64,000 nucleotides of DNA, from positions 205,165 to 269,164 of the forward strand of contig NW_018408547.1 of assembly GCF_002113885.1 (NCBI RefSeq). The letters are read 5' to 3'. Shown piece after piece: positions 1 to 64,000 of this stretch. The notes under the pieces were generated by a model. The model had not been told where the DNA came from, ran no database searches, and saw nothing but the letters and a program-made list of their open reading frames with translations. Origin of the DNA: Mizuhopecten yessoensis (taxonomy: Eukaryota). Both the position numbers and the translations under genes were made by a program. Every line of letters begins with the position of its first letter. Positions within the stretch are counted from its first letter, which is position 1.

Positions 1-213
1 AAGGTTCCCTCATAATTACAAAAAATACACAACTCAGCCATAAACGTAGAAGGTTCCCTCATAATTACAAAAAATACACAACTCAGCCATAAACGTAGAA
101 GGTTCCCTCATAATTACAAAAAATACACAACTCAGCCATAAACGTAGAAAGGTTCCCTCATAATTACAAAAAATACACAACTCAGGCATAAACGTAGAAA
201 GGTTCCCTCATAA
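1..213. repeat. 49-51 bp tandem repeat, about 4 copies visible, in a PANK4 intron
   Basis: Unit AGGTTCCCTCATAATTACAAAAAATACACAACTCAGCCATAAACGTAGA repeats from the window edge. Confidence 0.95.
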
Positions 214-243
214 TCCACTTTACTGTTTATCCTAATAACTGAC

Positions 244-431
244 CTTTGACCAGAAGTTGATGGCAAATGTAATAGTACGCATGGTTAACGGATGACCCCG
301 GATAAAATAGCCTCCGAAGTAGATCTTGGTCAGTCCGTGCATCCGAGCATGGAGACAGGCTATTTGACCAATGTCGTTGCTGATGGACAACAGGAGTGAC
401 CGAGCTATGTCTTCCTCCTTGAAGCTTGATT
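244..431 (-). CDS. PANK4: PANK4 coding exon 7; gene continues beyond the window
   Basis: Encodes (E)[62 protein letters not shown]; ttcag acceptor, gtcagt donor; type II PanK C-terminal motifs. Confidence 0.93.
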
Positions 432-879
432 CTGAAGAGTGAAAATTGAAATGATAATGAAAATTGATTTTAAGGAGGAAGTTGTGAGAAAAGAAACGAT
501 TTTTTTTTAACATACAATGTGAATTTTAACCCTAGTATGTGCAAGACTCTAATTTGTGACCTACCATGTCTGTGTGCGACATTAAACTGTCACCTACCTA
601 TACCTGTGAGAGGTTGTGCAAATTATACCTGAGTCTTTTCATCACTGTGGGTCTTACTCAGGTATTTCTGTGACAGTATGACTTATCTTGATCTTTGTTT
701 ATTGTGAAACTTACCTAGGCATTTGTTCGACAGTGTTACCTCCCATTGTCAAAGTTTGACTATCCTAGTCCATGTGCGACAGTGTGGCCTACTGTGATTT
801 TTTTGTTACTGCTTTACCTACCCTGGTCAGTGTGTGAGTGTGTGATCTACCCTGAACAGGGTGTGATGATTAGGCCTAC

Positions 880-1039
880 CTTGATCTTTATGTGGTTGTG
901 TAGCCTTGCCAAAACTGCTAGCGATAACATCTCCTGTTAGGCCAATACTTGAGTACTCTCCACCATAAATGTCCTTGACCAACATGTCCACCTCCCGATG
1001 GTCTCCCTTCTCTGCCAACTCCAGCAACTCATCAAAGGT
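880..1039 (-). CDS. PANK4: PANK4 coding exon 6
   Basis: [45 protein letters not shown]; tacag acceptor, gtaggc donor. Confidence 0.93.
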
Positions 1040-1359
1040 CTGTATTACACATTTATAGATACTTAATTTAATAGCTAATCAGTTCATTGCATAAACACAA
1101 ATTTTCATAAAACTGCAATATTTTTTGTTAAATATAATAAAGAGTATGTTGCCACATTACAATTTCAATGTACTGTTTCAGAGCATTTAGTAATCAACAA
1201 TACCTATCAGTAATGTGTTGTCCACTTGACCACTGACACAAATGACCCCAAGTCCTAAAATGTTGCACTACTACTCTGTGACCTATTTTATGGCCTACTT
1301 TGGCCTGTCAGCAATGACCCCTGACCCCAGAATGTCCAGATGTCTAACGTGTAGCCTAC

Positions 1360-1452
1360 CTTGGCTTTTGTCAGCAGTGAGCCCAGACCCCAGAATGTCC
1401 CGCCTCCATTTGATGTTCCACCAATCCTCTCAAACTTTGTTTCAGAATCCAC
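1360..1452 (-). CDS. PANK4: PANK4 coding exon 5
   Basis: [31 protein letters not shown]; tttag acceptor, gtaggc donor; phase 0-0. Confidence 0.93.
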
Positions 1453-1657
1453 CTAAAGAAAAGATGTTATTTTGAAGAATAAATGAATTAATGCAACATC
1501 ACTGATAACTGCGATAGCAAAACGTTTACATTCTATTTTCAAAAAGTAATATCTTATACAAGTTTCGGATAATTTAGATTAAATATATAAATATTTGTTC
1601 AAGATGATAAACATGTACTTTTAAATCAATTCAAGTGCAGGCTAACAAGTTGTCAGT

Positions 1658-2464
1658 TACCTCACCTTGATCAGACAGATCCACAACCCTGTTGTTTACC
1701 TCAACTTTATCAGACTGACCTTTAACCTTACAATGGCCATACTTTAACAAGACTAACGCCTACCCAGATCTAGATGTTTTGACATTACTTTGGACAAGGC
1801 TGACCTTCAACTCTATCATGACCTCCCCTTGACTAGACTGACCCTGACTCAAACATGACCTCCCCTGATCAGAATGAACCCCGATCCTATATGTTGAACT
1901 CCGCTTGATCATACTGACCCCTGACCCTATGTTGACCTCAACTTGATTAGACTGAACCCTGACCCTATGTTGACCTCACCTTAATTAGACTGAACCCTGA
2001 CCCTATGTTGAACTCAACTAGATAAGATTGACCATTGACCCTTTGTTGACCTTGCCTTGATTAGACTGAACCCTGACCTTATGTTGTCCTCAACTTAATC
2101 AGGCCAATCCTTGACCCTATGTTGACCTCAACTTGATCAGGATACCCTAGGTTGTCCTCACCTTGATCAGGCTAATCCCTGACCCTATGTTGTACTCACC
2201 TTGTTCAGGCTAATCCCTGACCTTATGTTGACCTCACCTTGATCAGGTTAGTCCCTGACCCTATGTTGTACTCACCTTGTTCAGGCTAATCCCTGACCCT
2301 ATGTTGACCTCACCTTGATCAGGCTAACCCTTAACCCTTTGTTGACCTCACCTTGATCAGGCTAGCCCCGACCCTATGTTGACCTCACCTTGATCAGGCT
2401 AGCCCCTGACCCTATGTTGACCCCACCCTGATCAGGCTAACCCCCGACCCTATGATGACCTCAC
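1658..2464 (-). repeat. ~38-bp tandem array derived from the PANK4 exon 4 3' end plus donor
   Basis: Minus-strand unit GTCAACATAGGGTCAGGGGTTAGCCTGATCAAG-GTGAG, about 20 copies, decaying away from the exon. Confidence 0.92.
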
Positions 2465-2648
2465 CTTGATCAGGCTAACCCCTGACCCTATGTTGACCAG
2501 GAGGTAAGGGAAGACATTATGGTTCACTCCCTGGAACTTGTACTCTGGTTCTGCGTGACGATGATAGGAGAATGCCTCGTCCGGGATGTTTTGTAGCAGA
2601 AAGTTACATCCCTGTATGAGGCATTGCATTTCATCTTCTTTGTCTATT
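2465..2648 (-). CDS. PANK4: PANK4 coding exon 4
   Basis: IDKEDEMQCLIQGCNFLLQNIPDEAFSY...FPYLLVNIGSGVSLIK; atcag acceptor, gtgagg donor. Confidence 0.93.
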
Positions 2649-2848
2649 CTGATTAGGAAAAAAAACAACAGCAATACAATGTACACTCACTTAAATATGA
2701 ATACATTCAAATGGCAATCAACAGTTGGATTTGGTCAATTTTCCTAGTTTTGTTGATTATTTTATTACTTTGAATCCAGAGTCCCTTTATTGGTTACTGT
2801 ACAACATCTTCTTTTTCTCAATGGTCGGAATAAACTTAAAATACTCAC

Positions 2849-3063
2849 TGTACACCCAGTTTTGAGTTGATGAGGTTTCGATATTTATGGGCTCCGCCCC
2901 CTGTAGCCTTGATGACCTTGTCTTTCATGGGTGATCCCTTCAGGTGTCTCTGGATGAAGTCCAGACATGTCTCAATGAGTCGTGTCTCAAACTTGACAAA
3001 ATGGAGGCGGTTTGTGAACTCATCTTCCTCAGATACCTGGTAGATACTACCAGCTCCCTCCAA
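2849..3063 (-). CDS. PANK4: PANK4 coding exon 3
   Basis: LEGAGSIY...RLHFVKFET...IKATGGGAHKY; tgcag acceptor, gtgagt donor. Confidence 0.93.
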
Positions 3064-3138
3064 CTGCAATTACACAAACTAGGCATTTTGTTACAATGTT
3101 CAGACTAAGCTTTAAGCTGGCATGTTAAATACCATTAA

Positions 3139-3220
3139 CTCAATCACCCCTACATTTTTAAACTGGGCGTGCCAGGCTTTGATTTGGTAAGGTTCAAATG
3201 TGACTTTAAGGGTGAATGGG
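3139..3220. mobile_element. Short TTAA-flanked MITE (piggyBac-like)
   Basis: ttaa-CTCAATCACCCCT...AAGGGTGAATGGG-ttaa; similar ends and length to 53483-53565. Confidence 0.6.
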
Positions 3221-3839
3221 TTAACAAGCTCTCCAAGGAATTGATTTTCCTACAATGACACAATAATTATAGATATTACAATATCTCTTTATTGTACCTA
3301 GCAATATGAAGTTCATTTTTTTTGTAAAATAACATCAGTTTGAAAGGCCTGATACTTGTTGTATCGTCTACTGACTGAGGATACTGTTGATTTTGCACCA
3401 TTAAAAGTAAATCGAAAATCCAGTCCGACAGATTTTTGTGATCACATACAAAAATTTGGATTTTTTTTTGAATCACAGGTAAATTTATAGTGCACATGCA
3501 GTACTTGATATTGGAGCAGATTACTTAATCAACAAATGTAGAGCACTCATGATCAGCCATCCAAGCTACCCACCCCACCTGACATTGGTTAACTCATTAA
3601 TTCAGCATATGTATATCAATACCAACTGCACACCCATTTAAACTAGATAAGGACCAATTAAATAATGTCTTCAATTCACTACTGTTGCAGTATTGCAAAA
3701 CCGGCTAAGTCCAAAATAAAAAGGTGTATACGTGATTGAAAATTCAATTTTGTAAGAATTATAATTGTTACAATATAATGAATGTTGTGAGTTTAAAAGA
3801 GAACAGGATCATGGCCTGGTCAGTGAGGCTAAAACTCAC

Positions 3840-3916
3840 CTCACACAAGTCCTCAAATACCAGGGAGGTCCTTCGCTGTAGCGTGGAGCTATAGGCTAGC
3901 TTGGCCAGAGAACCAC
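3840..3916 (-). CDS. PANK4: PANK4 coding exon 2
   Basis: (G)GSLAKLAYSSTLQRRTSLVFEDLCE completes the DIGGSL ATP-binding motif; aatag acceptor, gtgagt donor. Confidence 0.9.
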
Positions 3917-4824
3917 CTATTTATTCAAAACAAAGTGGAATAACATAAAACATTTTAATGATATTGGAAATCTTGCCGACGGTATGGAAGTAATAACCTT
4001 TCCTTATATATAATCTACAGTTCAGCTTACCTCACCTTCACAAGTGCCTCATAAGCTTGTGGTTTGTTACCGATATCTATTAGCCCTCATGTGTTGATGA
4101 GCCGTTCAGCAATGTAATAATGGCTGCATGTATACAACCTCTTAATGCAATGTGTGGATTACATGGCATTTTGTATATTTTCATCATTTAAATGAGTTAT
4201 TTCATGCATAGAAAATTATCTCATTCTTTTTCATGTGTATTGTCACTTTTCTGAAAACTATGGTATTATCAATTACATTATACATACAGAAAAAGTTCCA
4301 TATCTATGAGATAAATGCACACCGACACATGATACATTATACATTTAACATTGGAGGTGGTTTATACATCTCAAGGACTTTCAGTAGACCCTTGAGAATA
4401 TCGTTTTGCCTCCAAAATGAACTTTGACTCTTTGGTTTGAAAGGCCATGTCTATCTGACATGTATTTTGACTGTCTCAAACCATGGGAAATGATATAAAA
4501 AATAATTATTATTCATGTTTCTTATATACCACTTTTCCACAACCTATGTCGTCTCAAAGAGGTAAAGTATATAGTGGAAGGATACAGTGCCATAATGTGA
4601 CTCCAACCTGCAACCCATCGGTCACGAGCACAGCGTCCTTGCACTAGACTACCATGTCTCAAGCTCTGATGCTTGACTTCTGAACTTGCTACTGTCAACG
4701 GACAATTGAATACCTTGATCTCTGATTAAAATGCACACTCTTTTATGGTTTCATGCACATAGACTTTGTGTAACATAAATTAACACAATATCTTGGTACA
4801 ACACATAAGCAAATTTACACACAC

Positions 4825-4930
4825 CTATGTCAATTGCAAAATGTTTGGCATTTTTCAGGTTCCTGAAGACCTGTTCATCCGGTAAAGAAATGCTGACCGC
4901 ATATGACTTCTGGCAATCATTTTGAGCCAT
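4825..4930 (-). CDS. PANK4: PANK4 coding exon 1 (start codon)
   Basis: MAQNDCQKSYAVSISLPDEQVFRNLKNAKHFAIDI matches the PANK4-type N-terminus ([25 protein letters not shown]); the exon probably begins at the ttcag acceptor near 5055. Confidence 0.9.
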
Positions 4931-5119
4931 TCTAGCTCAGCGTCAATAGCAAGTCAAAAAACATGACACATACAGTGCTGTCGCCCTATAGGAGTTTTCA
5001 TTGATCTGTCAGGCCTTGTTTTCTGGGTCAAAGACAACACAAGTGATGATGTCCTCTGAAATAAATAATGACAACGATTAAAAAAGCAATTTTTACATAA
5101 AATATTATATGCATTACAT

Positions 5120-5373
5120 TTGATTGGTTTGGGGTAAAAAAAACCTGACCAATTACTAGGCCGATATATGTCCTCTTAAGATTAACAGTGGAGAGACATC
5201 TTTCTTAAAGGCTGTCAATATTAGCTTTACACTGCCATACGATGCAAACTAAAAGACAAAACCAGTCTACTTGTATCATACACGGTGGTGCATACTGAGC
5301 CTTTAATTTTGTTGTGGCATATTCCAGGGGTGCAGAGAACATAAATGAGAGTAGTCCCTGGAATTTGAGAATG
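5120..5373. mobile_element. Degraded partial copy of the MITE at 28611-28966
   Basis: Shares AAAAAAACCTGACCAAT, AAGATTA..GGAGAGAC and the right TIR GAGCCTTTAATTTTG...CATATTCCAGGGGTG with that element. Confidence 0.7.
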
Positions 5374-5546
5374 AACTCTGCGCAGAATGCAATTTAATTT
5401 ATTATGTTTTCATTGAATTTGACTATGAATTTAATTTATATAAATAAAAAAATTGTATTTGTTCTTTACTTTGAGGTAGATTTTCACTAAGTAGACAGCA
5501 AACAACCAGCTATCTTCAACATTGTGTCTTATCTGTTATTACTTCT

Positions 5547-5975
5547 GTAACAAAGGTCAATATTTTTTCAATGCCTCCACTAGGAGTCAAACCCTAGACC
5601 TCTGGATCAATAGACTTATGCTCTACCGAATGAGCTAAAGAGAAATTCTCCCCAACTGCTTTCTACCGTCAGTCCGTAGGAAGCATCTAGTATTTTACCA
5701 GGGTGACATGTACTCCCCCTCTAGGAAAGAACTTGTCCCAAGTTTTCCAGGGATCATATTGTGATTCTTGTAAAAGTATTGTTGAGTGTATTTGTCAATA
5801 TTACCTGGACCCCAATGTAACAGAGGTCAATCGTTATTTTTTTAATGCTTCTGCTTGGAGTCAAACCCAGGCATTAGTTAGTTTACTAGTCTTATGCTCT
5901 ATACCAAATGAGCTAAAGAGAAATTCTCCCTAGCCTAGTCGGTAGGAAGCAGCTAGTATTTTAACAGGGTCACAT
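5547..5975 (-). repeat. Two tandem tRNA-derived repeat units (tRNA pseudogene or SINE-like)
   Basis: Minus strand TAGCTCATTCGGTAGAGCATAAG...GGTTTGACTCC (Pol III A and B boxes); units at about 5547-5710 and 5817-5975. Confidence 0.6.
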
Positions 5976-6588
5976 TTATTGGTGGCCACTATTCTAACAC
6001 AATACTGATCATACAAAATATAAAACAGCTTTAAATTATCTTGAAGAAATCCTATGAAAAACAGGAAGATTTTCTGCTGTCATGAGTCCACCATTTCTTA
6101 GAGTTTAATAGGCAAATAAAAAGATAACAATACCACAATGTTTATTTCATATTATTACAATTTCAATGACAACATTCTTTAACTGACCTTTGGATTCTGA
6201 TTTATTCCCCTATGAAACCTGAGCAATAGCTAGTCAGCTGACTGGGGTCGGCCAAATTCCTGCAGCATACGCAGTATGTAGAGTTTTGTTATTTCTATTA
6301 CAATCACACCGACTTATAAATCATACATATAGGGACTTTCTTATTTACTGAAATACTTTGAACAATGGAAGTGCTACAATTTCGTTAGTTTCTGTGCATG
6401 ATCAGCATGTCGATATGATTAGCTTCGGCCCACTCGTTTCGCGGATTCACGCATCACTCCATCAGGCCTTCAGCTGTCAGTAGCCGTTCTATGTGAAGAG
6501 AGTCAAACATGCGTGGAATTCACATATATATTTCACTTTGTTGTTAATTAACAACAAGATTAAACAAAATGTCATGTAGTTTAGTTAC

Positions 6589-6765
6589 CCGCCTGTGGGG
6601 ATGTCACTTAATTAGCTTCAAACGGCAGACATTCCTCGATGTAAACAACGTTTTAGTTTTCCGGAAGTGAATTTATTGGTCAAAGGTCAAAGAGAAACGG
6701 AAATACACACCTTTTTCCCGCCAAACTTCAACACAGTCCATGGCAATCTCTACCCAGAGTTGTCG
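6589..6765 (-). promoter_or_regulatory. Probable PANK4 non-coding first exon and core promoter
   Basis: Donor GGCGG-gtaact at 6588; ETS motif CCGGAAGTG at 6661; local CpG enrichment. Confidence 0.4.
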
Positions 6766-6810
6766 TTCCTTTTCAATCACACACACAATGGAGATTGAGT
6801 CTATGGTTCT

Positions 6811-6879
6811 TTAGTCTCGTTCAATCAGACTATTGTTGACTGCGTCTGGTCAGGTCTATGGTCTGGTTGAACGAGGCCA
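6811..6879. mobile_element. Tiny hairpin MITE-like element
   Basis: CTCGTTCAATCAGAC...GTCTGGTTGAACGAG inverted repeat. Confidence 0.5.
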
Positions 6880-7929
6880 CGATTCCTTGTACCGTTAGCC
6901 AACATGGGCTGTGTATTTCATCTTTCGATGTATACAGTCACAGATAACTTATTGCGTACGTACGCGTCAATGCATTAAGAACTTATTCATTTTTTGTGAT
7001 TTTATATAAATTTTTAACTGAACATGTCCCTTTAGAAAGAGAAGTTTTCTGCAATTTCTTTTTCAATCACGGTTTTATTTCTAAAATTATCTTGTTTTGT
7101 TACTGGAAACCCGTTTTAGACTATTTAAAATGTTTCTGAAATTTGTATATATATTTTTTCTGTGTGTAAGCGACTACTATAGATCAGCTAGGCCCTTTCG
7201 CGTATCCGGCTGACCGCTCAACCGGTTTCTATGGAACGCAAAATTAACATCATATATATCAAATATTTACACAGGGGGAAAAAAAGCCCGGGCTTACACA
7301 TAAAAAATCTGTGTGTGCCATTGTCAAAAAAGTAGCCACTGAAACAAAACAAAAGATGACACCATGTTATCAAGATATCTTAATTGACCTTTGTATTAAT
7401 TATTTACTAAACGCTTATAATACTCTAATATGTCATGGTCGTCTATTACTTCCAATCCGGTATTTTCGGTGTTTCAGTATGTTGACAGAAGTAAATTTTC
7501 AAAATGAAGAAGGCTTCCAATATTTAAAAATATACCTTCTTCAAGACAAAATCACGTAATACTGATTCAGTTCCTGCCACGACGTCGGTTACTAAAAATC
7601 CGGTACATGCAAATATTGCTGATAATCTAACAAGTCCATCCACAGGCCCAAGCAGCACACAGCATAGCACGTGCTTGGACCCTCCAAATCCAAGTATCAC
7701 ACAGCATAGCACGTGCTTGGACCCTCCAAATCCAAGAAAGATACTCCAGCAAGGACCATGGTACATTGACATGGGATTTAAATCCCAGCAAGAAATCAAT
7801 TCAGAACAATTGTCCACAATCTATTGACGACACCGTCTCAGTGACAGAGCGTGGACACATTTGAATTTCCTTCAATGTAGTTAAGACAGTCTTGAGTTTA
7901 ACGATATTGTCGATAGAAACTACAAGAAT

Positions 7930-8576
7930 TTATTTTTTCTAATCAGATGATCGGATGAAGACTTCTTATACATTCTCGCAGGGAAAATATGAATTAGCAT
8001 TATTGTAAAAGTGGGACCCAGACCTTTCTCCGTCATGGTATTTAGGCTGGTTAGATAGAAAATAAACTTCTGGTACGTAGCATGACTGAAAAAATAGGAT
8101 AGATTGGTCGGGATTTATATACTTTTCTCCCACAATCATTATAGGTTTCCTCACTCCCGATTCATTGGATAAACATGCTAGGAGTTGGTAAACATTTTTG
8201 GTTACCCACTAGTGAGTAACACCCTCAACCTGATTTCATTGGTCATTTTTTTACTTATGACGTCACGTAACAATGCTTTGCGACGTCATCTTCCATTGTG
8301 ACGTCATGATTCACGGCAATTGTTTCCACCATCGGATGCATACATAGTGTACCTTCAAGGGAAACATGACTTTCCAGATAAAATATGAACATTATTGGAG
8401 AAAAAGGATCCCAAACTCGTGATGGTAGAATATCATGTTTATCTAACTCTCGTTAGTTAATTTTAAAATTGTAAAAGACACTCGGGAAACTTCGTGTCTT
8501 TATACAATTTGAAAATTAACTAACTCGAGTTAGATAAACATGATAACCAACCATCACTCGTTGGGGAACCTCTATA
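7930..8576 (+). mobile_element. Non-autonomous element with long terminal hairpin (8405-8571); class uncertain, possibly Crypton-like
   Basis: About 165-bp palindrome ending in CTCTATATA; body 8125-8325 matches 47640-47845 in reverse complement. Confidence 0.65.
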
Positions 8577-9159
8577 TAACTTATAGAACTTTACATTATA
8601 TATTTTTCTCCTTCTGTTTTGAGGGGCTACTTTATTTGATTTTATGAGCTGCTTTTATTAACGTACTCAAAATGCGTCTGATAAGCAATGTCTAAAATCA
8701 TGATTAGAAAAGTATTTGATTCTATATATGACTATAGTTTAGCGGAAGTCGTTTCACTTTATATTTTTTACTGAATAGTACAAAGGCAAATCAAGACCGT
8801 CTTTCCTCGCTAGAAATGCTACATGTCCACAGAGAATTTTTTATCAATAACACAAAAACAAAAGGAAAGTGTCTTTTATCAAGAAGTTTCTAGCTGTAAG
8901 CTGTAAATTGCATGTTGGTTGGGCACGTGTAGTGTAAAATAAACATAATAGCGAATATGAGTATTGTGATGTTCTTTAATTCAGCGCATTTTACACTAAA
9001 ATGTGTCTTTAAATAACTGTCTCGGATAACAATTTGAATGCCTCGTAAAATCTTAAAAGTCATTTTCCGTCGGGGGGCTCCGCCCCCCTGAGCCCCCCAC
9101 CTGGGCTTACACATATCGATGGGCCTAGCTACGCCCTTGTTTTGTTATACATAACAAAT

Positions 9160-10205
9160 CATTTAAAGATTTAAACATATATTGACCACTGTGACCTTGA
9201 ATATGGGCGAAGGTCATTCATTTGGTAGTCCTTCATCCCAGCATGTTAATGGCCAAATATCATGCACCATTGGGCTTTTGCTTATTAAGAAGAAATCGTT
9301 TAAATGTTTTTAACATATTTGACCTGTGACCTTGAATATATGTCAAGGTCATTTATTTGAACAAACTTTGTAGCCCTTCATCCCAGCATGCTACTAGCCA
9401 AATATCATTACCCTAGGCCTCTTGGTTATTCAAAAGAAGTTATTGTAAAGGTTTTTAACATAATCAACCCTTGTGACCTTGAATAAACAGTAAGTCAAGG
9501 TCATTCATTTGAACAAACTTGATAGTCCTTCATCCGAGCATATTACTGGCAAAATATCATCACCTGATACATCTTGGTTATTCAGAAGAAGTTGTCAAAA
9601 GGTTTTTTATTTGGACAAACTTGGCAGTACTTTATTCCAGCATGCTAATGGCCAAATATATCATCATCAACCTAGGCATTTTGGTTATTCAGAAGAAGTT
9701 GTATCACAGGTTCAAACATATTTGACCCCTATGACCTTGAATATAAGTCAAGTTCATTCATTTGAACAAACTTGGTAGTCCTTCATCCTAGCATGCAACA
9801 GACCGAATATCAGTACCCTGGACCTTTTGGTTATTGAGAAATCGTTTGAAGATTTTACATTTGACCCATGTGACCTTTAAAGTGGATCAATGTCATTCAT
9901 TTGAACAAACTTGGCAGTCCTTCATCCCAGCATGCTACAGGCCCAATATCAGTATCCTTGGCCTCTTGGTTATTGAGGAGAAGTCGTAAGAAGATTTTAA
10001 GACATTTGACCCCTGTGACCTTGAAAGTCGGCAAGGTCATTCATTTGAACAAACTTTGTAGCCCATAATCCCAGCATGCTGCAGGCCCAATATCAGTACC
10101 CTGGGATTTTTGGTTATTGAGAAGAAGTTGTTTAAAGTAAAATATTGACGCCGGACGACGGACGCTGTGCCATGGCATAAGCCCACTTGCCCTTTGCCCT
10201 TTAAA
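9160..10205. mobile_element. HINE/Helentron-type element with ~130-bp internal satellite
   Basis: Repeated TGACCTTGAA...AAGGTCATTCATTTGAACAAACTTGGTAGTCCTTCATCCCAGCATG units; GACG microsatellite; terminal CATGGCATAAGCCCACTTGCCC. Confidence 0.8.
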
Positions 10206-10304
10206 ATCTTGATTAAGAATATTTTTAAGCAATTGTAGCAAAATCTTGATTAAGAATATTTTTAAGCAATTGTAGCAAAACTGGACAGGGTCATTCATCA
10301 GCAA

Positions 10305-10395
10305 CCAGCTAGTTGCTCAATTGGTATAGCATCCTTCATGTCTTGGAGGGTCCCTTGTTTGAACCCTGATCTGGCTGTTGCATTTTTCCTGTTCC
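10305..10395 (+). repeat. tRNA-derived repeat fragment
   Basis: TGCTCAATTGGTATAGC (A box) and GTTTGAACCC (B box); similar remnants near 36045 and 52725. Confidence 0.45.
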
Positions 10396-10647
10396 ATTTT
10401 TTTTCCTGATTCTATTTAATTTTGTTTACCTTTTCACTATTTCCTTTATCACTCAATCTTTAGTAACCAATTTAACCAAAACGACTGAAACTAAGGTTTA
10501 AGTTTATCTCAATCTTTAGTAGCTAATTTGAAATTTACATAAACAACTGATTATTTTTTAATTATTATAATTGTCTATTTTTCAAAGATTTTACATAAAC
10601 AATTTTGAAACAAATATGACATATTCAAACACATACAAAACAAGCAA

Positions 10648-11237
10648 AACAAGAGGCCCAATGGCATTTTTGAACATTCAGGACAATTCATTTAAAGTTT
10701 TAAACATATTTGATCCCTGTGACCTTGAATATGAGCGAAGGTCATCCATTTTAACAAACTTGGTAGCCCAGCATCTAATTGGCAAAATACCATAACCCTA
10801 GGCCTCTTGGTAATTCAGAAGAAGTTGTTTAAAGGTTTTAAACATATTTGACCCGTGACCTTGAAAATGGGTCAAGGTCATTTGTTTGAACAAACTTGGG
10901 AGCCCTTCATCCCAGTATATTATTGGCAAAATATCATTATCCTATGCCTCTTGGGTATTCAGAAGAAGTTGTTTTAATAATTTAAACATATTTGACCCCT
11001 GTGACCTTGAAAATAGATGAGGTCATTTGTTTGATCAACTTGGTAGCCCTTCATGCTTCATCCCAGCATGTTACTGGCCAAATATCTTCATCCAATGCCT
11101 TTTTGGTTATTGAGAAGAAGTTTTTTAAAGAATTTTCACATATTTGAATTTGACCCCTGTGACCTTGAAAATGGGTAAAAATGGACGGACGCCGCACCAC
11201 GGCATAAGCTCACTTGCCCTTCGGGCAAGTGAGCTAA
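10648..11237. mobile_element. Complete HINE/Helentron-type element, same family as 9160-10205 and 55203-55935
   Basis: AACAAGAGGCCCAATGG start; satellite units; GACGGACG; terminal hairpin AGCTCACTTGCCCTTCGGGCAAGTGAGCT. Confidence 0.85.
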
Positions 11238-11244
11238 TAACAGG

Positions 11245-11915
11245 TCCTTTTCAACAGAACAGAATAAGTCACTATCCTCTAGAATCTACACTAGCGTCCG
11301 TTGCAAGTGTTGAAGCAGGTGAAATTCGGCAAAAAGCATCTTTTAAATCGTCTCCTGGTTTCTAATGAAACTCCACATTTCAGGGATGCACTTTCTATCT
11401 CGTTGAAAGTCGAACCGCTTCGTTGCCTGATGAGCGTAGCCGCTGTACAACCGGTTTTTTTAAACGGTCAGCCTTCTCCGCGAACACGGAATAAATTTCT
11501 GACTTTCTGCAACTTAAATATTTTACATGGTATTTTTGTTTTAAGATAATCAATGCTTGTTAAACATGCTGGTAATGTAAATTAAATTATTAAAAAATAT
11601 GCAAAGTGGAACCATTTGTTTATTACTCAACTGTGTATTTTGTCACCGTTGACAACGCATCATCTTTCCCGCGAAAAAGGCTGTTCAATTAATGTTGGTT
11701 TCATGACGGTGTTTTGCATTTTAACGTGAAAAAAGATATTTTTTTCTTAACTTCAAATAATAAAAGTGGATGTAATAGAATGTTAATATAAGGTTTGAAA
11801 TACCTCTTTTTCCGTTCAAACATATTCTCCATCATGCTTCACATCATGCTTCACATCATGTCAATCATGGAATATGTTTGAACGGAACAGTGTTGCATAC
11901 CCTCATAAATGTTAA
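11245..11915 (+). mobile_element. Non-autonomous element with terminal hairpin (about 11785-11915)
   Basis: TTCCGTTCAAACATATTC...GAATATGTTTGAACGGAA inverted arms; left boundary approximate. Confidence 0.5.
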
Positions 11916-11934
11916 AAAGATGAATTTTAAACCT

Positions 11935-12134
11935 TAAATAATTGCACATATCTTCAGAAGATATGTACAATTCAATTGAAGATATGTACCATTATATTAA
12001 AGATAGTTTCAAATATGACGAATTAAACCTATCTTCAATTAAATTGAACCTATCTTCAATTGAATTGTACCTATCTCCAATTGAATTGTACATGTCTTAA
12101 ATTAATTGAATATGTGTCAATTTGGCGTTCCATT
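11935..12134. mobile_element. MITE fragment with ~22-bp subterminal repeats
   Basis: Repeated TCTTCAATT(A/G)AATTG units ending in TTTGGCGTTCCAT. Confidence 0.55.
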
Positions 12135-12619
12135 GGTTTCTATGTTTTTAACTTTTTTTTCCGGGTAGAAATCCTGGCGGACCTACAAATGTTTATGAAG
12201 GCCTTACAAAGTTTTGTCAAAGCTCGCCTGAAAGCACCATCAGATTATTAGGTCCGACTTTATTTCATAAACGAACAACTCTGGTCGAACCGGTTCAATC
12301 ATTTGAATAGCGATAAACAAATGCGACACTAGATGCTTGCCCCACCCCCTTTTAGAAGTTTGTTTTTCGACCAAAACATTAATTGTTATACTTTTATCAA
12401 CCTCAGAGAATATATACCCCAACGCCAGATATAAATTAACACCGACTCTATTATCTTCACCTATATAATGCCTCCAGATATTTCAGAGGGCGTGTACTCT
12501 AGTCGTATGATGAAATAGAGAATAAAAATCACAGAAAAGGGTGATTTTAAAAAAAATGGGAAGAAAAACACTGAACATGAACGCATGCATTAAATAGAAG
12601 AGATTATTACCCAATAGTC

Positions 12620-12920
12620 TATATAAATTAGAATTAGTCATTTTTGACTGTTTCTGTTTTTTTGTCCAATTTCGGCTGTAGGGGTGAAACAGTATACAGT
12701 TGTTTCATGCCTTATCAGAGGGAACTGTTACCCGGCGCGAATTCGATGCGCAGAAATCTCCCCTTGAGAGTCCCGTTCAAGCGTTTATTTGATAAACGCG
12801 GTAGGGGGAACTGTTTGCCCTCGGCCTAGCGGCCTCGGGCAAACAGTTCCACAGGGCTTCCCCCTACCTCGGGATGATAGTTTTGACTGTTCCCCAAATA
12901 GCCATGAAACAATTGTATAG
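12620..12920 (+). mobile_element. Hairpin-ended non-autonomous element
   Basis: ATACAGTTGTTTCATG...GGAACTGTTTGCCCTCGGCCTAGCGGCCTCGGGCAAACAGTTCC...CATGAAACAATTGTAT palindrome. Confidence 0.65.
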
Positions 12921-13385
12921 TGTTCTGCTCCTGCACAAACAGTTACAGAGCTTCTATGTTTATTTTTGCCAAAGGGCTACATACCTTATTTATTTATCAA
13001 TACACATTTTCAAATCATTAAACATGATATGAAATATTTGGGACATCTTGCATCCACGATATTCCAGGGGTTATACTCACTTACGCTAAGAAGGGGCATC
13101 TCATTATGATGTTCGAAATTCATCCAAATATGTTGCGAAAACGGAAAAAGTATAATAAAAGAACTCTGAGATCAGAAATGCCTATTTTTACTAAACTTGC
13201 ACTCTTGAATACACTAGATGGCTTCCGAGAGCCTCCATAGCGTATCTCTGAAGTACTGCATATGTCGTTATTTCATGTAGGCAAAACATTGAGAACCTTG
13301 TCCCCCCTAGCAAATTAAAAGATGCGATAACTGCTGAAGTGTTTTGTGCCATGGCGCCTACTATTTCACACAAGTCCCTTAATTC

Positions 13386-13455
13386 ACATCTTCGCTAGCC
13401 AAGTGTTCGCTTCGTATGGAGTGTAACGAAGACAACACTTGGCTAGCGAAGATGT
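13386..13455. mobile_element. 70-bp hairpin mini-MITE with CATC...GATG ends
   Basis: ACATCTTCGCTAGCCAAGTGTT / AACACTTGGCTAGCGAAGATGT perfect 22-bp inverted repeat. Confidence 0.7.
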
Positions 13456-13596
13456 TAATTTGATGATTGGGTGAACATGCAATTCTCTATTTTAACCAAA
13501 CCGAAAACAACAACACATATGTAGGCATTCATATGTTTCCATAATTATCGACGATATGTTTACATCTTATTAATTAATATCATCTTAATTATTTTT

Positions 13597-13945
13597 AACA
13601 GAACAGAACTTTATTTAACAGTCAGATCGATACGAACGATATATGAGCAACATACATAATAACAGTAGACAGCAATGGAATAGGTCAGCTAGCATGGAGA
13701 CTGAAATGTTTGCATAACACATTTCCGAAAGTAACAAAGGTTTTTCAACAATTTTATATCAGTTGTGCAAAATAGTTCACGGTATGAAATTTGATAGTAC
13801 TTATGTATTTGAAAACTGGAAATAATATCTGGGAATATATTTTCGTCTTCCAGTACGAAAAAGCTACATTCAAATACATAGTGGCATTCATCACCAATAA
13901 CTTGTTGATCACAAAGTGAACATCGAGTTTGTCTCACTTCACCAC
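13597..13945 (-). mobile_element. Non-LTR retrotransposon 3' fragment (CCHC zinc knuckle, RTE-X-like)
   Basis: RCSLCDQQVIGDECHYVFECSFF; frameshifted; tail AATAAAGTTCTGTTCTGTT. Confidence 0.7.
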
Positions 13946-14451
13946 TGTAGGCCTATAGAAAACCCATGCGTGTAAACAAACACGATCGACGTCGTCTGTT
14001 TACTGGGAGCACAGCAAAGACATATAGGCCGTATACACTAATCAGTGTAAAATATTAATGATGCGCCGAGATTTCAGCCGTGATCGTCTGCTACTTCGGT
14101 TGATATACTGACACTGGACATCTAGTCCGGTAGCCTGTGCTACACGACACGGCCATACCGTTAACACGGAGCGGTAGATGACACAGACGACGATAACGCG
14201 TATGTACGTATTTCCCGCCATCCCGAAATGGCGCAATTATTCAAGGTTTATATAGTTTCATCGACGAATCGAGAACACGGCGGTTCTAAAAAATATCATC
14301 ACTTGAACTAAGAATGTGTAAAATAGAGAAGAAAGGACTGTTTTATCTTGGATGTGGACTTCAGCTTACAGGTACAGCATAGGAGGACAAATCTATATAA
14401 ATATATAATATTGATGAGCAGCGGCCTTGGGCGGTTTGGACGATAGGAAGT

Positions 14452-14491
14452 ATGTCTCCTACTACCAAGCCTAAGGAATCACCAGCTCACG
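14452..14491 (+). CDS. Probable first coding exon of the orphan gene ending at 20365
   Basis: MSPTTKPKESPAH then a strong G-gtaagt donor; phase 1 matches the acceptor at 19194. Confidence 0.45.
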
Positions 14492-15009
14492 GTAAGTTTC
14501 ATATACGTCATGACGGCAAAGCATATTGTTTTCTATTGCTATTCGTTATACATTCAAATGATGATATTTTCGAAACCCAATATAAGCATTATGTAAAAAA
14601 TAAATACGTTCAATTTAGTGTCACAAAAGTATTATCTAAGAATTAAATATATGGAGGATATTATGTTTTCCTGTTGAATATAATGTGTGTATATTTGACG
14701 ATTATGTCAGACTACTGATAATCAGTTTTATCCATAGAGTGATAGAATCCATTATTTCACTGGCAAACAGTTTGATAAAAATCGCCAAAACTCTCACTGA
14801 AAAATGTGCCTCTTTTTTTATTATGAAATAGTTAATGGTCCATTTGTGATATAAAACTCTCAACCAAAAAATCATAATAACACATAGGAAAAAATAAACA
14901 TGATTACGTGTATGTGCTTGCATTTGTGAATTCCCGTCATCCGGCACTTATCAGAGTACACCAACACACGTCTCCGGCAAACATACACACATTCACGCTT
15001 ACACATGGA

Positions 15010-15078
15010 GGCACGTCCTTAAATGACCTTAGCTGTTAAAAGGACGTTAAACAATATAAAACCAAACCAAAACCAAAG
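15010..15078 (+). mobile_element. SINE 3' tail
   Basis: GGCACGTCCTTAAATGACCTTAGCTGTTAAAAGGACGTTAAAC plus (AAACC)n, same tail as 48025-48250. Confidence 0.75.
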
Positions 15079-15654
15079 CAAACCTTTCATCTGCCACTAA
15101 TCAGAATAACGGCTGAGTTTTTTAAAGCAAGAATATTTTTACTATTGTCTAGTTAAAATTTATATCTGAAACACCTAGCTTTACCGACAAGAGATATTAG
15201 ATAATTTAGTCGAAAATTTCAGTGTGTCGGTAAAAAGAGGATTAAAAGAGGCTTTGTCGTTCTAGACTATATACTATCATGTCCAACATTATAGAATGTC
15301 ATTAAAGTCAGACGCCGATAATCTCAGGGTTAAAGCAAGAAGACCCAAGTCAGTTAGGGGTTATCAGGTACTACAGGATGGCCTTAACATCAGATGTATG
15401 TTAAGTCCGTGTCAAAAAAGGAAAACCTCAGTCAGCTTGGAATTATGATAGATGTCTTGAAATGTAGGCGTCGGTAAAGTTAGAATGAGAACAAAAAATA
15501 GATAAAAGAAAAGTTAGAAAACGCTAGTCATTTAGAAAGGATACGCTAGTACTGGACGTCGTTTAAGGCAGGTACCGGTAAAGTAAGGGATAAAGAAAAC
15601 TTCACTCAGTTAGAGGTTGAAAGGTATAGCAGGCGTCAGTAAAGTCAGATGCAT

Positions 15655-16350
15655 GCAAGATTTTGGTGCATTCACTTGTTACCTCTCGGTTGGATTATGG
15701 TAACGCCCTGCTCTGAGGTATATCTGACAAACTAACTAGTCGTCCAGAACACTGCAGCACGGCTAGCTACTCGTACTCGAAAGAGAGAGCAAATCACACC
15801 TGCGCTTTATTCGTTACACTGGTTACCTGTACGATACAGGTCGCAGTACAAAATTCTGGTATACACATACAAGGCACTGAACGGCACAGCTCCTCAGTAC
15901 CTACAGGAACTTGTTACCCTGTATCAGCCGTCAAGATCACTGTGGTCGGAGTCAGAATCTTTGTTGTGTGTCCAAAAATCTCGTACTGTATCCTACGGAA
16001 ACAGATGCTTTGGGAGGGTTTCGGCTACGTTGTGGAATAGCTTACCATCTGCTATTAGGAAGTCAAATACCCTGGCCAAGTTCAAGAGGGACATAAAAAC
16101 TCACCTCTTCACGTCTGCATTTTAGAATCTTTGCAAAGACGTCATGTAAATACCACCCTTTTATTTGTTCAATTATGCGCACATTGCTTTTTAAATGTAT
16201 GAAAGTGATTGCAAGCCTTTGTTGTTTGTTTTCACAATTATAACCATTACTATTATCCATATGTTGTAAAGCGCCTTAGAGTAATGTTACAAGTTATATA
16301 GGGCGCTATATAAATGTTGTATATTAATATTATTATTATTATTATTATTA
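15655..16350 (+). mobile_element. L2-clade LINE 3' fragment
   Basis: LVHSLVTSRLDYGNALL*, VQNTAARL, HWLPVRYR, LWNSLP, FKRDIKTHLF; tail GTAAAGCGCC...GGCGCTATATAAAT(ATT)n. Confidence 0.92.
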
Positions 16351-16617
16351 AAGAGACAAATCCCCATTCATTTAGAGGCTTGACAATATCACAGAACGCC
16401 TTTAATAAAAATGCAGGTTAGGAAGGGCTTTAAACATGCAATTTTAGATGTTTATATATCTAATGTATCAGGAATGGATCAATATTTGCTCCTCTATGTA
16501 CACAGCTTGTCTGCTATATCATATTTTACCCAGGCCAGTGATTATTATAGCTGTCTATTTATACTCTGTACTGAGTAGTGACAAATAAATTGGTCCTCGA
16601 GAGACACTGGTCTCTTA

Positions 16618-16799
16618 GTTACCGTGTTAACCGGTCTATCTCCATGACAACGGATACAAGGTGATTAGAAGTGATTAACTTGGTGCTGATCAACCTGTGT
16701 GATTATTAAGTATGTTCATTACAGGTAAAACAAATCCGGACATGTGTTACAGAGAGATTTCTGCATGTAATAAGTACGGTTCGATGTTTCTATGGCGAT
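16618..16799. promoter_or_regulatory. Cluster of three RFX X-box-like motifs
   Basis: GTTACCGTGTTAAC, ATCTCCATGACAAC and GTTTCTATGGCGAT versus consensus GTTNCCATGGNAAC. Confidence 0.35.
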
Positions 16800-17461
16800 G
16801 GAAAACGAACATACGATGTATCCAGCGCAAGATTGACACCTGTATCTAGCTATATGTAGGTTTCATGGAGCGTACAAATGAACATCCAGACTAAATGATA
16901 AAAAATGTTTCAGGACGCTTTCACTTAAGATTTAAAATTAAAAAAAAAACCATTGTATACTGACCCATGGGTCTATAATCACATGGAATAGAAAGTCAGT
17001 ATCAAGGTCATATCTAATTAATGCAAATTAAAATGACTAGTAAAGCACCCAGAATAGCGTGCGTGCACAAAAATACATGATACTGAGACCCGTTTCCTGT
17101 CCCATGGTCGAGCTAACCATACTTGTTGGCTGTCCCAAACCTTGGTCCGTCACTGTGTTCATCAATAAATAACAAACTCGACGCTTTAACGGCGTAATAA
17201 AGGCGCGAGTCCAATTAAATATTCAGTATGCACCAATTTGCCGTGATAGTCTTACTATGTATAAGTAAAGTTTGTCAACAATAAACATAATTAATATGAT
17301 TTGTCGGGATAGTTATTGTGACTTAATGTGATTATTGACGTGTTTATTTGTATGTAGTAAGTGCACTTTTATGGTAGAGGTGAGGCAGATAATTAATTAC
17401 ACAAGCAATGCCGTAAAAGTACAGACATACCGTAAACTCCAGGACGTGATACAATCACGAA

Positions 17462-17880
17462 ATATGGAGGAAATTTAATGGTGTCTTCAGTAATAACAAA
17501 TATATTTTACGAGTGTGGCAAATATCAAAATATTTGCTACACAAGTGAAATATTTTGTTATAACTGAAGACACCATTAGATGTTCTATTTATTACATTTT
17601 AAAAGCATAAGGAATCAGAAGCGAAATAATAAGCGCCATATTTCAATGACGTCAAGCTTGACGACAAGGCTGCGCGCCATTTTGAACGGGATACTCAACG
17701 CAATTCCGACGTTTTCTGCTATTTTCTGGTATGATTGCTTATAAAAATGTTATTAATTGTATATTTATGTAAATACTTAAGTGTGTATACCAAACATTTG
17801 ATATTTGTCACGGTGTGAAATTATATATCAGTTTTATCAAGTTGATAACATCCGATATTTCACTAAGAATGTAATAAAAA
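17462..17880 (-). mobile_element. Hairpin-ended non-autonomous element, hairpin at left end
   Basis: AATGGTGTCTTCAGT...ACTGAAGACACCATT palindrome; body bounded by TTATTACATT...AATGTAATAA. Confidence 0.65.
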
Positions 17881-18786
17881 GCTGTAAACTTTTCGAATTT
17901 TATACAGTGAAAAATGTACAGTACTGTATAACTGACATACTTGTTTTTAACCCAATAAACACTAGATTAACCAGAAGAGTAATTTTAAATACTTATTACT
18001 CAGTGCTGGCTACTTTTTAAGGGCTTTCCTCGTAGATTAAAACCTTTCATATACATCGGCATTTCGGGGTATTAGTTTTCTGAACACGAGTTCACTGGAC
18101 CACCCCACGTTCGGTCCGGTTCCTGGAGACCCATTTCCGGTGGTATATCTTATGATATAGAAATAGAAGAGATCCCTAATAATCACATATACACAATCTC
18201 TAGGCATAAGATGTCCAGGATCATCACATGGGTCTGGCCCCGCCCCTTGGTTATCACCGTCAATTTAACCGTGTACATCATTGCTGCGTACGAAGAGGCG
18301 AATGCTCACGTAGTTCTCGGGAACAATGAGGACTTAGTCCTTTGGTCAAACATTGAAAACGGATGAGAACCCCATCCTGTATTATATATGATATGCTTTC
18401 TGAGCATGGAATGATGAGCAAAATCACGATTCAATGATAAACTCTGGGTTTAATCCAAACTCCGGGACTTAGTCCAAGTGCCTTACATCGAAAGATTCGC
18501 AAGATCATCAACATACAGTGCCTTATCATAGAAACAACTGAGATCCTAAGATATAAACATTTAACCACATTACAGATCTCAGCCAAGGTTACTATAAAGT
18601 ACCATTGCCCTTATGAATCAACTGTTATGTGAAGTTGCGTAGCTCCTCTTTGACCAGAGAATCAAATGGTAAATAAAAGACGGGTTGGCTCCAAACGAGC
18701 GCAGAGAAACGCAGCCAAATTTGGGGAAATATTTGCGATATTACATTGAATGAGAATATTTTCCCATGGTCGCTTAAATATCCAGG

Positions 18787-18895
18787 CACAGGGTCACGTT
18801 ACAATCACACATATGCTATACTGACATGGGTCATATGTTTGTGTGTTGGGACCCATATCATTATAGCATATGTGCGATTGTAACGTGACCCTGTG
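18787..18895. mobile_element. 109-bp palindromic MITE with 7-bp TSD (P-element-like)
   Basis: TIR CACAGGGTCACGTTACAATC; ATCCAGG at 18780-18786 and 18896-18902. Confidence 0.85.
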
Positions 18896-19193
18896 ATCCA
18901 GGCGAGTGATACCGGCTCTCCGAACCTGTTGGTTTCTACTAAGAATTGGTTTCAGATAAAATGCCGATTAAGAACTCTTGAAATCGATGTGGATATATTT
19001 AACATCTTTTCAATTTGGATTCGTAGCTGCGATAACGTTTTTGGCTAAGCACTGTTTGCTTGGTATGGTTAGTTTTAATTAATCCTATATAAATTGTGAG
19101 TCTTCTTCTAAATTTTAAGGTGCGGAATTAAAAGCCACTTCAAAAAATTATTACTATATCATTTATCATCTTCTTCTCTTTTTTTTTCAACAG

Positions 19194-20365
19194 CAAACAC
19201 TGAAGATTCTCATGATGATTTCATAAAAAATTCAAGAATTTTGATCGAATCAACAAAAAGCAAGATGGAACGCGTGCAATCAATGTCAAATGAGTTGGGT
19301 TATCTCACCAGCCTCATAAAGGATGACCGGAAGCAGGCAACGAAATCAAGACAGCAAATTGGCAACCAATCGAAAAAGAGCATCGTCGATGTCAAGGACC
19401 CCAGTGTAGGTCGTCATAAGGATAGCAGGCCAGTTCGACAGTCAGTTCCTGGGCATATCGTGTTCGATAAACCAAAGAAAAAAGACGCATCGCCTAAAGT
19501 AAGCAGTAAGTTAAAAAAACTGAGTGACGGAGGAAGGTTTAAACTAATCGAAAGTACTTTACAGAAGGTGAAAGAGGCAGACGCGAGGGGTAAAGAATTA
19601 GCGTCACCGGAAACAAGAGACTACTCGACAACAAAAACACAACAAATAGTGATTCCCAGGGATACCAATGTCGATGAAAAAACGGAGGACGCGAAATCCA
19701 ATTCCGATCGTGTGACCTGTTGTGACACAAAGAATGGAAGTGACGTTTTGCCGGGCTGTTTGTGCGACTGTGGTGGTAATCTAATTGTTGATGAATCAGC
19801 AGAAAGAGCAATTGCTGCCAGGCATCGGGCAAAGTTTAAAACGAAACCACGTGGTCCTGTTTCCAAACATTGTTGCGTACGTCATTATAGCTCATACCAA
19901 GGGCCGGTCATATTGGCAGGCGAGGACACGGCGTTCTCACATCTTCCTGCCTTGCACGTGCACAACCTTCAAGTTCCTTCACCAAGGCCAAGGTCAAATA
20001 TGGACATCGGGTGCAAGCATTCTATCCAAATTGTAAAGGATTCAAATTCACTCAGTGCGTGTCTAAATAAAGAAGACATTCGAAACGCAGAGAAACGGAA
20101 ACTGAAAAATTGGTGGCATCATAGATGCGCATGTGTACAAGAGTACATCCGACAAAATGAACAAATGGAATCAAGGCGACCAACCTTGAAGCCGAACAAA
20201 GTGACGTTACAGACTACTGGATTTTCTTCCATATATTCGGATTCGGGTAACCTCGTACCGTATGAGGAGGTGTCCATAGGATACAGATTAATGGTGGGAG
20301 GGAAAGCATCATTTCCCATCAGTATACGTCACTTGAGAAAGTTCAGGGCACCACTCAGACGGTGA
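19194..20365 (+). CDS. Terminal coding exon of an uncharacterised Lys/Arg/Cys-rich protein
   Basis: About 390 open codons after a strong pyrimidine tract plus caacag acceptor; no domain recognised. Confidence 0.8.
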
Positions 20366-21459
20366 TGGGAATTATTGGGCGGGTATATGTCAACACTAGA
20401 ATGAAATGCTGCAACTAAAAACTTTAGCTTTGGTACTCGTTGGAACGTCATTGGAAGCCTTCAATACGACAGTTTTTCGTGAATCTTAATAAAGTCAGAT
20501 CTTATACCGAGTCGCACTGTGTATGACACGGACAGTTCATGCTACAAGTTAAAATCGTAAGCATTGTTCTTTAACATCAATTCTTTTCTTTTGCTAACTG
20601 AAGTGACAGTAAGACGTTACTCAACCAAGCGCTACAGAAGGTAAAAAAACCACCCCTCGGCATTTACACGTGCATTGTATGTATATACACAAACACGGTA
20701 CGTTGTTGCAGATGTACTTAACCTTACTGGGGCAGGAATATCGGTGCCATCAAAGTAAACTCTCTTCTTTCAATAGTAATACTAACTTTGTTGCACACAT
20801 AAGGTTCTGATGTATTAGATACTTGTATAACGTTTTAAGGAGGATAACTCAGACAATGGTCAGAAACATTATGTGTAACGTAACTTAATCCTTAATTTCT
20901 ATTGTTCTGGACACCGAAGGTGAACACTTCCTAGTGTCTAATCAATACAAATGTTTGCTGATTTACTGGGTTTTGCCCCAACATTTTCTCATCATGCTCA
21001 TCTGTAGATTATTTCTAAATTCAATATTAGAAGCACAACAGAATGGGGTGTGAACTATGTGCAGACTTATCGGCACTACTGTCTGATGGCAATAAATAAT
21101 AAGTAGTCGTCAATTCTGGTTTTGAGTTTCAAGGTGGATACAAATCATTTTTATTTCTCTTTGTGTATCTAGAATACACAACCCATTCACCTAATTACCA
21201 TCCCTCTAATACAGCTTCACAGCTTCGAATTGGACTAATCTATATTTTTTTCTGCTTTTTTTATTTGGCTATTTAGACAAAACTCTCCTGACATAGGACC
21301 CTTCTGAAAAAGAGCATCACAGCGTTAAGGTGCAGTGAACCATTTTATTCTATTTATGTATCTAGTAGAAAAAAACAATCAACATACGCTCCAATCCTCT
21401 ATTACAAAGCTTTTCTCTGGACAACAGCTGTTATGACGGCCATAAATCGATTTTCAAAA

Positions 21460-21721
21460 CGAGTTATCACAAATATGAAACAAGATTTTTTCCACTTACA
21501 TAAATAACTTTTTTGTGCCTTGGATGGAAGTACACAATGGGTCTTAATGTGGGAGGAAACTGGACTTACATGCCCAAGCAGGAGACTTCGTACCTTCAAG
21601 TCGGATCGGGGAGAACTGAAGCAGGAGACTTGGTACCTTTTCAAGTCCGATCGGGGAGAATCAAACTCCAGCCGCCTTGACGAAACGCAATTGTGCTATC
21701 CACTGCAATAACCGACCACCC
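21460..21721 (-). mobile_element. V-domain tRNA SINE with internal ~43-bp duplication
   Basis: Reverse complement matches the head and the CCTCCCACATTAAGACCC core of 60274-60520. Confidence 0.7.
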
Positions 21722-22030
21722 TAGCTAACATAGTGATATTATCGATAAACAAATCCCCATCAATCCTGAAAGTTTGATAGAACCAAGCCAGAAAATTACG
21801 TGGAAGCGTATATGGTACATCTTGACTATATTCCGACCGTATTAATAGAACTTGGATCTGAAGTGATAGATACTAGCTTATCGGGACCACCCTTCAATAC
21901 AAATAAGAAACAATATGATTTTCACTAACACATACAAACAGTTTATCATATCATTTCAGAATATTGCTTCTTTATTCAGAAAACTTATCCAAGTATTGTC
22001 GTTTCATATTGAAAACAATCAACATTGTAA

Positions 22031-22260
22031 AAAACAGTTTACGATTCATTTATACGGAATGTTAACATGACATCCACTTACCGCAAACAATTCACGATTC
22101 ATTTATACGGAATGTTAAAATGACATCCACTTACCGCAAACAATTCACGATTCATTGATAGGTAATGTTAAAATGACATCCACTTACCGCAAACAATTCA
22201 TGATTCATTGATACGTAATGTTAAAATGACATCCACTTTTAATACCGCAAACAATTCAGT
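22031..22260. repeat. 53-bp tandem repeat, about 4 copies
   Basis: AAACAATTCACGATTCATTTATACGGAATGTTAAAATGACATCCACTTACCGC. Confidence 0.95.
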
Positions 22261-22781
22261 TCAAATATTAAGGTTTTTACACAAATACATTGGTGCACAC
22301 ATAAGAATGAAATGGTATCATATGGCGAGATTTCTTGTGTGTATCCAATGAGGGCATATTCCTTGTTACAGAAATGAAATGGTTTACGCAACCAATATAC
22401 ACCTGTTATTTTTTTGTTCATTGCATAAATAGTGACGTAATTACTAAGACAATAAACATGATGTCCAAGTCGTGGACATTAATATATATGAAGTAAAAAT
22501 GGTAATAATAAAAAATTGATGAAAGTTCCATAAAGAAATTCTTGTTATGTGATCAGAATAAACTTTAACTTCATTTCAATTTATCACAAGATTTACAAAT
22601 CTTCTCCAAGGTTGTATCTGGGCAGATCCTTTTCTAAATAAGAAATGGAAACTTATTCAGAACTGTATGTGTTACAGCCAATATAAATACAATATAAGTC
22701 AGATAAAAAAAATATCTTTTTCCATCCATCATATCAAAAAATAGTCAGCTGACAGTGGATATATATATCTATACTTGTGTA

Positions 22782-22963
22782 ATAAAAAATGATTAAATGT
22801 CCATGTGAAGTAAGTAAATAAAGAAAAAATAAGAACTAACAATCGACTAAAAGGCTAGCTGCTTTCACCCTTCACAGGGCTCTTCAGGTTTTAAGTAACA
22901 GAGAGTAAGCATAATAAACCTGAAGAGCCCTGTGATTGGGTGAAAGCAGCTGGTTTTTAAGTC
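22782..22963. mobile_element. Penelope-like mini-insertion with two inverted hammerhead motifs and a 15-bp TSD
   Basis: ATCTATACTTGTGTA at 22767-22781 and 22964-22978; CTGAAGAGCCC-loop-GGGTGAAAGCAGCT on both strands. Confidence 0.75.
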
Positions 22964-23349
22964 ATCTATACTTGTGTATATATTAAAAACATTACAGAGT
23001 GTATATATAATAGAAAAAGGAATGTCTGTGTACAAACATATCTTGTTTACTCTTAATTTCAATTCTTTATAATTTTTTATATATCTATATTCAGTCTATA
23101 CAGATCTGTTAAGAAAAAAATATAATATACTTATACTGAGTAAGCTCACAGTAGCTAAATTAATAGTTATTATAATTTTTCTTCTGTAGGTATTAATAAT
23201 ATAGGATACCAGCTTACAATCTTTCAAATAAGACTTATTTTTTACATTCATATACCAAATTGGTATCATCAAAATATTTATCAGAAACATGGACCGAACA
23301 CTGAAGTCAATAAGAAAATCAACATCCCAAAGTCAAAACATCTGAGAAT

Positions 23350-24430
23350 AGAACTGGACAGAAATCAAGCAAGTCAACATACAGTAATCAACAGGAAGTA
23401 ACCACACAAATCAACAGAAAGTAACCACAAAAGTCAAAAGGAAATTATCAGACAAGTCAACAGGAAGTAATCATATAAGTCAACAGGAAGTACCACACAA
23501 GTCAACAAGAAGTAACCATACAAGTCAACAAGAAGTAACCACACAAGTCAACAGGAAGGTATCATACAAGTCAACAGGAAGTAACCATACAAGTCAACAG
23601 GAAGTAATCATACAAGTCAACAGGAAGTTATCATACAAGTAAACAGGAAGTAACCACACAAGTCAGCAGGAAGTAACCCCACAAGTCATTAGGAAGTAAC
23701 CACACAAGTCAACAGGAAGTAACCACACAAATCAACAGGAGGTAACACCACAAGTCAACAGGAAGTAACCACACAAGTCAACAGGAAGTAACAACACAAG
23801 TCAACAGGAAGTAACCACACAAGTCAACAGGAAGTAACAACACAAGTCAACAGGAAGTAACCACACAATTAGTCAACAGCAAGTAACAATACAAGTCAAC
23901 AGGAAATTATCACACAAGTCAACAGGAAGTAACCACAAAAGTCAACATGAAGTATTCATTCAAGTCAACAGATAGTAACCACACAAGCCAACAGTAAGTA
24001 ACAACACTAGTCACCAGGTAGTTATCATACAAGTCAACAGGAAGTAACAACACAAGTCAACAGGTAGTTATCATACAAGTCAACAGTAAGTAACAACACT
24101 AGTCACCAGGTAGTTATCATACAAGTCAACAGGTAGTTATCATACAAGTCAACAGGAAGTAACAACACAAGTCAACAGGTAGTTATCATACAAGTCAACA
24201 GGAAGTAACAACACTAGTCACCAGGTAGTTATCATACAAGTCAACAGGTAGTTATCATACAAGTCAACAGGAAGTAACAACACAAGTCAACAGGTAGTTA
24301 TCATACAAGTCAACAGGTAGTAACCAAACAAGTCAACAGTAAGTAACAACACAAGTCAACAGGTAGTTATCATACAAGTCAACAGGAAGTAACTACAACA
24401 ACCCACAGGAAGTAACAACACAAACAGGAA
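23350..24430. repeat. 23-bp minisatellite, about 45 copies
   Basis: AAGTCAACAGGAAGTAACCACAC, with variant AAGTCAACAGGTAGTTATCATAC. Confidence 0.97.
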
Positions 24431-25038
24431 CTAAGGTGATATGACAAAAGAAGCACATCCTGCACCTCACAACAATGAAGAGGAAATACACATTTACTGT
24501 TACATTATATTGCTGTAGTAAAATGATGCACCAACCAATCCAATATTTGAACACATACATGTTTTAAATAAAACAAAACATTTATATATACATATAAAAT
24601 GTGGAAATTTAACATTGGAATATCAGGTTTATTAAGTGTTTGGTCCACAACAAAAAAAGCACCTGTGTTGCCCCCAGATTGCTCAACCTTATCTTAACTT
24701 AAGAAACTCCAAATTAATTTGGCAAAATTTTGCCCCCATTCTCAAATAGATTTATACTTTTTTTCTTGAATGTGATACAGGAAATATTCAAAAATCTGAA
24801 ATCTATAACTTATTTTTGTATATTTTGTTTCTAGTAGAGATTGTATTTCCATAACTACTAGTAGTATCAAGAAAAAATAACAAATAAAAATTTGTGTATT
24901 TGATATAAAAACTAAATTTCAAAGATACATAAAGTGTAAACTGAAAACCAGGCACACTTGTATCATTTTTAAATTGAGTAGCAGGTGCAACAATACATTT
25001 AACACATAACAAGTTTCACATGTATTCATCACATAACC

Positions 25039-25667
25039 TTACATCAACCGCCCTATGAGAGTACCGAACGAAATAAATATGATACACATGAACAGTTCCT
25101 CTTTATAACAAAGTTCTGAAAGCTTTAAATCTTTTGATTTGGCAAATTTATAGAGTAGATATAATGGAATAAAAACATGTAACAGATCGGGAATCATGAG
25201 TCCGATATTCCTGGCATTCTGGAAATGAGATCCTTTGCCGTAAACCACATGTTGTATAAACTGGTCGGAACCTTCCACCGATATGTGCATTAGGTTGATG
25301 CTAACTATTGCTAGTATCTTCCAGGATACTATTTCATTACGATTATCGCATAAATTCAACACGAGGCACGTAGCGATGACTTCTGTGATGGTGAACAGCA
25401 TATGATGTTTGTAGTAATCGTAAAAGTCCTCGTTGTAGTAACTGAAGTACGACCACCAGGAGTAATAGTGGGGATACAGGTTCGCAACATACAAAGCGAA
25501 CATAGCAGGTCGCAGATTTCTCCGACGAATCAGTGGAATGAGGTACTTAATGCTTTCATACGCCAGGAGGACGAAGATCACGGTGAACAGCCAAATCCGC
25601 ATTGTTTGCCAGGTGGCGTTGAAGTATACATGTTTGTAAGTTGTTGGCCCTTGATCCTCATATTGAC
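25039..25667 (-). CDS. Uncharacterised multi-pass membrane protein, last coding exon
   Basis: (G)QYEDQGPTTYKHVYFNATWQTMRIWLFTVIF...GRLM*; tttag acceptor, phase 1. Confidence 0.88.
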
Positions 25668-25741
25668 CTAAAAATTACATATAAATAAAATAAAAAAAGA
25701 TATAAACGATGGAGCCTCAACATCTGGATTCCGTAGTTTTA

Positions 25742-25794
25742 TTACCGGTTTACATGTTTCGGCTAGCTAGGCTTGCCATCATCAGAACCAATAA
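25742..25794 (-). ncRNA. Minimal type I hammerhead ribozyme in a Penelope-like pLTR remnant
   Basis: UUAUUGGUU-CUGAUGA-U-GGC...GCC-GAAA-CAUGUA-AACCGGUAA; AAUAAA follows directly. Confidence 0.8.
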
Positions 25795-26338
25795 AAGTGA
25801 GAGTTTTATTGAGAAAAATATCAATAAAACATTTTCGTTTTAAATGTATTAAACATTACTTTCTTCGGAGGATTGTTTGTTAATTAAAATGCCTTGTTCG
25901 TGTATAAATTAATCTGGCACATTTGCTGTGAGTTAAATTCTGACAGGTTTTGAAATTAGATTTGCATATCAGTAATGTAAGTATGTAATCATAAATAATA
26001 CCAGTTCCTATTTTATAATTTATTTATATTTAAAACGTTTTGCGAAGTGTTTTTGTAACTAGGAGATGAACCAAATAAAAGAGCAACCAGGTGCAGCATA
26101 CCCCCCCCCCCCCATAAAAAAAACTACATTCAGGATTTCTACTGACCCATCATGGATTTGTGTTTGAGCAGAAAACTGTACAATCAGTTTTACAATAATT
26201 TTATGTGGACATGCTACCTATTCTCTGTATACAAAATGCAGACTTTGTACAATCATCAATATAACTAGGAACACTAAAGACTTGTGGAGTATATATATAT
26301 AGGACTATGTATAGAATAAAAACATTTTTTTCAGATCG

Positions 26339-26379
26339 TCCGCTAGGCCTTTCTGCCTTCTAGGGCTTCTTCAGGCGGA
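26339..26379 (-). ncRNA. Minimal type I hammerhead motif inside a TSD-flanked insert
   Basis: UCCGC-CUGAAGA-A-GCC-CUAGAA-GGC-A-GAAA-GGCCUA-GCGGA; 21-bp direct repeat at 26296-26316 and 26390-26410. Confidence 0.72.
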
Positions 26380-26419
26380 TTCATAGGACTATATAGGACT
26401 ATGTATAGAAGGGCTACTT

Positions 26420-26990
26420 TTAAACCAAGTATGAAGTTTGTATGTCCATACATTTTAAGTTATCATTATCATTCAGAGAAGCAAAATTATCTATTTGGCA
26501 ATGGTAACCTTGAACTTTGACTGACTGCCCCTTAAACCAATAGGCTTAGTCACAATCAATAGGGAACCCAAAACCGGAAGTTTGAACTTTGTATAGTAAT
26601 ACATTCTTATGTTATTATTGGCACATTTTCAACTTTGTATATCAAGTAATCTTCTGGACAAGCCCTACCCAGCAGAATTCTATTTTTAGCAACAGTGACC
26701 CTGAACTCTGGGGCCCCAAGCCCAAAATCTGCAGGGTTCTTTGCATCCTCTTGGGCTACCACAAACCAAGTTTGAGGTTTGTGTGATCAAACATTCTCAA
26801 GTTATTATCTGGACAAGCCCTACCAAGCAGAATACTACTTTTAGCAACAGTGACCTTGACTTCTCCGACACCATGCCCAAAATGGATCGGGTTCTTTGTA
26901 TCCACTAGGGCAAACCAAACACCAAGTTTGATCTTTGTATGATCAATCATTCTCAAGTTATTATCCAGACAAATACTATGGACAGATGGA
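26420..26990. mobile_element. HINE-type satellite element, degraded
   Basis: Repeated AGCAACAGTGACC(T/C)TGA...CCAAGTTTGA...TTCTCAAGTTATTATC units. Confidence 0.65.
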
Positions 26991-27449
26991 TTTAGATCTT
27001 CTCAATGGAACCTTATTGTAATACAATAAACTTTCATTTGTGTTAGTTGAGATTAGAAAGTTTCTAGAGGCATGAAGATTTCCAAAAATGGTACTAGTGT
27101 ATTTGGCTTTAACATCCTGACAACGAAGCTAAATCACGTTTGAGACATATCTATATTTGAATATCTTAAGAAGTTTGATAAAAAAATATTTTTAGAAATG
27201 AATTTAGAGACGATTTTTTAAAAATTATATTGCCTTTGCCTTTGTAGCTTAATTTGTGACATATATTTATAGTAACCATGGTCATAACCCTGACACATTA
27301 ACTGAATTTAACTCCTCATTCTTATACTTGTGGAACTAATCACTTTCATCAGCATAAGTTTATTGTTCTGGTGTGGAGTTGTCCCCCTTTGACCAATAAC
27401 AACATTTACAATTTTTTGTGCACTGAAAACATTGCAAAAATTTTAATGT

Positions 27450-27895
27450 AACACGTGTGCATTGTGTAAAACTCACCTCTGAATACAGTATCGAAGCACG
27501 AACAAACGTGTGTATTGTGTAAAACCCACCTCTGAATACAGTATTGAAGCACGAACAAACGTGTGTATTGTGTAAAACTCACCTCTGAATACAGTATCGA
27601 AGCACGAACAAATGTGTGTATTATGTAAAACTCACCTCTGAATACAGTATCGAAGCACGAACAAACGTGTATTGTGTAAAACTCACCTCTGAATACAGTA
27701 TCGAAGAACGAACAAACGTGTATTGTGTAAAACTCACCTCTGAATACAGTACGAAGCACGAACAAGCGTGTGTATTTTGTAAAACTCACCTCTGAATACA
27801 GTATCGAAGCACGAACAAATGTGTGTATTGTGTAAAACTCACCTCTGAATACAGTATCGAAGCATGAACAAGCGTGTGTATTGTGTAAAACTCAC
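27450..27895 (-). repeat. 51-53 bp tandem array derived from an exon 3' end plus donor
   Basis: Eight extra copies of TTGTTCGTGCTTCGATACTGTATTCAGAG-GTGAGTTTTACACAATACACAC. Confidence 0.95.
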
Positions 27896-27985
27896 CTCTG
27901 AATACAGTATCGAAGCACGAACAAGTACACTTGTTCCTGTCCACCTTCCCTTTTCCTGGCACCCAGATTTTTAGATGGATTATAC
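27896..27985 (-). CDS. Uncharacterised membrane protein, coding exon 2
   Basis: (G)IIHLKIWVPGKGKVDRNKCTCSCFDTVFR; ttcag acceptor, gtgagt donor; 90 nt, phase 1-1. Confidence 0.85.
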
Positions 27986-28610
27986 CTGAAAAACATTTGT
28001 TATAGAAATTGTAATAAATATTTCTTTTGGCATGACGAGAAAAGATTGTATACCCTTAACTCAAACTGTTACATATTATAATACAACTTTGCCCTTTCTA
28101 CAGAACACTTTATCATGCCATGAAATAGCCGACACTTCATAGGGTGACCATGATAGAGAATGGGCAACAAGATATATATAGGAAAGTATATTCAGCATTA
28201 GTCTGAATAGCAGGTTAAATACTCCAGTTTACCAATACTTCTCTTAGAGGCCTTTTAAAGGGTATGCAAAAGTAGACTAAATATAATCAGTCCAAAGGTG
28301 ACTTTTCCATGTAAATGGTAAAATATTAATATATAAACAAACTAGCAAGGAAGGTTTTCTAGCACTTTCATCGTATCTTCGTATTGTAACTGATACCCGA
28401 CCAGTATCATCATTCTTCTAACCCGATGCCCAGGATTAGTAGATTTAAAAAAAGGTTTTTGAAGATTTTCAAATATTTACTTTGAAAATATAGCTCCAGT
28501 TAACAGAATTTTGCAAACTCTGCCTACCAACAGTGAGACTCGCACTCGAAAAATGAAATGTTACAACAGAGAAGTGACCGTGTAAGCAAATAGACATTCG
28601 TTCTAGCTGT

Positions 28611-28966
28611 CATCCTCGATATCCAGGGGTTACGCTCACTTTCGCTCTCTTCACCCCTGGAATATGTCATGGCAAAATTGAAGGCACGAAGATAGCTGTT
28701 TGATTGGTCTCGGGTAAAAAAAAAACTGACCAATCGCTAGGGTGACACCTCTCCTTTGAAGATTACAAAGGAGAGACGCCCAACTTCAAAGCCTGTCAAA
28801 TTTTACTATTACATGACTGCGAGATTCTTTTGATGTACATCAAAGGATCAAACTAGTCATCATGTCTCATCAACAAGGTGGCGTACACCGAGCCTTCAAT
28901 TTTGCCATGACATATTCCAGGGGTGTAGAGAGCAAAGGTGAGCGTAACCCCTGGATATCGAGGATG
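28611..28966. mobile_element. Intact 356-bp MITE with ~75-bp TIRs and 9-bp TSD (Mutator-like)
   Basis: TIR CATCCTCGATATCCAGGGGTTACGCTCAC...; TCTAGCTGT at 28602-28610 and 28967-28975. Confidence 0.92.
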
Positions 28967-29221
28967 TCTAGCTGTATGTGTTGTAGCTATTATAGACAAT
29001 GGTTTTTGTGATAAGCATTGAGTTATAACAAGTGAAAATGAAGACCTCTGATACCGGATCACAACTAAATGTTATTGTATATTTGCATTCTCTATCAATT
29101 TTCAGTTAATGGTTTTACAGGAAAGGCTGTAGTCACTAGATCAGTATAATCCAATCAGACACACAGTCACTGTTTAAGAACAGATGAGGTATAATAATAG
29201 CTGCAATAGCACTTTGATTAA

Positions 29222-29350
29222 GTTTGTTTGTTTGTTTATGTTTTACCTCCTATTAACAGCTATATTTATATATGGTCATTTAAGGATGTGCCAGGGAAAA
29301 AACGAAGTGCCTGGATAAAACCATCAATATGCGGCCAGTACCTGGGACGT
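29222..29350 (-). mobile_element. SINE fragment
   Basis: Reverse complement of the tail and core of the 48025 family. Confidence 0.7.
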
Positions 29351-29402
29351 CCTTACTTTGATTAAGTAAACAGTAGAACAGGTTAATGAAATGGTGAATT
29401 AC

Positions 29403-29580
29403 CTATGTGGATGTATGGAAGGATCGTTACGAAGATGACACCACTGAGGAAGGCGAGGACCTTGTCCTTGTAGGTGGTGACTGATGAGGAACTGGAGTTG
29501 TGGAGTGTCGTCAACCGCTTCTCCATATAACTCTGCATCATGTTACTACCAGGGGCTGACCCAGACTTGTTGAAAAACAT
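29403..29580 (-). CDS. Uncharacterised membrane protein, coding exon 1
   Basis: MFFNKSGSAPGSNMMQSY...KVLAFLSGVIFVTILPYIHI; tacag acceptor 14 nt upstream of the ATG; gtaatt donor. Confidence 0.82.
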
Positions 29581-30713
29581 CTTTGTATGCTATTCTGTAG
29601 AAAAGAACAAGAAACAGTGATTATGATGGGTAGTAGTCAGATCATGGCACATAACAGCAAGGTAGGGAAATACTAGATATGGTTTGGAGCCGTAGATGTA
29701 TCAAACTGCTGAAATATGTTAAGCTTATGACCATTCAGTATTTCTACAGTTGCAGACATTGGACGGTAGTATTACACAAAATCAGAAAAACATACTTGCA
29801 TTGGCAAAAAAACAAAAAAAATCCAAAATCTGAGAGAAGAGAAGTGCTGAATTTAGTAATTAGCAGATATCTCACCGACATGAAAACCCGCCATCTATTT
29901 TTCTTAAAAATATATCTTGATTCTTTTAGTTTTAATTTCAAACATATAAATCGATATGTGATTTTTCCTTAAATTTCTTTAAACAGAATTCCTTCCTAAT
30001 TGTTTCAGCTTTACTCACTCCAAGTCCTTACCAATCCTCCTTTGAGTTATGTAATTTCCAATTCAAATACATACACTGATACTTTGTACTTCAACTCAGT
30101 GTCCCATTATTATCAAAACTTCACTCAAAGTTGGAAATGTAATGACTACCTCAAACGCCAGTAAAATCTCTTAAATATTATCATGATAATTGCAACCTGT
30201 TATAAATTAAATACTAGGAGTTAGAGTGTTTAAAGAGATTTATTTTTTACAGACTGTCTGATTGTGACCTCACAAGCTCATATACACATATTTATTACAA
30301 GTGACAGTCATAATCAATCTGTCAGTGAAAATATCATATGCTTGACAAGCTATTGGTAATCAGTTAAATGAAACCTTATAGAATCAGACTATAGCCTCAG
30401 GAGATAGAGACATTCTTTTTTACTGACAGCTATAATTGATAGCATTTCACCAGTCATGTACCTACAACAGCTTGATATAATACAGTGAGTATATATATAC
30501 ATACTATTTGGGAGTTTTTTAATTTAATATATTTTAAAATTCTTGAAAACTCAGAATGAAAACAATGACAAATAAAGTTTCAATAATTCAAACAGTTTCA
30601 CTGGTACATCAGGTACCTAATATAACTTCATAAAAGATTATAGCAGAATAATTTACCAAATAAATGTCAATGTAAACAAGAAAAGTTAATTAATCTATAA
30701 AGTTGCAGTGACA

Positions 30714-30868
30714 GTTGGTTTGTTTCTGTTTTACGTCCTATTAACAGCTATGGTCATTTAAGGACGTGCTAGGTTTTGTTGGTGGAGGAAAGCCAGAGTT
30801 CCAGGAGAAAAAAACCTGGTAACGGCCAGTACCAGACGACTGCCCCACGTAGGTCTCGAACCCGTGGG
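30714..30868 (-). mobile_element. V-domain SINE, 5' truncated
   Basis: Reverse complement matches 48090-48250. Confidence 0.85.
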
Positions 30869-32239
30869 TACAACTATATGTTTAAAGCACAGCCCATAGT
30901 GTTGTTGAAAGAAAAATTAAGTCAGAATAAAAAATGTTGCTTGTTTCCAGATACCCATTTTTTTGTGCCTACCCTAAACTTTTTTGGCATTTTTTTTTAA
31001 AGAAGCACTGTTAAACTCAAGATTTCTTTCTTGCAAAGAATGAAGCATAAAGTTCATTGCCTTCCTACCCACCTTAACCTTTTCATATGTGTAATAGGAA
31101 ACAAACCTATTTTTTCCTTTTTTCAAAAGACAGTTTTATCATAAAATTCAACTCGTCATAACTCAGTCATTTTTTCAAATATCAAATTGAAATTTGGTAT
31201 AGAGGTGTATTATATTCATATTAACAACATATCTTCCGATGTCGCTTACTTTATTTGGTATTTTTAAAGATTTTGTCTGGGGATTCATGTTGTCACTTGA
31301 AGACGCTTGTTGTCGTCGATTGAAGACGGTTTTAAGGGTGACCGATCTGAAATTACCTTCCAATGTCAAAAACACCCTGTTGTATTTGAGCAACCCAGAC
31401 AGGCACACGATAAAATACAGGGGCCTGAGAATGATCAAACATGCCACCTCCAAAGTAATGCAGATATATGTAGAAATATAGTGGTACCATCAGGGATAAT
31501 TTTGAATTTTAATACTCTTTAACATCGCGGTTCAAACATACAAACCTATTGCACACCAATATGCTCTTGCACAGCTGATCAAAGTTATATAGACATACTA
31601 ACAAGTTCAGTAATTGGTGACTATCAAAGCGGAACTGTCCACGCCCGCTCTTCTTTTACTGTCTTTAAGGCATCAGCACCTTTCTACTATATTCATTTCA
31701 TTGTGTAGGCTTAATCCAAATCAAGCCATTGGTCTACGGCCGAGTTCTGTATCGATCATCTAAAATTGTTGGTCTCATTCTAGATCGCTTACATGCCTTA
31801 GGGTTTACACAAACAATATCCATTGAATTTCCTTCTACTCTGCCAGAGGTGGACCTTAATATATATATATGCATGATTTATGGTTCATCATGAAGCATGC
31901 CTTACTGTAACTTCGATATATAAGCTTACAATATACATTTGCAGTTATTGCCAGCTCAAACAGATTGCATACAAATAAAAAAGAGAAGCAATGGTCGTCT
32001 TAATTTGAATTGGAAACGTGTCGGACACGATTTTATACCTACATTAATGACTTACCTGTTCCTTACCTGTCCGACCTTCACTCAAACTCACCCTCCAAAT
32101 CTTGACATCAGTGTCACATAGAAGCTTATGTGAAATTGAGGAAAAGAAAACACATAGATGACCACGATGAAAAATGGGCGACCAAATATGAGAGGCTCAC
32201 CACGGGTATTGTTATAACTTTAATACTGCAAACATGATA

Positions 32240-33310
32240 AATTAAACTTTCATCCTTGTAATGGAAACATAGTTTAAAGTATTGTAGTAGAGATCCACTA
32301 CCCAAAATCCTGTATAATATTTCAATTAAACAACTAAGTCTCAGAACTCAAAAAAAATCTACGTTGCGGAAAGAATATTAATATGGTAACAAATTATCTA
32401 TTTATCTAGCATGAACCAGAACAGAAGATTATTTTTCTAAATCTAATAAATGGCAATGTGTACTCGACGAAAATATTGATATAGAAAATATATGAATGTA
32501 AGACTGTAAAAAAAATGCAAAAATAAATTTTGGAAAGATGTTTTATGATAACTGTTGGAAAAGTATCCGAGATAAGAAAAATAAATACATGTTCTTCATT
32601 ACTATGAATTAATTTAAAGAAAAAAATCTTTCATGGAATAGCTAAGACAATAAAAATGTACCTCTGGCTAAAGTAAATAGTAATGATGCATGTTGTAAGC
32701 TAAAATGTGTCCTATTTTACCACTTAAACTTGAAATTTTCGTTAATATAAATAAAGGTGCGAAACGATATCATAGTTCTACAAGTAAAATAAAGTGGAAT
32801 GGTCTAGATTATTAAACAGGGAGATTTATATTTCAAGTTACCAATAACATCTAAAATACACTGGTTTGATACAGGATAAATAGTCATATTTTAAAAACCT
32901 AAATAAACATTAAATTAAAATAGGATTATTCGAAACTCCAAATGTGTGCTGCTATTTCTGCAAAACAGACATAGAAACATTAGTATATATATGCTACTGG
33001 AGTGTGAAAAAGAACAGTCATTTTTTTCAGGTCTTTGGATTTAGATTTTAGATGTATTATTTATCTTATTAACATTCAAGAAAGAAACCTTTTTTTTTTT
33101 GGTATGCATGATTATATAAGAATGTATTATGAAACCGATGGCCATTATGAAACAATACATTAATAAATCAAAATACTTTAACAGACTCTACCAATCCATG
33201 CACTGAAAACTCCTATCATTTAAGGATCACAATACAACTTCAAGATATATTTCTGTAGGCTGATGTGTAGATATTGTTTTAAAATTTGATAATATTTGGA
33301 AAAAAGGAAT
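32240..33310 (+). mobile_element. Highly degraded L1/Tx1-type LINE remnant
   Basis: Frameshifted WF-YRIN-HIL, C-YFCKTDIETL and ECEK zinc-finger-like C-terminus. Confidence 0.5.
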
Positions 33311-33379
33311 ACATTGCTAAGGGCATGCCTCCATGTGTATTGTGTATACCTGCATGTGTGTATGTGTTCTGGAGACAGG

Positions 33380-33660
33380 GTATGTTTGGTGTATTTGGCT
33401 CCTTGTGATAGCGCAGACCCGATGCCGAATTTATAGTGCTATCACATTGAAATATCATGTAGTTCTAGGCACCCAGCACAGCATTCCACCCGGTAATTAT
33501 GCTGACATAGGGTTACCAGGTTTTGCCATTTCCCCAAATGCTGAACGTTAAACAGAGAATAACAACTACCATTTCTAAGGACTTTGGCATGTCCTAGCCC
33601 GGGGACAGAACCCATTGCCGTTTTCACATGGGCGAACTTTTAACATTAAAGCCAAAATTG
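33380..33660 (-). mobile_element. Meta-domain tRNA SINE
   Basis: Minus strand GGTTCTGTCCCCGGGCTAGGACATGCCAAAGTCCTTAGAAATGGTAGTTG...TTCAGCATT. Confidence 0.7.
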
Positions 33661-34213
33661 AGGTATTGCCTCATTGGCTGAATTCCTTATTCTGATGGTA
33701 GTCCTGAAAATGAAATTGAATTTCAATATTGAAAATAAGTTTCGCGTTGATGGATGGGCTTTCTTTGCTATTTTTTAAATCGAAGCATGCGAATATATTG
33801 TATTCGTGGTAATAAAATAGTATTCCATTGTGCCCGATAAAAAGTTATGTATTGGTATACATTTATATAATCAACAACGATTTGGTGGCACAATTAATCA
33901 AATGGTAATTATGTATACTGTCACTTTCACAATGTTGTTGCAATTTATGGAAATGACTCTTATAAGCTGTTGTTACTTGTACTCAATCCTCGTCCTTAAT
34001 GATTGAAGCAATGCAGTATGTTTAAACTAAATATATCTTTGATTTCAACAGCAGGCAAAACAAAAGAAAATACCCTAGTATAGCCCAAGTCGAACACACT
34101 TAAGTTCGTTACCATGATGATTAATTACACACTTGAAAAAGGGGGAGTTTTATTACAAATTCATGAGAAGGGAACTTGTTTTGTACATGATTATTTGTAC
34201 ATAAGTATTTGTG

Positions 34214-35112
34214 CAGGCTAATGCAGGATGGTGATGACTCTGAGGGACTCCAAAGACGTGAAAATCAGCGAGGCAGTGATACAGACAAGAACAGGGAGAA
34301 AGTGGTCAGCAAGCACTGCAGTTGGTGAAGCAGAGAGTATGCTTGAGTTGAAGGATATCATCGGGAACAGCTGCGTCGGAAGACAAGGAGTTGGCTTCTC
34401 TCATTTCCAGCAGTGGGAGAAAGCAAATACCCAAGAAAGACGGCAAATGGTGCAGAAAAAAATCAGAAGGATTGAGAAGGAAAGGAGGAGAGGGAAATAT
34501 GTGGAACTCAGCAAACAGGGAGCGTGGACAAGATGGAATCTCCCAGAGAGGAAGATGACATGGGCTGAAATATGGAGGATGGAGCCCTTCCGGATAACAT
34601 TTCTGCTACGATCCGTGTATGACACGCTACCATCTCCTGTTAACGTGCATCAGTGGGAATTGACGGATGATCCTTGCTGCAAACTATGCGGAGGAAGAGG
34701 AACAATGGCTCATATCTTGTCTGGTTGCAAAGAAGCACTACGACAGGGTAGATACTGATGGAGGCATGGCAACGTCTTGCGGGTCCTAGCAGATATCCTT
34801 GAAGTGGACAGAAGGAAGAAAAGAACTGGTGTAAGAACAAACCAGGTTGGTATCAAGTTTGTGAAACCAGGGGAGAAAACCACAGTAAAGCCTCGAAGCA
34901 CCTCATCCATCTTGGAACGGGCGCCAACATGGGAGATAAAGGTTGACATTGACAGGAAGTTTGTGTTTCAAGGAATAGTGGAAACAACGCTGATGTGGAA
35001 GACGACATAGACGAGTAGTGGTTTGGCCACCGCTACTGACCCACCAGTCGGAGGATGTAGTGATTAAGGGTCGAAACATCTGAAGAGGGCTGGCCATCAC
35101 CTGATGACGTCA
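34214..35112 (+). mobile_element. HERO-clade (RLE-type) non-LTR retrotransposon 3' fragment, defective
   Basis: TRTGRKWSA, QGAWTRW, FLLRSVYDTLPSP, CKLCGGRGTMAHILSGC, QGRY*WRH; nonsense codon at 34756; endonuclease region missing. Confidence 0.9.
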
Positions 35113-37290
35113 AATGAGGCTTCGCGACTAGAATGATAGCAGTGACGTCGGACTACAAGTCAAGGATGTCACAAGATGCAGAATTACCATCATCTGTAAG
35201 CAATCAACCGTCATGACGAAACACGTTTAGTCGAACTTACTAAATGTGTTTTGTACTCAATTACATAGATTATTTAGGTACAAAACACAGTTTATATCAA
35301 ATGTGTTTTGTCGGCCGCTGTCGGCCATCGTAGATAAGACAAAAATGTCCCATTCGTAAATCTCCATATGATCTCAAAAGTTAAATGATAGACACATAAA
35401 TGTTTTAAGTCACAGATATCAGTTAAGCAAATGCGTGAGGCCATACAGGTTATCTTCGATTGTTTTATCGATCCCCAATGTATTATCACTTGATCAGGGA
35501 CATATGGGCAACATTTGATTTGCAACACGTTTAATACAAAATGGCTAGAACATGAGAAAATATTGATTTAACTTCTGTGATAAATGTATTGTCCTATATA
35601 TATTTAGGCAGAGATCGCAGCAAACTGTTTACTTAAAAAATATAAAACAAAGTCACCTTGACCTAAATATCAAATATATATTATGTTTTCAGTAAGTACT
35701 TTGATATAAGTCGTACAAACAAATTCAAAATTATTAGAAAGTTTCCAAACAAATTATGACTCCCTCACACCTCGTTATGGTCACTATAACTTGATGTCAT
35801 ACGATAATGGCATAACCCAAAGTATGTTAACACAAACTATAACTCTAACCGGTCGGGTATTGTCTGGCGCTAATGCCTGCCTGTCCAATAAGGACAGCCA
35901 AAGATTAGGGATTTCTGTCCCACTGCAGGTAAAAGACTAGAGAACGTCACTGTAGGGTTTCGTACATAGAGTAACCTCATCTTAATTTTATATTGGATAT
36001 AATTGTAGGGCAAATGGGTACTGACATTACCCAGGTAACAGAGTTATCGAGGGTTCGAATCCTAGTCTAGTCAAGCTCCGTTATATTTACACTCAGAACA
36101 CTATGTGTATTATATCTGTTTACTCCACCCATTGATAGGGCATGGTGTTCTTTTCAGAAATGTTTAAGTGTTACCAATGCATAAAACAGGAATCCTTGAG
36201 TGTTTGCATATAAACGTTTGAATAACACCCACGGAGTCGCCTACGGAAATTACATATCATCACGCGACAAAAAACCCAGATTTATCCAGTGAAAATTTTC
36301 ATTCTAATAATAGACACGGGTAACGACACGTCGACTGTCATAATTAGACATTCATCAGTCGGACGGAAAGCGTCATCGAAGGTGAGTTGTTGTGGAAGTA
36401 GGGTAATGTTTTGTTGTTCTCCTGTTATCTTTGCTTGCTACATTACTAAGTTATTTTTTGAACCAGTACAATAGAGATACTATTTTACCATTGATTTTAC
36501 TTCCCATTTAGTTAACGGTAGTATCCATTGAGACTTTAAACATTGAAAAGTTCCCTTTATCTTTCCGGATCAGCTGCCTACATTTTTGTTGTGGTTTGTG
36601 ATGTCCTTTCCTGTTGACATCTTTTATTATCGACACGGAATTCCGATTGTGTCCTTGTGAGTTAACGCTGTGGCATTGTTTATCATTTAACACAAGTTAC
36701 AGGACAAGACAGCCGATTAGACTAGTCTAGTTTTGTGGATACCAAAATTTGACCTATGAACTTTGGTGACCTATATATGTTGACCTTGATATAACATCGG
36801 TATATCATGTTTACATGAAAGGTGTGCCTTATTAATTTGACCTATGACTTTTGGTTCACCTTTGCATTGGTGAAACAGATGCAAATGAAAGGTATGCAAT
36901 ATTGATCGATCGACTTATGACCTTAGGAGATCTATATACTGATTTTTTGTATAATTTTGCTTTTCGGTATGTCATACTAATCGAAATAGGTGATCGGTTT
37001 CGGCTATAACTTTCGATTTAGCATGTCCAAATTAATAGCAATGTCATATTGTCTTTACTTTTATCGTATACTGCTTTGATTCTCCTTTTAAATTTGAAGG
37101 TCATGTCGAAATCATCTAAGTTAGACCAAACTCTGATTGCATTCCATCCGTGCTGTTCTGCGCTCGTCACAGAACAAACTGACATTTTCACTCCGTTTGT
37201 GTAAATAATACACACTCTAAAGTATATCACTTAGTTATGCTAGTAACTTTATCATTCCATCGTTCGTGCTACTAAAGTGAAACAATGTAA

Positions 37291-39325
37291 TTATGTCTCC
37301 CCTTCGAATGAAGGAAGACATATTGTATTAGTACTGGTTCTTCTTCTTCTTCTTCTTCTTCTTCTTCTTCTTCTTCTTCTTCTTCTTCTTCTTCTTCTTC
37401 TTCTTCTCCTTCTTCTGGTTCTTCTTATCTGACTTGTCCGGGCCATAACTTTTCAACCGTTAAAGAAATCTTGATGAAACTTTAGGTATGCATGCATCAA
37501 CCACAGGAGGTGTGCAGTGTACTGGAATTAGGTCACTGTGACCTTCACCTCAAGGTCAAAGGTTAAATGAGTGCACATTTTCAATAAATTCTTGTCCGGT
37601 CGGTAAATTTCAAACCGTTACAGATATCTTAATCAAACTTGAAGTGTACCTGCATCACCCGCAGAAGGTGTGTAGTGCACTGGAACTAGGTCTCGTGCCC
37701 CACTATATACAGAGTTATGACCCTTTGTTTGATTTTGATACCGACGTTTGTCAAGAGCATAAGTTCTATGTTATTTCACCTACGTTGACCATACTTACCA
37801 TATTTATGTATCTTGGGAAGGCGGAACTTCTCACACTAAAATCAGATTTTATGCCCCACTATATACAGAGTTATGGCCCTTTGTTTATTTTAAATACCGA
37901 AGTTTGTCCACGGCATAACTTCTTAACCATTAAAGATATCTTAATCAAACTTGAAGTATACTTGCATCACCCACAGGAGGTGTGCAGTGCACTGAAATTA
38001 GGTCTCGTACCACACTATATAACAGAGTTATGGCCCTTTGTTTAATTTTGATACCGAAGTTTGTCCAAGGCATAACTGCCATGTTATTAGGGCCCCGCAT
38101 CTTCTATACTAATTCTTAAGTCCGTCCGTTACAATCAAACAAGGGATCAACTGACCAAAGGTCAAGGTCACTGGGTCAAAGGTCAAGGTCACTGGGTCAA
38201 AGGTCAAGGTCAAATTTTGTATCTTTTGACTGATAAACATTTTGTTAGGACACTTTGAAGCAATGTTGGTCGGAATTAAACAAGGAGTCATTTGATCAAA
38301 GATCAAGGTCACTTGGTCAAAGGTCAAGGTCCAAATTTTGTATTTTTTCACTGATGAATATTTTGTTATGACACTTTCAAGCAATGTTGGTCGGAATTAA
38401 ACAAGGAGTCATTTGACCAAAGTTCAAGGTCACTTGGTCAAAGGTCAAGGTCAAATTCAGTATCATTTCACTGGGGAACATTTTGTTATGACACTTTGAA
38501 GCAAAGTTGTTCGCAATTAAAGAAGGAGTCAGTTGACCAAACGTCAAGGTCACTGGGTTAAAAGTGAAGGTTACATTTTGCATCTTTTCACTGCTGAACA
38601 TTTCGTTTTGATACTTTGAAGCAAAGATGTTCAGAACTTAACACAGAGTCAACTGACCAAAGGTCAAGGTTACGGGTTCCAAAGGTTAAGGTCAAGATCA
38701 AGTTTTGTATTTTTCACTGATGAACATTTTGTTATGCTATTATGAAGCAAAGTTGGACGGAATTGAAAAATGAGTCAACTGACCAAAGATCGGGGTCACT
38801 GTGTTAAAGGTCAAGGTCATTTGGGTCAAATGTGGATCTCTTACTTTGACCCTGGCTCTTGATGGGGGAGGTATTTAAGGTGAAATAAAACAAATCAAAG
38901 CTAACAAATGAGTATTGCACCGGTATTTACATTTTTGTGTGCCCAGTATATATGGAAGTGGAAGGAAACAAGACTCACATCATAGTACATGTAAAATGTA
39001 TATTTATCTTCCTTGCGATTCTTTTTGAAGTCCAAATGTCCAACGTCAAGTTAAGCTATATGGGCAGATTGCTTCTTGATAATTATGGGGGATATATTGC
39101 CACAAGACGGGGCCTTTACTGACCTGTCAGTGTTCTAGTTTGACCAAACTTGCTAGAGTTTTAATGTATCTTGGGTAAGTAGGAGTGTCAAATTCTTAAT
39201 TCGGGTCTCGTGCCCCACTATATAAAGCGATATGGCCCTTTGTTATTTTTTTATACCGGAGTTTTTTTCTATTGGCTAATAAGGGGAGACATTTGCTTTT
39301 GTTCACAAAAACAAAATTCTAGTTA
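37291..39325. mobile_element. HINE/Helentron-type element with (CTT)n and satellite units, interrupted by a nested element
   Basis: TTATGTCTCCCC hairpin start; (CTT)n at 37337-37415; end GGGGAGACATTTG...TTCTAGTT. Confidence 0.8.
38085..39140. mobile_element. Nested HINE-type element with GGTCAAAGGTCAAGGTCA satellite
   Basis: TTATTAGGGCCCCG start; GTCCGTCC; ~120-bp units; end CGGGGCCT...TTCTAGTT. Confidence 0.75.
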
Positions 39326-39346
39326 ATGTTGATTCACTGTCTGTCA

Positions 39347-39565
39347 ACCCCAGTGGTTAAGGTGTCTGACCATCTATGTTCACTAGCCCTCTACCACTGG
39401 GTACCGGGTTCGAGGCCTACGCGGGACTGTCGCAAACTACTTCCACAGGTCGATGCTTTTTCTCCGGGTACTCCGGTTTTCTTTCACCACCAAACATGGC
39501 TCGTCCCTAAATGACCATATAGCTGTTATTAGGACCTAAAACACAAACACGAACCAAACCAAACC
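39347..39565 (+). mobile_element. V-domain tRNA SINE
   Basis: GGTTCGAG B box; TTCTCCGGGTACTCCGGTTTTC core; (AAACC)n tail. Confidence 0.85.
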
Positions 39566-40090
39566 CCAAATAAAACACTTAGATATTCTAAAGAATATTT
39601 TTAAATGGTTTGATGCGTAGTCTGCTAGGGTTCATTGGTACGGTTATACATGTAATTACAATGCCAACGGTTTTTGTTATAAGAAAATTATTGAAACGCA
39701 CATTAGCTGTAATCATACATAACCTATTCAAATATACATCATATGATCTATCAGAGGATATAAATATAGGTAAGTGTAGTCTTATTTGAATATCATCGCT
39801 TTACTTTTGCATGCCTGATACTAAATGAGAAAATGCTTCATTTCAGCCTCATGATGGCTATTTGACCGATTTGAAAAAGACGTCATCTACAATTTATCAG
39901 CATAGAAGGAAGGTGATTAAAGTTGGGTAGACCACAAACAAACCTACACATCTGAAAAACAAATGCAATAGACAAAAACACTTATTTTTGCCTTCATTAC
40001 GCAGGACAAAACAGGAAAATTAAACAGTGGTTTACGAGAAGAATACCCGATTTCACAATAAGACCTTTTTAACCAAATAATACATCGGGA

Positions 40091-42008
40091 ATGAATCACC
40101 AGTCTGATTTCGTGGGCAGTGTACAGAACAACTCATCTGCTACACAAGACGAGAATGTTCAAGCCAATGCCATGGACATGACACAATCTTACACAAATGG
40201 TTTGCAAAGAGAAAACAGTCAGTATGATATCATGAACAGTATACATCCTAACACTGTGGGCTCACAGGAGGAAAATGTTCAATACGACCCCATTAACCAA
40301 ACGTGTTCCGAATCAGCTGATACAAACGAAAAGGGCGATCAATGCGGTACGGTTGACAGTAAGCCGTCTCACTCAGCTTGTTCGCACGAGAATGGCAACA
40401 CCAATCCAACCGACAATAAGTTGTTCTCCACAGTTGGTCCACAGCAAATGAATAGTCAATCGGATGTTTTTTACAATACTAATTCAGGCAGAATCGATAA
40501 AGGACAAGGACAACGCAGTCCCTTCGGCTCAGCTGATGCACAAGGAGAGGGTGACGATTCTGATATCACCAACAGCAAGCAGCATGATTTAGCTAGCTCA
40601 CAGGACGAAAATGGCCAAACCGATCTATTGGATTACAAGCAATCCCGCAAACCTAACATGCAAGAGCAGAATGGCGAATCTGATATCTCGAATAGAAAGC
40701 AGGCGAACACAGATAATTCACAGGACCAGAACAGCTATTCTGATATCATGAACAATAAAACGTCCAACGCAGTCGGTTCACAAGTAAATAACAAACTGGA
40801 TATTTTAGACAACAAGCATTCGAAGCCATCCGATGCTCAAGAAGTCAGCCGAAGATTGTCTATGGGTAGTGATCTGTCAGACGAGAATGGTGAAGCCAAT
40901 GCCGTGGACATGACACAATCTTACACAAATGGTTTGCGAAGAGAAAACAGTCAGTATGATATCATGAACAGTAGACATCCTAACACTGTGGGCTCACAGG
41001 AGGGAAATGTTCAATACGACCCCATTAACCAAACGTGTTCCGAATCAGCTGATACAAACGAAAAGGGCGATCAATGCGGTACGATTGACAGTAAGCCGTC
41101 TCACTCAGCTTGTTCGCACGAGAATGGCAACACCAATCCAACCGACAATAAGTTGTTCTCCACAGTTGGTCAACAGCGAATGAATAGTCAATCGGATGTT
41201 TTTGACAATACTAATTCAGGCAGAACCGATAAAGGACGAGGACAACGCAGTCCCTTCGGCTCAACTGATGCACAAGGAGAGGGTGACGATTCTGATATCA
41301 CCAACAGCAAGCAGCATGATTTAGCTAGCTCACATGACGAAAAAGAGCAGAATGGCCAATCTGATATCACAGATAGAAAGCAGGCGAACACAGATAATTT
41401 ACAGGACCAAAACAGCTATGCTGAATGCACGAACAACAAAACGTCCAACGCAGTCGGTTCACAAGTAAATAACAAACTGGAAATTTTAGACAACAAGCAT
41501 TCGAAGCCATCCGATGCTCAAGAAGTCAGCCGAAGATTTTCTATGGGCAGTGATCTGTCAGACGCAGCTGATAAACAAGAGAGAAAATACAGTCCCAGTG
41601 TCGCTAACCAGTGCGACTCGGCTCATACAGCAGTAAGCACACAAAAAGAGAATGACCAATCCGATCTTTTGGATAACAACCAATCCTGTACAGCTAACTC
41701 ACTAGAGGAAAATGACGAAAGTAACATAACTAACAGTACGCTGCTTTATGTAGCTGGCTCACAAGACGAGAACGACCAATCAGATGTTTTTGATAATAAC
41801 CAATCCTGTGCAACTAACAACGGCCAGGAGGAGAATGACAGAAGTAGCATAACTAACAGTAAGCTGCTCAATGGTGCTGGCTCGGAGGAAGAGAATGACA
41901 AATCTGATCTTTTAGCCAACAAGCAACTGTGCACTGCTTACGCCCAGGACCCCCATATTGTTAATCAAGAGACTGCAATACATCAACCAGGAGAAAGTGA
42001 AAGACCAT
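40091..42008 (+). CDS. N/D/S/Q-rich repeat protein, first coding exon
   Basis: In-frame upstream stop at 40070; 639 codons of ~22-aa quasi-repeats; T-gtaagt donor. Likely 5'UTR exons at 39847-39912 and ending at 36381. Confidence 0.8.
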
Positions 42009-43535
42009 GTAAGTGCTATATTTTAAACGTACAGACATGAATGTTTGTGGGTACCGCTGCTTTATTATTGGGGCATGGTCATTTAGGGCAGAGGTCTCGC
42101 CCTCCTCAGTTGTCCACAAGTAATAATAATGCAGTAATTCTGTAAAACTGCCAGTATTTTAGTAGTTCTTATTTGTGAAATGCCCATTAAGTTTATTATA
42201 ACGTAGAATTATTGTAGATTGAGCACAGTAATGTATTAACATGTGCATTTCACAGGCCGGCGGATTTACATTTCTCCTGTATATAGGAATCACGAGACAA
42301 ACTAGTCTTGCAAATCTCCTTTGTTTATAGTTATCATAATCCTTAATTATTTTTTTGTATAATTCTACAATATATAGGTTTATGTTTCGATTAATTTCTA
42401 CACATGGTATTACATCATATTAATGTGTAAATGTTAATGTATTGTAGTAAACATGGCAGTTGCGATGAACATGCTGCATTTTATGCTGCAAAAGCGACCT
42501 GGGGAAGTGGATGTCACTTTTAATGAGACCACAGTGATCGGAAACAAAAACAAGATCGTCCACGGAAACCGTGAGTTGCATTGTGATTTAATGCATCCCT
42601 TATAAATGCATGCATTCAAGGGAATTGCCCCAATAAGGCTGTTTTCGGCTTTTTCCTCTGCTCTAATTATTCTTGTAAAATTATATTACAGTACCGTGCT
42701 TCGAGTAACTCTTTTAAAATATTAGCAATTTCCCGAAAGTGTCTGTCCTTTTACTCTTTCATTTATAATTTGTTTCTCACAAAAACATTTAACACAAAGA
42801 CGCAGACTAGCAATAACTTTATCCCAAAAACTGGTTGTAGATTAACAACATTTAGTAATGGAAACAGAAACTGTAATAAAGTTAACATTTTTCAATAGAT
42901 GATATATGATGTTTTAGTTTGAAATTGGATCAACTATTTTTCACAAAGCCTATAAAACGTGGCGCGCTATTCTGAGCGAAAAGCTAATCGATCGGTCTTA
43001 TATTTTAATAACTTGATGTATCACTCTTTAGCAGTTCATAATTATTTTCTCAACGTAATTTTTAATTAAAATGACTATAATGTGATAAATGTAACATGAC
43101 TTCAATATTACTGTTATGAGAAATATCATTGAGACACCCTCACATCATGTGTTTGCTTTCTCAATCCTACAAACACAGCTGTTCGATTGTCTTTCAAAAA
43201 CTAAATCACAAAACAATATCAATTCACGTCAACAATAAATATGTAGTAAGTGATCTCAACATAGCTTTGTGAGAAAGTTACTCCATCACAATAAATCATT
43301 ATATCAAATATGACCCATTTTTTTATATATCCTCATCGGTTGGATCCTAATCATGTGGAGGTCTTTGATTTGTAATACTGTTTTAAAAACCAAGCAGATT
43401 GGTATGCCGTTTATGACGTCAAATCAATTCAATAAGAATGATACAACCACGTTAATAAATACACATGATAAAACTAATGCAAAGATATAAATGATCATCA
43501 TCCAAAAGAAATGTTTGTTATGTTTATGTGTTTAG

Positions 43536-44462
43536 CTGAAGAACATTCTGAGACATTGCATGCTATCTCAGCATCAGCTAGTCAGATGACTGATGAACGA
43601 GAAGAGCAGACAACTAGCTTAAAACAGGAGATACATGGATCAGAGAGGAGACTGACCAGGGTTATCGCAGATGAAGGATCGCACATAGCAGCCACTGTAA
43701 CCAATACAGGGCATGATGTCTCTGGCAGAATCGATGAAACAAAGGAACGAGTACACAATATGCAGGAGTCCATGGAACGTAAGCAGGACGATCTGGAATT
43801 TAATATTGCGAAAATGAAGCAGCAAACTGCAGACTTGCACCGGGACACAGAAGAAAGTGCGTCATATAATGCAAACAAATCCACCGAAGCACAGAAGGAA
43901 GCTATAGAACAATCTGTCAATAAGACCACTGTCAATATTTCTAAAGAAATCGCCAAAGTACAAGCCGATTTTAGCGACACAGAGCAAACAATGCGTCGAG
44001 TTGTGAAACAGCAGTCAACTTTTCTGCAAAACAAAATTGTAACTATGACGCAAAAGTTGACAACTGATATGAAGCAAAACGGAGATGACTTTCGCCTCCT
44101 TACAGAACGCATACACACTGCAGAAGAGGACACCACTGAGGCTATTGGTTGTTTAAAAGGATCTGTGGATTCTCTTAGAGAGAACCAGGCTCTTATTTTA
44201 GGAGAAATACAAAAACTTACAAACCAGATGACAGAGTTGCAGACAAGCATTCAAAACTCAAACAAAAATCACGAAAAAGCGACTAATGAAATAAATTGGC
44301 ACCTCCGTGAGCTAGAGCAGAAAATTGGTCACATGGATGAAAATATGGAAGAACTAGCATCAGAAACCTCTGTCATTAAAGGGAAGAATGTAGTTATCGA
44401 CACGGTTTGCAAGTCTGTGAAGCGCTCTGAAAGACGCATTTTGAATGCTCGCACAAACCAGC
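43536..44462 (+). CDS. Coiled-coil exon of the same gene
   Basis: tttag acceptor with phase 1 matching 42008; heptad-rich E/K/Q/T sequence; ends at C-gtaaat, or reads to the stop at 44470 if unspliced. Confidence 0.8.
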
Positions 44463-44537
44463 GTAAATGAAACTATTGACAGAAATACATGCAATCAACT
44501 TTGTCTATAGCTCATTAAAAATAGATTTTCTATTTAG

Positions 44538-44638
44538 GAATGATACATACCACTGCATCATTCTACAAAGAAGAAATCAAAAATCGATGTTCACTTGAAG
44601 TGATAACAGCACACAAAGCCAAACATCAGGACAGATAA
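44538..44638 (+). CDS. Probable terminal exon of the repeat/coiled-coil gene
   Basis: 75-nt GT-AG intron, phase-matched; (R)MIHTTASFYKEEIKNRCSLEVITAHKAKHQDR*. Confidence 0.55.
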
Positions 44639-44737
44639 CAATACCCCTATTGACAAGAACGTCTGGCGCATATCACAAGGTATATATTACCAACGATGTG
44701 CGTCTTAATGAATACCTTTTATCAAGGTGGACTGATA

Positions 44738-44958
44738 CCAAAAGCAAAATGATCGATTTATATAAATATTTTTTTATCAAATGCATACACCTACGTGTAA
44801 AGTCACGAAGGTTGCCGAGTGTCTTTTATCATTTGTATTTATACCAAAAGCAAAATGAATGATCGATTTATATAAATATTTTTTTATCAAATGCATACAC
44901 CTACGTGTAAAGTCACGAAGGTTGCCGAGTGTCTTTTATCATTTGTATTTACCAAAAG
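44738..44958. repeat. ~110-bp tandem duplication
   Basis: AATGATCGATTTATATAAATATTTTTTTATCAAATGCATACACCTACG...ACCAAAAG occurs twice. Confidence 0.93.
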
Positions 44959-45464
44959 ACAGCTATATATAAATGATGTTTCCAGAATTATTTGGAATCG
45001 CTGTTAATGTCAGACATTTTGCAGACGACTCCTTTAGTCGGATCTTACTTCCAAGTCGGACATGCACGATCGAAATGTTCTGCTACTGATGTTTTTGATT
45101 TTTTTTTAATATTGTAACCGAGTTGTAAAATATTTAGTTGACTAAATTGATTATTTGCATATGTTGGATTCAGACGAAATAACAGCTATCCCGTTCTTTC
45201 GAAACATTTCTTTCACAATAAATGTTCCGATTTATAATAATTCCCTGAGTCTCAATAAGGTAATTCATTACTATAAATATTTTACTGGAGAAGTTGTAAA
45301 ACGTCTTATTTGAAACTTTGCAGATTTTTTTTATGAATCATATTGTCTGTAATTAATACATATAAGTTGTTTCTTGTTTTTATTTGTCAATAGAATGTAA
45401 TTGTAACATAAAACATGTATATTTAACATCATTCTTTGTCTATATATTTGATATTCTATACAAT

Positions 45465-46662
45465 GGACGGGAAAAGTTAGTTTTTGAAACAGGTTTAGAA
45501 ACATTGTCTGCTAGAAGAAAAAGAAGAAAGCTTCAACTCTTGTTTAAAATGCATGTTAATCAAACACCAGACTATTTTTCTTCCCTGCTTTTCTCCACTG
45601 TACAAGATCTAGTTCGCTATCCTTTGCGAAACAGAAATGATTATAGAATCCCGTATTTCAGATCATCAACAACAAACTCTTCTTTTTTACCGTCAACTGT
45701 TCGCTGTTGGAATACCCTTGATAACTCTATAAGGTCATCATTGAATACCTTTAAAAATTCCCTGAAACCCAACGATCAATTTATTCCTCCTTCGTACTTT
45801 TGTAATGGCGACCGTAGGTTAAATGTTATTCACACGAAGCTTAGACACCGTTGCAGTTCTCTAAATTAGGACTTATTCCGTGTGAACCTTGTGGAAACCC
45901 CTAGCTGTATTTGTGGACATATTTGTGAAAATGTTTATCCCTTTTTCTTTTAATGTCGCAGTTATAGTATTGAAAGAAACATCCTTTTTCAGCGAGTAAA
46001 TGATTTGAGTTTAGAGGTACCATGTGATTTAGATTTGCTTTTATTTAGATATGAAGATTTGCCGTTTGACACAAATTCGGAAGTCTTTTTATGCGTTCAT
46101 AATTTCATTAAATCTAGCAAAAGGTTTAAAAGAAAAGTGCACAACGCTATATATTTAATTGTTTTAATTTCATTATCCGATGTTACTGTAGTATTGTGCT
46201 ATCACTTATTCAACTGCTAAGGTAACATTGTTGGCCCAGCTGGTATTATTAAGATGAAAGACTACGGAAAAGAAGATGTATCTGCGTGGTTACGGAAGAG
46301 GAAAGTTTTTCAGGGCTGAGATGAACAATTTGTAGTGCGTAATGAATGTGTTTATAGTCCAACTGGGTCAACATTGTTATACGCTTGATAAGTTTGTTAT
46401 ATAACATTGTTATAGTTTTGTTATCTTAATCTATAGTTTTAATCATGAAATGAGTCAGACTAAAATCTCTCTCTCTCTCTCTCTCTCTCTCCCTCTCTCT
46501 CTCTCAAGTATGTGTTTGTTGTAAATTAATTTATGTATTATTAGAAATTGCATTATATTTATATGTTGTAAACCATTATGGAAAGGGCGTTTATAAGTTG
46601 CAATAACTTGTGTCCAATCCTTTTGTAATTATATTGCAATAAAATATGTTTAAACTAAAAAA
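45465..46662 (+). mobile_element. CR1-group LINE 3' fragment with (CT)n in its 3'UTR
   Basis: ETGLETLSARRKRRKL, SFLPSTVRCWNTL, IHTKLRHRCSSLN*DLFRVNL, CICG; tail ATAAGTTGCAATAACTTG...AATAAAATATGTTTAAACTAAA. Confidence 0.9.
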
Positions 46663-47144
46663 AGTTAGCTTGATATTGCAATGAATTTGAGTGTGTTTGA
46701 TGAAATAGTATTATCTCTAGGACTGTGAAATCAATCTCATACTCAGTAATGACATTTAAAGTTAAATTTTCAATTATTAGAATTATTATCATTATTATTT
46801 AGATAACTTTTCTATTATGTAAATTATGAGTTTTATATTTACCTTACAACCATTAAGAAGCATGTCTTCTTAAGCTCAAAATTTAATCTGAAAATAATAT
46901 TTGAACAATAAAATAATTTATAACAATTGAACTATTATAACCACAGCCTGGTGTCTAACAGTAACATTTTCTACTCTGATTCGGGGAATAATAATTGAAA
47001 GTGCATTTTCTACTCGGGGCATTGTCATTTCTAATACATTCCTTACCCAAACACAGATTTTCCCAACGAGTAATGTTAGGTTAACCTGTTTTTCAAACTC
47101 AAGTTAACTATTTTTTCAAATTGTGTGAAGATAACAGTTAGATT

Positions 47145-47547
47145 TATCACATAATGTATTGTGTTATCCAGTAAATATACCCATGTCATATTTTTTGCGT
47201 ATCAACCCATGTAAATGACTTATCAGCCCTGTGATTGGTTGTAAGTTTCAATTGATTTAATTGAGACGTCACAAGTACATGACGTCACAGACCTACGCAT
47301 TGGAGTCAAAATGGCGGCTTTTTACATTTCAATGTTGCATGAAAATTGTCGTTTTATACGAATAAATGCCACAAATCTTGATTATGTGATAAAAAGGATC
47401 TTACACTCGTTTTCATATCATATGAAATTTATGAAACTTGTCACGAAACTTTCATTTTAGCTCCCCAGAGGCTCGCTAAATTGAAAAATTCTTAGATTCG
47501 TTCATAAATCTCATATGAAATGGAAACTCGTGTAATCTCCTATATAT
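47145..47547 (+). mobile_element. Hairpin-ended non-autonomous element
   Basis: TATCACATAAT...ATTATGTGATA body, then palindrome TTACACTCGTTTTCAT...ATGGAAACTCGTGTAA and CTATATA. Confidence 0.65.
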
Positions 47548-47549
47548 CT

Positions 47550-47990
47550 ATAATAACTAACCATCACTGGTTTGAGGACGTTTTTTCTGCCACAGTTTTC
47601 ATATTGTTTATCAAAAAACATGCCTCTCTTGAAAATGCATTATTCCTAATGCCATGAATCAAGACGTCACATTTGAAGGTGACGGCGCAAAGTATTGTTT
47701 TGTGACGTCATAACCCAAAGATTAACCAATAAAATAGCGTAGGTAGTGCGTCCCACGAGTAGGTAACTAAAATGTTTACAAACTCCTAGAAGGTTTACCT
47801 AACGAGTCGGGAGGGAGGTAAATATAGTTGTTATGAGAAAAATTGCATTCTCTGCTTCTGAACCAAAGCCTTATTGCAAATACATACACTAATCTAGGCA
47901 TTATCATTGCCGTTTGTATTTCTATTCCTGATTCAGGACATTGTCATCGCAAATTAATTTTATTGGTCCAGAATATTTTCACATAATTTG
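47550..47990 (-). mobile_element. Second, inverted copy of the 7930-8576 element body
   Basis: Reverse complement aligns to 8125-8325 (CTAGGAGTT.GTAAACATTTT.GTTACC; TATGACGTCAC). Confidence 0.7.
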
Positions 47991-48024
47991 TAATTGAAAT
48001 TCGTCTAACATCCTTTGTCATTGA

Positions 48025-48250
48025 GAGGCTGCGATGGCTAAGTGTTAAAGGCGTCTGACATTCTGCTACCACGAGCCCTCCACCACTGGGTCGTGGGTTC
48101 GAGACCTACGTAGGGCAGTCGCCAGGTACTGGCCGTAGGTCGGTGGTTTATCTCCGGGAACTCCGGCTTCCCTCCACCACCAAAACCTGGCACGTCCTTA
48201 AATAACCAAAGCTGTTGATAGGACGTAAAACACAAACAAACCAAAACAAA
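48025..48250 (+). mobile_element. Full-length V-domain tRNA SINE
   Basis: A box TGGCTAAGTG; B box GGTTCGAGAC; TCTCCGGGAACTCCGGCTTCCCTCCACC core; (AAAC)n tail. Confidence 0.9.
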
Positions 48251-49453
48251 CCTTTGGCATTGAAGACGTTTGCAGAAGAGCGATAAAAGAATATTGGTTT
48301 AGTAAGAAAACACTTTATTTTCTTTTAAAGCAGATATATCATACATGGTATTATAAAATATCAGTTTGTTTTAATTGGAATGGGGGCATATCATTAACAT
48401 CAATTGCGTAGAAAGTAACGACTCATTTGGGTCTTATTATTGCAATAATACTCTCCAATACATTTACCTCTTAACATGTCTATAAACAGAAATAATATTG
48501 CAGTTAAACAGTTATATATATACAAGAAAATATTGCTTTATAAAAGAATATGGTGATACAATAAGTATATATATACCAAAAATATATATCTATGAGAAAG
48601 GATATTAAACCTTTTTAAACGCCAGCGTGGCTGCAATAATGTTGATATTCAAAATGATTCATTACAAATGTTAAATAAAGGGCCTTTCAGTGAACAGGCC
48701 CACTTTATTACCTCACATTATAACACCATAGCCCTATGGTTATGTAAAGCATTGATAGAAACTAACAAACTCTAAATCTAAATCTAAGTATAATGCCAGT
48801 ATAAGATAAGAGATAACTGCTACCATATTGACGTAGATGTAAAAACAAAGAATCATCCACATTTAAAAGTAAAGCTAAACATACGAAACAATACACACAT
48901 TTTTTATTATTATTTAGACATAGATGCACAGTAGCATATTATATCTAATCAGCTTATTTATTTACTTGTTTTTTCATCGCATACGTACATTTACCGCTCC
49001 GTTAGACGACGATCTTTTCACTAATAATCAAAATTATTTAGGACCCCATTTTTGTCAGTTTCAATGCCATGGACTCCCTTGGTAGGATGGTGAGCCTGAC
49101 AGTCACGCTTACAATCATTGATTACAGTACACGGTCAATCGGGGCTTCTTTTGTTTTTGCCTGTATATATTCTTTGAATCACAGAATCATTTTAGTATGA
49201 TGGTTCAGACCGAATCAGTTCCCTCATAAGACAGATGCTCCGATCATTAGGAGCATTCCATTATTTCTTTTATTTTCTTTATCGTTATATTCAAATTCAT
49301 GTATAAAAATATATTTCCTACTAAGTGGTTCAGTTTATCAATTCCTTCAGTGAGGTCAAAGTGACAGGACACATTTCAGGAACCTTTTTCATTATAAAAG
49401 AATATGTTACAAAGGCCGATAAAATACAAGTGCGTGGATATAAAATTAATTTG

Positions 49454-50788
49454 ATTTATAAAGGTATAAATGCGTAGAAGTAACAAGTATCATTGTACAA
49501 AAATACATCATAACATAATACGCTGATAATGAGTCTTACTTGAGTGTTAGTATTGTAATAATGCTCCCAATGAATGATTCACGTAACAGCAATCTTAAGC
49601 AAAACCAGTGCTGCCGTCATATAGTTCCATATTAACACTTGCAAACACATATGTAAAATGATGACAAAAGATACATATACCTATGAAAATATCATTCATC
49701 TTCTTCATAGTCGGCAGCAAGGCTACTAAATCGTGTATAAGACTCTCAGTGAACATGTTGATATACTTATGAGTGATATTATTTGAAGATTGTAATGGAA
49801 AATAAGTAATAAACATCTATTATGCTTTCATATAAATAACAACAAGCATCACGGTTATTTAGTACCCTGAAATTGCATAACCATAGAGCTCAGTATTGAA
49901 AACAGATTTCGTATAAATTGAACATTATTTTGGTGAGCATTCAAAACATTGAGAAACATATTACATTTAAAGACAATGTGTTAGTGACCGCTTAAAGTAA
50001 CAAGTAAGAAAAACACCTTGACCCATTACAGCACAATTTCCTGAGTCTCAATAAGGTAATTCATTACTATAAATATTTTACTGGAGAAGTTGTAAAACGT
50101 CTTATTTGAAACTTATTTATAAAGGTATAAATGCGTAGAAGTAACAATTATCATTGTACAAAAATACACCATAACATAATACGCTGATAATGAGGCTTAC
50201 TTGAGTGTTAGTATTGTAATAATGCTCCCAATGAATAATTCACGTAACAGCAATCATAAGCAAAACCAGTGCTGCCGTCATATAGTTCCATATTAACACT
50301 TGCAAACACATATGTAAAATGATGACAAAACATACATATATCTATGAAAATATCATTCATCTTCTTCATAGTCGGCAGCAAGGCTACAAAATCGTGTATA
50401 AGACTCTCAGTGAACATGTTGATATACTTATGAGTGATATTATTCGAAGATTGTAATGGAAAATAATCTTTTTTTTTTAATATACAAATCACTATCTTGA
50501 GTCGTCCCACAAAAACACTATTTTTTAACAAACATATAGGTGGACCATTTGCTCATGTTGTAATAAACATCTACTATGCTTTCATATAAATAACAACAAG
50601 CATCACGGTTATTTAGTACCCGGAAATTGCATAACCATAGAGCTCAGTATTGAAAACAGATTTCGTATAAATTGAACATTATTTTGGTGAGCATTCAAAA
50701 CATTGAGAAATATATTACATTTAAAGACAATGTGTTAGTGACCGCTTAAAGTAACAAGTAAGTAAAACACCTTGACCCATTACAGCAC
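49454..50788. repeat. Duplication of the receptor stop codon and 3'UTR (49454-50034 and 50115-50788)
   Basis: Near-identical copies, both ending CTTGACCCATTACAGCAC; the right copy has about 95 extra bp. Confidence 0.95.
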
Positions 50789-51118
50789 GGTGCTCAAGGC
50801 CACGATGGCAATCACCACTACGAATATCACGAAGAATATTCGGTCGAGGCACCGGCCAACTTCCTGCCAATCACGCTGGAGCTTGTCATAAGTGCTCTCC
50901 CGCATGATTTTTCCTGCCATAATCTTTGTGTTGTTCGCAACTTCTCGGAAGTGGTCGTCGGGCACAGTGATGTTGACATTATCCAGTCCACTGTCGTGTG
51001 CAGTGTCCTGTTGCTCCTCTATCAAGCGCATGTTCATTGGCGTATCAGGGTCGTGGTATACAGGGCAGTCGGTGTCCAGACAAAGACATCTTCGCACGCC
51101 TCGACTATGTATACACAG
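50780..51118 (-). CDS. nAChR alpha-like subunit, exon 8 (MA helix, M4, stop)
   Basis: LQRDWQEVGRCLDRIFFVIFVVVIAIVALSTVL*; gatag acceptor, phase 0. Confidence 0.92.
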   Translation of the reverse strand: MCIHSRGVRRCLCLDTDCPVYHDPDTPMNMRLIEEQQDTAHDSGLDNVNITVPDDHFREVANNTKIMAGKIMRESTYDKLQRDWQEVGRCLDRIFFVIFVVVIAIVALSTVL

Positions 51119-52111
51119 CTATCAGAAAAGAGGAAAGGACAATACAATCTCCTGATATGATACACTCACGGTAAGTATCATATTCCATGCATACAAGAAG
51201 ATAACGTTTTTGATTTACCATAATGATTTATACATGTATGGATATAAAATGAAAAACTTTTACTTTGATAATAAAGATAATGTCTTAAAACGTATACTGG
51301 TTGAATAGTTACCATTGGGCATTTTATTCGTTTTCCCTTAAAATTGAATTGCTAAAAGATTGTTGAATCTAGCTATGAGAATAAAGCTTAGTGCTTGTAA
51401 TATGAAATATTCTTTAGATTTAAATCCCAATGTGATTCGAATGAAATAATTCATTCAGTTCCTTTTAGTACTACTACTATAAAGGTTATGACAATACCAC
51501 ATCGATAAAGTTCTGATGACTTTTTTACTCAAAATTGATCAGTGCTACGCTTTCAAATCTACGGTATTGGATAACACTTTTTATATATATTTCCATTTGC
51601 TCTGCCATATCTATTATGTGTATACTTTACAGAAAGAAATACATTTCTTTAGACTATGAATGCAATAAATTATTGTCATATTAACGTCCTTCCCCGGCCT
51701 CTCTTAATGTGAGCCCATCGTAGGAACCAAACATTTAGGTGACGCAAGCTGATTCCAGAACAAAACATTTCTAGACACTTTAATCCAGCAAATATTAGGA
51801 AGTAAGTGTATGTTAATCGTTCATGGTTTCAATTCGAATTGTAAACATACGATTTTGTTCAATGTTCATGCTGGTATGAATGCAAATCTGCATAGACATT
51901 AAAATATATATGCATCTAGATATTAAATGAAAGGTGTAATGGACTTGACCCCTCGTGAAGTGTTGTAAGACCCTACTCCTTAATGTGTCTTGTAGGGACG
52001 GTTTCAGAATTTACTTTGCAATCGAATTGGAACTATTTGGTTAAAGTTTGTCTTGTCTTCCCCTGATATTAAAGACGAAACATTTATCGGTAAGTTCAAA
52101 TAGTCACATAC

Positions 52112-52230
52112 AGAACCAAGCCATGCTGGTAACGCCTTCCGTCTTGCTCCCCTATTGCGCAGACATCCAGTTAACACACAGCACAGAATACTGAAGAACT
52201 GCAGCACAAATATGCCAAAGTAGAACACGG
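52112..52230 (-). CDS. nAChR alpha-like subunit, exon 7 (M3, MX)
   Basis: (A)VFYFGIFVLQFFSILCCVLTGCLRNRGARRKALPAWLGS; ttcag acceptor, gtatgt donor. Confidence 0.9.
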
Positions 52231-52914
52231 CTGAAACAGAAACGATTGCACAAAATACTATTAAATAATCCTATTATTGTGTTTACCGTTTTGTCAGCAG
52301 TTAAATTGTTAAAAGTACACACATGTTAATATGAAAAAGATCGGTTTGAGTTCGTTTTTACTTCCTACACACTAGTATATTTCTGATAAATGTGATGATA
52401 CGAAACATCGTAAACATTTATTTTTCTCAGCCACAAACGATGGCGTATTCCATTGATAAATAAAATAGTCTCTGTAAAAATTCTTTTATTTGTTCATTTG
52501 TTTGAGCATTTAAGTTCTCACATCATTTATGGTCATATGTAAACGGATACCCAAGGCAAGACATTCCACACGAAAAGAAAGGGCAAAAAGAAGGAAAAGA
52601 AATGGATGAGGTCGTAAGGATCCCTTTCCCACTGCACTGGTTTTTCCTATATACAGTAACGTTCCCTTAACATCAGATTGGATATAACTGTAGCACAGTT
52701 GGGCTAGAACACTCCCGTTGACCAGGTAGCTCCATCGGTTAGACATATAATGTAACAATCTGAAGTCTAGGGATCGGTACCGGTCTAGCCCCGCTGACTG
52801 AGAACACTGTTGTTGATTATATTCTGTTTATTTCGTATTTACTCTTTCTCATAAAAGTCCCGGAACGTACGGTTTTCTTTTCAGAAATTATTTATCAATG
52901 CCATATTAATGCCG

Positions 52915-53265
52915 GAAACAGTTTCCAATACTTAGTTACAGTTTGTGTTAGTGGTACGGGGATCCTCAAACAGTTTCCAATACTTAGTTACAGTTTCCAA
53001 TACTTAGTTACAGTCTCCAATACTTAGTTATAGTTTGTGTTAATGGTACGGGGATCCTTAAACAGTTTCCAATACTTAGTTACAGTTTGTGTTAGTGGTA
53101 CGGGGATCCTTAAACAGTTTCCAATACTTAGTTACAGTTTCCAATACTTAGTTACAGTCTCCAATACTTAGTTACAGTTTCCAATACTTAGTTTCAGTCT
53201 CCAATACTTAGTTACAGTCTCCAATACTTAGTTACAGTTTGTGTAAGTGGTTCGCGAATCCTTAA
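52915..53265. repeat. Compound minisatellite with 20-bp and 32-bp units
   Basis: ACAGTTTCCAATACTTAGTT interleaved with ACAGTTTGTGTTAGTGGTACGGGGATCCTTAA. Confidence 0.95.
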
Positions 53266-53482
53266 GTATTGCAATGGAGGCATCGTATCTTTTTACAGAT
53301 TAACATCAATCATTTCGAATACATGATGTTCCATTTTGACATGACGAGTTATATTTTGCATATTATTTACCTATTGGCAATCATTTTACATTGCGACATA
53401 AAAGGAAATGATACATGTCGGTATATGAACATCATCGTATGCCGTAAAACGTTTATCAGTTTTGCCTACTTTCAAAACTTAA

Positions 53483-53565
53483 CTCATTCACCCCTGAAGA
53501 CGCATTTGAACACTTCCAATTCAAAGGTTGGAATAGTTCATTAGGAAACTTCAGGGGTTAATGAG
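53483..53565. mobile_element. 83-bp TTAA-flanked MITE (piggyBac-like)
   Basis: ttaa-CTCATTCACCCCTGAAG...CTTCAGGGGTTAATGAG-ttaa. Confidence 0.8.
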
Positions 53566-53719
53566 TTAAGGACAGTTGTGTTAATATTGATACATAGAGT
53601 TATTTCACAAGAGTCTAACTATTCACTCAATCATGTAATTATTAGCCGATTATGTAATGGAAACTGACCAATGAAAACGGAAGTTGTAACATCGACATGA
53701 TATACATATGTATACGTAC

Positions 53720-53806
53720 CTAGAACCGGGACAGTAGCATGATCAAAGGGTACCGCCTCCTGTAGGACCACCATCAACACAGTCATGGTCATTAGTAGAA
53801 TCATAC
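53720..53806 (-). CDS. nAChR alpha-like subunit, exon 6 (M2, M2-M3 loop)
   Basis: (G)MILLMTMTVLMVVLQEAVPFDHATVPVL; 87 nt, phase 1-1. Confidence 0.9.
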
Positions 53807-54689
53807 CTGACATAAAAGCAATACAATGTTAGATGACACACACCCTCATTGGGTGGATCGTACTCACGTAGAGGTCGGTCATTGGTGATACTAACTCGGT
53901 GATACTAATTTTAGAAACAGCAGGTTAATATTCACTCTATGACGTCAATTCAATTGTAATATCACAATGCTCTCTGCCTTATGCAGTACTTTCCTCTGTA
54001 CACCGTTCATATGTGCCATCATTTTAATTGATTAAAACATTATTTAGCATCTTATATAACAATTAAGGACTTTAAGTTCGGTAAATATGTAATTATATGA
54101 ACCTGAAACGTGGTATTAAACTCGACTTGGAAGTAGCAAGTATTTTTGCCGATCCCTTTTGCGCCCTAAGTATCTGCTTTCAAGTTGTCTTCTTACAACT
54201 TCCAATTGCCAAGGAATATTTCGTTTTAATTTAAGTTAAATCTACAAATATCAGGTAGATTGATCAGCATAAGCAGTCATTTCCGGGTTGGCCTCTACCA
54301 TTCTCCCCCAAACTCACTTTACTTATGTCTGAATAGTAGTCTTTGACATCTTTACCAATATTTTACCTGTACTGCCGGATCCCAACTTGACAACATATTC
54401 ACCGTTCATTGATACAACATTCTATCCTCTTAGAACAGGATTTAAAAAACTTAAAATCAGAAAATTTCTTTACATTTTTTCCGAGATAAAATCGTTTATA
54501 GATTTGCCCCCATTTATCTTTCTTATCGGATTTCACAGTCTTGAAATATTACGCATAGTTTCCCTTTTGATCAGAAATAATTATGTGCAATTGCAGCATT
54601 ATGCTTCAATCCAAATGAAAGAGAAAGAAAACAGACTTCTGGAAAGATAAATAATGTTATCTACGGCTTTAATCACGTTCTATACAAAC

Positions 54690-55162
54690 CATAGTTAGTT
54701 CTGCATGTCTGATCAGGTGGAAGCAAAAACACCACAGGGATGAGGATGGCAAGGAAAACAGACGGTCCCACAAGTGCAAGTCTGTAGTACGAGGCTATTC
54801 GTGTAACAGTTATATCGATCTCTAGTTTGACGTATGTTTCCGGACAACACTCGTACTTGGCATGAATTATTTGAGCTGTCATTTTGTTTAAAGTCCATTG
54901 AGGATGGCTTTTTAGAGTGTCGCCAAATCCAGCCACCGGGATTTCCTGTGACTCGTATTTGCCACCGTATGTTAGGTCCTGCTTCAAGCTAGTGAATGTC
55001 CAGGACCCCATAACAAGCTTACACTTCTGTGTGTCGTAGGGAAACTTTGCCAAGTCCAAAGGACAGAAAAACGATATCGTTTGTGCAGGAATATACATTA
55101 CTGATCCCGAAGAGTGGACTATCGCATTTGCGACCCTTGTTCGACTTGGATGGAACGGTGAA
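54690..55162 (-). CDS. nAChR alpha-like subunit, exon 5 (Cys-loop, loops B and C, M1)
   Basis: CPLDLAKFPYDTQKC, GSWTF, YECCPETY; gatag acceptor, gtttgt donor. Confidence 0.95.
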
Positions 55163-55202
55163 CTATCAAAAGATTAAAGTGTTTAGCTGTTTAATAAAAA
55201 AA

Positions 55203-55935
55203 AAAAGAGACCCAATGGGCCTGAATCGCTCACCTGGTACTAATCTCACACTTGTAATCTTAAAAGTGGACAGCTACAGGCAAAATATCTGTGTTCGATT
55301 CATTTGAATCTTTTTAATGATTTAAACATATGACGCCTGTGACCTTGAAAGACGAACAAGGACATTAAGTTGAACAGAATTTTCAGCATTCCGTCCCAGC
55401 ATGCATCTGGCTAAATATCATTACCCCAGACCATTTGGGTATTCAGAACAAGTCATTTAAACATTTAAACATATTTGATCCCTGTGACCTGGAATATGAG
55501 CGAAGGTCATTCATTTGGTAGCCCTTCATCCCAGCATCTAACTGGCAAAATATCATAACCCTAGGCCTTTTGGTAAATCAGAAGAAGTTGTTTAAATGTT
55601 TTAAACATATTTGACCCCAGTGACCTAGAAAATGAGTGAATGTCATTTGTTTGAACAAACATGGTAGCCCTTCAACCCAGCATGTTAGTGGCAAATTATC
55701 ATAATCCTATGCCTCTTGGGTATTGAGAAGAAGTTGTTAAAAGATTTTTAGTATGTTTGACCCCTTTGACCTTGAAAATGGGTGAAGGTCATTTTTTTTA
55801 ATAAACTTGGTAGCCCGTCATCCACGCATGTTACTGGTCAAATATTATCATTCAAGGCCTTTTGGTTGTTGAGAAGAAGTAGTATTAATGGAAAAGTTGA
55901 CGACGGACGGACGACCGACCGACAGGTGAGCTAAA
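55203..55935. mobile_element. HINE/Helentron-type element
   Basis: AAGAGACCCAATGGGCCTGAATCGCTCACCTG, satellite units, (GACG/GACC)n, CAGGTGAGCTAA. Confidence 0.85.
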
Positions 55936-56693
55936 AATCTAAAGAGAGAATGATGACCAATTAAGACAAATGTTACCATAAGTGTCTATTTAAAATATAT
56001 AAGTATTTTAGAAGTATAATTTTGCCCATTGTTTCGGCTACTTACTGTAATTGACACTTTTTAACCTTTGATAGAATAATAAACCACAAAATATATACCT
56101 AATTATGCTATCTCACCGTGACAAGTATCAAATGTCCAAAAGAGTCCCACAAAGTCCAATAGTTCCACAAATTGAAACCGTTCCATACAGAAAATCATTT
56201 TAAATATATTTCACGTTAATTTGACCCTTGTTTATCATATGACACCACGGTTCCCAGGATAACAGGGATGCATACATTTATAACCCTTTTCCATTCTCGT
56301 ACACTAATGCAAAGTTAATTTTTTTATGAAAAATCACAAATTTTGCAATATTAGCCTATAACCTTAACCCGAACAGAAATCACATGTATGATTATCTGTA
56401 AGATAACATACAATCAGCATTAAACGAACAGCAGAATATGTACACTAGGACATTCAGACCAGACTCTTGATAGTGTCGTTTCTACTCATCAAAATCAGCT
56501 TTGACTGGTAGATTTTCAAAGGACAATTTCTTTTACATGTGATTTGACTCTCTAAATTGTGAAATGCCACTGAAATCCTTGTATAATCAATATATTGAAA
56601 TTGACGGGATAATAATGTTAACTGATTATTAGATATAATTAAATCATACTTTTAACATTTTCATATACATAATAGTAAATGGTGACACATTAC

Positions 56694-56803
56694 ACATTGT
56701 AGACCTCCAGTTCAGGTAGCCATATTGAATCAGGAGAAAATCTTATAGTTGTTAGGCCTCCGAAATCTGACGAGTTCCACTGCAACCGTTCATCTTGCCA
56801 AGT
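56694..56803 (-). CDS. nAChR alpha-like subunit, exon 4
   Basis: TWQDERLQWNSSDFGGLTTIRFSPDSIWLPELEVYN; canonical 110-nt exon. Confidence 0.93.
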
Positions 56804-57016
56804 CTGAAATTAATTTGTATTCTAGTTGACAAAGTAAACAATTATATCATAAATACCAGAAAGAGCATGTACTGTAATGTATTATTGATTTATTCATACA
56901 TGAATCAATACGAATTAGTTGAAATAGCAAAACTCTAAACATCAACCAAGCGATTCAACATTTTTTTTTACAATCAATAAACCATGCGATGTTTTTGAAC
57001 TAGATCGCACACTTAC

Positions 57017-57061
57017 CAGTGTAAGCCAATAGGAAAATGTCATGGTATCTGTAGCCGTCTC
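57017..57061 (-). CDS. nAChR alpha-like subunit, exon 3
   Basis: ETATDTMTFSYWLTL; canonical 45-nt exon; tacag acceptor, gtaagt donor. Confidence 0.9.
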
Positions 57062-57669
57062 CTGTAATCAAAGACAGAAGTTGTAGGTGGTAAAATAAAA
57101 CATTAGAGCAAGCATCATATAACATCCAAGATGTAAACGTTGAACATAGTTAACGGGATACTTGAGTTTCCATATCCACCTCGTCGATCATAAAATAGCA
57201 TGGCTGTTTCTAAGCAACCTCCGAAGAGTGTTACCTTTTGATATATATTCATATATTTATTTCCGTTGTACAACCCCTAGGTTACCCTACCGATCAAAAT
57301 GCTGTAATCTACGTGAATGATTTCCACATCAGAAACTGTTCGCGTCTTAACCATTATGACAGAAATGCTAATCGATGCTAATCGACTGACCCGTCTTCAT
57401 ATGACCCTAGCAGTTGGGAAAAGTTTAACCACTAAAAAAATGTATATATATATATATATATATATTGACAGATGCAAGTGGTAACTGACGTACAATTAGT
57501 TAAAACATCGTACCTTTAATAGTTCTGTTGAAAAATGTACCATTAACCGAAAGAAATCATAGAAAATGGTTGAAGTACAACTTCCGTGGCGGCCTTAAAA
57601 TAAATATTCACATGCGTATACCAACATTTTTGATTGTATGCCACACAGTTCCGTTCAGATATATTCTCT

Positions 57670-57816
57670 AAAGATTTAAATGCATATTCTAATATTCATG
57701 ATTGTATGCAACGCATATTCGTGGATGCGTGGCAAAGTCTAATAACAACTGTGCCGCGCATCCACGAATATGCGTTGCATACAATCATGAATATTAAAAT
57801 ATGCATTTAAATCTTT
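57670..57816. repeat. Near-perfect inverted repeat with ~65-bp arms
   Basis: AAAGATTTAAATGCATATT...GGATGCGTGGCA / TGCCGCGCATCC...AATATGCATTTAAATCTTT. Confidence 0.93.
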
Positions 57817-58359
57817 CATTTAAAAGACAGCATAACCAGACCCGTGCACATTTGAACATGCATTATCAGCAAACAGAATAATCTAATCTAATGATCTCGA
57901 ACTAGAATTTATATTACTGAACCGCTCTTATTGAAACTTAATATAGTATAATATGAATATAAATGTTCTTAAATCATAAAATGTCGACATGTTTACCATT
58001 AGAAGACAGTAAATATCTGCGTATACACATGAAACTGATTGTTATTTGCTCTTAGTTTTAATTTATATTACCTGTTGCTGAGTACGACACCAGCGAATAA
58101 ATATCCACTATTTATTTAAGTAACAGAAATTGCTTACGAGATGCTCAGAGAACGTGTACCTCTCACCTGTTTCTTATTTATCTAAAGTAGCAAATGTTAA
58201 ATTTGTCATATTCAGGTGCATTTCATATGGAAAATAAATGTCAACTGAATGCAGTCAATAATTAAATCAAATATTAAACATATAATTTTAAGCGAAGTAT
58301 TTAATTGATTTGTCAAAATTCATTGTTAATATCAAATAAGGCATGTATTCTGAATACTG

Positions 58360-58890
58360 GTTTAATGAATAGAACGAATAGAACATCTATCTACATGTGT
58401 CGGTCAGTGTCGTTGTTACACCTCAAGTGAATTTCTAGCTATTTGATTGGTTGGGAGAAAATTAAACAAAAATCTCTGTCACCCCCCGAAAATACATTGG
58501 TTTTAAGGGGCGCGGGTGATATTGCCATGAGACAGTGAAAAATATCACATGCGCGAAAAATGAGCGTTCACCGCTTCGTTTCCCCACCGTGATGGTCACA
58601 AGAACGTTTCACGGCAACAGCCAATTTTATCAAGCGCCGGTGCGATAGCGATTGTAAACAGCAGACTATCAACAAACACGATTTCATTATCGAGGTTTGC
58701 TGCCGTTTCTGAGCTACAAAGCCTTTGGTGTAACAAAATAGATATGACATTCATTAGCAGGTGACAGTGAATATTGTCAACCCTCAAAAACCCATTGTCA
58801 CCCGAGGCGAAGCCGAGGGTGACAATGGTTTTCTCGGGTTGACAATATTCACTGTCACCTGCTAATGAATGTCATATTTATATATTATTA
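58360..58890 (+). mobile_element. Hairpin-ended non-autonomous element, hairpin 58742-58877
   Basis: 136-bp near-perfect palindrome centred on CCGAGGCGAAGCCGAGG; left boundary approximate. Confidence 0.75.
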
Positions 58891-59647
58891 TTATGTTCAG
58901 AATATAAGGGTACGTCTATATTCAAGCCATTTAATGACATTCAAAGCTGATAAAAGTGCCATTTGAAAGTGGTAAAGTTATATTTTTACAATTACAAACA
59001 GTGATAAATATTAAAAGTTGGACACCCAGTTCCCGTTTTCTGACCTGCCGTCCACAGAAGCAAAACCCGAAGCCTTCAATATTCCCCTAGACTAAGGATA
59101 TTCCATGCCACACTGCGTTAGATCCATCCCTTAGGACCACCCTTTGAAAGACGCATTACCTCTTTTCTTTGGTCGCGCCCCTTCTCCTCGAAGGACAACG
59201 CAATTTCTTTACAAGTGAAGATTTCCCATAACAAAGGGATGCTTCATGCCAAATAATATCAAAATCCCTTCAGCTCTACTCAAAGATATGTCTTAACAGA
59301 TAACCACAGGGGCGCAAGAACTTGCTATTAAAACGGCAGTTACCTTTTTGTGGCCCATTGCTTATCAATACCAAAACGTCAAAATCCCTTCATCCGTCCT
59401 AGACTAGTATTCCTTCACAGAAAGACATCAACACTAGTAAAGGAAGGACGCTGCGCCATGCCATAAGCTCACTTGGTCCCTTCAGTCTAAGTTCTTTTAC
59501 ATAATTATAAAAGCTGGACTTCCAATGAAATACTATGGTAATTAGGTATAGACTTATCAGAGATACTTACAAGAGATTCAACTTTAGGACTAACATCTCA
59601 GAGATTTCAGTCTCGGATAACAAACCAGAAATTCCATTTGGACTTAC

Positions 59648-59796
59648 CAGAGTTTCCAGTCTCGGTTCGCTGATGCTCAAATCCACTTTGAAACCCGTCG
59701 AATTGCTCACTAAAACTGGGCGTGATGACTTCACATAATATTTCATCAAAGCCTTGTACAAACGGTCTTCATCGTTTTCCTGGTAAGTGTATTCAC
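59648..59796 (-). CDS. nAChR alpha-like subunit, exon 2
   Basis: (G)EYTYQENDEDRLYKALMKYYVKSSRPVLVSNSTGFKVDLSISEPRLETL; caaag acceptor, gtaagt donor. Confidence 0.9.
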
Positions 59797-59905
59797 CTTT
59801 GAATAATGGATATATAGTATCATATATAGTTTTAAACGGTTTCTTTTCGTTTGAACACGAATAAGATTTGTTTGGAATCGTAATATATTTTAAACTTTAA
59901 AATAG

Positions 59906-60200
59906 TACATCTCCCTGTTCAAGTCCTAAATTAACACAGTTATAACACCCAACTCGCCGAGCCTTAGGGTGGACATACATCTCCCTGCTCCACTCATGAA
60001 TAAGCAAAGATATAACACCCCTTAGCCCCGACTTAGGGTGGACAGACATGTACATCTCCCTGCTTCAGTCCTGAATTAACACAGGTATAACATTCACTCG
60101 CCCCGCCTTAGGGTGGACATACATTTAAACACAGGTATAACACCCCTCGTCCGGCCTTAGTGTGGACATAGATATTACATTTCCCTGATCAAGTCATTAA
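59906..60200. repeat. ~70-bp degenerate tandem repeat
   Basis: TACATCTCCCTG...TATAACACCC...CTTAGGGTGGACA, about 4 copies. Confidence 0.85.
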
Positions 60201-60273
60201 CTATCAACTTGTAAATTCACCATTTCCCAAAGACGGGCTGGCATTGATATTATTTCACCTTGCCATACTAATT

Positions 60274-60520
60274 GGGGTAGTCGGTTGGCTTAGTGGATAA
60301 CGCACTCGCCTTTCACCAAGGAGGCCGGAGTTCGATTCCCCGATCGGATGCGAAAAGGTATGGGCTCATCTGCCAGACTTTGTTGGGTTTCTCCAGGTAT
60401 TCCGGTTGCCTCCCACATTAAGACCCCCGCACGCTAATATTTGGGTGAGTATGAGTGATTAATATAAGTTGTAATAAGCTTTTTAATTGTTGTTGTTAAA
60501 AATATAAAGTTTATATATAT
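60274..60520 (+). mobile_element. V-domain tRNA SINE, second family
   Basis: TGGCTTAGTGG A box; GTTCGATTCC B box; GGGTTTCTCCAGGTATTCCGGTTGCCTCCCACA. Confidence 0.85.
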
Positions 60521-60808
60521 ATGTTATTCTTTGCTTGACACATGTATAATGTCATCCTGCCTTAGTAATTGTTTGACCGAGATTCCACCCTGACCCTGTT
60601 TAGGGTTGGTAAAAGACCCCCGCACGCTAATATTTGGGTGAGTATGAGTGATTAATATAAGTTGTAATAAGCTTTTTAATTGTTGTTGTTAAATATATAA
60701 AGTTTATATATGTATGTTATTCTTTGCTTGACACATGTATAATGTCATCCTGCCTTAGTAATTGTTTGACCGAGATTCCACCCTGACCCTGTTTAGGGTT
60801 GGTAAAAG
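60420..60808. repeat. 193-bp tandem duplication starting inside the SINE
   Basis: AAGACCCCCGCACGCTAATATTTGGG...TTTAGGGTTGGTAAAAG occurs twice. Confidence 0.95.
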
Positions 60809-60939
60809 CCTTAATCATAGGTTAACATAGACAGTATTCCTCCGTGCTCCAGTCACAGGCTAACATATACTGTACAACAATGTCCTAGTTAAGGGAATCC
60901 TCGAAATAACAGACGTTACGCTCACCTACGTACAAAGAA

Positions 60940-61236
60940 TGTAAGAGAGTGTGACCATCGGAAGTAAGAGAGTGTGACCCTCGGAAGTAAGAGAGTGTGA
61001 CCACCGGAAGTAAAAGAGTGTGACCCCCGGAAGTAAGATGGTGTGACCCCTGGAAGTAAGAGAGTGTGACCCCTAGAAGTCAGAGAGTGACCCCAGAAAG
61101 AGAGAGTGTGATCCCTGGAACTAAGAGAGTGTGACCCCTGGAAGTAAGTGAGTGTGACACCTAGAAGTCAGAGAGTGTGAACCCTGGAAGTAAGAGAATG
61201 TGACCCCCTGGAAGTAAGAGAGTGTGACCCTTGGAA
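60940..61236. repeat. ~22-bp minisatellite, about 13 copies
   Basis: GGAAGTAAGAGAGTGTGACCCC(T/C). Confidence 0.95.
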
Positions 61237-62124
61237 TTTCAAAGACGAGTTTAAGGTTGACATAAATATCATCCCAACCTACTTGAAAACAGTATTTCAT
61301 CTTTTCAAACTTTAGGGCATTATAGGCACTTGTTCAAATTTGATTAAATATTAATATTTTGCAAGATAGTTCAGTAACAGTCAAGATAACAATCAATTGT
61401 TAATCAGTAATATTTCGGTTTTAATTTACAGATATGAACACTATAAATGAAGTGGAGGAGATATAAAACGTCCGCATGTGTACTCTCATATGCTAGCTGC
61501 TCCGCTAGTCTGAGCTTTCGTGTGCTTCCATACCCGAGTGGATACGATCTAAATAATACCCTGGATCTACCCAGTGTCACATAATAGCTCATCTATAAAT
61601 AGCTTTAAAAACAGAATACCGACGGTTAAACTCGTACTTTTCAAAGCATTGTTGGCTTAACCTCGTTTTTATTTGCAACATAGATAAAGAATTGAAATTC
61701 CTTATAATCTACATTCTGTTCCATGTTTTATCTTCAGACGTTATCTTTTTAATCTCTTCATGTGGAATTATGATCATAAAAGTACAACTGGATAAATTAT
61801 ATAAATGTCGGCCACCAGACTTTCAGTCGACAATGAATGGCTAGACTTGTGCACCTACACCAGACGTAGTGTAACAGTCTATATTATGTACAGCACGTAA
61901 ACAGATATTACCCGATATGCTCATCACATTGATTACATTATTTCTATTTAACAACATGCAGGTACAGTATATATTCATCGATCTAAACAAACCGAGAGAT
62001 GAGCTTTAAGGTCTCTCTGTCGGCCATGTATGCCCTACCTGCGTAATATACCTGGCATGCACTTCCTGCGACTATCTGCACATCGCCACAGATTTATTTA
62101 TATATGTGATACACAATAGCATAC

Positions 62125-62212
62125 CTGTTGATGGGGACAGCATTGATAGGATATACAGCACTAGGAAGATCCTTGACCAGGTGCACAATTGAGATTTCAT
62201 GATGCCGACCAT
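62125..62212 (-). CDS. nAChR alpha-like subunit, exon 1 (signal peptide)
   Basis: MVGIMKSQLCTWSRIFLVLYILSMLSPST(G); phase-1 gtatgc donor; alternative start at 62200. Confidence 0.8.
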
Positions 62213-63202
62213 TTCTGCTGACAGTGTCCTCCGCGGCCTCGACAAGCTCCAACCCAAGTGTGACGAGGTATGCAAGCTTCCTAGGCCTCGGTGTTAAATA
62301 TCCTCCTTTGTTGTTCTGTATGCTAACAAACAGTCTTTTATTTGTATTCGCGATGAGACGTGTTCTGAATAATTCAATAAAGCATGCGTGAGGAGTTGTG
62401 AGAAGAGTAGGTGGTAACTGATCCATGAAAATGTTGTAACTCATGCATTGTACCTATCATCAAGAATCAAGTTCAAGTCATAGTAGTTATAATGTATAGC
62501 AATAAACTGATCCACGTGTTATCGGTACAGTGCGTGTATCACTGTTAGCGGTGTGACACGTTCACACGATACTGACATGGTGAACTGAGAACACATTTCG
62601 TGTCTGACGTGGCCTCACCATAAATAGTTGGTGTTTTTTGAAAACTTTTTAAAGAATTGACATGTGATGAAATGTATCTTTTACAGTTCTAAAACGAGTT
62701 GTCACTTTACGTTTTAAGATTATTGTTATATATGACGTACTGTGCGTTCAGTTTCGTTATGCCGCTAGTTATATTGATACTGTAAGTAGTTAGTACTTTC
62801 TAGTATTCCGTACTGGACACAAATTTTGACAAGGAATTGTTTTTATTAAATTATGACTAGACATTAAGGCAATTCCACTGAAATAAGATCAATAACGAAC
62901 ACATACATCACTGACGTGATAGCCCCGTGCTAAAGTGCACCTGATCGCGTGCCATACAAATGGTTAAAAGACAAATATTAAAAATAGATCTTTTGAAAAA
63001 ATAGCCCCATATTAATATACAAAACACATTTTTCAATTCATTATTGCATGGGTTGGTAGTCCAAAATTTAGTGAATGTGAAGTATATTTGAAAAATATGA
63101 TGCCGAACAAAAAGCCTCGCTACGTTTTTGGTATTCGTTTTTAATCATACTGGATGTATATATTTGTAAAATAATTTAAGTCTCTGGTCTAAGGGTTTTT
63201 TG

Positions 63203-63747
63203 TTTAGTCCCCTACCGGTGAAACCGGGGGAACTATAGTTCTTGTCTGCGTTCGTCTGTCGGTCGCGACGTTCGTCGGTCCGTCAGTTGTCCGTCCGTTA
63301 TCTTTGGTCAAGATTTTGGTTAAAGTTTCGTAATGGCTTACCATACACTTAATAATGATGCTAGGATGTTGATTCTTTGCATAGAGGTTCTATAGGGGTC
63401 CAGCCTTAATACTGTGGATTGCAAATGGAATATATATATATTTATTTTCAATTTTGACATGTTTTCCACTTAACTATCTTGGCCAAAATCTGCAGGCTAA
63501 AGTTTGGGTTAAAGTTTTGTAATGGCTCACCGTTCACTTAATAATAGTGTTAGGATGCTGATTTTATGTACAGAGGTTATTCAGGCGTCTAGCATTGATG
63601 TTATTTTACAGTGGAAAAATAAAAATAATTTTTTTTGAATTTGTGACATGTTTTCAACCTAACTATCTTGGCCAAAATCTGCAGGTTAAAGTTTTGGGGC
63701 CCGTAGGGGACATGCATTGGTTCATCAATGCTCACAAAATGCTTGTT
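63203..63747. mobile_element. HINE/Helentron-type element
   Basis: TTAGTCCCCTACCGGTGAAACCGG hairpin; GTCC microsatellite; ~185-bp units; end GTAGGGGACA...ATGCTTGTT. Confidence 0.8.
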
Positions 63748-64000
63748 AAATACGTAAGATATAATTCAATAATAACGGTTAGTTACGGTTAAGGTCATAG
63801 GAGTGTGTTGCTAAACGGAAATAGGAAGTACATCCCTAGTTGAAACCCCAATGTAGGGAGACAGTATCACAATTTCCGCATATTCTAATGTTTAATATTA
63901 AACTGATGAATATTGTATGCTTATTATTGACAGAACAGTGTGTTCTTTTCAATATTAAAGTATTGCAAAGCAATCCTGGCATTAATTCAGTTGTTTTTAA

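Follow-up and report, generated by a model that had tools for sequence, protein, structure and literature searches.

Five long hairpins lie in the window, a stretch of 64,000 nucleotides from Mizuhopecten yessoensis, and their arms fail to pair in the same peculiar way. The question is what kind of element ends in such a structure, and whether the mismatches are a signal. The hairpins proposed in the initial annotation (8405-8571, 12693-12918, 17466-17590, 47395-47545 and 58742-58877) are all present. CTCG on both arms, the shared mismatch which it pointed out, is seen at the quoted places in each of them; in C it is read on the element strand, and in E the inner pair is flipped. The best explanation is that each hairpin forms the 3' end module of a non-autonomous copy, all five belonging to one hairpin-ended transposon group, and that the mismatch boxes are a recognition signal on the folded strand. 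Taken together, these two parts fall a little short of an even chance.

Each of the five hairpins is the 3' module of a high-copy, non-coding, non-autonomous element of 410-470 bp. No sequence similarity is detectable between the five families (A to E). To this extent the elements are unrelated, as had been proposed; they are not unrelated kinds, since they share an architecture and have similar termini. The layout common to all five is a 5' terminal inverted repeat, a promoter-like body of about 250 bp, the inverted partner of the repeat, a long hairpin (125-176 nt) and an A/T tail of 3-9 nt. Every family starts with TT, and the first 9-13 nt of the element are found inverted directly 5' of the hairpin. 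The earlier view that there is no TIR is thus incorrect: each element has an asymmetric one, with one half at the 5' terminus and the other just before the hairpin. In A, B, D and E the 5' repeat starts at the boundary of the alignment or at most 1 nt from it; in C it is an exact 11-mer, from which the boundary of C was inferred. In all five elements the 3' repeat and the foot of the hairpin are separated by 0-3 nt. With a hairpin of 125-176 nt, this repeat is far from the element end, 150-190 bp away; measured from its start, the distance is about 137-182 bp in the four intact window copies. All five CTCG hairpins have the inverted-repeat layout, versus none of the seven other long hairpins of the window. 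The bodies contain CCAAT, TGACGTCA and ATGGCGGC promoter-like motifs, oriented towards the hairpin. Stem sequences are wholly different between families and pairing is kept. Termini are alike in two sets: TTRTTAC is found in B, C and E, and AAAAGGAYC plus a ...TATAT tail in A and D.

Table 1. Elements, inverted repeats, hairpins and mismatch boxes, in window coordinates
Feature	Position	Strand	Remarks
Element A	8124..8578	+	boundaries from 29 aligned copies
A 5' inverted repeat	8124-8132	+	partner 8396-8404
A hairpin	8405-8571	+	tail to 8575-8578
A CTCG boxes	8416/8557, 8449/8524, tip 8481 facing 8491	+	
Element B	12604..12919	+	diverged, internally rearranged copy of a 434-bp family
B tip stem-loop	12807-12850	+	
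B boxes	12820/12834, 12868	+	12820 faces 12834; 12868 without partner
Element C	17462..17878	-	family matches start at the hairpin and extend rightwards
C 5' inverted repeat	17868-17878	-	exact, 11 nt; partner 17588-17598
C hairpin	17466-17590	-	
C boxes	CGAG 17510, CAAG 17542		read on the + strand; CTCG/CTTG on the element strand
Element D	47143..47549	+	boundaries from a second copy, L091
D 5' inverted repeat	47143-47155	+	perfect, 13 nt; partner 47381-47393
D hairpin	47395-47545	+	
D boxes	CTCG 47406, 47472, 47527; CTTG 47437	+	47406 faces 47527
Element E	58413..58884	+	472-473 bp family, copies about 95% alike; 29 aligned
E 5' inverted repeat	58413-58422	+	partner 58727-58736
E hairpin	58738-58881	+	tail to 58884
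E boxes	inner CGAG/CGAG 58803/58814; outer CTCA/CTCG 58783/58833	+	

The window copies differ in how well they represent their families. Family A is about 455 bp long, with more than 2,200 candidates at first look; the tip box at 8491 reads TTCG in the window copy versus CTCG in the consensus. This copy is nested within a 1.8-kb repeat (7280-9106). The B consensus, made from 16 copies, has a 176-nt hairpin with two CTCG/CTCG boxes. CGAG and CAAG appear on the + strand of C because this element lies on the - strand. Both ends of E are confirmed by loose contig ends from four individuals; the insertion is present in all four individuals examined, and no empty allele was found among them.

The mismatches were described as non-random and strand-polar, and the family alignments agree. 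They are not decay of individual copies: they are present in the consensus, at a frequency of about 0.9 in 29 A, 16 B and 29 E copies. The consensus hairpins are neither perfectly paired nor randomly mismatched: every 2x2 internal loop is CTCG/CTCG or a CpG-decayed form of it, and departures in single copies are mostly CpG decay to CTTG or CTCA. The consensus loops of this type number three in A, two in B, three in D, one (plus one decayed) in E and one in C. TC is always on the strand which bears the hairpin at its 3' end, and this polarity is the same in A, B, C, D and the majority form of E. The top strands of the five families carry about 23 CTCG-type boxes versus a single CGAG, which itself overlaps a CTCGAG. 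Spacing is regular (33/32 bp in A, 34 bp in B, 31/24 bp in D), and boxes are kept at matching positions across families. In A and D the first box is at an equal offset from the shared AAAAGGA foot; the stems are wholly different but paired. Among 20 hairpin clusters in 350 kb, CTCG-type loops are found only in the A, B and E clusters; boxes are absent from the 17 others and from the seven other long hairpins of the window. Single G:T versus A:C mismatches, used as a second strand test, show no asymmetry. It should be noted that copies of a family share the state of one master. Since they descend from it, the independent lineages are only four or five.

The tip can be followed through the whole genome. 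The pattern CCTCGGC-N1-8-GCCTCGG occurs 958 times, versus seven times for the reversed-pattern control; perfectly paired versions are found at 6 + 46 = 52 sites, about 5% of tips. Compared with most of its family, the window copy of E has its tip (58803-58817) in reverse complement. GCGAAGC had been located on the + strand at 58807-58813. The position is correct, but it is not the family state, because the window copy is of the flipped minority form; the majority has GCGAAGC on the CGAG strand. Flipped tips are found in 5 of the 29 E copies, a sample skewed in favour of the flipped copy of the window, and in about 3 of the 16 B copies. Flipped stretches vary in extent, and half-converted hybrid tips occur. 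A flipped E subfamily has spread to at least five loci, so the polarity of the innermost box is not essential. Rolling-hairpin ends of the parvovirus type were considered and rejected: flip and flop forms are not present in similar amounts, flipped tips being a minority.

CGAG blocks form stable sheared tandem G:A pairs in DNA hairpins, according to a pyrimidine-GA-purine rule (PMC10085684), and GCGAAGC and GCGTAAGC mini-hairpins melt at 76.5 and 71.5 C, respectively (PMC13037366). The complementary strand of each box reads as a C-GA-G block. As this is the documented sheared G:A motif, a folded-strand signal is a reasonable inference, and it is the best reading of the boxes. They would be a structural code which is read once the DNA is folded, whether as a displaced single strand or as an extruded cruciform. 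Each box, on the strand with the hairpin at its 5' end, would become a C-GA-G block held by two sheared G:A pairs, and the loop of two tip types would form a GCGAAGC or GCGTAAGC mini-hairpin on this same strand. With sheared G:A blocks and mini-hairpin loops, the GA strand can thus be expected to fold as an almost continuous helix. This helix would carry marks about three turns apart, its complement would have destabilising T/C loops, and an enzyme could tell strand and orientation from the GA marks. If the two inverted repeats pair, the 5' end would come to lie at the hairpin foot; the joint there (TATA|TTRTTAC in B and E) would then be cut and rejoined to a target of similar sequence.

With the DNA parameters of ViennaRNA both strands have nearly equal energy; this result is set aside because the parameter set presumably gives no credit to tandem G:A pairs. 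With RNA parameters the GA strand is more stable in four of the five families, by only 2 kcal/mol in E. There are bacterial parallels. In integron attC sites and the ends of IS200/IS605 elements, structure is conserved rather than sequence, and unpaired or mismatched stem bases mark the strand which is used. These stems are short (tens of nucleotides) and their marks are extrahelical bases, not the tandem G:A proposed for A to E. The analogy is one of mechanism only. There is also a likeness to oligonucleotides from a human promoter and from phage origins, in which CGAG-block and mini-hairpin DNA has been studied: C-GA-G faces itself there as well, and GCGAAGC or GCGTAAGC loops are likewise found on that strand (PMC10085684, PMC13037366). 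Such DNA is not described there as spaced marks in the long stems of transposon ends.

The initial annotation held that there is no TSD; on the contrary, flank duplications of 20-50 bp are frequent, being found in 8 of 15 B copies, in 5-7 of 24 E copies and in the one D copy checked (L091, 33-38 bp). Some junctions of the duplicated flanks contain extra bases. The duplications vary in length in B, D and E, which rules out a fixed-length target duplication. The 3' flank resembles the first 5-7 nt of the element itself. In E, the element's own end is TTGTT and the flank N-T-R-T-Y, with T at position 2 in 25 of 26 copies; in B, the two are TTATTAC and CTGTTAC. Flank bases are A/T-rich without a clear TT.

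A Crypton-type tyrosine recombinase is a candidate enzyme with about an even chance of being the right one. Like Cryptons, the elements have no conventional TIR pair and no fixed-length duplication, and non-autonomous derivatives are abundant (PMC3212892). The resemblance of the 3' flank to the element's first bases recalls the short terminal direct repeats (4-6 bp) of Cryptons, which are taken as recombination substrates (Kojima and Jurka 2011, PMC3212892); in animal Cryptons, no terminal repeats of any kind were found and hairpins are not mentioned (PMC3212892). Unlike Cryptons, A to E have an asymmetric inverted repeat, and simple site-specific integration would not be expected to leave the long flank duplications of B, D and E. 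Phage_integrase matches number at least 102 in the genome, a set of 506-aa frames among them. A profile search of 350 kb found no recombinase besides the fragment L041:385-873. This fragment and its relatives adjoin reverse transcriptases or lie within Ngaro-type repeats; it was rejected as a partner, as the 150 best relatives, and six read in contig context, are DIRS/Ngaro-type retroelements or unclassifiable.

An HUH Rep is a less probable candidate. The same elements, with the same folded-strand code, would then be moved by a Rep/helicase as Helitron2-like rolling-circle transposons with an unusually long 3' hairpin, which is rather unlikely overall. Helitron2 elements, characterised by Bao and Jurka (2013, PMC3627910), have short asymmetric terminal inverted repeats, one at the 5' end and the other directly upstream of the 3' hairpin. 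Three published features are thus found here: a 5' repeat 0-2 bp from the end, a partner at the 3' hairpin, and a 5' end which begins with T (PMC3627910). Flank duplications of variable length also occur in some Helitron2 families, and the motif-bounded ones in B, D and E recall those of 7-19 bp in Chlamydomonas Helitron2 (PMC3627910). B(1-126) joined to a full B copy, found at two loci, would suit the same mechanism, HUH enzymes recognise hairpins and work on single-stranded DNA (PMC10288648), and the genome has 56 Helitron_like_N matches, some in long open frames. However, the Helitron2 hairpin is about 20 nt and its 3' repeat is 20-30 bp from the end, versus the far larger values in A to E, and regularly spaced CTCG/CTCG boxes are not described for that group. 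The defining 5' hairpin is also absent: the first 55 nt of each family fold at -1.8 to -4.0 kcal/mol versus -1.3 to -2.5 +/- 1.4 kcal/mol for shuffled sequence. No Rep gene, and no autonomous partner of any kind, is linked to these ends among the loci compared. None of the 14 recombinase and seven Rep loci listed (contigs up to C1080) is within a few kilobases of the first 100 of the 958 tip sites, a comparison of low power because it covers 100 sites.

HINE (DINE-1) elements, which are derived from Helentrons and abundant in invertebrates including bivalves, are also short and non-coding; their inverted repeats are subterminal, and they have a palindrome at the 3' end (Thomas et al. 2014, PMC4067079). 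Their repeats are 12-15 bp, which the 9-13 nt repeats of A to E fit in length. Their palindrome has 5-10 bp, and 38-60 bp separate the 3' repeat from the end; both values are far larger in A to E. A central tandem-repeat region is a further HINE feature which sets the two apart (PMC4067079). HINE insertion is in TT, and the flanks examined here show no clear TT. Membership of the Helentron/HINE group was rejected, as the repeat length fits but the distances and palindrome size do not. No paper was found on such hairpins in Cryptons or on mismatch boxes in Helitron ends.

The boxes could also be read in duplex DNA. CTCG on both arms would then be a directional direct-repeat mark which makes the palindrome asymmetric to a DNA-binding protein, with no folding involved; this is unlikely. 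The direct repeats are about three helical turns apart and would thus be on one face of the helix, and an asymmetric element within inverted arms is a common requirement of recombinase sites. However, only the two inner bases of a box are fixed in the A, B and E consensus; their neighbours follow the palindrome and not a motif, and a site of four bases is too short to be recognised specifically in the duplex. The closing pairs are fixed as C-G and G-C, which fits the pyrimidine-GA-purine rule (PMC10085684), and two tip types have mini-hairpin loops on the same strand (PMC13037366).

It is very unlikely that the elements are retroposons, with a 3' RNA hairpin recognised by a LINE- or Penelope-type reverse transcriptase and the boxes as internal loops of the RNA. 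Variable flank duplications with extra junction bases would fit, as would the promoter-like bodies facing the hairpin and the presence of part of the E stretch in two RNA runs. Against this, 5' ends are exact, with almost no truncation, and there is no poly-A or microsatellite tail (A, B and E alignments). Target-primed reverse transcription makes no use of a terminal inverted repeat, the target is similar to the end of the element itself, and the sense RNA would carry unfavourable U/C loops, being the less stable strand in four of the five families with RNA parameters. Classification as SINEs or other target-primed retroposons was rejected on the exact ends, the missing tail and Rfam and tRNA scans of the window, which gave no match. 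That the boxes are functionless, either an oddity handed down from one ancestral hairpin or a side effect of mutation or repair in palindromes, is least probable and already disfavoured: copies do inherit a master state, and flipped and half-repaired tips show that the palindromes are unstable, but boxes, closing pairs and polarity persist in stems diverged beyond recognition, tandem G-to-T plus A-to-C is no decay path, and the other hairpins and clusters examined are without boxes.

A wider proposal can be made by analogy, with correspondingly lower confidence: an animal transposon group may integrate via a folded single strand, as bacterial integron cassettes and IS200/IS605 ends do, with a spaced tandem G:A code in a very long hairpin selecting the strand and possibly a Crypton tyrosine recombinase as the enzyme. 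To our knowledge, end marking and recognition are poorly known for Crypton and Helitron2-type elements, and recognition of Crypton ends has been unknown since 2003. A mismatch code, an inverted-repeat clamp and a target which mimics the joined ends would together give a concrete model of how a eukaryotic transposon chooses its ends and strand. If true, very stable CGAG-block and mini-hairpin DNA would have a natural use as recognition marks. The layout is also a search key with which thousands of unclassified bivalve repeats may be annotated and their autonomous partners found.

The five hairpins of the window were confirmed at their positions. The window corresponds to G000:C5220:205165-269164 in the source genome, which comprises 988 Mb in 82,659 contigs with a G+C content of about 36%. 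When the genome was searched with each hairpin, all five proved to be members of high-copy dispersed repeats; first-look candidate counts are 2,235 for element A, 455 for B, 810 for C, 2,383 for D and 460 for E. Alignment of 29 A, 16 B and 29 E copies, together with a second D copy, gave sharp boundaries. The hairpin is the final module of each element and is followed by an A/T tail of 3-9 nt. A 1.8-kb repeat at 7280-9106 is found, already with the A insertion, at a minimum of five other loci (L002, L003, L005, L006 and L008); it is a composite copied subsequent to that insertion. A 73-bp piece immediately upstream of element D (47059-47131) matches the right arm of an A-type hairpin in inverted orientation.

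Hairpin-ended elements of the window, with the basis of their boundaries and their asymmetric inverted repeats
Element	Position	Strand	Basis or remark	Asymmetric inverted repeat
A	8124-8578		aligned copies	TTTCTCCCA / TGGGAGAAA
B	12604-12919		rearranged copy of 434-bp family	TTATTACCCAA / TTTGGTAATAA
C	17462-17878	minus		exact 11-mer
D	47143-47549		second D copy	exact 13-mer
E	58413-58884		aligned copies	TTGTTACACC / GGTGTAACAA

No BLAST similarity was found between the family consensuses, and the initial annotation had considered the elements unrelated and devoid of TIRs. Neither description holds: they are of one kind, with a common architecture that had been missed. The sequence directly upstream of each hairpin is the reverse complement of the element's initial 9-13 nt, and this asymmetric inverted repeat is present in all five elements. 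It is found in none of the seven other long hairpins of the window. The repeat thus goes together with the CTCG boxes, the 2x2 internal loops in which CTCG faces CTCG within the stem (CGAG faces CGAG on the complementary strand). All five elements start with TT, and B, C and E start with TTRTTAC; A and D have in common the hairpin foot AAAAGGAYC and a ...CTAT(AT) tail. The first box of A and of D lies at an identical offset from this foot. The stems between the boxes are wholly different in sequence in A and D, and each is fully paired; this pattern would be expected if both the pairing and the boxes were under constraint. The near-perfect palindrome at 57670-57816 (69-bp arms, 96% complementary, 9-nt loop) has neither CTCG boxes nor the asymmetric inverted repeat, and is therefore a different kind of hairpin element.

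The element bodies contain CCAAT, TGACGTCA and ATGGCGGC-type motifs oriented towards the hairpin. This suggests that the promoter of a parent element, and its start codon, may have been kept in the non-autonomous copies. CCAAT boxes, TGACGTCA sites and a AAAATGGCGGC-type motif, directed towards the hairpin, are found in the bodies of D (47230-47325), C (17625-17695) and E (58440-58660).

The CTCG mismatches on both arms belong to the family consensus, at a frequency of about 0.9. Departures from it are chiefly due to CpG decay, giving CTTG or CTCA. Copy-specific decay, which the initial annotation had named as one of the observations that would overturn its reading, does not explain the mismatches, as perfect complementarity is lacking in the consensus hairpins too. 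The type of mismatch is also non-random, as had been proposed: every 2x2 internal loop of the consensus hairpins is CTCG/CTCG or its CpG-decayed form (three in A, two in B, three in D, one in C, and one plus one decayed in E). The distance from one box to the next is 33 and 32 bp in A, 34 bp in B, 31 and 24 bp in D, and about 20 bp in E. The top strands carry about 23 CTCG-type boxes but CGAG only once, where it overlaps a CTCGAG; in a true palindrome the two would be equally frequent. The long hairpins of the window and of 288 kb of fetched loci form 20 clusters, and such loops occur only in the A, B and E clusters.

The tip common to B and E (CCTCGGC, 1-8 nt, GCCTCGG) was counted genome-wide. 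The mismatched form is found at 958 sites, the reversed-pattern control at 7, and the two perfectly paired versions at 6 and 46. The listed sites include at least five recurrent loop types (TTC, AAA, AGA, TTAC and CTGCG), so the motif is carried by more families than those of the window.

In A, B, D, C (a minus-strand element) and the majority of E copies, TC lies on the strand whose 3' end carries the hairpin. The tip of the window E copy (58803-58817) matches the majority E tip exactly when reverse-complemented, which explains the mixed strand reading of the initial annotation. The mini-hairpin GCGAAGC, noted there on the plus strand, is indeed present in this copy, but as a family state that orientation is the minority, flipped form only. 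GCGAAGC lies on the CGAG-box strand in most E copies, as does GCGTAAGC in the TTAC-loop family. Flipped E tips are found at five loci (the window copy, L032, L033, L035 and L048). Two of the four fetched copies have extra point changes in the tip, and the tips of two E hybrids (L036 and L057) are perfectly paired. The flipped copies occupy separate loci and belong to one subfamily, which also has unflipped members; a flipped E master thus remained mobile. B copies show flips of varying extent, and one is a hybrid. The flips are partial and in the minority, which is consistent with sporadic exchange between the two arms in an imperfect palindrome and is a poor fit to a regular flip/flop replication cycle.

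Within a box, just the inner two positions are invariant, and the outer ones follow the surrounding palindrome. Each box is closed by C-G and G-C pairs without exception, and on the complementary strand it therefore reads C-GA-G facing C-GA-G. NMR shows that the 'CGAG block' has two sheared G:A pairs with cross-strand stacking and gives thermally stable DNA hairpins; it obeys a pyrimidine-GA-purine rule (PMC10085684). The mini-hairpins GCGAAGC and GCGTAAGC melt at 76.5 C and 71.5 C, respectively (PMC13037366). Taken with the box layout, this chemistry places the unusually stable motifs all on one strand, and T/C loops on the other. Given the published chemistry, a folded strand would be the best reading of the boxes. 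ViennaRNA gives near-equal energies for the two strands with its DNA parameters, a set which is assumed to give no credit for tandem G:A; RNA parameters favour the GA strand in four of the five families.

Of 26 E copies, 25 have T as the second base of the 3' flank. This flank reads N-T-R-T-Y, which resembles E's own start (TTGTT), and 10 nt before the 5' end there is an A-Y-A-T-T motif. Both features are repeated in loose contig ends from four individuals. The B 3' flank is CTGTTAC, compared with a B start of TTATTAC, and A is usually the last base of the 5' flank. The target is thus similar to the element's ends when joined, a likeness that would fit any site-specific cut-and-rejoin enzyme. 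Several B copies lie within short tandem arrays whose units carry a CTGTTAC-like motif. At L075 an uninterrupted adjacent unit represents the empty site; B was inserted between ...GATA and CTGTTAC with no bases lost or gained. Four individuals from four studies all carry the E insertion, and no empty E allele was seen among them.

The elements had also been described as lacking TSDs. Duplications of 20-50 bp flank 8 of 15 B copies (control 0.5%) and, against about 1.2 expected, 5-7 of 24 E copies; in the single D copy checked the duplication is 33-38 bp, and A has none (0/14). At L090, B is nested in another B, with a 22-bp duplication (relative to the B consensus) bounded by two CTGTT motifs. 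Direct repeats of 20-50 bp, or short minisatellites with units starting with CTGTTAC-like sequence, flank B at L074, L075, L077, L087, L088, L065 and L069; similar repeats are seen at E (L033, L037, L038 and L058) and D (L091:560-1060). Insertion may either generate these repeats or favour minisatellites already in place. Head-to-tail E copies are joined in a junction contig from one sequencing run. One contig has three E-type tips at spacings of 497 and 671 bp (G000:C706:227550-228734), and a chimera of B(1-126) and a full B copy occurs at two unrelated loci, L086 and L090. The chimera and the spaced tips both suggest that copies were inserted in tandem, or one within another, at the end motif of the element itself.

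Simple integration by a recombinase would not usually leave duplications of variable length bounded by a motif; the Helitron2 elements of Chlamydomonas provide a precedent for them (PMC3627910). Three features of the published Helitron2 definition are present (a 5' repeat at the end, its partner directly upstream of the 3' hairpin, and a 5' end of T), whereas the 5' hairpin is missing and the 3' repeat lies too far from the end. A published survey of animal Cryptons reports no terminal repeats (PMC3212892). The resemblance of the 3' flank to the element start recalls Crypton terminal direct repeats, yet these elements have the asymmetric inverted repeat and flank duplications of 20-50 bp. As candidate enzyme, a tyrosine recombinase is ranked ahead of a Rep. 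Genome-wide, Phage_integrase is matched at least 102 times, with a set of 506-aa frames among the hits, and Helitron_like_N 56 times. Within contigs up to C1080, 0 of 14 recombinase and 0 of 7 Rep loci lie near the listed tip-pattern sites, a low-power comparison covering 100 of the 958 sites. The sole recombinase fragment in the fetched loci is a 162-aa open frame 340 bp from an E copy (L041:385-873, minus strand), which corresponds to the N-terminal half of a tyrosine recombinase; it was rejected as a partner, since its relatives lie in DIRS/Ngaro-type retroelements or unclassified contigs, some beside reverse transcriptases, and it is thus a DIRS/Ngaro-type remnant. Another animal genome (GCA_964340395.1) contains two 5-kb recombinase-bearing copies (L096:3701-8725 and L097) that are 99.7% identical; their split direct repeats (A1...B1-A2...B2) are an Ngaro-type arrangement.

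No description of the boxed hairpin was found in the literature searched. The boxes are a real, non-random and strand-polar structural feature of one group of hairpin-ended transposons, and we infer that the mechanism of these elements makes use of the folded strand.

What the first reader, a model, noticed from the sequence alone, without database searches (positions are those of the whole stretch)
22767..26410. Cluster of three distinct hammerhead-bearing mini-insertions in and just downstream of one gene
Seen: within 3.6 kb there are three unrelated minimal hammerhead families (helix III ACAUGU, AGGCCU, AGCAGCU). Each has a copy on the minus strand, which is sense to the membrane-protein gene; two are in its last intron. 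Two have long TSD-like direct repeats (15 and 21 bp) that begin in a (TA)n run. Established: Penelope-like elements and retrozymes carry such minimal type I hammerheads, which cleave best as dimers. Inference: a TA-microsatellite-targeted family of tiny ribozyme retroelements, with possible effects on host pre-mRNA.
Basis: partly seen in the sequence, partly recalled or inferred. Interest (0 to 1): 0.78.

Follow-up and report, generated by a model that had tools for sequence, protein, structure and literature searches.

The report
Truncated Penelope-element tails carrying hammerheads
The three small hammerhead-ribozyme motifs are real, but they are the broken-off tail ends of three ordinary Penelope-like retrotransposon families that litter this scallop genome and insert at TA-rich sites, and the host gene splices normally around them.

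Summary
Three minimal type I hammerhead (HHR) motifs lie on the minus strand at 22887-22856, 25785-25751 and 26374-26344. They are sense to a three-exon membrane-protein gene, and two sit in its last intron. The 15-bp and 21-bp direct repeats next to (TA)n runs are exact.

These are not a class of tiny ribozyme retroelements.
- **AGGCCU family (445 copies):** it is the 3' end of a ~3.6-kb element encoding reverse transcriptase plus a C-terminal GIY-YIG endonuclease.
- **AGCAGCU family (609 copies):** its HHR lies about 124 nt downstream of a related GIY-YIG ORF at 16 or more loci. The window copy is a head-to-head double insertion.
- **ACAUGU family (51 copies, old):** I could not link it to an ORF.

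HHRs in pseudo-LTRs, (TA)n targeting, 5' truncation, inverted copies and 30-40-nt "tails" are all published features of Penelope-like elements.

One extra point: short AGGCCU copies share a fixed 5' end, and 33 carry a non-templated G there. This suggests copying from a capped RNA 5' end back from an internal priming site.

RNA-seq shows the last intron spliced normally. About six such triple clusters are expected genome-wide by chance. This scan has noted the same kind of element many times elsewhere in this genome. Ordinary.

The parts
22767..22781 (.). Left copy of the 15-bp target-site duplication ATCTATACTTGTGTA; it follows a TATATATA run
22782..22963 (.). Family 1 (helix III AGCAGCU): head-to-head double insertion of two PLE 3' ends. 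The left arm carries the full 3' tail. The right arm stops 11 nt after the cleavage-site position.
   Evidence: The centre differs in every genomic copy, so each is an independent foldback. RNA folds as a -69.2 kcal/mol hairpin.
22856..22887 (-). Family 1 HHR core, minus arm: CUGAAGA ... GAAA GCAGCU A. Helix I is weakened by two mismatches relative to the family consensus.
22920..22952 (+). Family 1 HHR-like core, plus arm, with G at position 17 (consensus A); predicted non-cleavable
22964..22978 (.). Right copy of the 15-bp target-site duplication
25695..25790 (-). Family 2 (helix III ACAUGU): a ~95-nt fragment of an old, low-copy HHR-bearing repeat. Its 3' end lies 24 nt upstream of the last-exon splice acceptor.
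25751..25785 (-). Family 2 HHR core: CUGAUGA-U-GGCAAGC...GCUAGCC-GAAA-CAUGU-A. [quoted passage not shown]
   Evidence: PMC4209133
26296..26316 (.). Left copy of the 21-bp direct repeat; its TTCTATA part (as TATAGAA on the + strand) doubles as microhomology with the element RNA
26317..26389 (-). Family 3 (helix III AGGCCU): a 73-bp mini copy of a young EN+ PLE. It runs from the fixed 5' end G-AATCCGCC to the proximal 3' end ...GTTTTTA(TTCTATA).
26344..26374 (-). Family 3 HHR core: CUGAAGA-A-GCC...GGC-A-GAAA-GGCCU-A
26390..26410 (.). Right copy of the 21-bp direct repeat
25039..25671 (-). Last coding exon (210 aa plus stop) of the host gene, a conserved uncharacterised protein with about six hydrophobic segments
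25672..27893 (-). Last intron of the host gene; it contains the family 2 and family 3 insertions and is removed in RNA-seq
   Evidence: joint 25665->27894, GT..AG on the minus strand, 22 reads in two runs plus one contig
27894..27986 (-). Exon 2 of the host gene
29401..29580 (-). Exon 1 (start codon at 29580) of the host gene

Best explanation
All three motifs are passenger hammerheads. They sit inside short insertion products of three different Penelope-like element (PLE) families of a pectinid scallop genome. [quoted passage not shown] The endonuclease cuts TA-rich DNA with a stagger of about 14-21 bp, and both cut ends can prime reverse transcription on element RNA.

- **Family 1.** Both ends primed, giving two 5'-truncated cDNAs joined head-to-head. 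This makes a foldback with one long-tailed and one short arm, flanked by a 15-bp duplication.
- **Family 3, and probably family 2 (inference).** Reverse transcription started at an internal site about 70 nt downstream of the RNA's 5' end, inside the pseudo-LTR, and ran off the capped 5' end. The result is a 73-95-bp mini copy that is little more than the HHR.

The HHRs serve the element, not the host. As lone monomers of three incompatible helix III types they are expected to be essentially inert in the host pre-mRNA.
For: **Shown:**
- Long family 3 copies continue upstream into an ORF end that hits Pfam GIY-YIG (23.5 bits, cutoff 22.6).
- A full copy (L091) has a 752-aa ORF with RVT_1 and GIY-YIG hits. 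It also has a DKG motif and a CKKPRCGTC (CX4CX2C) linker, an upstream 279-aa ORF, and HHRs 3,585 bp apart in both pseudo-LTRs (C5388:105872 and 109457).
- The family 1 HHR lies about 124 nt downstream of, and on the same strand as, a GIY-YIG ORF that is 58% identical to the family 3 one. This holds at 16 or more loci (coordinates; L029).
- Copy numbers are 445, 609 and 51, with zero hits in reversed-pattern controls.
- Copies abut (TA)n almost without exception.
- Family 1 copies have a different centre at every locus, so each is an independent foldback. One arm typically carries an extra ~38-nt tail.
- Family 3 has two alternative 3' ends 37 nt apart.

**Fixed 5' end:**
- 33 copies start G-AATCCGCC, while 0 of 73 copies that extend upstream have G there; all 73 have C (Fisher p=3e-9).
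- TCAATCC fits the initiator consensus YYANWYY, with +1 at the inferred first A (sequence plus established knowledge).

**Literature:**
- Min-HHRs in PLE pseudo-LTRs have a bulged base 5' of helix II, a 4-5-bp helix I and a small palindromic helix III. A single motif showed no detectable cleavage (PMC4209133).
- (TA)n targets, heavy 5' truncation, adjacent inverted copies and 30-40-bp tails at one end are described (PMC8557442).
- A PLE protein cuts and extends both DNA strands, prefers AT-rich DNA and starts reverse transcription at internal RNA sites (PMC11167929).

**Host gene:** the last intron is spliced in two RNA-seq runs and one contig set.
Against: - Family 2 could not be tied to any RT/EN ORF. 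29 copies share only about 60-80 nt upstream and about 230 nt downstream of the HHR start, and tblastn found nothing.
- The RVT_1 hit (26.4 bits) is below Pfam's cutoff of 29.6, and one GIY-YIG hit (21.7 bits) is just below 22.6.
- The capped-5'-end reading rests on the terminal G and an initiator-like motif. I have no 5' end mapping of the RNA.
- In family 2 the analogous extra G (5 of 13 short copies vs 0 of 6 long) is not significant (p=0.13).
- No cleavage assay exists for these exact ribozymes.
- Intron read depth was about 0, so RNA-seq could not have shown a cleavage product.
Confidence: 0.88

Rival explanations
1. The short copies form their own lineage of tiny non-autonomous, SINE-like or retrozyme-like HHR retroelements. 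They are mobilised in trans by PLE proteins and amplify from short master copies, not as by-products of full-length PLE RNA.
For: - Family 2 has no detectable ORF link. Its copies share only a ~310-nt unit, with a CRE-like ACGTCA motif upstream of the HHR.
- Related HHR units form tandem arrays elsewhere: a 63-nt period at C2617:2391278-2393485 and a 144-nt period at C2575:142066-143441.
- Short family 3 copies have a discrete 5' end.
- A 2026 preprint argues that animal retrozymes derive from PLE pseudo-LTRs (10.64898/2026.07.22.740005).
Against: - For families 1 and 3 the short copies are 97-100% or 80-93% identical to the 3' ends of ORF-bearing copies, and intermediate lengths exist.
- The short copies lack the upstream promoter-like region, so they could not easily act as master copies.
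- The terminal G is never inherited by longer copies.
Confidence: 0.1
2. The sense-strand intronic hammerheads are functional in the host. They cleave the pre-mRNA co-transcriptionally and tune expression or splicing of the membrane-protein gene.
For: - Two intact cores lie sense to the gene in its last intron. One cleavage site is only about 80 nt upstream of the acceptor.
Against: - Monomeric min-HHRs showed no detectable self-cleavage in vitro (PMC4209133).
- The three helix III sequences cannot pair with each other to form the active dimer.
- The intron is spliced at the expected sites, and no read ends pile up.
- The insertions are generic members of 51-609-copy families, with no sign of local selection.
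- Sense orientation in 2-3 cases carries no statistical weight.
Confidence: 0.03
3. The 182-bp family 1 element is a MITE-type DNA transposon: terminal inverted repeats plus a target-site duplication, with HHR-like strings present by chance.
For: Near-perfect inverted repeat, a 15-bp direct repeat, high copy number, and weak matches to miRNA hairpin models.
Against: - The two arms are each the 3' end of a PLE whose longer copies run into a GIY-YIG ORF.
- The centre of the palindrome differs at each locus and the arm lengths differ. That is not expected for a transposed unit.
- The outer ends, not the inner ones, are the conserved termini abutting (TA)n.
Confidence: 0.02

Closest known systems
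Canonical EN+ Penelope-like elements with a CX2-5CxxC linker (Neptune/Nematis type; Arkhipova 2006, Craig et al. 2021 PMC8557442)
   Same: [quoted passage not shown] Also pseudo-LTRs, an HHR near the 3' end, (TA)n target preference, heavy 5' truncation, adjacent inverted copies and a 30-40-nt tail at one end.
   Different: These are scallop families whose sequences I could not match to a named Repbase entry. Family 3 also has an upstream 279-aa ORF with no Pfam hit. I did not do clade assignment by phylogeny.
Minimal hammerhead ribozymes of metazoan PLEs (Cervera and de la Pena 2014, PMC4209133; Lunse et al. 2017, own knowledge)
   Same: Type I topology, CUGANGA...GAAA core, a bulged nucleotide at the 5' end of helix II, a 4-6-bp helix I and a short palindromic helix III that can only be completed in a dimer.
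   Different: Family 3 has an extra unpaired A on both sides of a 3-bp helix II. The family 1 helix III is a 7-mer with a central A-A. Activity was not tested here.
Internal initiation and both-strand priming in the Anolis PLE PAc (Frangieh et al. 2024, PMC11167929)
   Same: Two alternative 3' ends (the tail signature), an AT-rich target, and head-to-head products consistent with extension of both cut strands.
   Different: My reading is in vivo genomic inference only. The mini copies ending at a capped 5' end with a non-templated G are my inference and are not described in the parts of that paper I read.
Animal non-LTR retrozymes (Cervera and de la Pena 2020, PMC7229834; Li et al. 2026 preprint)
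   Same: Small non-coding HHR-bearing repeats related to PLE pseudo-LTRs. Family-2-like units do form tandem arrays elsewhere in this genome.
   Different: The window copies are solitary or inverted, not direct tandem repeats. No HHR pair can excise a unit, and I have no evidence of a circular RNA.
Conserved intronic hammerheads of amniotes (HH9, HH10; Rfam RF02275, RF02277)
   Same: A sense-strand HHR inside an intron of a protein-coding gene, of retroelement origin.
   Different: Those have a stable helix III and cleave as monomers. Here the only Rfam signal was 15 bits against a 52-bit threshold, and conservation is not shown.

Membership tests
EN+ Penelope-like element (families 1 and 3) | Reverse transcriptase domain with the PLE-type N-terminal DKG motif | tested here: met
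   Family 3 full copy L091: RVT_1 E=6.9e-6 but 26.4 bits, below the 29.6 cutoff. The ADKGG motif is present in the translation. Not tested for family 1 beyond open frames of 800-980 aa.
EN+ Penelope-like element (families 1 and 3) | C-terminal GIY-YIG endonuclease in the same ORF | tested here: met
   PF01541 at 23.5 bits (cutoff 22.6) for L039 and 21.7 bits for L091. A family 1-linked homologue is 58% identical.
EN+ Penelope-like element (families 1 and 3) | Pseudo-LTRs carrying a hammerhead motif near the 3' end | tested here: met
   In family 3 the HHR is ~160 nt after the stop codon and ~100 nt before the 3' end, and it is present at both ends of one full copy, 3,585 bp apart. The family 1 HHR is ~124 nt after the EN ORF at 16 or more loci.
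EN+ Penelope-like element (families 1 and 3) | Insertion signature: 5' truncation, adjacent inverted 5'-truncated copy, 30-40-nt tail at one end, AT-rich or (TA)n target | tested here: met
   compared with PMC8557442 and PMC11167929
EN+ Penelope-like element (family 2, ACAUGU) | Physical link of the HHR-bearing repeat to an RT/EN ORF | tested here: not met
   No tblastn hit within 1.5 kb of 29 copies. Shared sequence is limited to about -80..+230 around the HHR start. Inverted head-to-head pairs do occur, so PLE-type mobilisation is still likely.
Hammerhead ribozyme, type I minimal (min-HHR) | Conserved core CUGANGA...GAAA, H at position 17, helices I and II formed, short palindromic helix III | tested here: met
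   Met for 25785-25751 and 26374-26344. Partly met for 22887-22856, where helix I has only 3 of 6 pairs. Not met for 22920-22952, which has G17.
Hammerhead ribozyme, type I minimal (min-HHR) | Self-cleavage activity | not testable with these tools
   RNA-seq depth in the intron was about 0. The literature reports no detectable cleavage by single min-HHRs (PMC4209133).
Rfam hammerhead families (RF00163, RF00008, RF02275-7) | Score at or above the family's gathering threshold | tested here: not met
   This fits the design of those models, which require a stable helix III.
Non-LTR retrozyme | Two or more HHR units in direct tandem, so that self-cleavage releases a unit able to circularise | tested here: not met
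   The window has one sense HHR per family, and the family 1 pair is inverted. Tandem arrays of family-2-like units exist only elsewhere in the genome.

The most novel reading that the evidence does not exclude
The mini insertions may be a discrete, reproducible product of PLE retrotransposition. On this reading, reverse transcription starts at the internal initiation site of the 5' pseudo-LTR and runs off the capped 5' end of the element RNA, about 7 nt upstream of the hammerhead, adding a cap-derived G. This would map the PLE transcription start in vivo, place the hammerhead at the extreme 5' end of the RNA, and offer a simple route from PLE pseudo-LTRs to free-living HHR minielements and retrozymes such as family 2.
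Probability: 0.35. Interest if true: 0.45.

Novelty: new member of a known kind. Interest (0 to 1): 0.22.

Why it matters
As it stands, this is routine repeat annotation. It shows that hammerhead motifs in scallop introns are Penelope-like element debris and should not be read as host ribozymes.

The only part with wider value is the fixed 5' end with a non-templated G. If confirmed, it gives a genome-derived map of the PLE transcription start. It would also give in vivo support for the internal-initiation mechanism seen in vitro in 2024, and a plausible origin for animal retrozyme-like minielements.

Tried and rejected
- **Rfam scans** do not detect these minimal motifs. The best signals were spurious miRNA-hairpin matches to the family 1 foldback.
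- **Unbiased background sample.** I used whole-genome pattern counts with reversed-pattern controls instead.
- **Linking family 2 to a PLE ORF.** tblastn and all-against-all blastn of 29 loci found nothing.
- **RNA-seq** had no power to show ribozyme cleavage, because intron depth was about 0. Reads over the family 1 and family 3 segments come from other genomic copies; their loose ends match other loci and the long-form element.
- **MITE reading of family 1** was rejected (variable centres, PLE arms).
- **Chance** was rejected (0 hits in 40 simulations; 0 hits in reversed-pattern controls).
- **The terminal G as a subfamily SNP** was considered and rejected. Long copies of the same subfamilies (L091, L056, L059) have C there.
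- **Spliced model.** I searched only the last exon by reference and mapped a homologue back onto the window. I did not build or search a joined spliced model.
Full report
**What is in the sequence**

Reading 22500-26700 and running a structure-aware scan of the whole window gives exactly three sites. The scan required CUGANGA, a helix II of at least 3 bp, GAAA, a palindromic ANNNN(N)U helix III and H at position 17. All three sites are on the minus strand:
- 22887-22856, helix III AGCAGCU.
- 25785-25751, helix III ACAUGU.
- 26374-26344, helix III AGGCCU.

Forty simulated windows of the same dinucleotide make-up, scanned with the stricter criteria that find two of the three sites, gave none. 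The plus-strand partner of the first site (22920-22952) has G at position 17 and is not a valid hammerhead.

Rfam finds nothing at gathering score. In E-value mode it finds only a 15-bit HH9 match plus miRNA-hairpin artefacts on the first element. That is expected, because the curated models need a stable helix III.

The direct repeats are exact: 15 nt at 22767-22781 / 22964-22978 and 21 nt at 26296-26316 / 26390-26410. Both begin in TA runs.

**The host gene**

The ORF at 25039-25671 on the minus strand has no Pfam family. It is 89% identical to an uncharacterised 298-aa protein of Pecten maximus and is conserved across molluscs and other invertebrates. The genome is therefore a pectinid scallop. 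Its size and contig count (988 Mb, 82,659 contigs) recall the published Mizuhopecten yessoensis assembly, but that is from memory only.

Mapping the Pecten protein back onto the window gives three coding exons with proper splice sites: 29580-29401, 27986-27894 and 25671-25039. The homologue has about six hydrophobic segments.

So the second and third motifs are in the last intron and sense to the gene. The first is 2.1 kb downstream of the stop codon, well past the only AATAAA/ATTAAA signal, which is at 24633. I searched only the last exon by reference and did not build a joined spliced model.

**Family 3 (AGGCCU)**

The 73-bp insert has hundreds of relatives at 97-100% identity. The 36-nt core occurs 445 times with up to 2 mismatches, and 0 times in the reversed-pattern control.

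In sense orientation the longer copies continue upstream through a region with three TGACGTCA motifs into the end of an ORF. That ORF end hits Pfam GIY-YIG.

A full copy (L091) has these features:
- A 752-aa ORF with RVT_1 and GIY-YIG hits.
- An ADKGG motif and a CKKPRCGTC linker between RT and EN.
- A 279-aa upstream ORF without a Pfam hit.
- The HHR about 160 nt after the stop codon and about 100 nt before the 3' end, which abuts (TA)n.
- The same HHR again 3,585 bp upstream, that is, in both pseudo-LTRs.

This is a canonical EN+ Penelope-like element. The CX2-5CxxC linker is the feature described for the Neptune and Nematis clades (PMC8557442).

**Family 1 (AGCAGCU)**

The 182-bp element has many relatives, and its HHR core occurs 609 times.

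In every copy the two arms are inverted 3' ends of the same element. The centre differs from locus to locus. One arm usually carries an extra ~38-nt tail, and the outer ends abut (TA)n.

At 16 or more loci the HHR lies about 124 nt downstream of, and on the same strand as, a GIY-YIG ORF that is 58% identical to the family 3 one, often inside open frames of 800-980 aa. This comes from comparing coordinates, and from L029.

The window copy is thus one independent head-to-head double insertion with a clean 15-bp duplication. Its minus arm has two helix I mismatches relative to the consensus, and its plus arm has G17. As RNA the whole element folds into a -69.2 kcal/mol hairpin (z = -10.5) that buries both cores.

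**Family 2 (ACAUGU)**

This family is old (78-92% identity) and rare, with 51 core matches.

Copies share only about 60-80 nt upstream and about 230 nt downstream of the HHR start, and no RT or EN could be found within 1.5 kb. Several copies form head-to-head pairs.

Related units form tandem arrays with a 63-nt period (C2617) and a 144-nt period (C2575).

I therefore cannot say whether the window copy (25695-25790) is a truncated PLE tail or a piece of a short non-autonomous derivative. Its core matches the published min-HHR architecture, including the bulged base 5' of helix II (PMC4209133). Its 3' end lies 24 nt from the splice acceptor.

**How the insertions were made**

The published picture fits point by point:
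- PLE insertions are heavily 5'-truncated.
- They often have an adjacent inverted 5'-truncated copy.
- They carry a 30-40-bp tail at one end.
- They prefer (TA)n, and they carry the HHR near the 3' end (PMC8557442).
- A purified PLE protein cuts and extends both DNA strands, prefers AT-rich DNA and starts reverse transcription at internal RNA sites, which explains the tail (PMC11167929).

Here, family 3 has two alternative 3' ends 37 nt apart (...TTCTATA or ...TATCTAC). The window copy uses the proximal one. Its TTCTATA is shared between the target and the element, so 7 of the 21 repeat bases are microhomology.

**One observation that goes slightly beyond the literature I read**

Short family 3 copies do not end at random 5' positions. 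Of 177 exact 27-mers, 73 extend upstream and all have C before AATCCGCC. Another 33, including the window copy, have G there, and none of those extends upstream (Fisher p=3e-9). Long copies of the same subfamilies have C.

A terminal non-templated G is what reverse transcription of a cap produces in other retroelements (own knowledge, known from L1). In addition, TCAATCC fits the initiator consensus with +1 at that A.

My inference is that the mini copies run from the capped RNA 5' end, about 7 nt upstream of the HHR, to the internal initiation site in the 5' pseudo-LTR.

In family 2 a similar extra G (GGTTCTGATGA versus TGTTCTGATGA) occurs in 5 of 13 short copies and 0 of 6 long copies. The window copy has it. 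The difference is not significant (p=0.13).

**Is the cluster special, and does it affect the host?**

A generic min-HHR pattern gives 15,290 matches against 5,926 in the reversed control. Adding family 1, that is about 10,000 real motifs, or 1 per 100 kb. About 6 clusters of three within 3.5 kb are then expected genome-wide under uniform scatter. Shared (TA)n targets add more: 2 of 87 other loci have a second family inserted within 200 bp.

RNA-seq shows the last intron removed at the expected GT..AG. Twenty-two junction reads in two runs and one contig support this, with no pile-up of read ends. Intron depth was about 0, so cleavage could not have been seen.

Single min-HHRs did not detectably cleave in vitro (PMC4209133), and the three helix III sequences cannot pair with one another. 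I conclude that the motifs are inert passengers.

Reads over the family 1 and family 3 segments carry loose ends that match other copies. So these PLE families are transcribed elsewhere in the genome.

**Relation to earlier notes of this scan**

A word search returned 23 notes on hammerhead or Penelope motifs elsewhere in this genome. Several follow-ups reached the same "real but ordinary" conclusion. These notes did not change my reading. I reached it, before consulting them.

**Verdict**

The finding is a set of new members of a known kind, and interest is low. The only thread worth following is the capped-5'-end mini-copy signature.

Noticed in passing
window 27453-27924: A 53-bp x 9 tandem array (93% matches) starts in the end of exon 2 and repeats the last ~12 codons plus the GTGAGT donor, giving a string of potential decoy 5' splice sites at the start of the last intron. 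RNA-seq uses the exon-proximal donor.
   Followed up: partly
window 23388-24423: A 23-bp x 45 minisatellite (TCAACAGGAAGTAACCACACAAG) lies downstream of the stop codon. Low RNA-seq depth in one run runs through it, so it may lie in a long 3' UTR isoform.
   Followed up: no
window 22032-22238: A second 53-bp x 3.9 tandem array with a different consensus from the intronic one.
   Followed up: no
L054:1380-1520 (G000:C3601 near 40760-40830): Two inverted family 3 PLE fragments are joined through CCCTAACCCTAACCC / TTAGGG-type telomeric repeats at an internal site.
   Followed up: no
G000:C2617:2391278-2393485; G000:C2575:142066-143441; G000:C3088:125378-125731: Tandem arrays of family-2-like hammerhead units (63-nt period with a U3 core variant, a 144-nt period, and an 82/245-nt spacing). 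These are retrozyme-like arrangements.
   Followed up: partly
G000:C42:386842-389178: A 42-bp satellite whose unit matches the generic CUGAUGA...GAAA pattern (CTGATGATTGTCTCACTGAAATGTGTC). It inflates generic HHR counts. I did not check whether it is a true HHR array.
   Followed up: no
L091:24-863: The family 3 PLE has a 279-aa ORF immediately upstream of, and abutting, the RT-EN ORF, with no Pfam hit. Another note of this scan (s1-572314) describes an extra conserved gene in a scallop PLE clade. I did not compare the two.
   Followed up: no
window 25672-25720: The 3' end of the old family 2 fragment lies 24 nt from the acceptor AG, so the branch-point region of the last intron probably lies within or at the edge of the inserted sequence.
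   Followed up: no

What the first reader, a model, noticed from the sequence alone, without database searches (positions are those of the whole stretch)
25742..25794. Intact sense-strand intronic hammerhead about 80 nt upstream of a splice acceptor
Seen: complete core CUGAUGA(U)/GAAA, GUA cleavage triplet (cut between 25751 and 25750), 9-bp stem I with two G-U pairs, stem II GGC/GCC, palindromic helix III ACAUGU, then AAUAAA. It sits just upstream of the branch/acceptor region of the last exon (25667). Cleavage or premature polyadenylation could compete with splicing (inference).
Basis: partly seen in the sequence, partly recalled or inferred. Interest (0 to 1): 0.78.

Follow-up and report, generated by a model that had tools for sequence, protein, structure and literature searches.

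The report
Penelope-type minimal hammerhead relic in intron
The hammerhead ribozyme motif is really there, but it is one decaying copy of a short repeat shed by a Penelope-like retrotransposon, a known kind of ribozyme that barely cuts as a single copy, and the host intron is spliced normally.

Summary
On the minus strand at 25742-25794 there is a complete type-I hammerhead core. It has a 9-bp helix I, a 7-bp helix II with one A.A mismatch, one extra U between A9 and G10.1, and a 2-bp palindromic helix III. The GUA cleavage site lies 83 nt upstream of a 3' splice site that RNA reads confirm.

It is not a gene-specific device. The motif sits in a ~94-nt repeat unit (25695-25788). My covariance model matched 146 of the 150 candidates scored in this 988-Mb genome, as solo copies, head-to-head inverted pairs and tandem arrays. 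Copies of a related subfamily (74-79% identical to this one) lie 0.5-0.9 kb downstream of reverse-transcriptase/GIY-YIG ORFs on the same strand.

Its anatomy matches point by point the "min-HHR" of Penelope-like elements (Cervera & de la Peña 2014). Those authors detected no self-cleavage from single copies in vitro. Only 12 of 34 aligned copies keep the core, and this copy is the one closest to the consensus.

RNA-seq shows clean splicing, equal exon depth on both sides, essentially no intronic reads and no RNA ends at the site. No second copy lies in the window to form a dimer.

Verdict: a transposon relic and a new member of a known kind. The scan has noted Penelope/hammerhead relics elsewhere in this genome.

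The parts
25695..25788 (-). Repeat unit of about 94 nt: the 3'-terminal / pseudo-LTR fragment of a Penelope-like element family. It carries the hammerhead and the AAUAAA.
   Evidence: BLAST and alignment of 45 genomic copies share exactly this span. Model R1 scores this copy 82.1 bits.
25786..25794 (-). Helix I, 5' strand (UUAUUGGUU). Only about 25786-25790 is part of the repeat; 25791-25794 is local flank.
   Evidence: In the family alignment only the three inner pairs are conserved, and the outer pairs sit at chance level.
25779..25785 (-). Catalytic box CUGAUGA (C3-A9).
   Evidence: Nearly invariant in the family alignment.
25778..25778 (-). Unpaired extra nucleotide (U) between A9 and G10.1. 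The family consensus has C, here changed to T within a CpG.
   Evidence: This is a hallmark of PLE min-HHRs (PMC4209133).
25761..25777 (-). Helix II hairpin: 7 bp (GGCAAGC / GCUAGCC) with one A.A mismatch and a CUA loop. It includes the G10.1-C11.1 pair.
   Evidence: 81.6% of cells are paired across the family, and the subfamily next to the RT/GIY-YIG ORFs has two compensatory pair changes (GGUUGGC/GCCAACC).
25751..25760 (-). GAAA box (G12-A15.1), the minimal palindromic helix III (C15.2, loop AU, G16.2, U16.1) and A17. The predicted cut lies between 25751 and 25750.
   Evidence: Helix III pairs are kept in about 90% of copies.
25742..25750 (-). Helix I, 3' strand (AACCGGUAA).
25738..25743 (-). 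AAUAAA hexamer. It is a near-invariant part of the repeat consensus, not a feature specific to this gene.
   Evidence: No read ends and no intronic coverage downstream of it.
25668..27895 (-). Host intron of 2,228 nt with GT..AG ends. It holds the repeat copy.
   Evidence: Splice joint 25665>27894 (cut +2, CT..AC on the + strand) in 4 reads of X21, 18 reads of X22 and one contig of X1.
25042..25667 (-). Last coding exon of the host gene: 207 codons, then a stop. It encodes a multi-pass membrane protein of unknown family.
   Evidence: Translation. No Pfam family. The nearest Atlas clusters are 'hypothetical protein'. RNA depth is about 25x in X22.

Best explanation
This is a solo, 5'-truncated copy (~94 nt, 25695-25788, minus strand) of the 3'/pseudo-LTR region of a Penelope-like retrotransposon (PLE) family. 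It inserted in sense orientation into the last intron of a host gene. The unit carries the PLE-type minimal type-I hammerhead ('min-HHR'). In the element's own life cycle that ribozyme is thought to process tandem or multimeric PLE transcripts. It would do so by pairing two copies through the palindromic helix III (a double hammerhead), possibly helped by the PLE protein. Those steps come from the literature; they were not shown here. As a lone copy in this intron it has no stable helix III and no partner. It is predicted to misfold, so it should be essentially inert. The core is intact because this copy is among the least decayed, not because the host selects for it. The host intron is removed normally.
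For: Repeat family: the DNA search gives 58 matches, and model R1 matches 146 of the 150 candidates scored. There are solo copies, head-to-head inverted pairs and tandem arrays. The family consensus itself carries CUGAUGA, an extra nucleotide, a 7-bp helix II, GAAA, CAUGUA and AACCG.

PLE link: copies of a subfamily 74-79% identical to the window copy lie on the same strand downstream of ORFs. At C76692 the ORFs have Pfam RVT_1 and GIY-YIG. At C4844 an 87%-identical endonuclease ORF has Pfam GIY-YIG.

The anatomy equals the published min-HHR hallmarks (PMC4209133): helix II of 7-8 bp, helix I of 4-5 bp, a nucleotide between 9 and 10.1, G10.1-C11.1, and palindromic 15.2-16.2. That paper also describes mostly single motifs or nearby pairs on opposite strands.

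Decay pattern: 12 of 34 copies keep the core. The window copy is the closest to consensus, at 92.7%.

Inertness: the hammerhead-compatible fold scores -12.8 against an MFE of -17.0 kcal/mol, about 0.08% of the ensemble. There is no second copy in the window. Single min-HHRs gave no detectable cleavage in vitro. The Anolis PLE hammerhead cut only when the PLE protein was added, and no RNA-seq ends were found at its site (PMC11167929).

RNA reads: the intron is spliced. Exon depth is about 25x on both sides in X22. Intron bins are near zero, and no start or end pile-ups appear.
Against: The ORF link was shown for a sister subfamily, not for the window copy's own subfamily. No PLE ORF remnant lies beside the window copy. 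Most copies begin at nearly the same 5' position, which is not what random 5' truncation gives. Covariation support is modest: the two compensatory pairs come from one lineage, and the overall paired fraction is no better than shuffles. The 9-bp helix I of this copy is unusually long for the family, so some residual activity cannot be excluded. Intron read depth was too low to see rare cleavage products. No cleavage assay was done.
Confidence: 0.85

Rival explanations
1. The hammerhead, or its AAUAAA, is a working cis-regulatory device of the host gene. Co-transcriptional self-cleavage or intronic polyadenylation would compete with splicing of the last intron.
For: The core is fully intact and in sense, 83 nt from the acceptor, with a 9-bp helix I. 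It is the best-preserved copy of the family.
Against: The motif and the AAUAAA are inherited family features present in dozens of unrelated loci. There is no stable helix III and no partner copy. The active fold is about 0.08% of the ensemble. The flanking exons have equal depth, intron depth is about zero, and no read ends pile up. Published monomeric min-HHRs were inactive.
Confidence: 0.05
2. The repeat is a non-PLE element, such as a MITE or foldback DNA transposon whose arms are the ~95-nt unit, or a satellite seed. Its hammerhead likeness would then be a coincidence of the family consensus.
For: Many copies are head-to-head inverted pairs, most have a fixed 5' boundary, and there are 63-nt tandem arrays. 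No Rfam hammerhead hit.
Against: Two independent loci place the unit downstream of RT/GIY-YIG ORFs on the same strand. By my rough estimate chance would give about 0.02 such cases among 45 copies. Inverted 5'-truncated partners and partial tandems are the described PLE insertion architecture (PMC8557442). The consensus meets every hallmark of the PLE min-HHR that is not a core position: the extra nucleotide, G10.1-C11.1, the long helix II and the palindromic helix III.
Confidence: 0.07
3. A chance match to the short hammerhead consensus in AT-rich intron sequence.
For: The relaxed descriptor is expected about 0.02 times per 64 kb. That is hundreds of times per genome of this size.
Against: The same motif, in the same register, is in the consensus of a family with at least 146 members. 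It therefore arose once in the element, not by chance at this locus.
Confidence: 0.02

Closest known systems
Minimal hammerheads (min-HHR) of metazoan Penelope-like elements (Cervera & de la Peña 2014, PMC4209133)
   Same: Type-I topology. Long helix II (7 bp). A short family-level helix I. An unpaired nucleotide between A9 and G10.1. The G10.1-C11.1 pair. A palindromic, minimal helix III. Occurrence as many divergent solo copies, inverted pairs and partial tandems, linked to RT/GIY-YIG elements.
   Different: This copy has a 2-bp helix III with a 2-nt loop, rather than none. That matches the 'small palindromic helix III' variants the paper reports in flies, rotifers, shrimps and mosquitoes. 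Its helix I is extended to 9 bp by flank sequence. This family in this genome is, as far as I could check, not described.
Metazoan non-LTR retrozymes (Cervera & de la Peña 2020, PMC7229834; Li et al. 2026 preprint, 10.64898/2026.07.22.740005)
   Same: Type-I hammerheads with a weak palindromic helix III that need dimers. Non-autonomous relatives of PLE pseudo-LTRs. The family here also forms tandem arrays.
   Different: By the cited abstract, retrozymes are tandem repeats expressed as abundant linear and circular RNAs of about 170-400 nt. This copy is solo and not detectably expressed. The family's array units are only 63 nt, and all carry U in place of C3.
Canonical type-I hammerheads (Rfam RF00163), as in Schistosoma and newt repeats, present in this genome
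   Same: The same catalytic core and a palindromic helix III. This genome has such motifs scoring 33-35 bits with CAGCUG helix III.
   Different: The window motif gets no RF00163 score. It has the extra nucleotide, a 7-bp helix II, and no recognisable loop-loop contact between helices I and II.
Conserved intronic hammerheads of amniotes (HH9/HH10, Rfam RF02275/RF02277)
   Same: An intronic, sense-strand type-I hammerhead.
   Different: From established knowledge, those are single-copy, conserved at orthologous introns, and have a stable helix III that allows monomeric cleavage. This one is a repeat copy without a stable helix III and with no Rfam match. Orthology could not be tested.

Membership tests
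PLE min-HHR | Complete hammerhead core: C3-A9 box, G12-A14, A15.1-U16.1 and H17 | tested here: met
   CUGAUGA at 25785-25779, GAAA at 25760-25757, U16.1 at 25752, A17 at 25751.
PLE min-HHR | [quoted passage not shown] | tested here: met
   U at 25778. In the alignment a nucleotide (mostly C or U) fills this column in all 34 copies. The feature is as described in PMC4209133.
PLE min-HHR | G10.1-C11.1 pair and a long helix II (7-8 bp) | tested here: met
   G25777-C25761. The helix is 7 bp with one A.A mismatch in this copy and a perfect 7 bp in the consensus.
PLE min-HHR | [quoted passage not shown] | tested here: met
   Only the three inner pairs and pair 5 are kept across the family. The outer pairs sit at chance level. 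This copy reaches 9 bp through flank sequence.
PLE min-HHR | Palindromic 15.2-16.2 and loop 3, allowing a dimeric helix III | tested here: met
   ACAUGU at 25757-25752. The pairs are kept in about 90% of copies.
PLE min-HHR | Consensus families with covariation and compensatory changes | tested here: inconclusive
   Two helix II pairs show double changes (C-G to U-A, A-U to G-C), but in one subfamily only. The covariation score was reached by 9 of 500 shuffles, and the paired fraction is not above shuffles.
PLE min-HHR | Located in the pseudo-LTR / 3' region of an RT + GIY-YIG element | tested here: met
   Shown for a sister subfamily, 74-79% identical. At C76692, RVT_1 and GIY-YIG ORFs are followed by the unit about 0.9 kb downstream on the same strand. 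At C4844, a GIY-YIG ORF is followed by two units. Not shown for the window copy's own subfamily.
PLE min-HHR | Self-cleavage, weak and as a dimer or with protein help | not testable with these tools
   This needs an in vitro transcription and cleavage assay. RNA reads show no ends at the site, but intron depth is about zero.
Rfam Hammerhead_1 (RF00163) and the other Rfam hammerhead models | Score at or above the family gathering threshold | tested here: not met
   No match at gathering thresholds on the whole window. No match at E<=10 on 25600-25950.
Non-LTR retrozyme | Tandem hammerhead-bearing monomers (RNAs of about 170-400 nt) expressed as abundant linear or circular RNA | tested here: not met
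   Single copy in the window. Read depth over the unit is about zero in three RNA runs. The family's arrays have 63-nt units with U3.
Conserved intronic hammerhead (HH9/HH10 type) | Single-copy motif kept at the orthologous intron across species, with a stable helix III | tested here: not met
   It is a multi-copy repeat, and helix III is 2 bp around a 2-nt loop. Orthologous introns could not be examined because no related genomes are available.

The most novel reading that the evidence does not exclude
Because flank sequence extends helix I to 9 bp and the core is untouched, this copy might keep slow, perhaps protein- or chaperone-assisted, self-cleavage in the nascent pre-mRNA. A transposon-borne ribozyme would then trim output of the host gene's last intron.
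Probability: 0.04. Interest if true: 0.5.

Novelty: new member of a known kind. Interest (0 to 1): 0.15.

Why it matters
It matters mostly as a calibration point. An "intact intronic hammerhead" in an invertebrate genome is most likely debris of a Penelope-like element, not a host regulatory ribozyme. Rfam models will not flag this class. The copy set gathered here includes solo copies, inverted pairs, arrays and two ORF-linked loci. It could seed a family model for annotating these relics genome-wide. If the lone copy did cleave, it would be a rare case of a transposon ribozyme acting on a host pre-mRNA.

Tried and rejected
- Rfam at gathering thresholds and at E<=10 gave no hammerhead hit.
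- A box C/D snoRNA reading of the UGAUGA box was dropped. The unit has no CUGA box D near its 3' end, and Rfam finds nothing.
- A Helitron or MITE reading of the hairpin and the inverted pairs is less likely than PLE, given the RT/GIY-YIG linkage.
- The upstream flank is not an inverted partial copy. Only a 7-nt AT-rich match (UUUUAUU to AAUAAAA) was seen by eye, so I treat it as chance.
- Searching the window and the 3-kb flanks of nine copies for PLE ORF remnants found none.
- The supplement of PMC4209133 is not held, so the published mollusc min-HHR sequences could not be compared.
- Host protein identity stayed open: Pfam gave no family and the Atlas gave only hypothetical proteins. I ran no further search on it.
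- The species was not established.

Full report
**Observation**

- Helix I is 25794-25786 (UUAUUGGUU) paired with 25750-25742 (AACCGGUAA), 9 bp with two U-G pairs.
- The CUGAUGA box is at 25785-25779, followed by one extra U at 25778.
- Helix II is 25777-25771 paired with 25767-25761. It extends beyond the reported GGC/GCC to 7 bp, with one A.A mismatch and a CUA loop.
- GAAA is at 25760-25757.
- Helix III is only A-U plus C-G around an AU loop, which gives the palindrome ACAUGU.
- The triplet is GUA, so the cut would fall between 25751 and 25750. AAUAAA is at 25743-25738.

My own relaxed min-HHR descriptor finds this and nothing else in the window. Dinucleotide shuffles give 0.023 hits per 64 kb for helix I of at least 5 bp, and none in 300 shuffles for 9 bp. 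In a genome of 988 Mb such a descriptor would still fire by chance hundreds of times. No Rfam hammerhead model scores the site, at gathering thresholds or at E<=10 on 351 nt. The motif alone therefore decides little.

**Context in the gene**

RNA reads from two raw RNA-seq runs and one contig set show a splice joint 25665>27894 (cut +2; CT..AC on the + strand). This is a minus-strand GT..AG intron, 25668-27895, with 22 reads plus a contig. The downstream exon (25667 down to a stop near 25042, 207 codons) encodes a multi-pass membrane protein. It has no Pfam family and only 'hypothetical protein' neighbours in the Atlas. [quoted passage not shown] is therefore correct.

**What the sequence is**

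A search of the window's own genome shows that 25788-25695 is a repeat unit of about 94 nt. There were 58 DNA matches. The alignment of 45 copies shows homology starting a few bases before CUGAUGA and ending about 55 nt after the cleavage site.

Copies occur in three layouts:
- Solo, like this one.
- As head-to-head inverted pairs (L017, L032, L025, L042, L021, L030, L094).
- In tandem: a 63-nt array of at least 22 units at C2617, in which every unit has U instead of C3.

A covariance model built from 34 copies matched 146 of the 150 candidates scored genome-wide. These included further arrays at C2575 and C3088. Only this one copy was found in the window.

The family consensus itself carries, in order, CUGAUGA, one extra nucleotide (C, often decayed to U within a CpG), a perfect 7-bp helix II with a CUA loop, GAAA, CAUGUA and AACCG. 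The hammerhead is thus ancestral to the family and did not arise at this locus.

**Link to Penelope-like elements**

A genome search with Pfam GIY-YIG gave a hit at C4844, about 0.6 kb upstream of two units I had already collected, on the same strand. That ORF has a GIY-YIG domain.

A second locus, at C76692, has ORFs with RVT_1 and GIY-YIG. The unit follows about 0.9 kb downstream on the same strand. Its endonuclease part is 87% identical to the C4844 ORF. These units belong to a subfamily 74-79% identical to the window copy.

RT followed by a C-terminal GIY-YIG is the canonical endonuclease-positive PLE. High 5' truncation, partial tandems and an adjacent inverted 5'-truncated copy are the described PLE insertion architecture, with hammerheads in the pseudo-LTRs (PMC8557442).

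**Comparison with the published class**

Cervera & de la Peña (PMC4209133) define the metazoan PLE "min-HHR" by these features:
- A larger helix II (7-8 bp).
- A conserved nucleotide between 9 and 10.1.
- A conserved G10.1-C11.1 pair.
- Palindromic 15.2-16.2 and loop 3.

They note that most motifs are solo, or are pairs 100-700 bp apart on opposite strands. All of this holds here.

Family-level pair counts:
- Helix II is paired in 81.6% of cells, with two compensatory double changes. Both are confined to the subfamily that lies next to the RT/GIY-YIG ORFs.
- Helix III is paired in about 90% of cells.
- In helix I only the inner three pairs and pair 5 are kept.
- The overall paired fraction is not above shuffles, so I rate covariation as inconclusive.

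The outer four pairs of this copy's 9-bp helix I come from local flank.

**Is this copy special?**

Twelve of 34 full-length copies keep every core position. The usual losses are at G12, which sits in a CpG. The window copy is the closest of all to the consensus, at 92.7%. An intact core is what one expects of a little-decayed copy and is no sign of host selection.

**Would it work here?**

The hammerhead-compatible secondary structure scores -12.8 kcal/mol against an MFE of -17.0. The MFE fold pairs A6-G8 with helix III nucleotides and pairs the extra U with G12. The active-compatible ensemble fraction is about 0.08%.

Helix III cannot form stably in a monomer, and there is no second copy in the window to build a double hammerhead. 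The authors of the class report no detectable cleavage for a single min-HHR and only weak cleavage for dimers and trimers. The Anolis PLE hammerhead cleaved only when the PLE protein was added. RNA-seq reads did not begin or end at its site (PMC11167929).

In the RNA reads laid here:
- Depth on the upstream exon (27896-27987, about 25x after correcting for the bin) equals depth on the downstream exon (about 25.7x) in X22.
- Intron bins free of other repeats are at zero.
- The bin holding the motif is fully explained by its 13 exonic bases.
- No start or end pile-ups are reported.

Unspliced, cleaved or prematurely polyadenylated forms are therefore at most a few percent. The depth is too low to exclude rare events.

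**Verdict**

This is a relic of a Penelope-like element carrying the known PLE-type minimal hammerhead: a new member of a known kind. The proposed competition with splicing is unsupported. Earlier notes of this scan on other DNA of the same genome (s1-545962, s1-572314) also describe PLE remnants with hammerhead relics. I used them only as leads.

**Limits**

- No cleavage assay was possible.
- No related genomes were available for an orthology test.
- The ORF link is shown for a sister subfamily only.
- The near-constant 5' boundary of the copies is not explained by simple 5' truncation.

Noticed in passing
L009 (G000:C2617:2391278-2393514): A tandem array of at least 22 units of 63 nt derived from the same hammerhead unit. 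Every unit has UUGAUGA (U in place of the essential C3, with no compensating A8). It looks like a satellite born from a ribozyme-dead pseudo-LTR piece.
   Followed up: partly
G000:C2575:141905-143640 and G000:C3088:125065-125974: Further tandem arrays matched by the family model R1, with hits about 48 nt apart at C2575 and about 41 nt apart in places at C3088. I did not inspect them.
   Followed up: no
Reads run on into unlike flanks, so the transcripts come from other copies of highly expressed families.
   Followed up: partly
window 27453-27924: A 53-nt tandem array (9 copies, 93% matches) repeats the end of the upstream exon plus its GT donor inside the same intron. RNA reads join from 27894/27896, the copy that ends the real exon (27896-27987).
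   Followed up: partly
L073 (G000:C4844:1315000-1324999), about 4955-9550: A PLE endonuclease ORF remnant is flanked by 54-nt arrays related to sequence just downstream of the ORF. Two hammerhead units lie 195 nt apart in a 97%-identical duplication, giving an [array + pLTR] x2 layout. Scan note s1-545962 describes a similar layout elsewhere in this genome.
   Followed up: partly
L011, L012, L013 (G000:C3881, C4406, C3195): Canonical type-I hammerheads (RF00163, 33-35 bits) with CUGAYGAG, a 3-4-bp helix II and a CAGCUG-type palindromic helix III. They are a different, retrozyme-like family in the same genome.
   Followed up: no
L027, and window 25786-25794: Two of the roughly ten copies that start with GGUU have a 9-bp helix I built partly from non-homologous upstream sequence. 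I estimate about 0.1 expected by chance. In L027 the upstream part is an inverted partial copy. This may be chance, or microhomology at PLE insertion junctions.
   Followed up: partly
window 24671-24741: Two reads of X22 and one contig of X1 skip 69 nt in the 3' untranslated part of the host gene (ends CC..TT, not intron-like). It is probably a length polymorphism.
   Followed up: no
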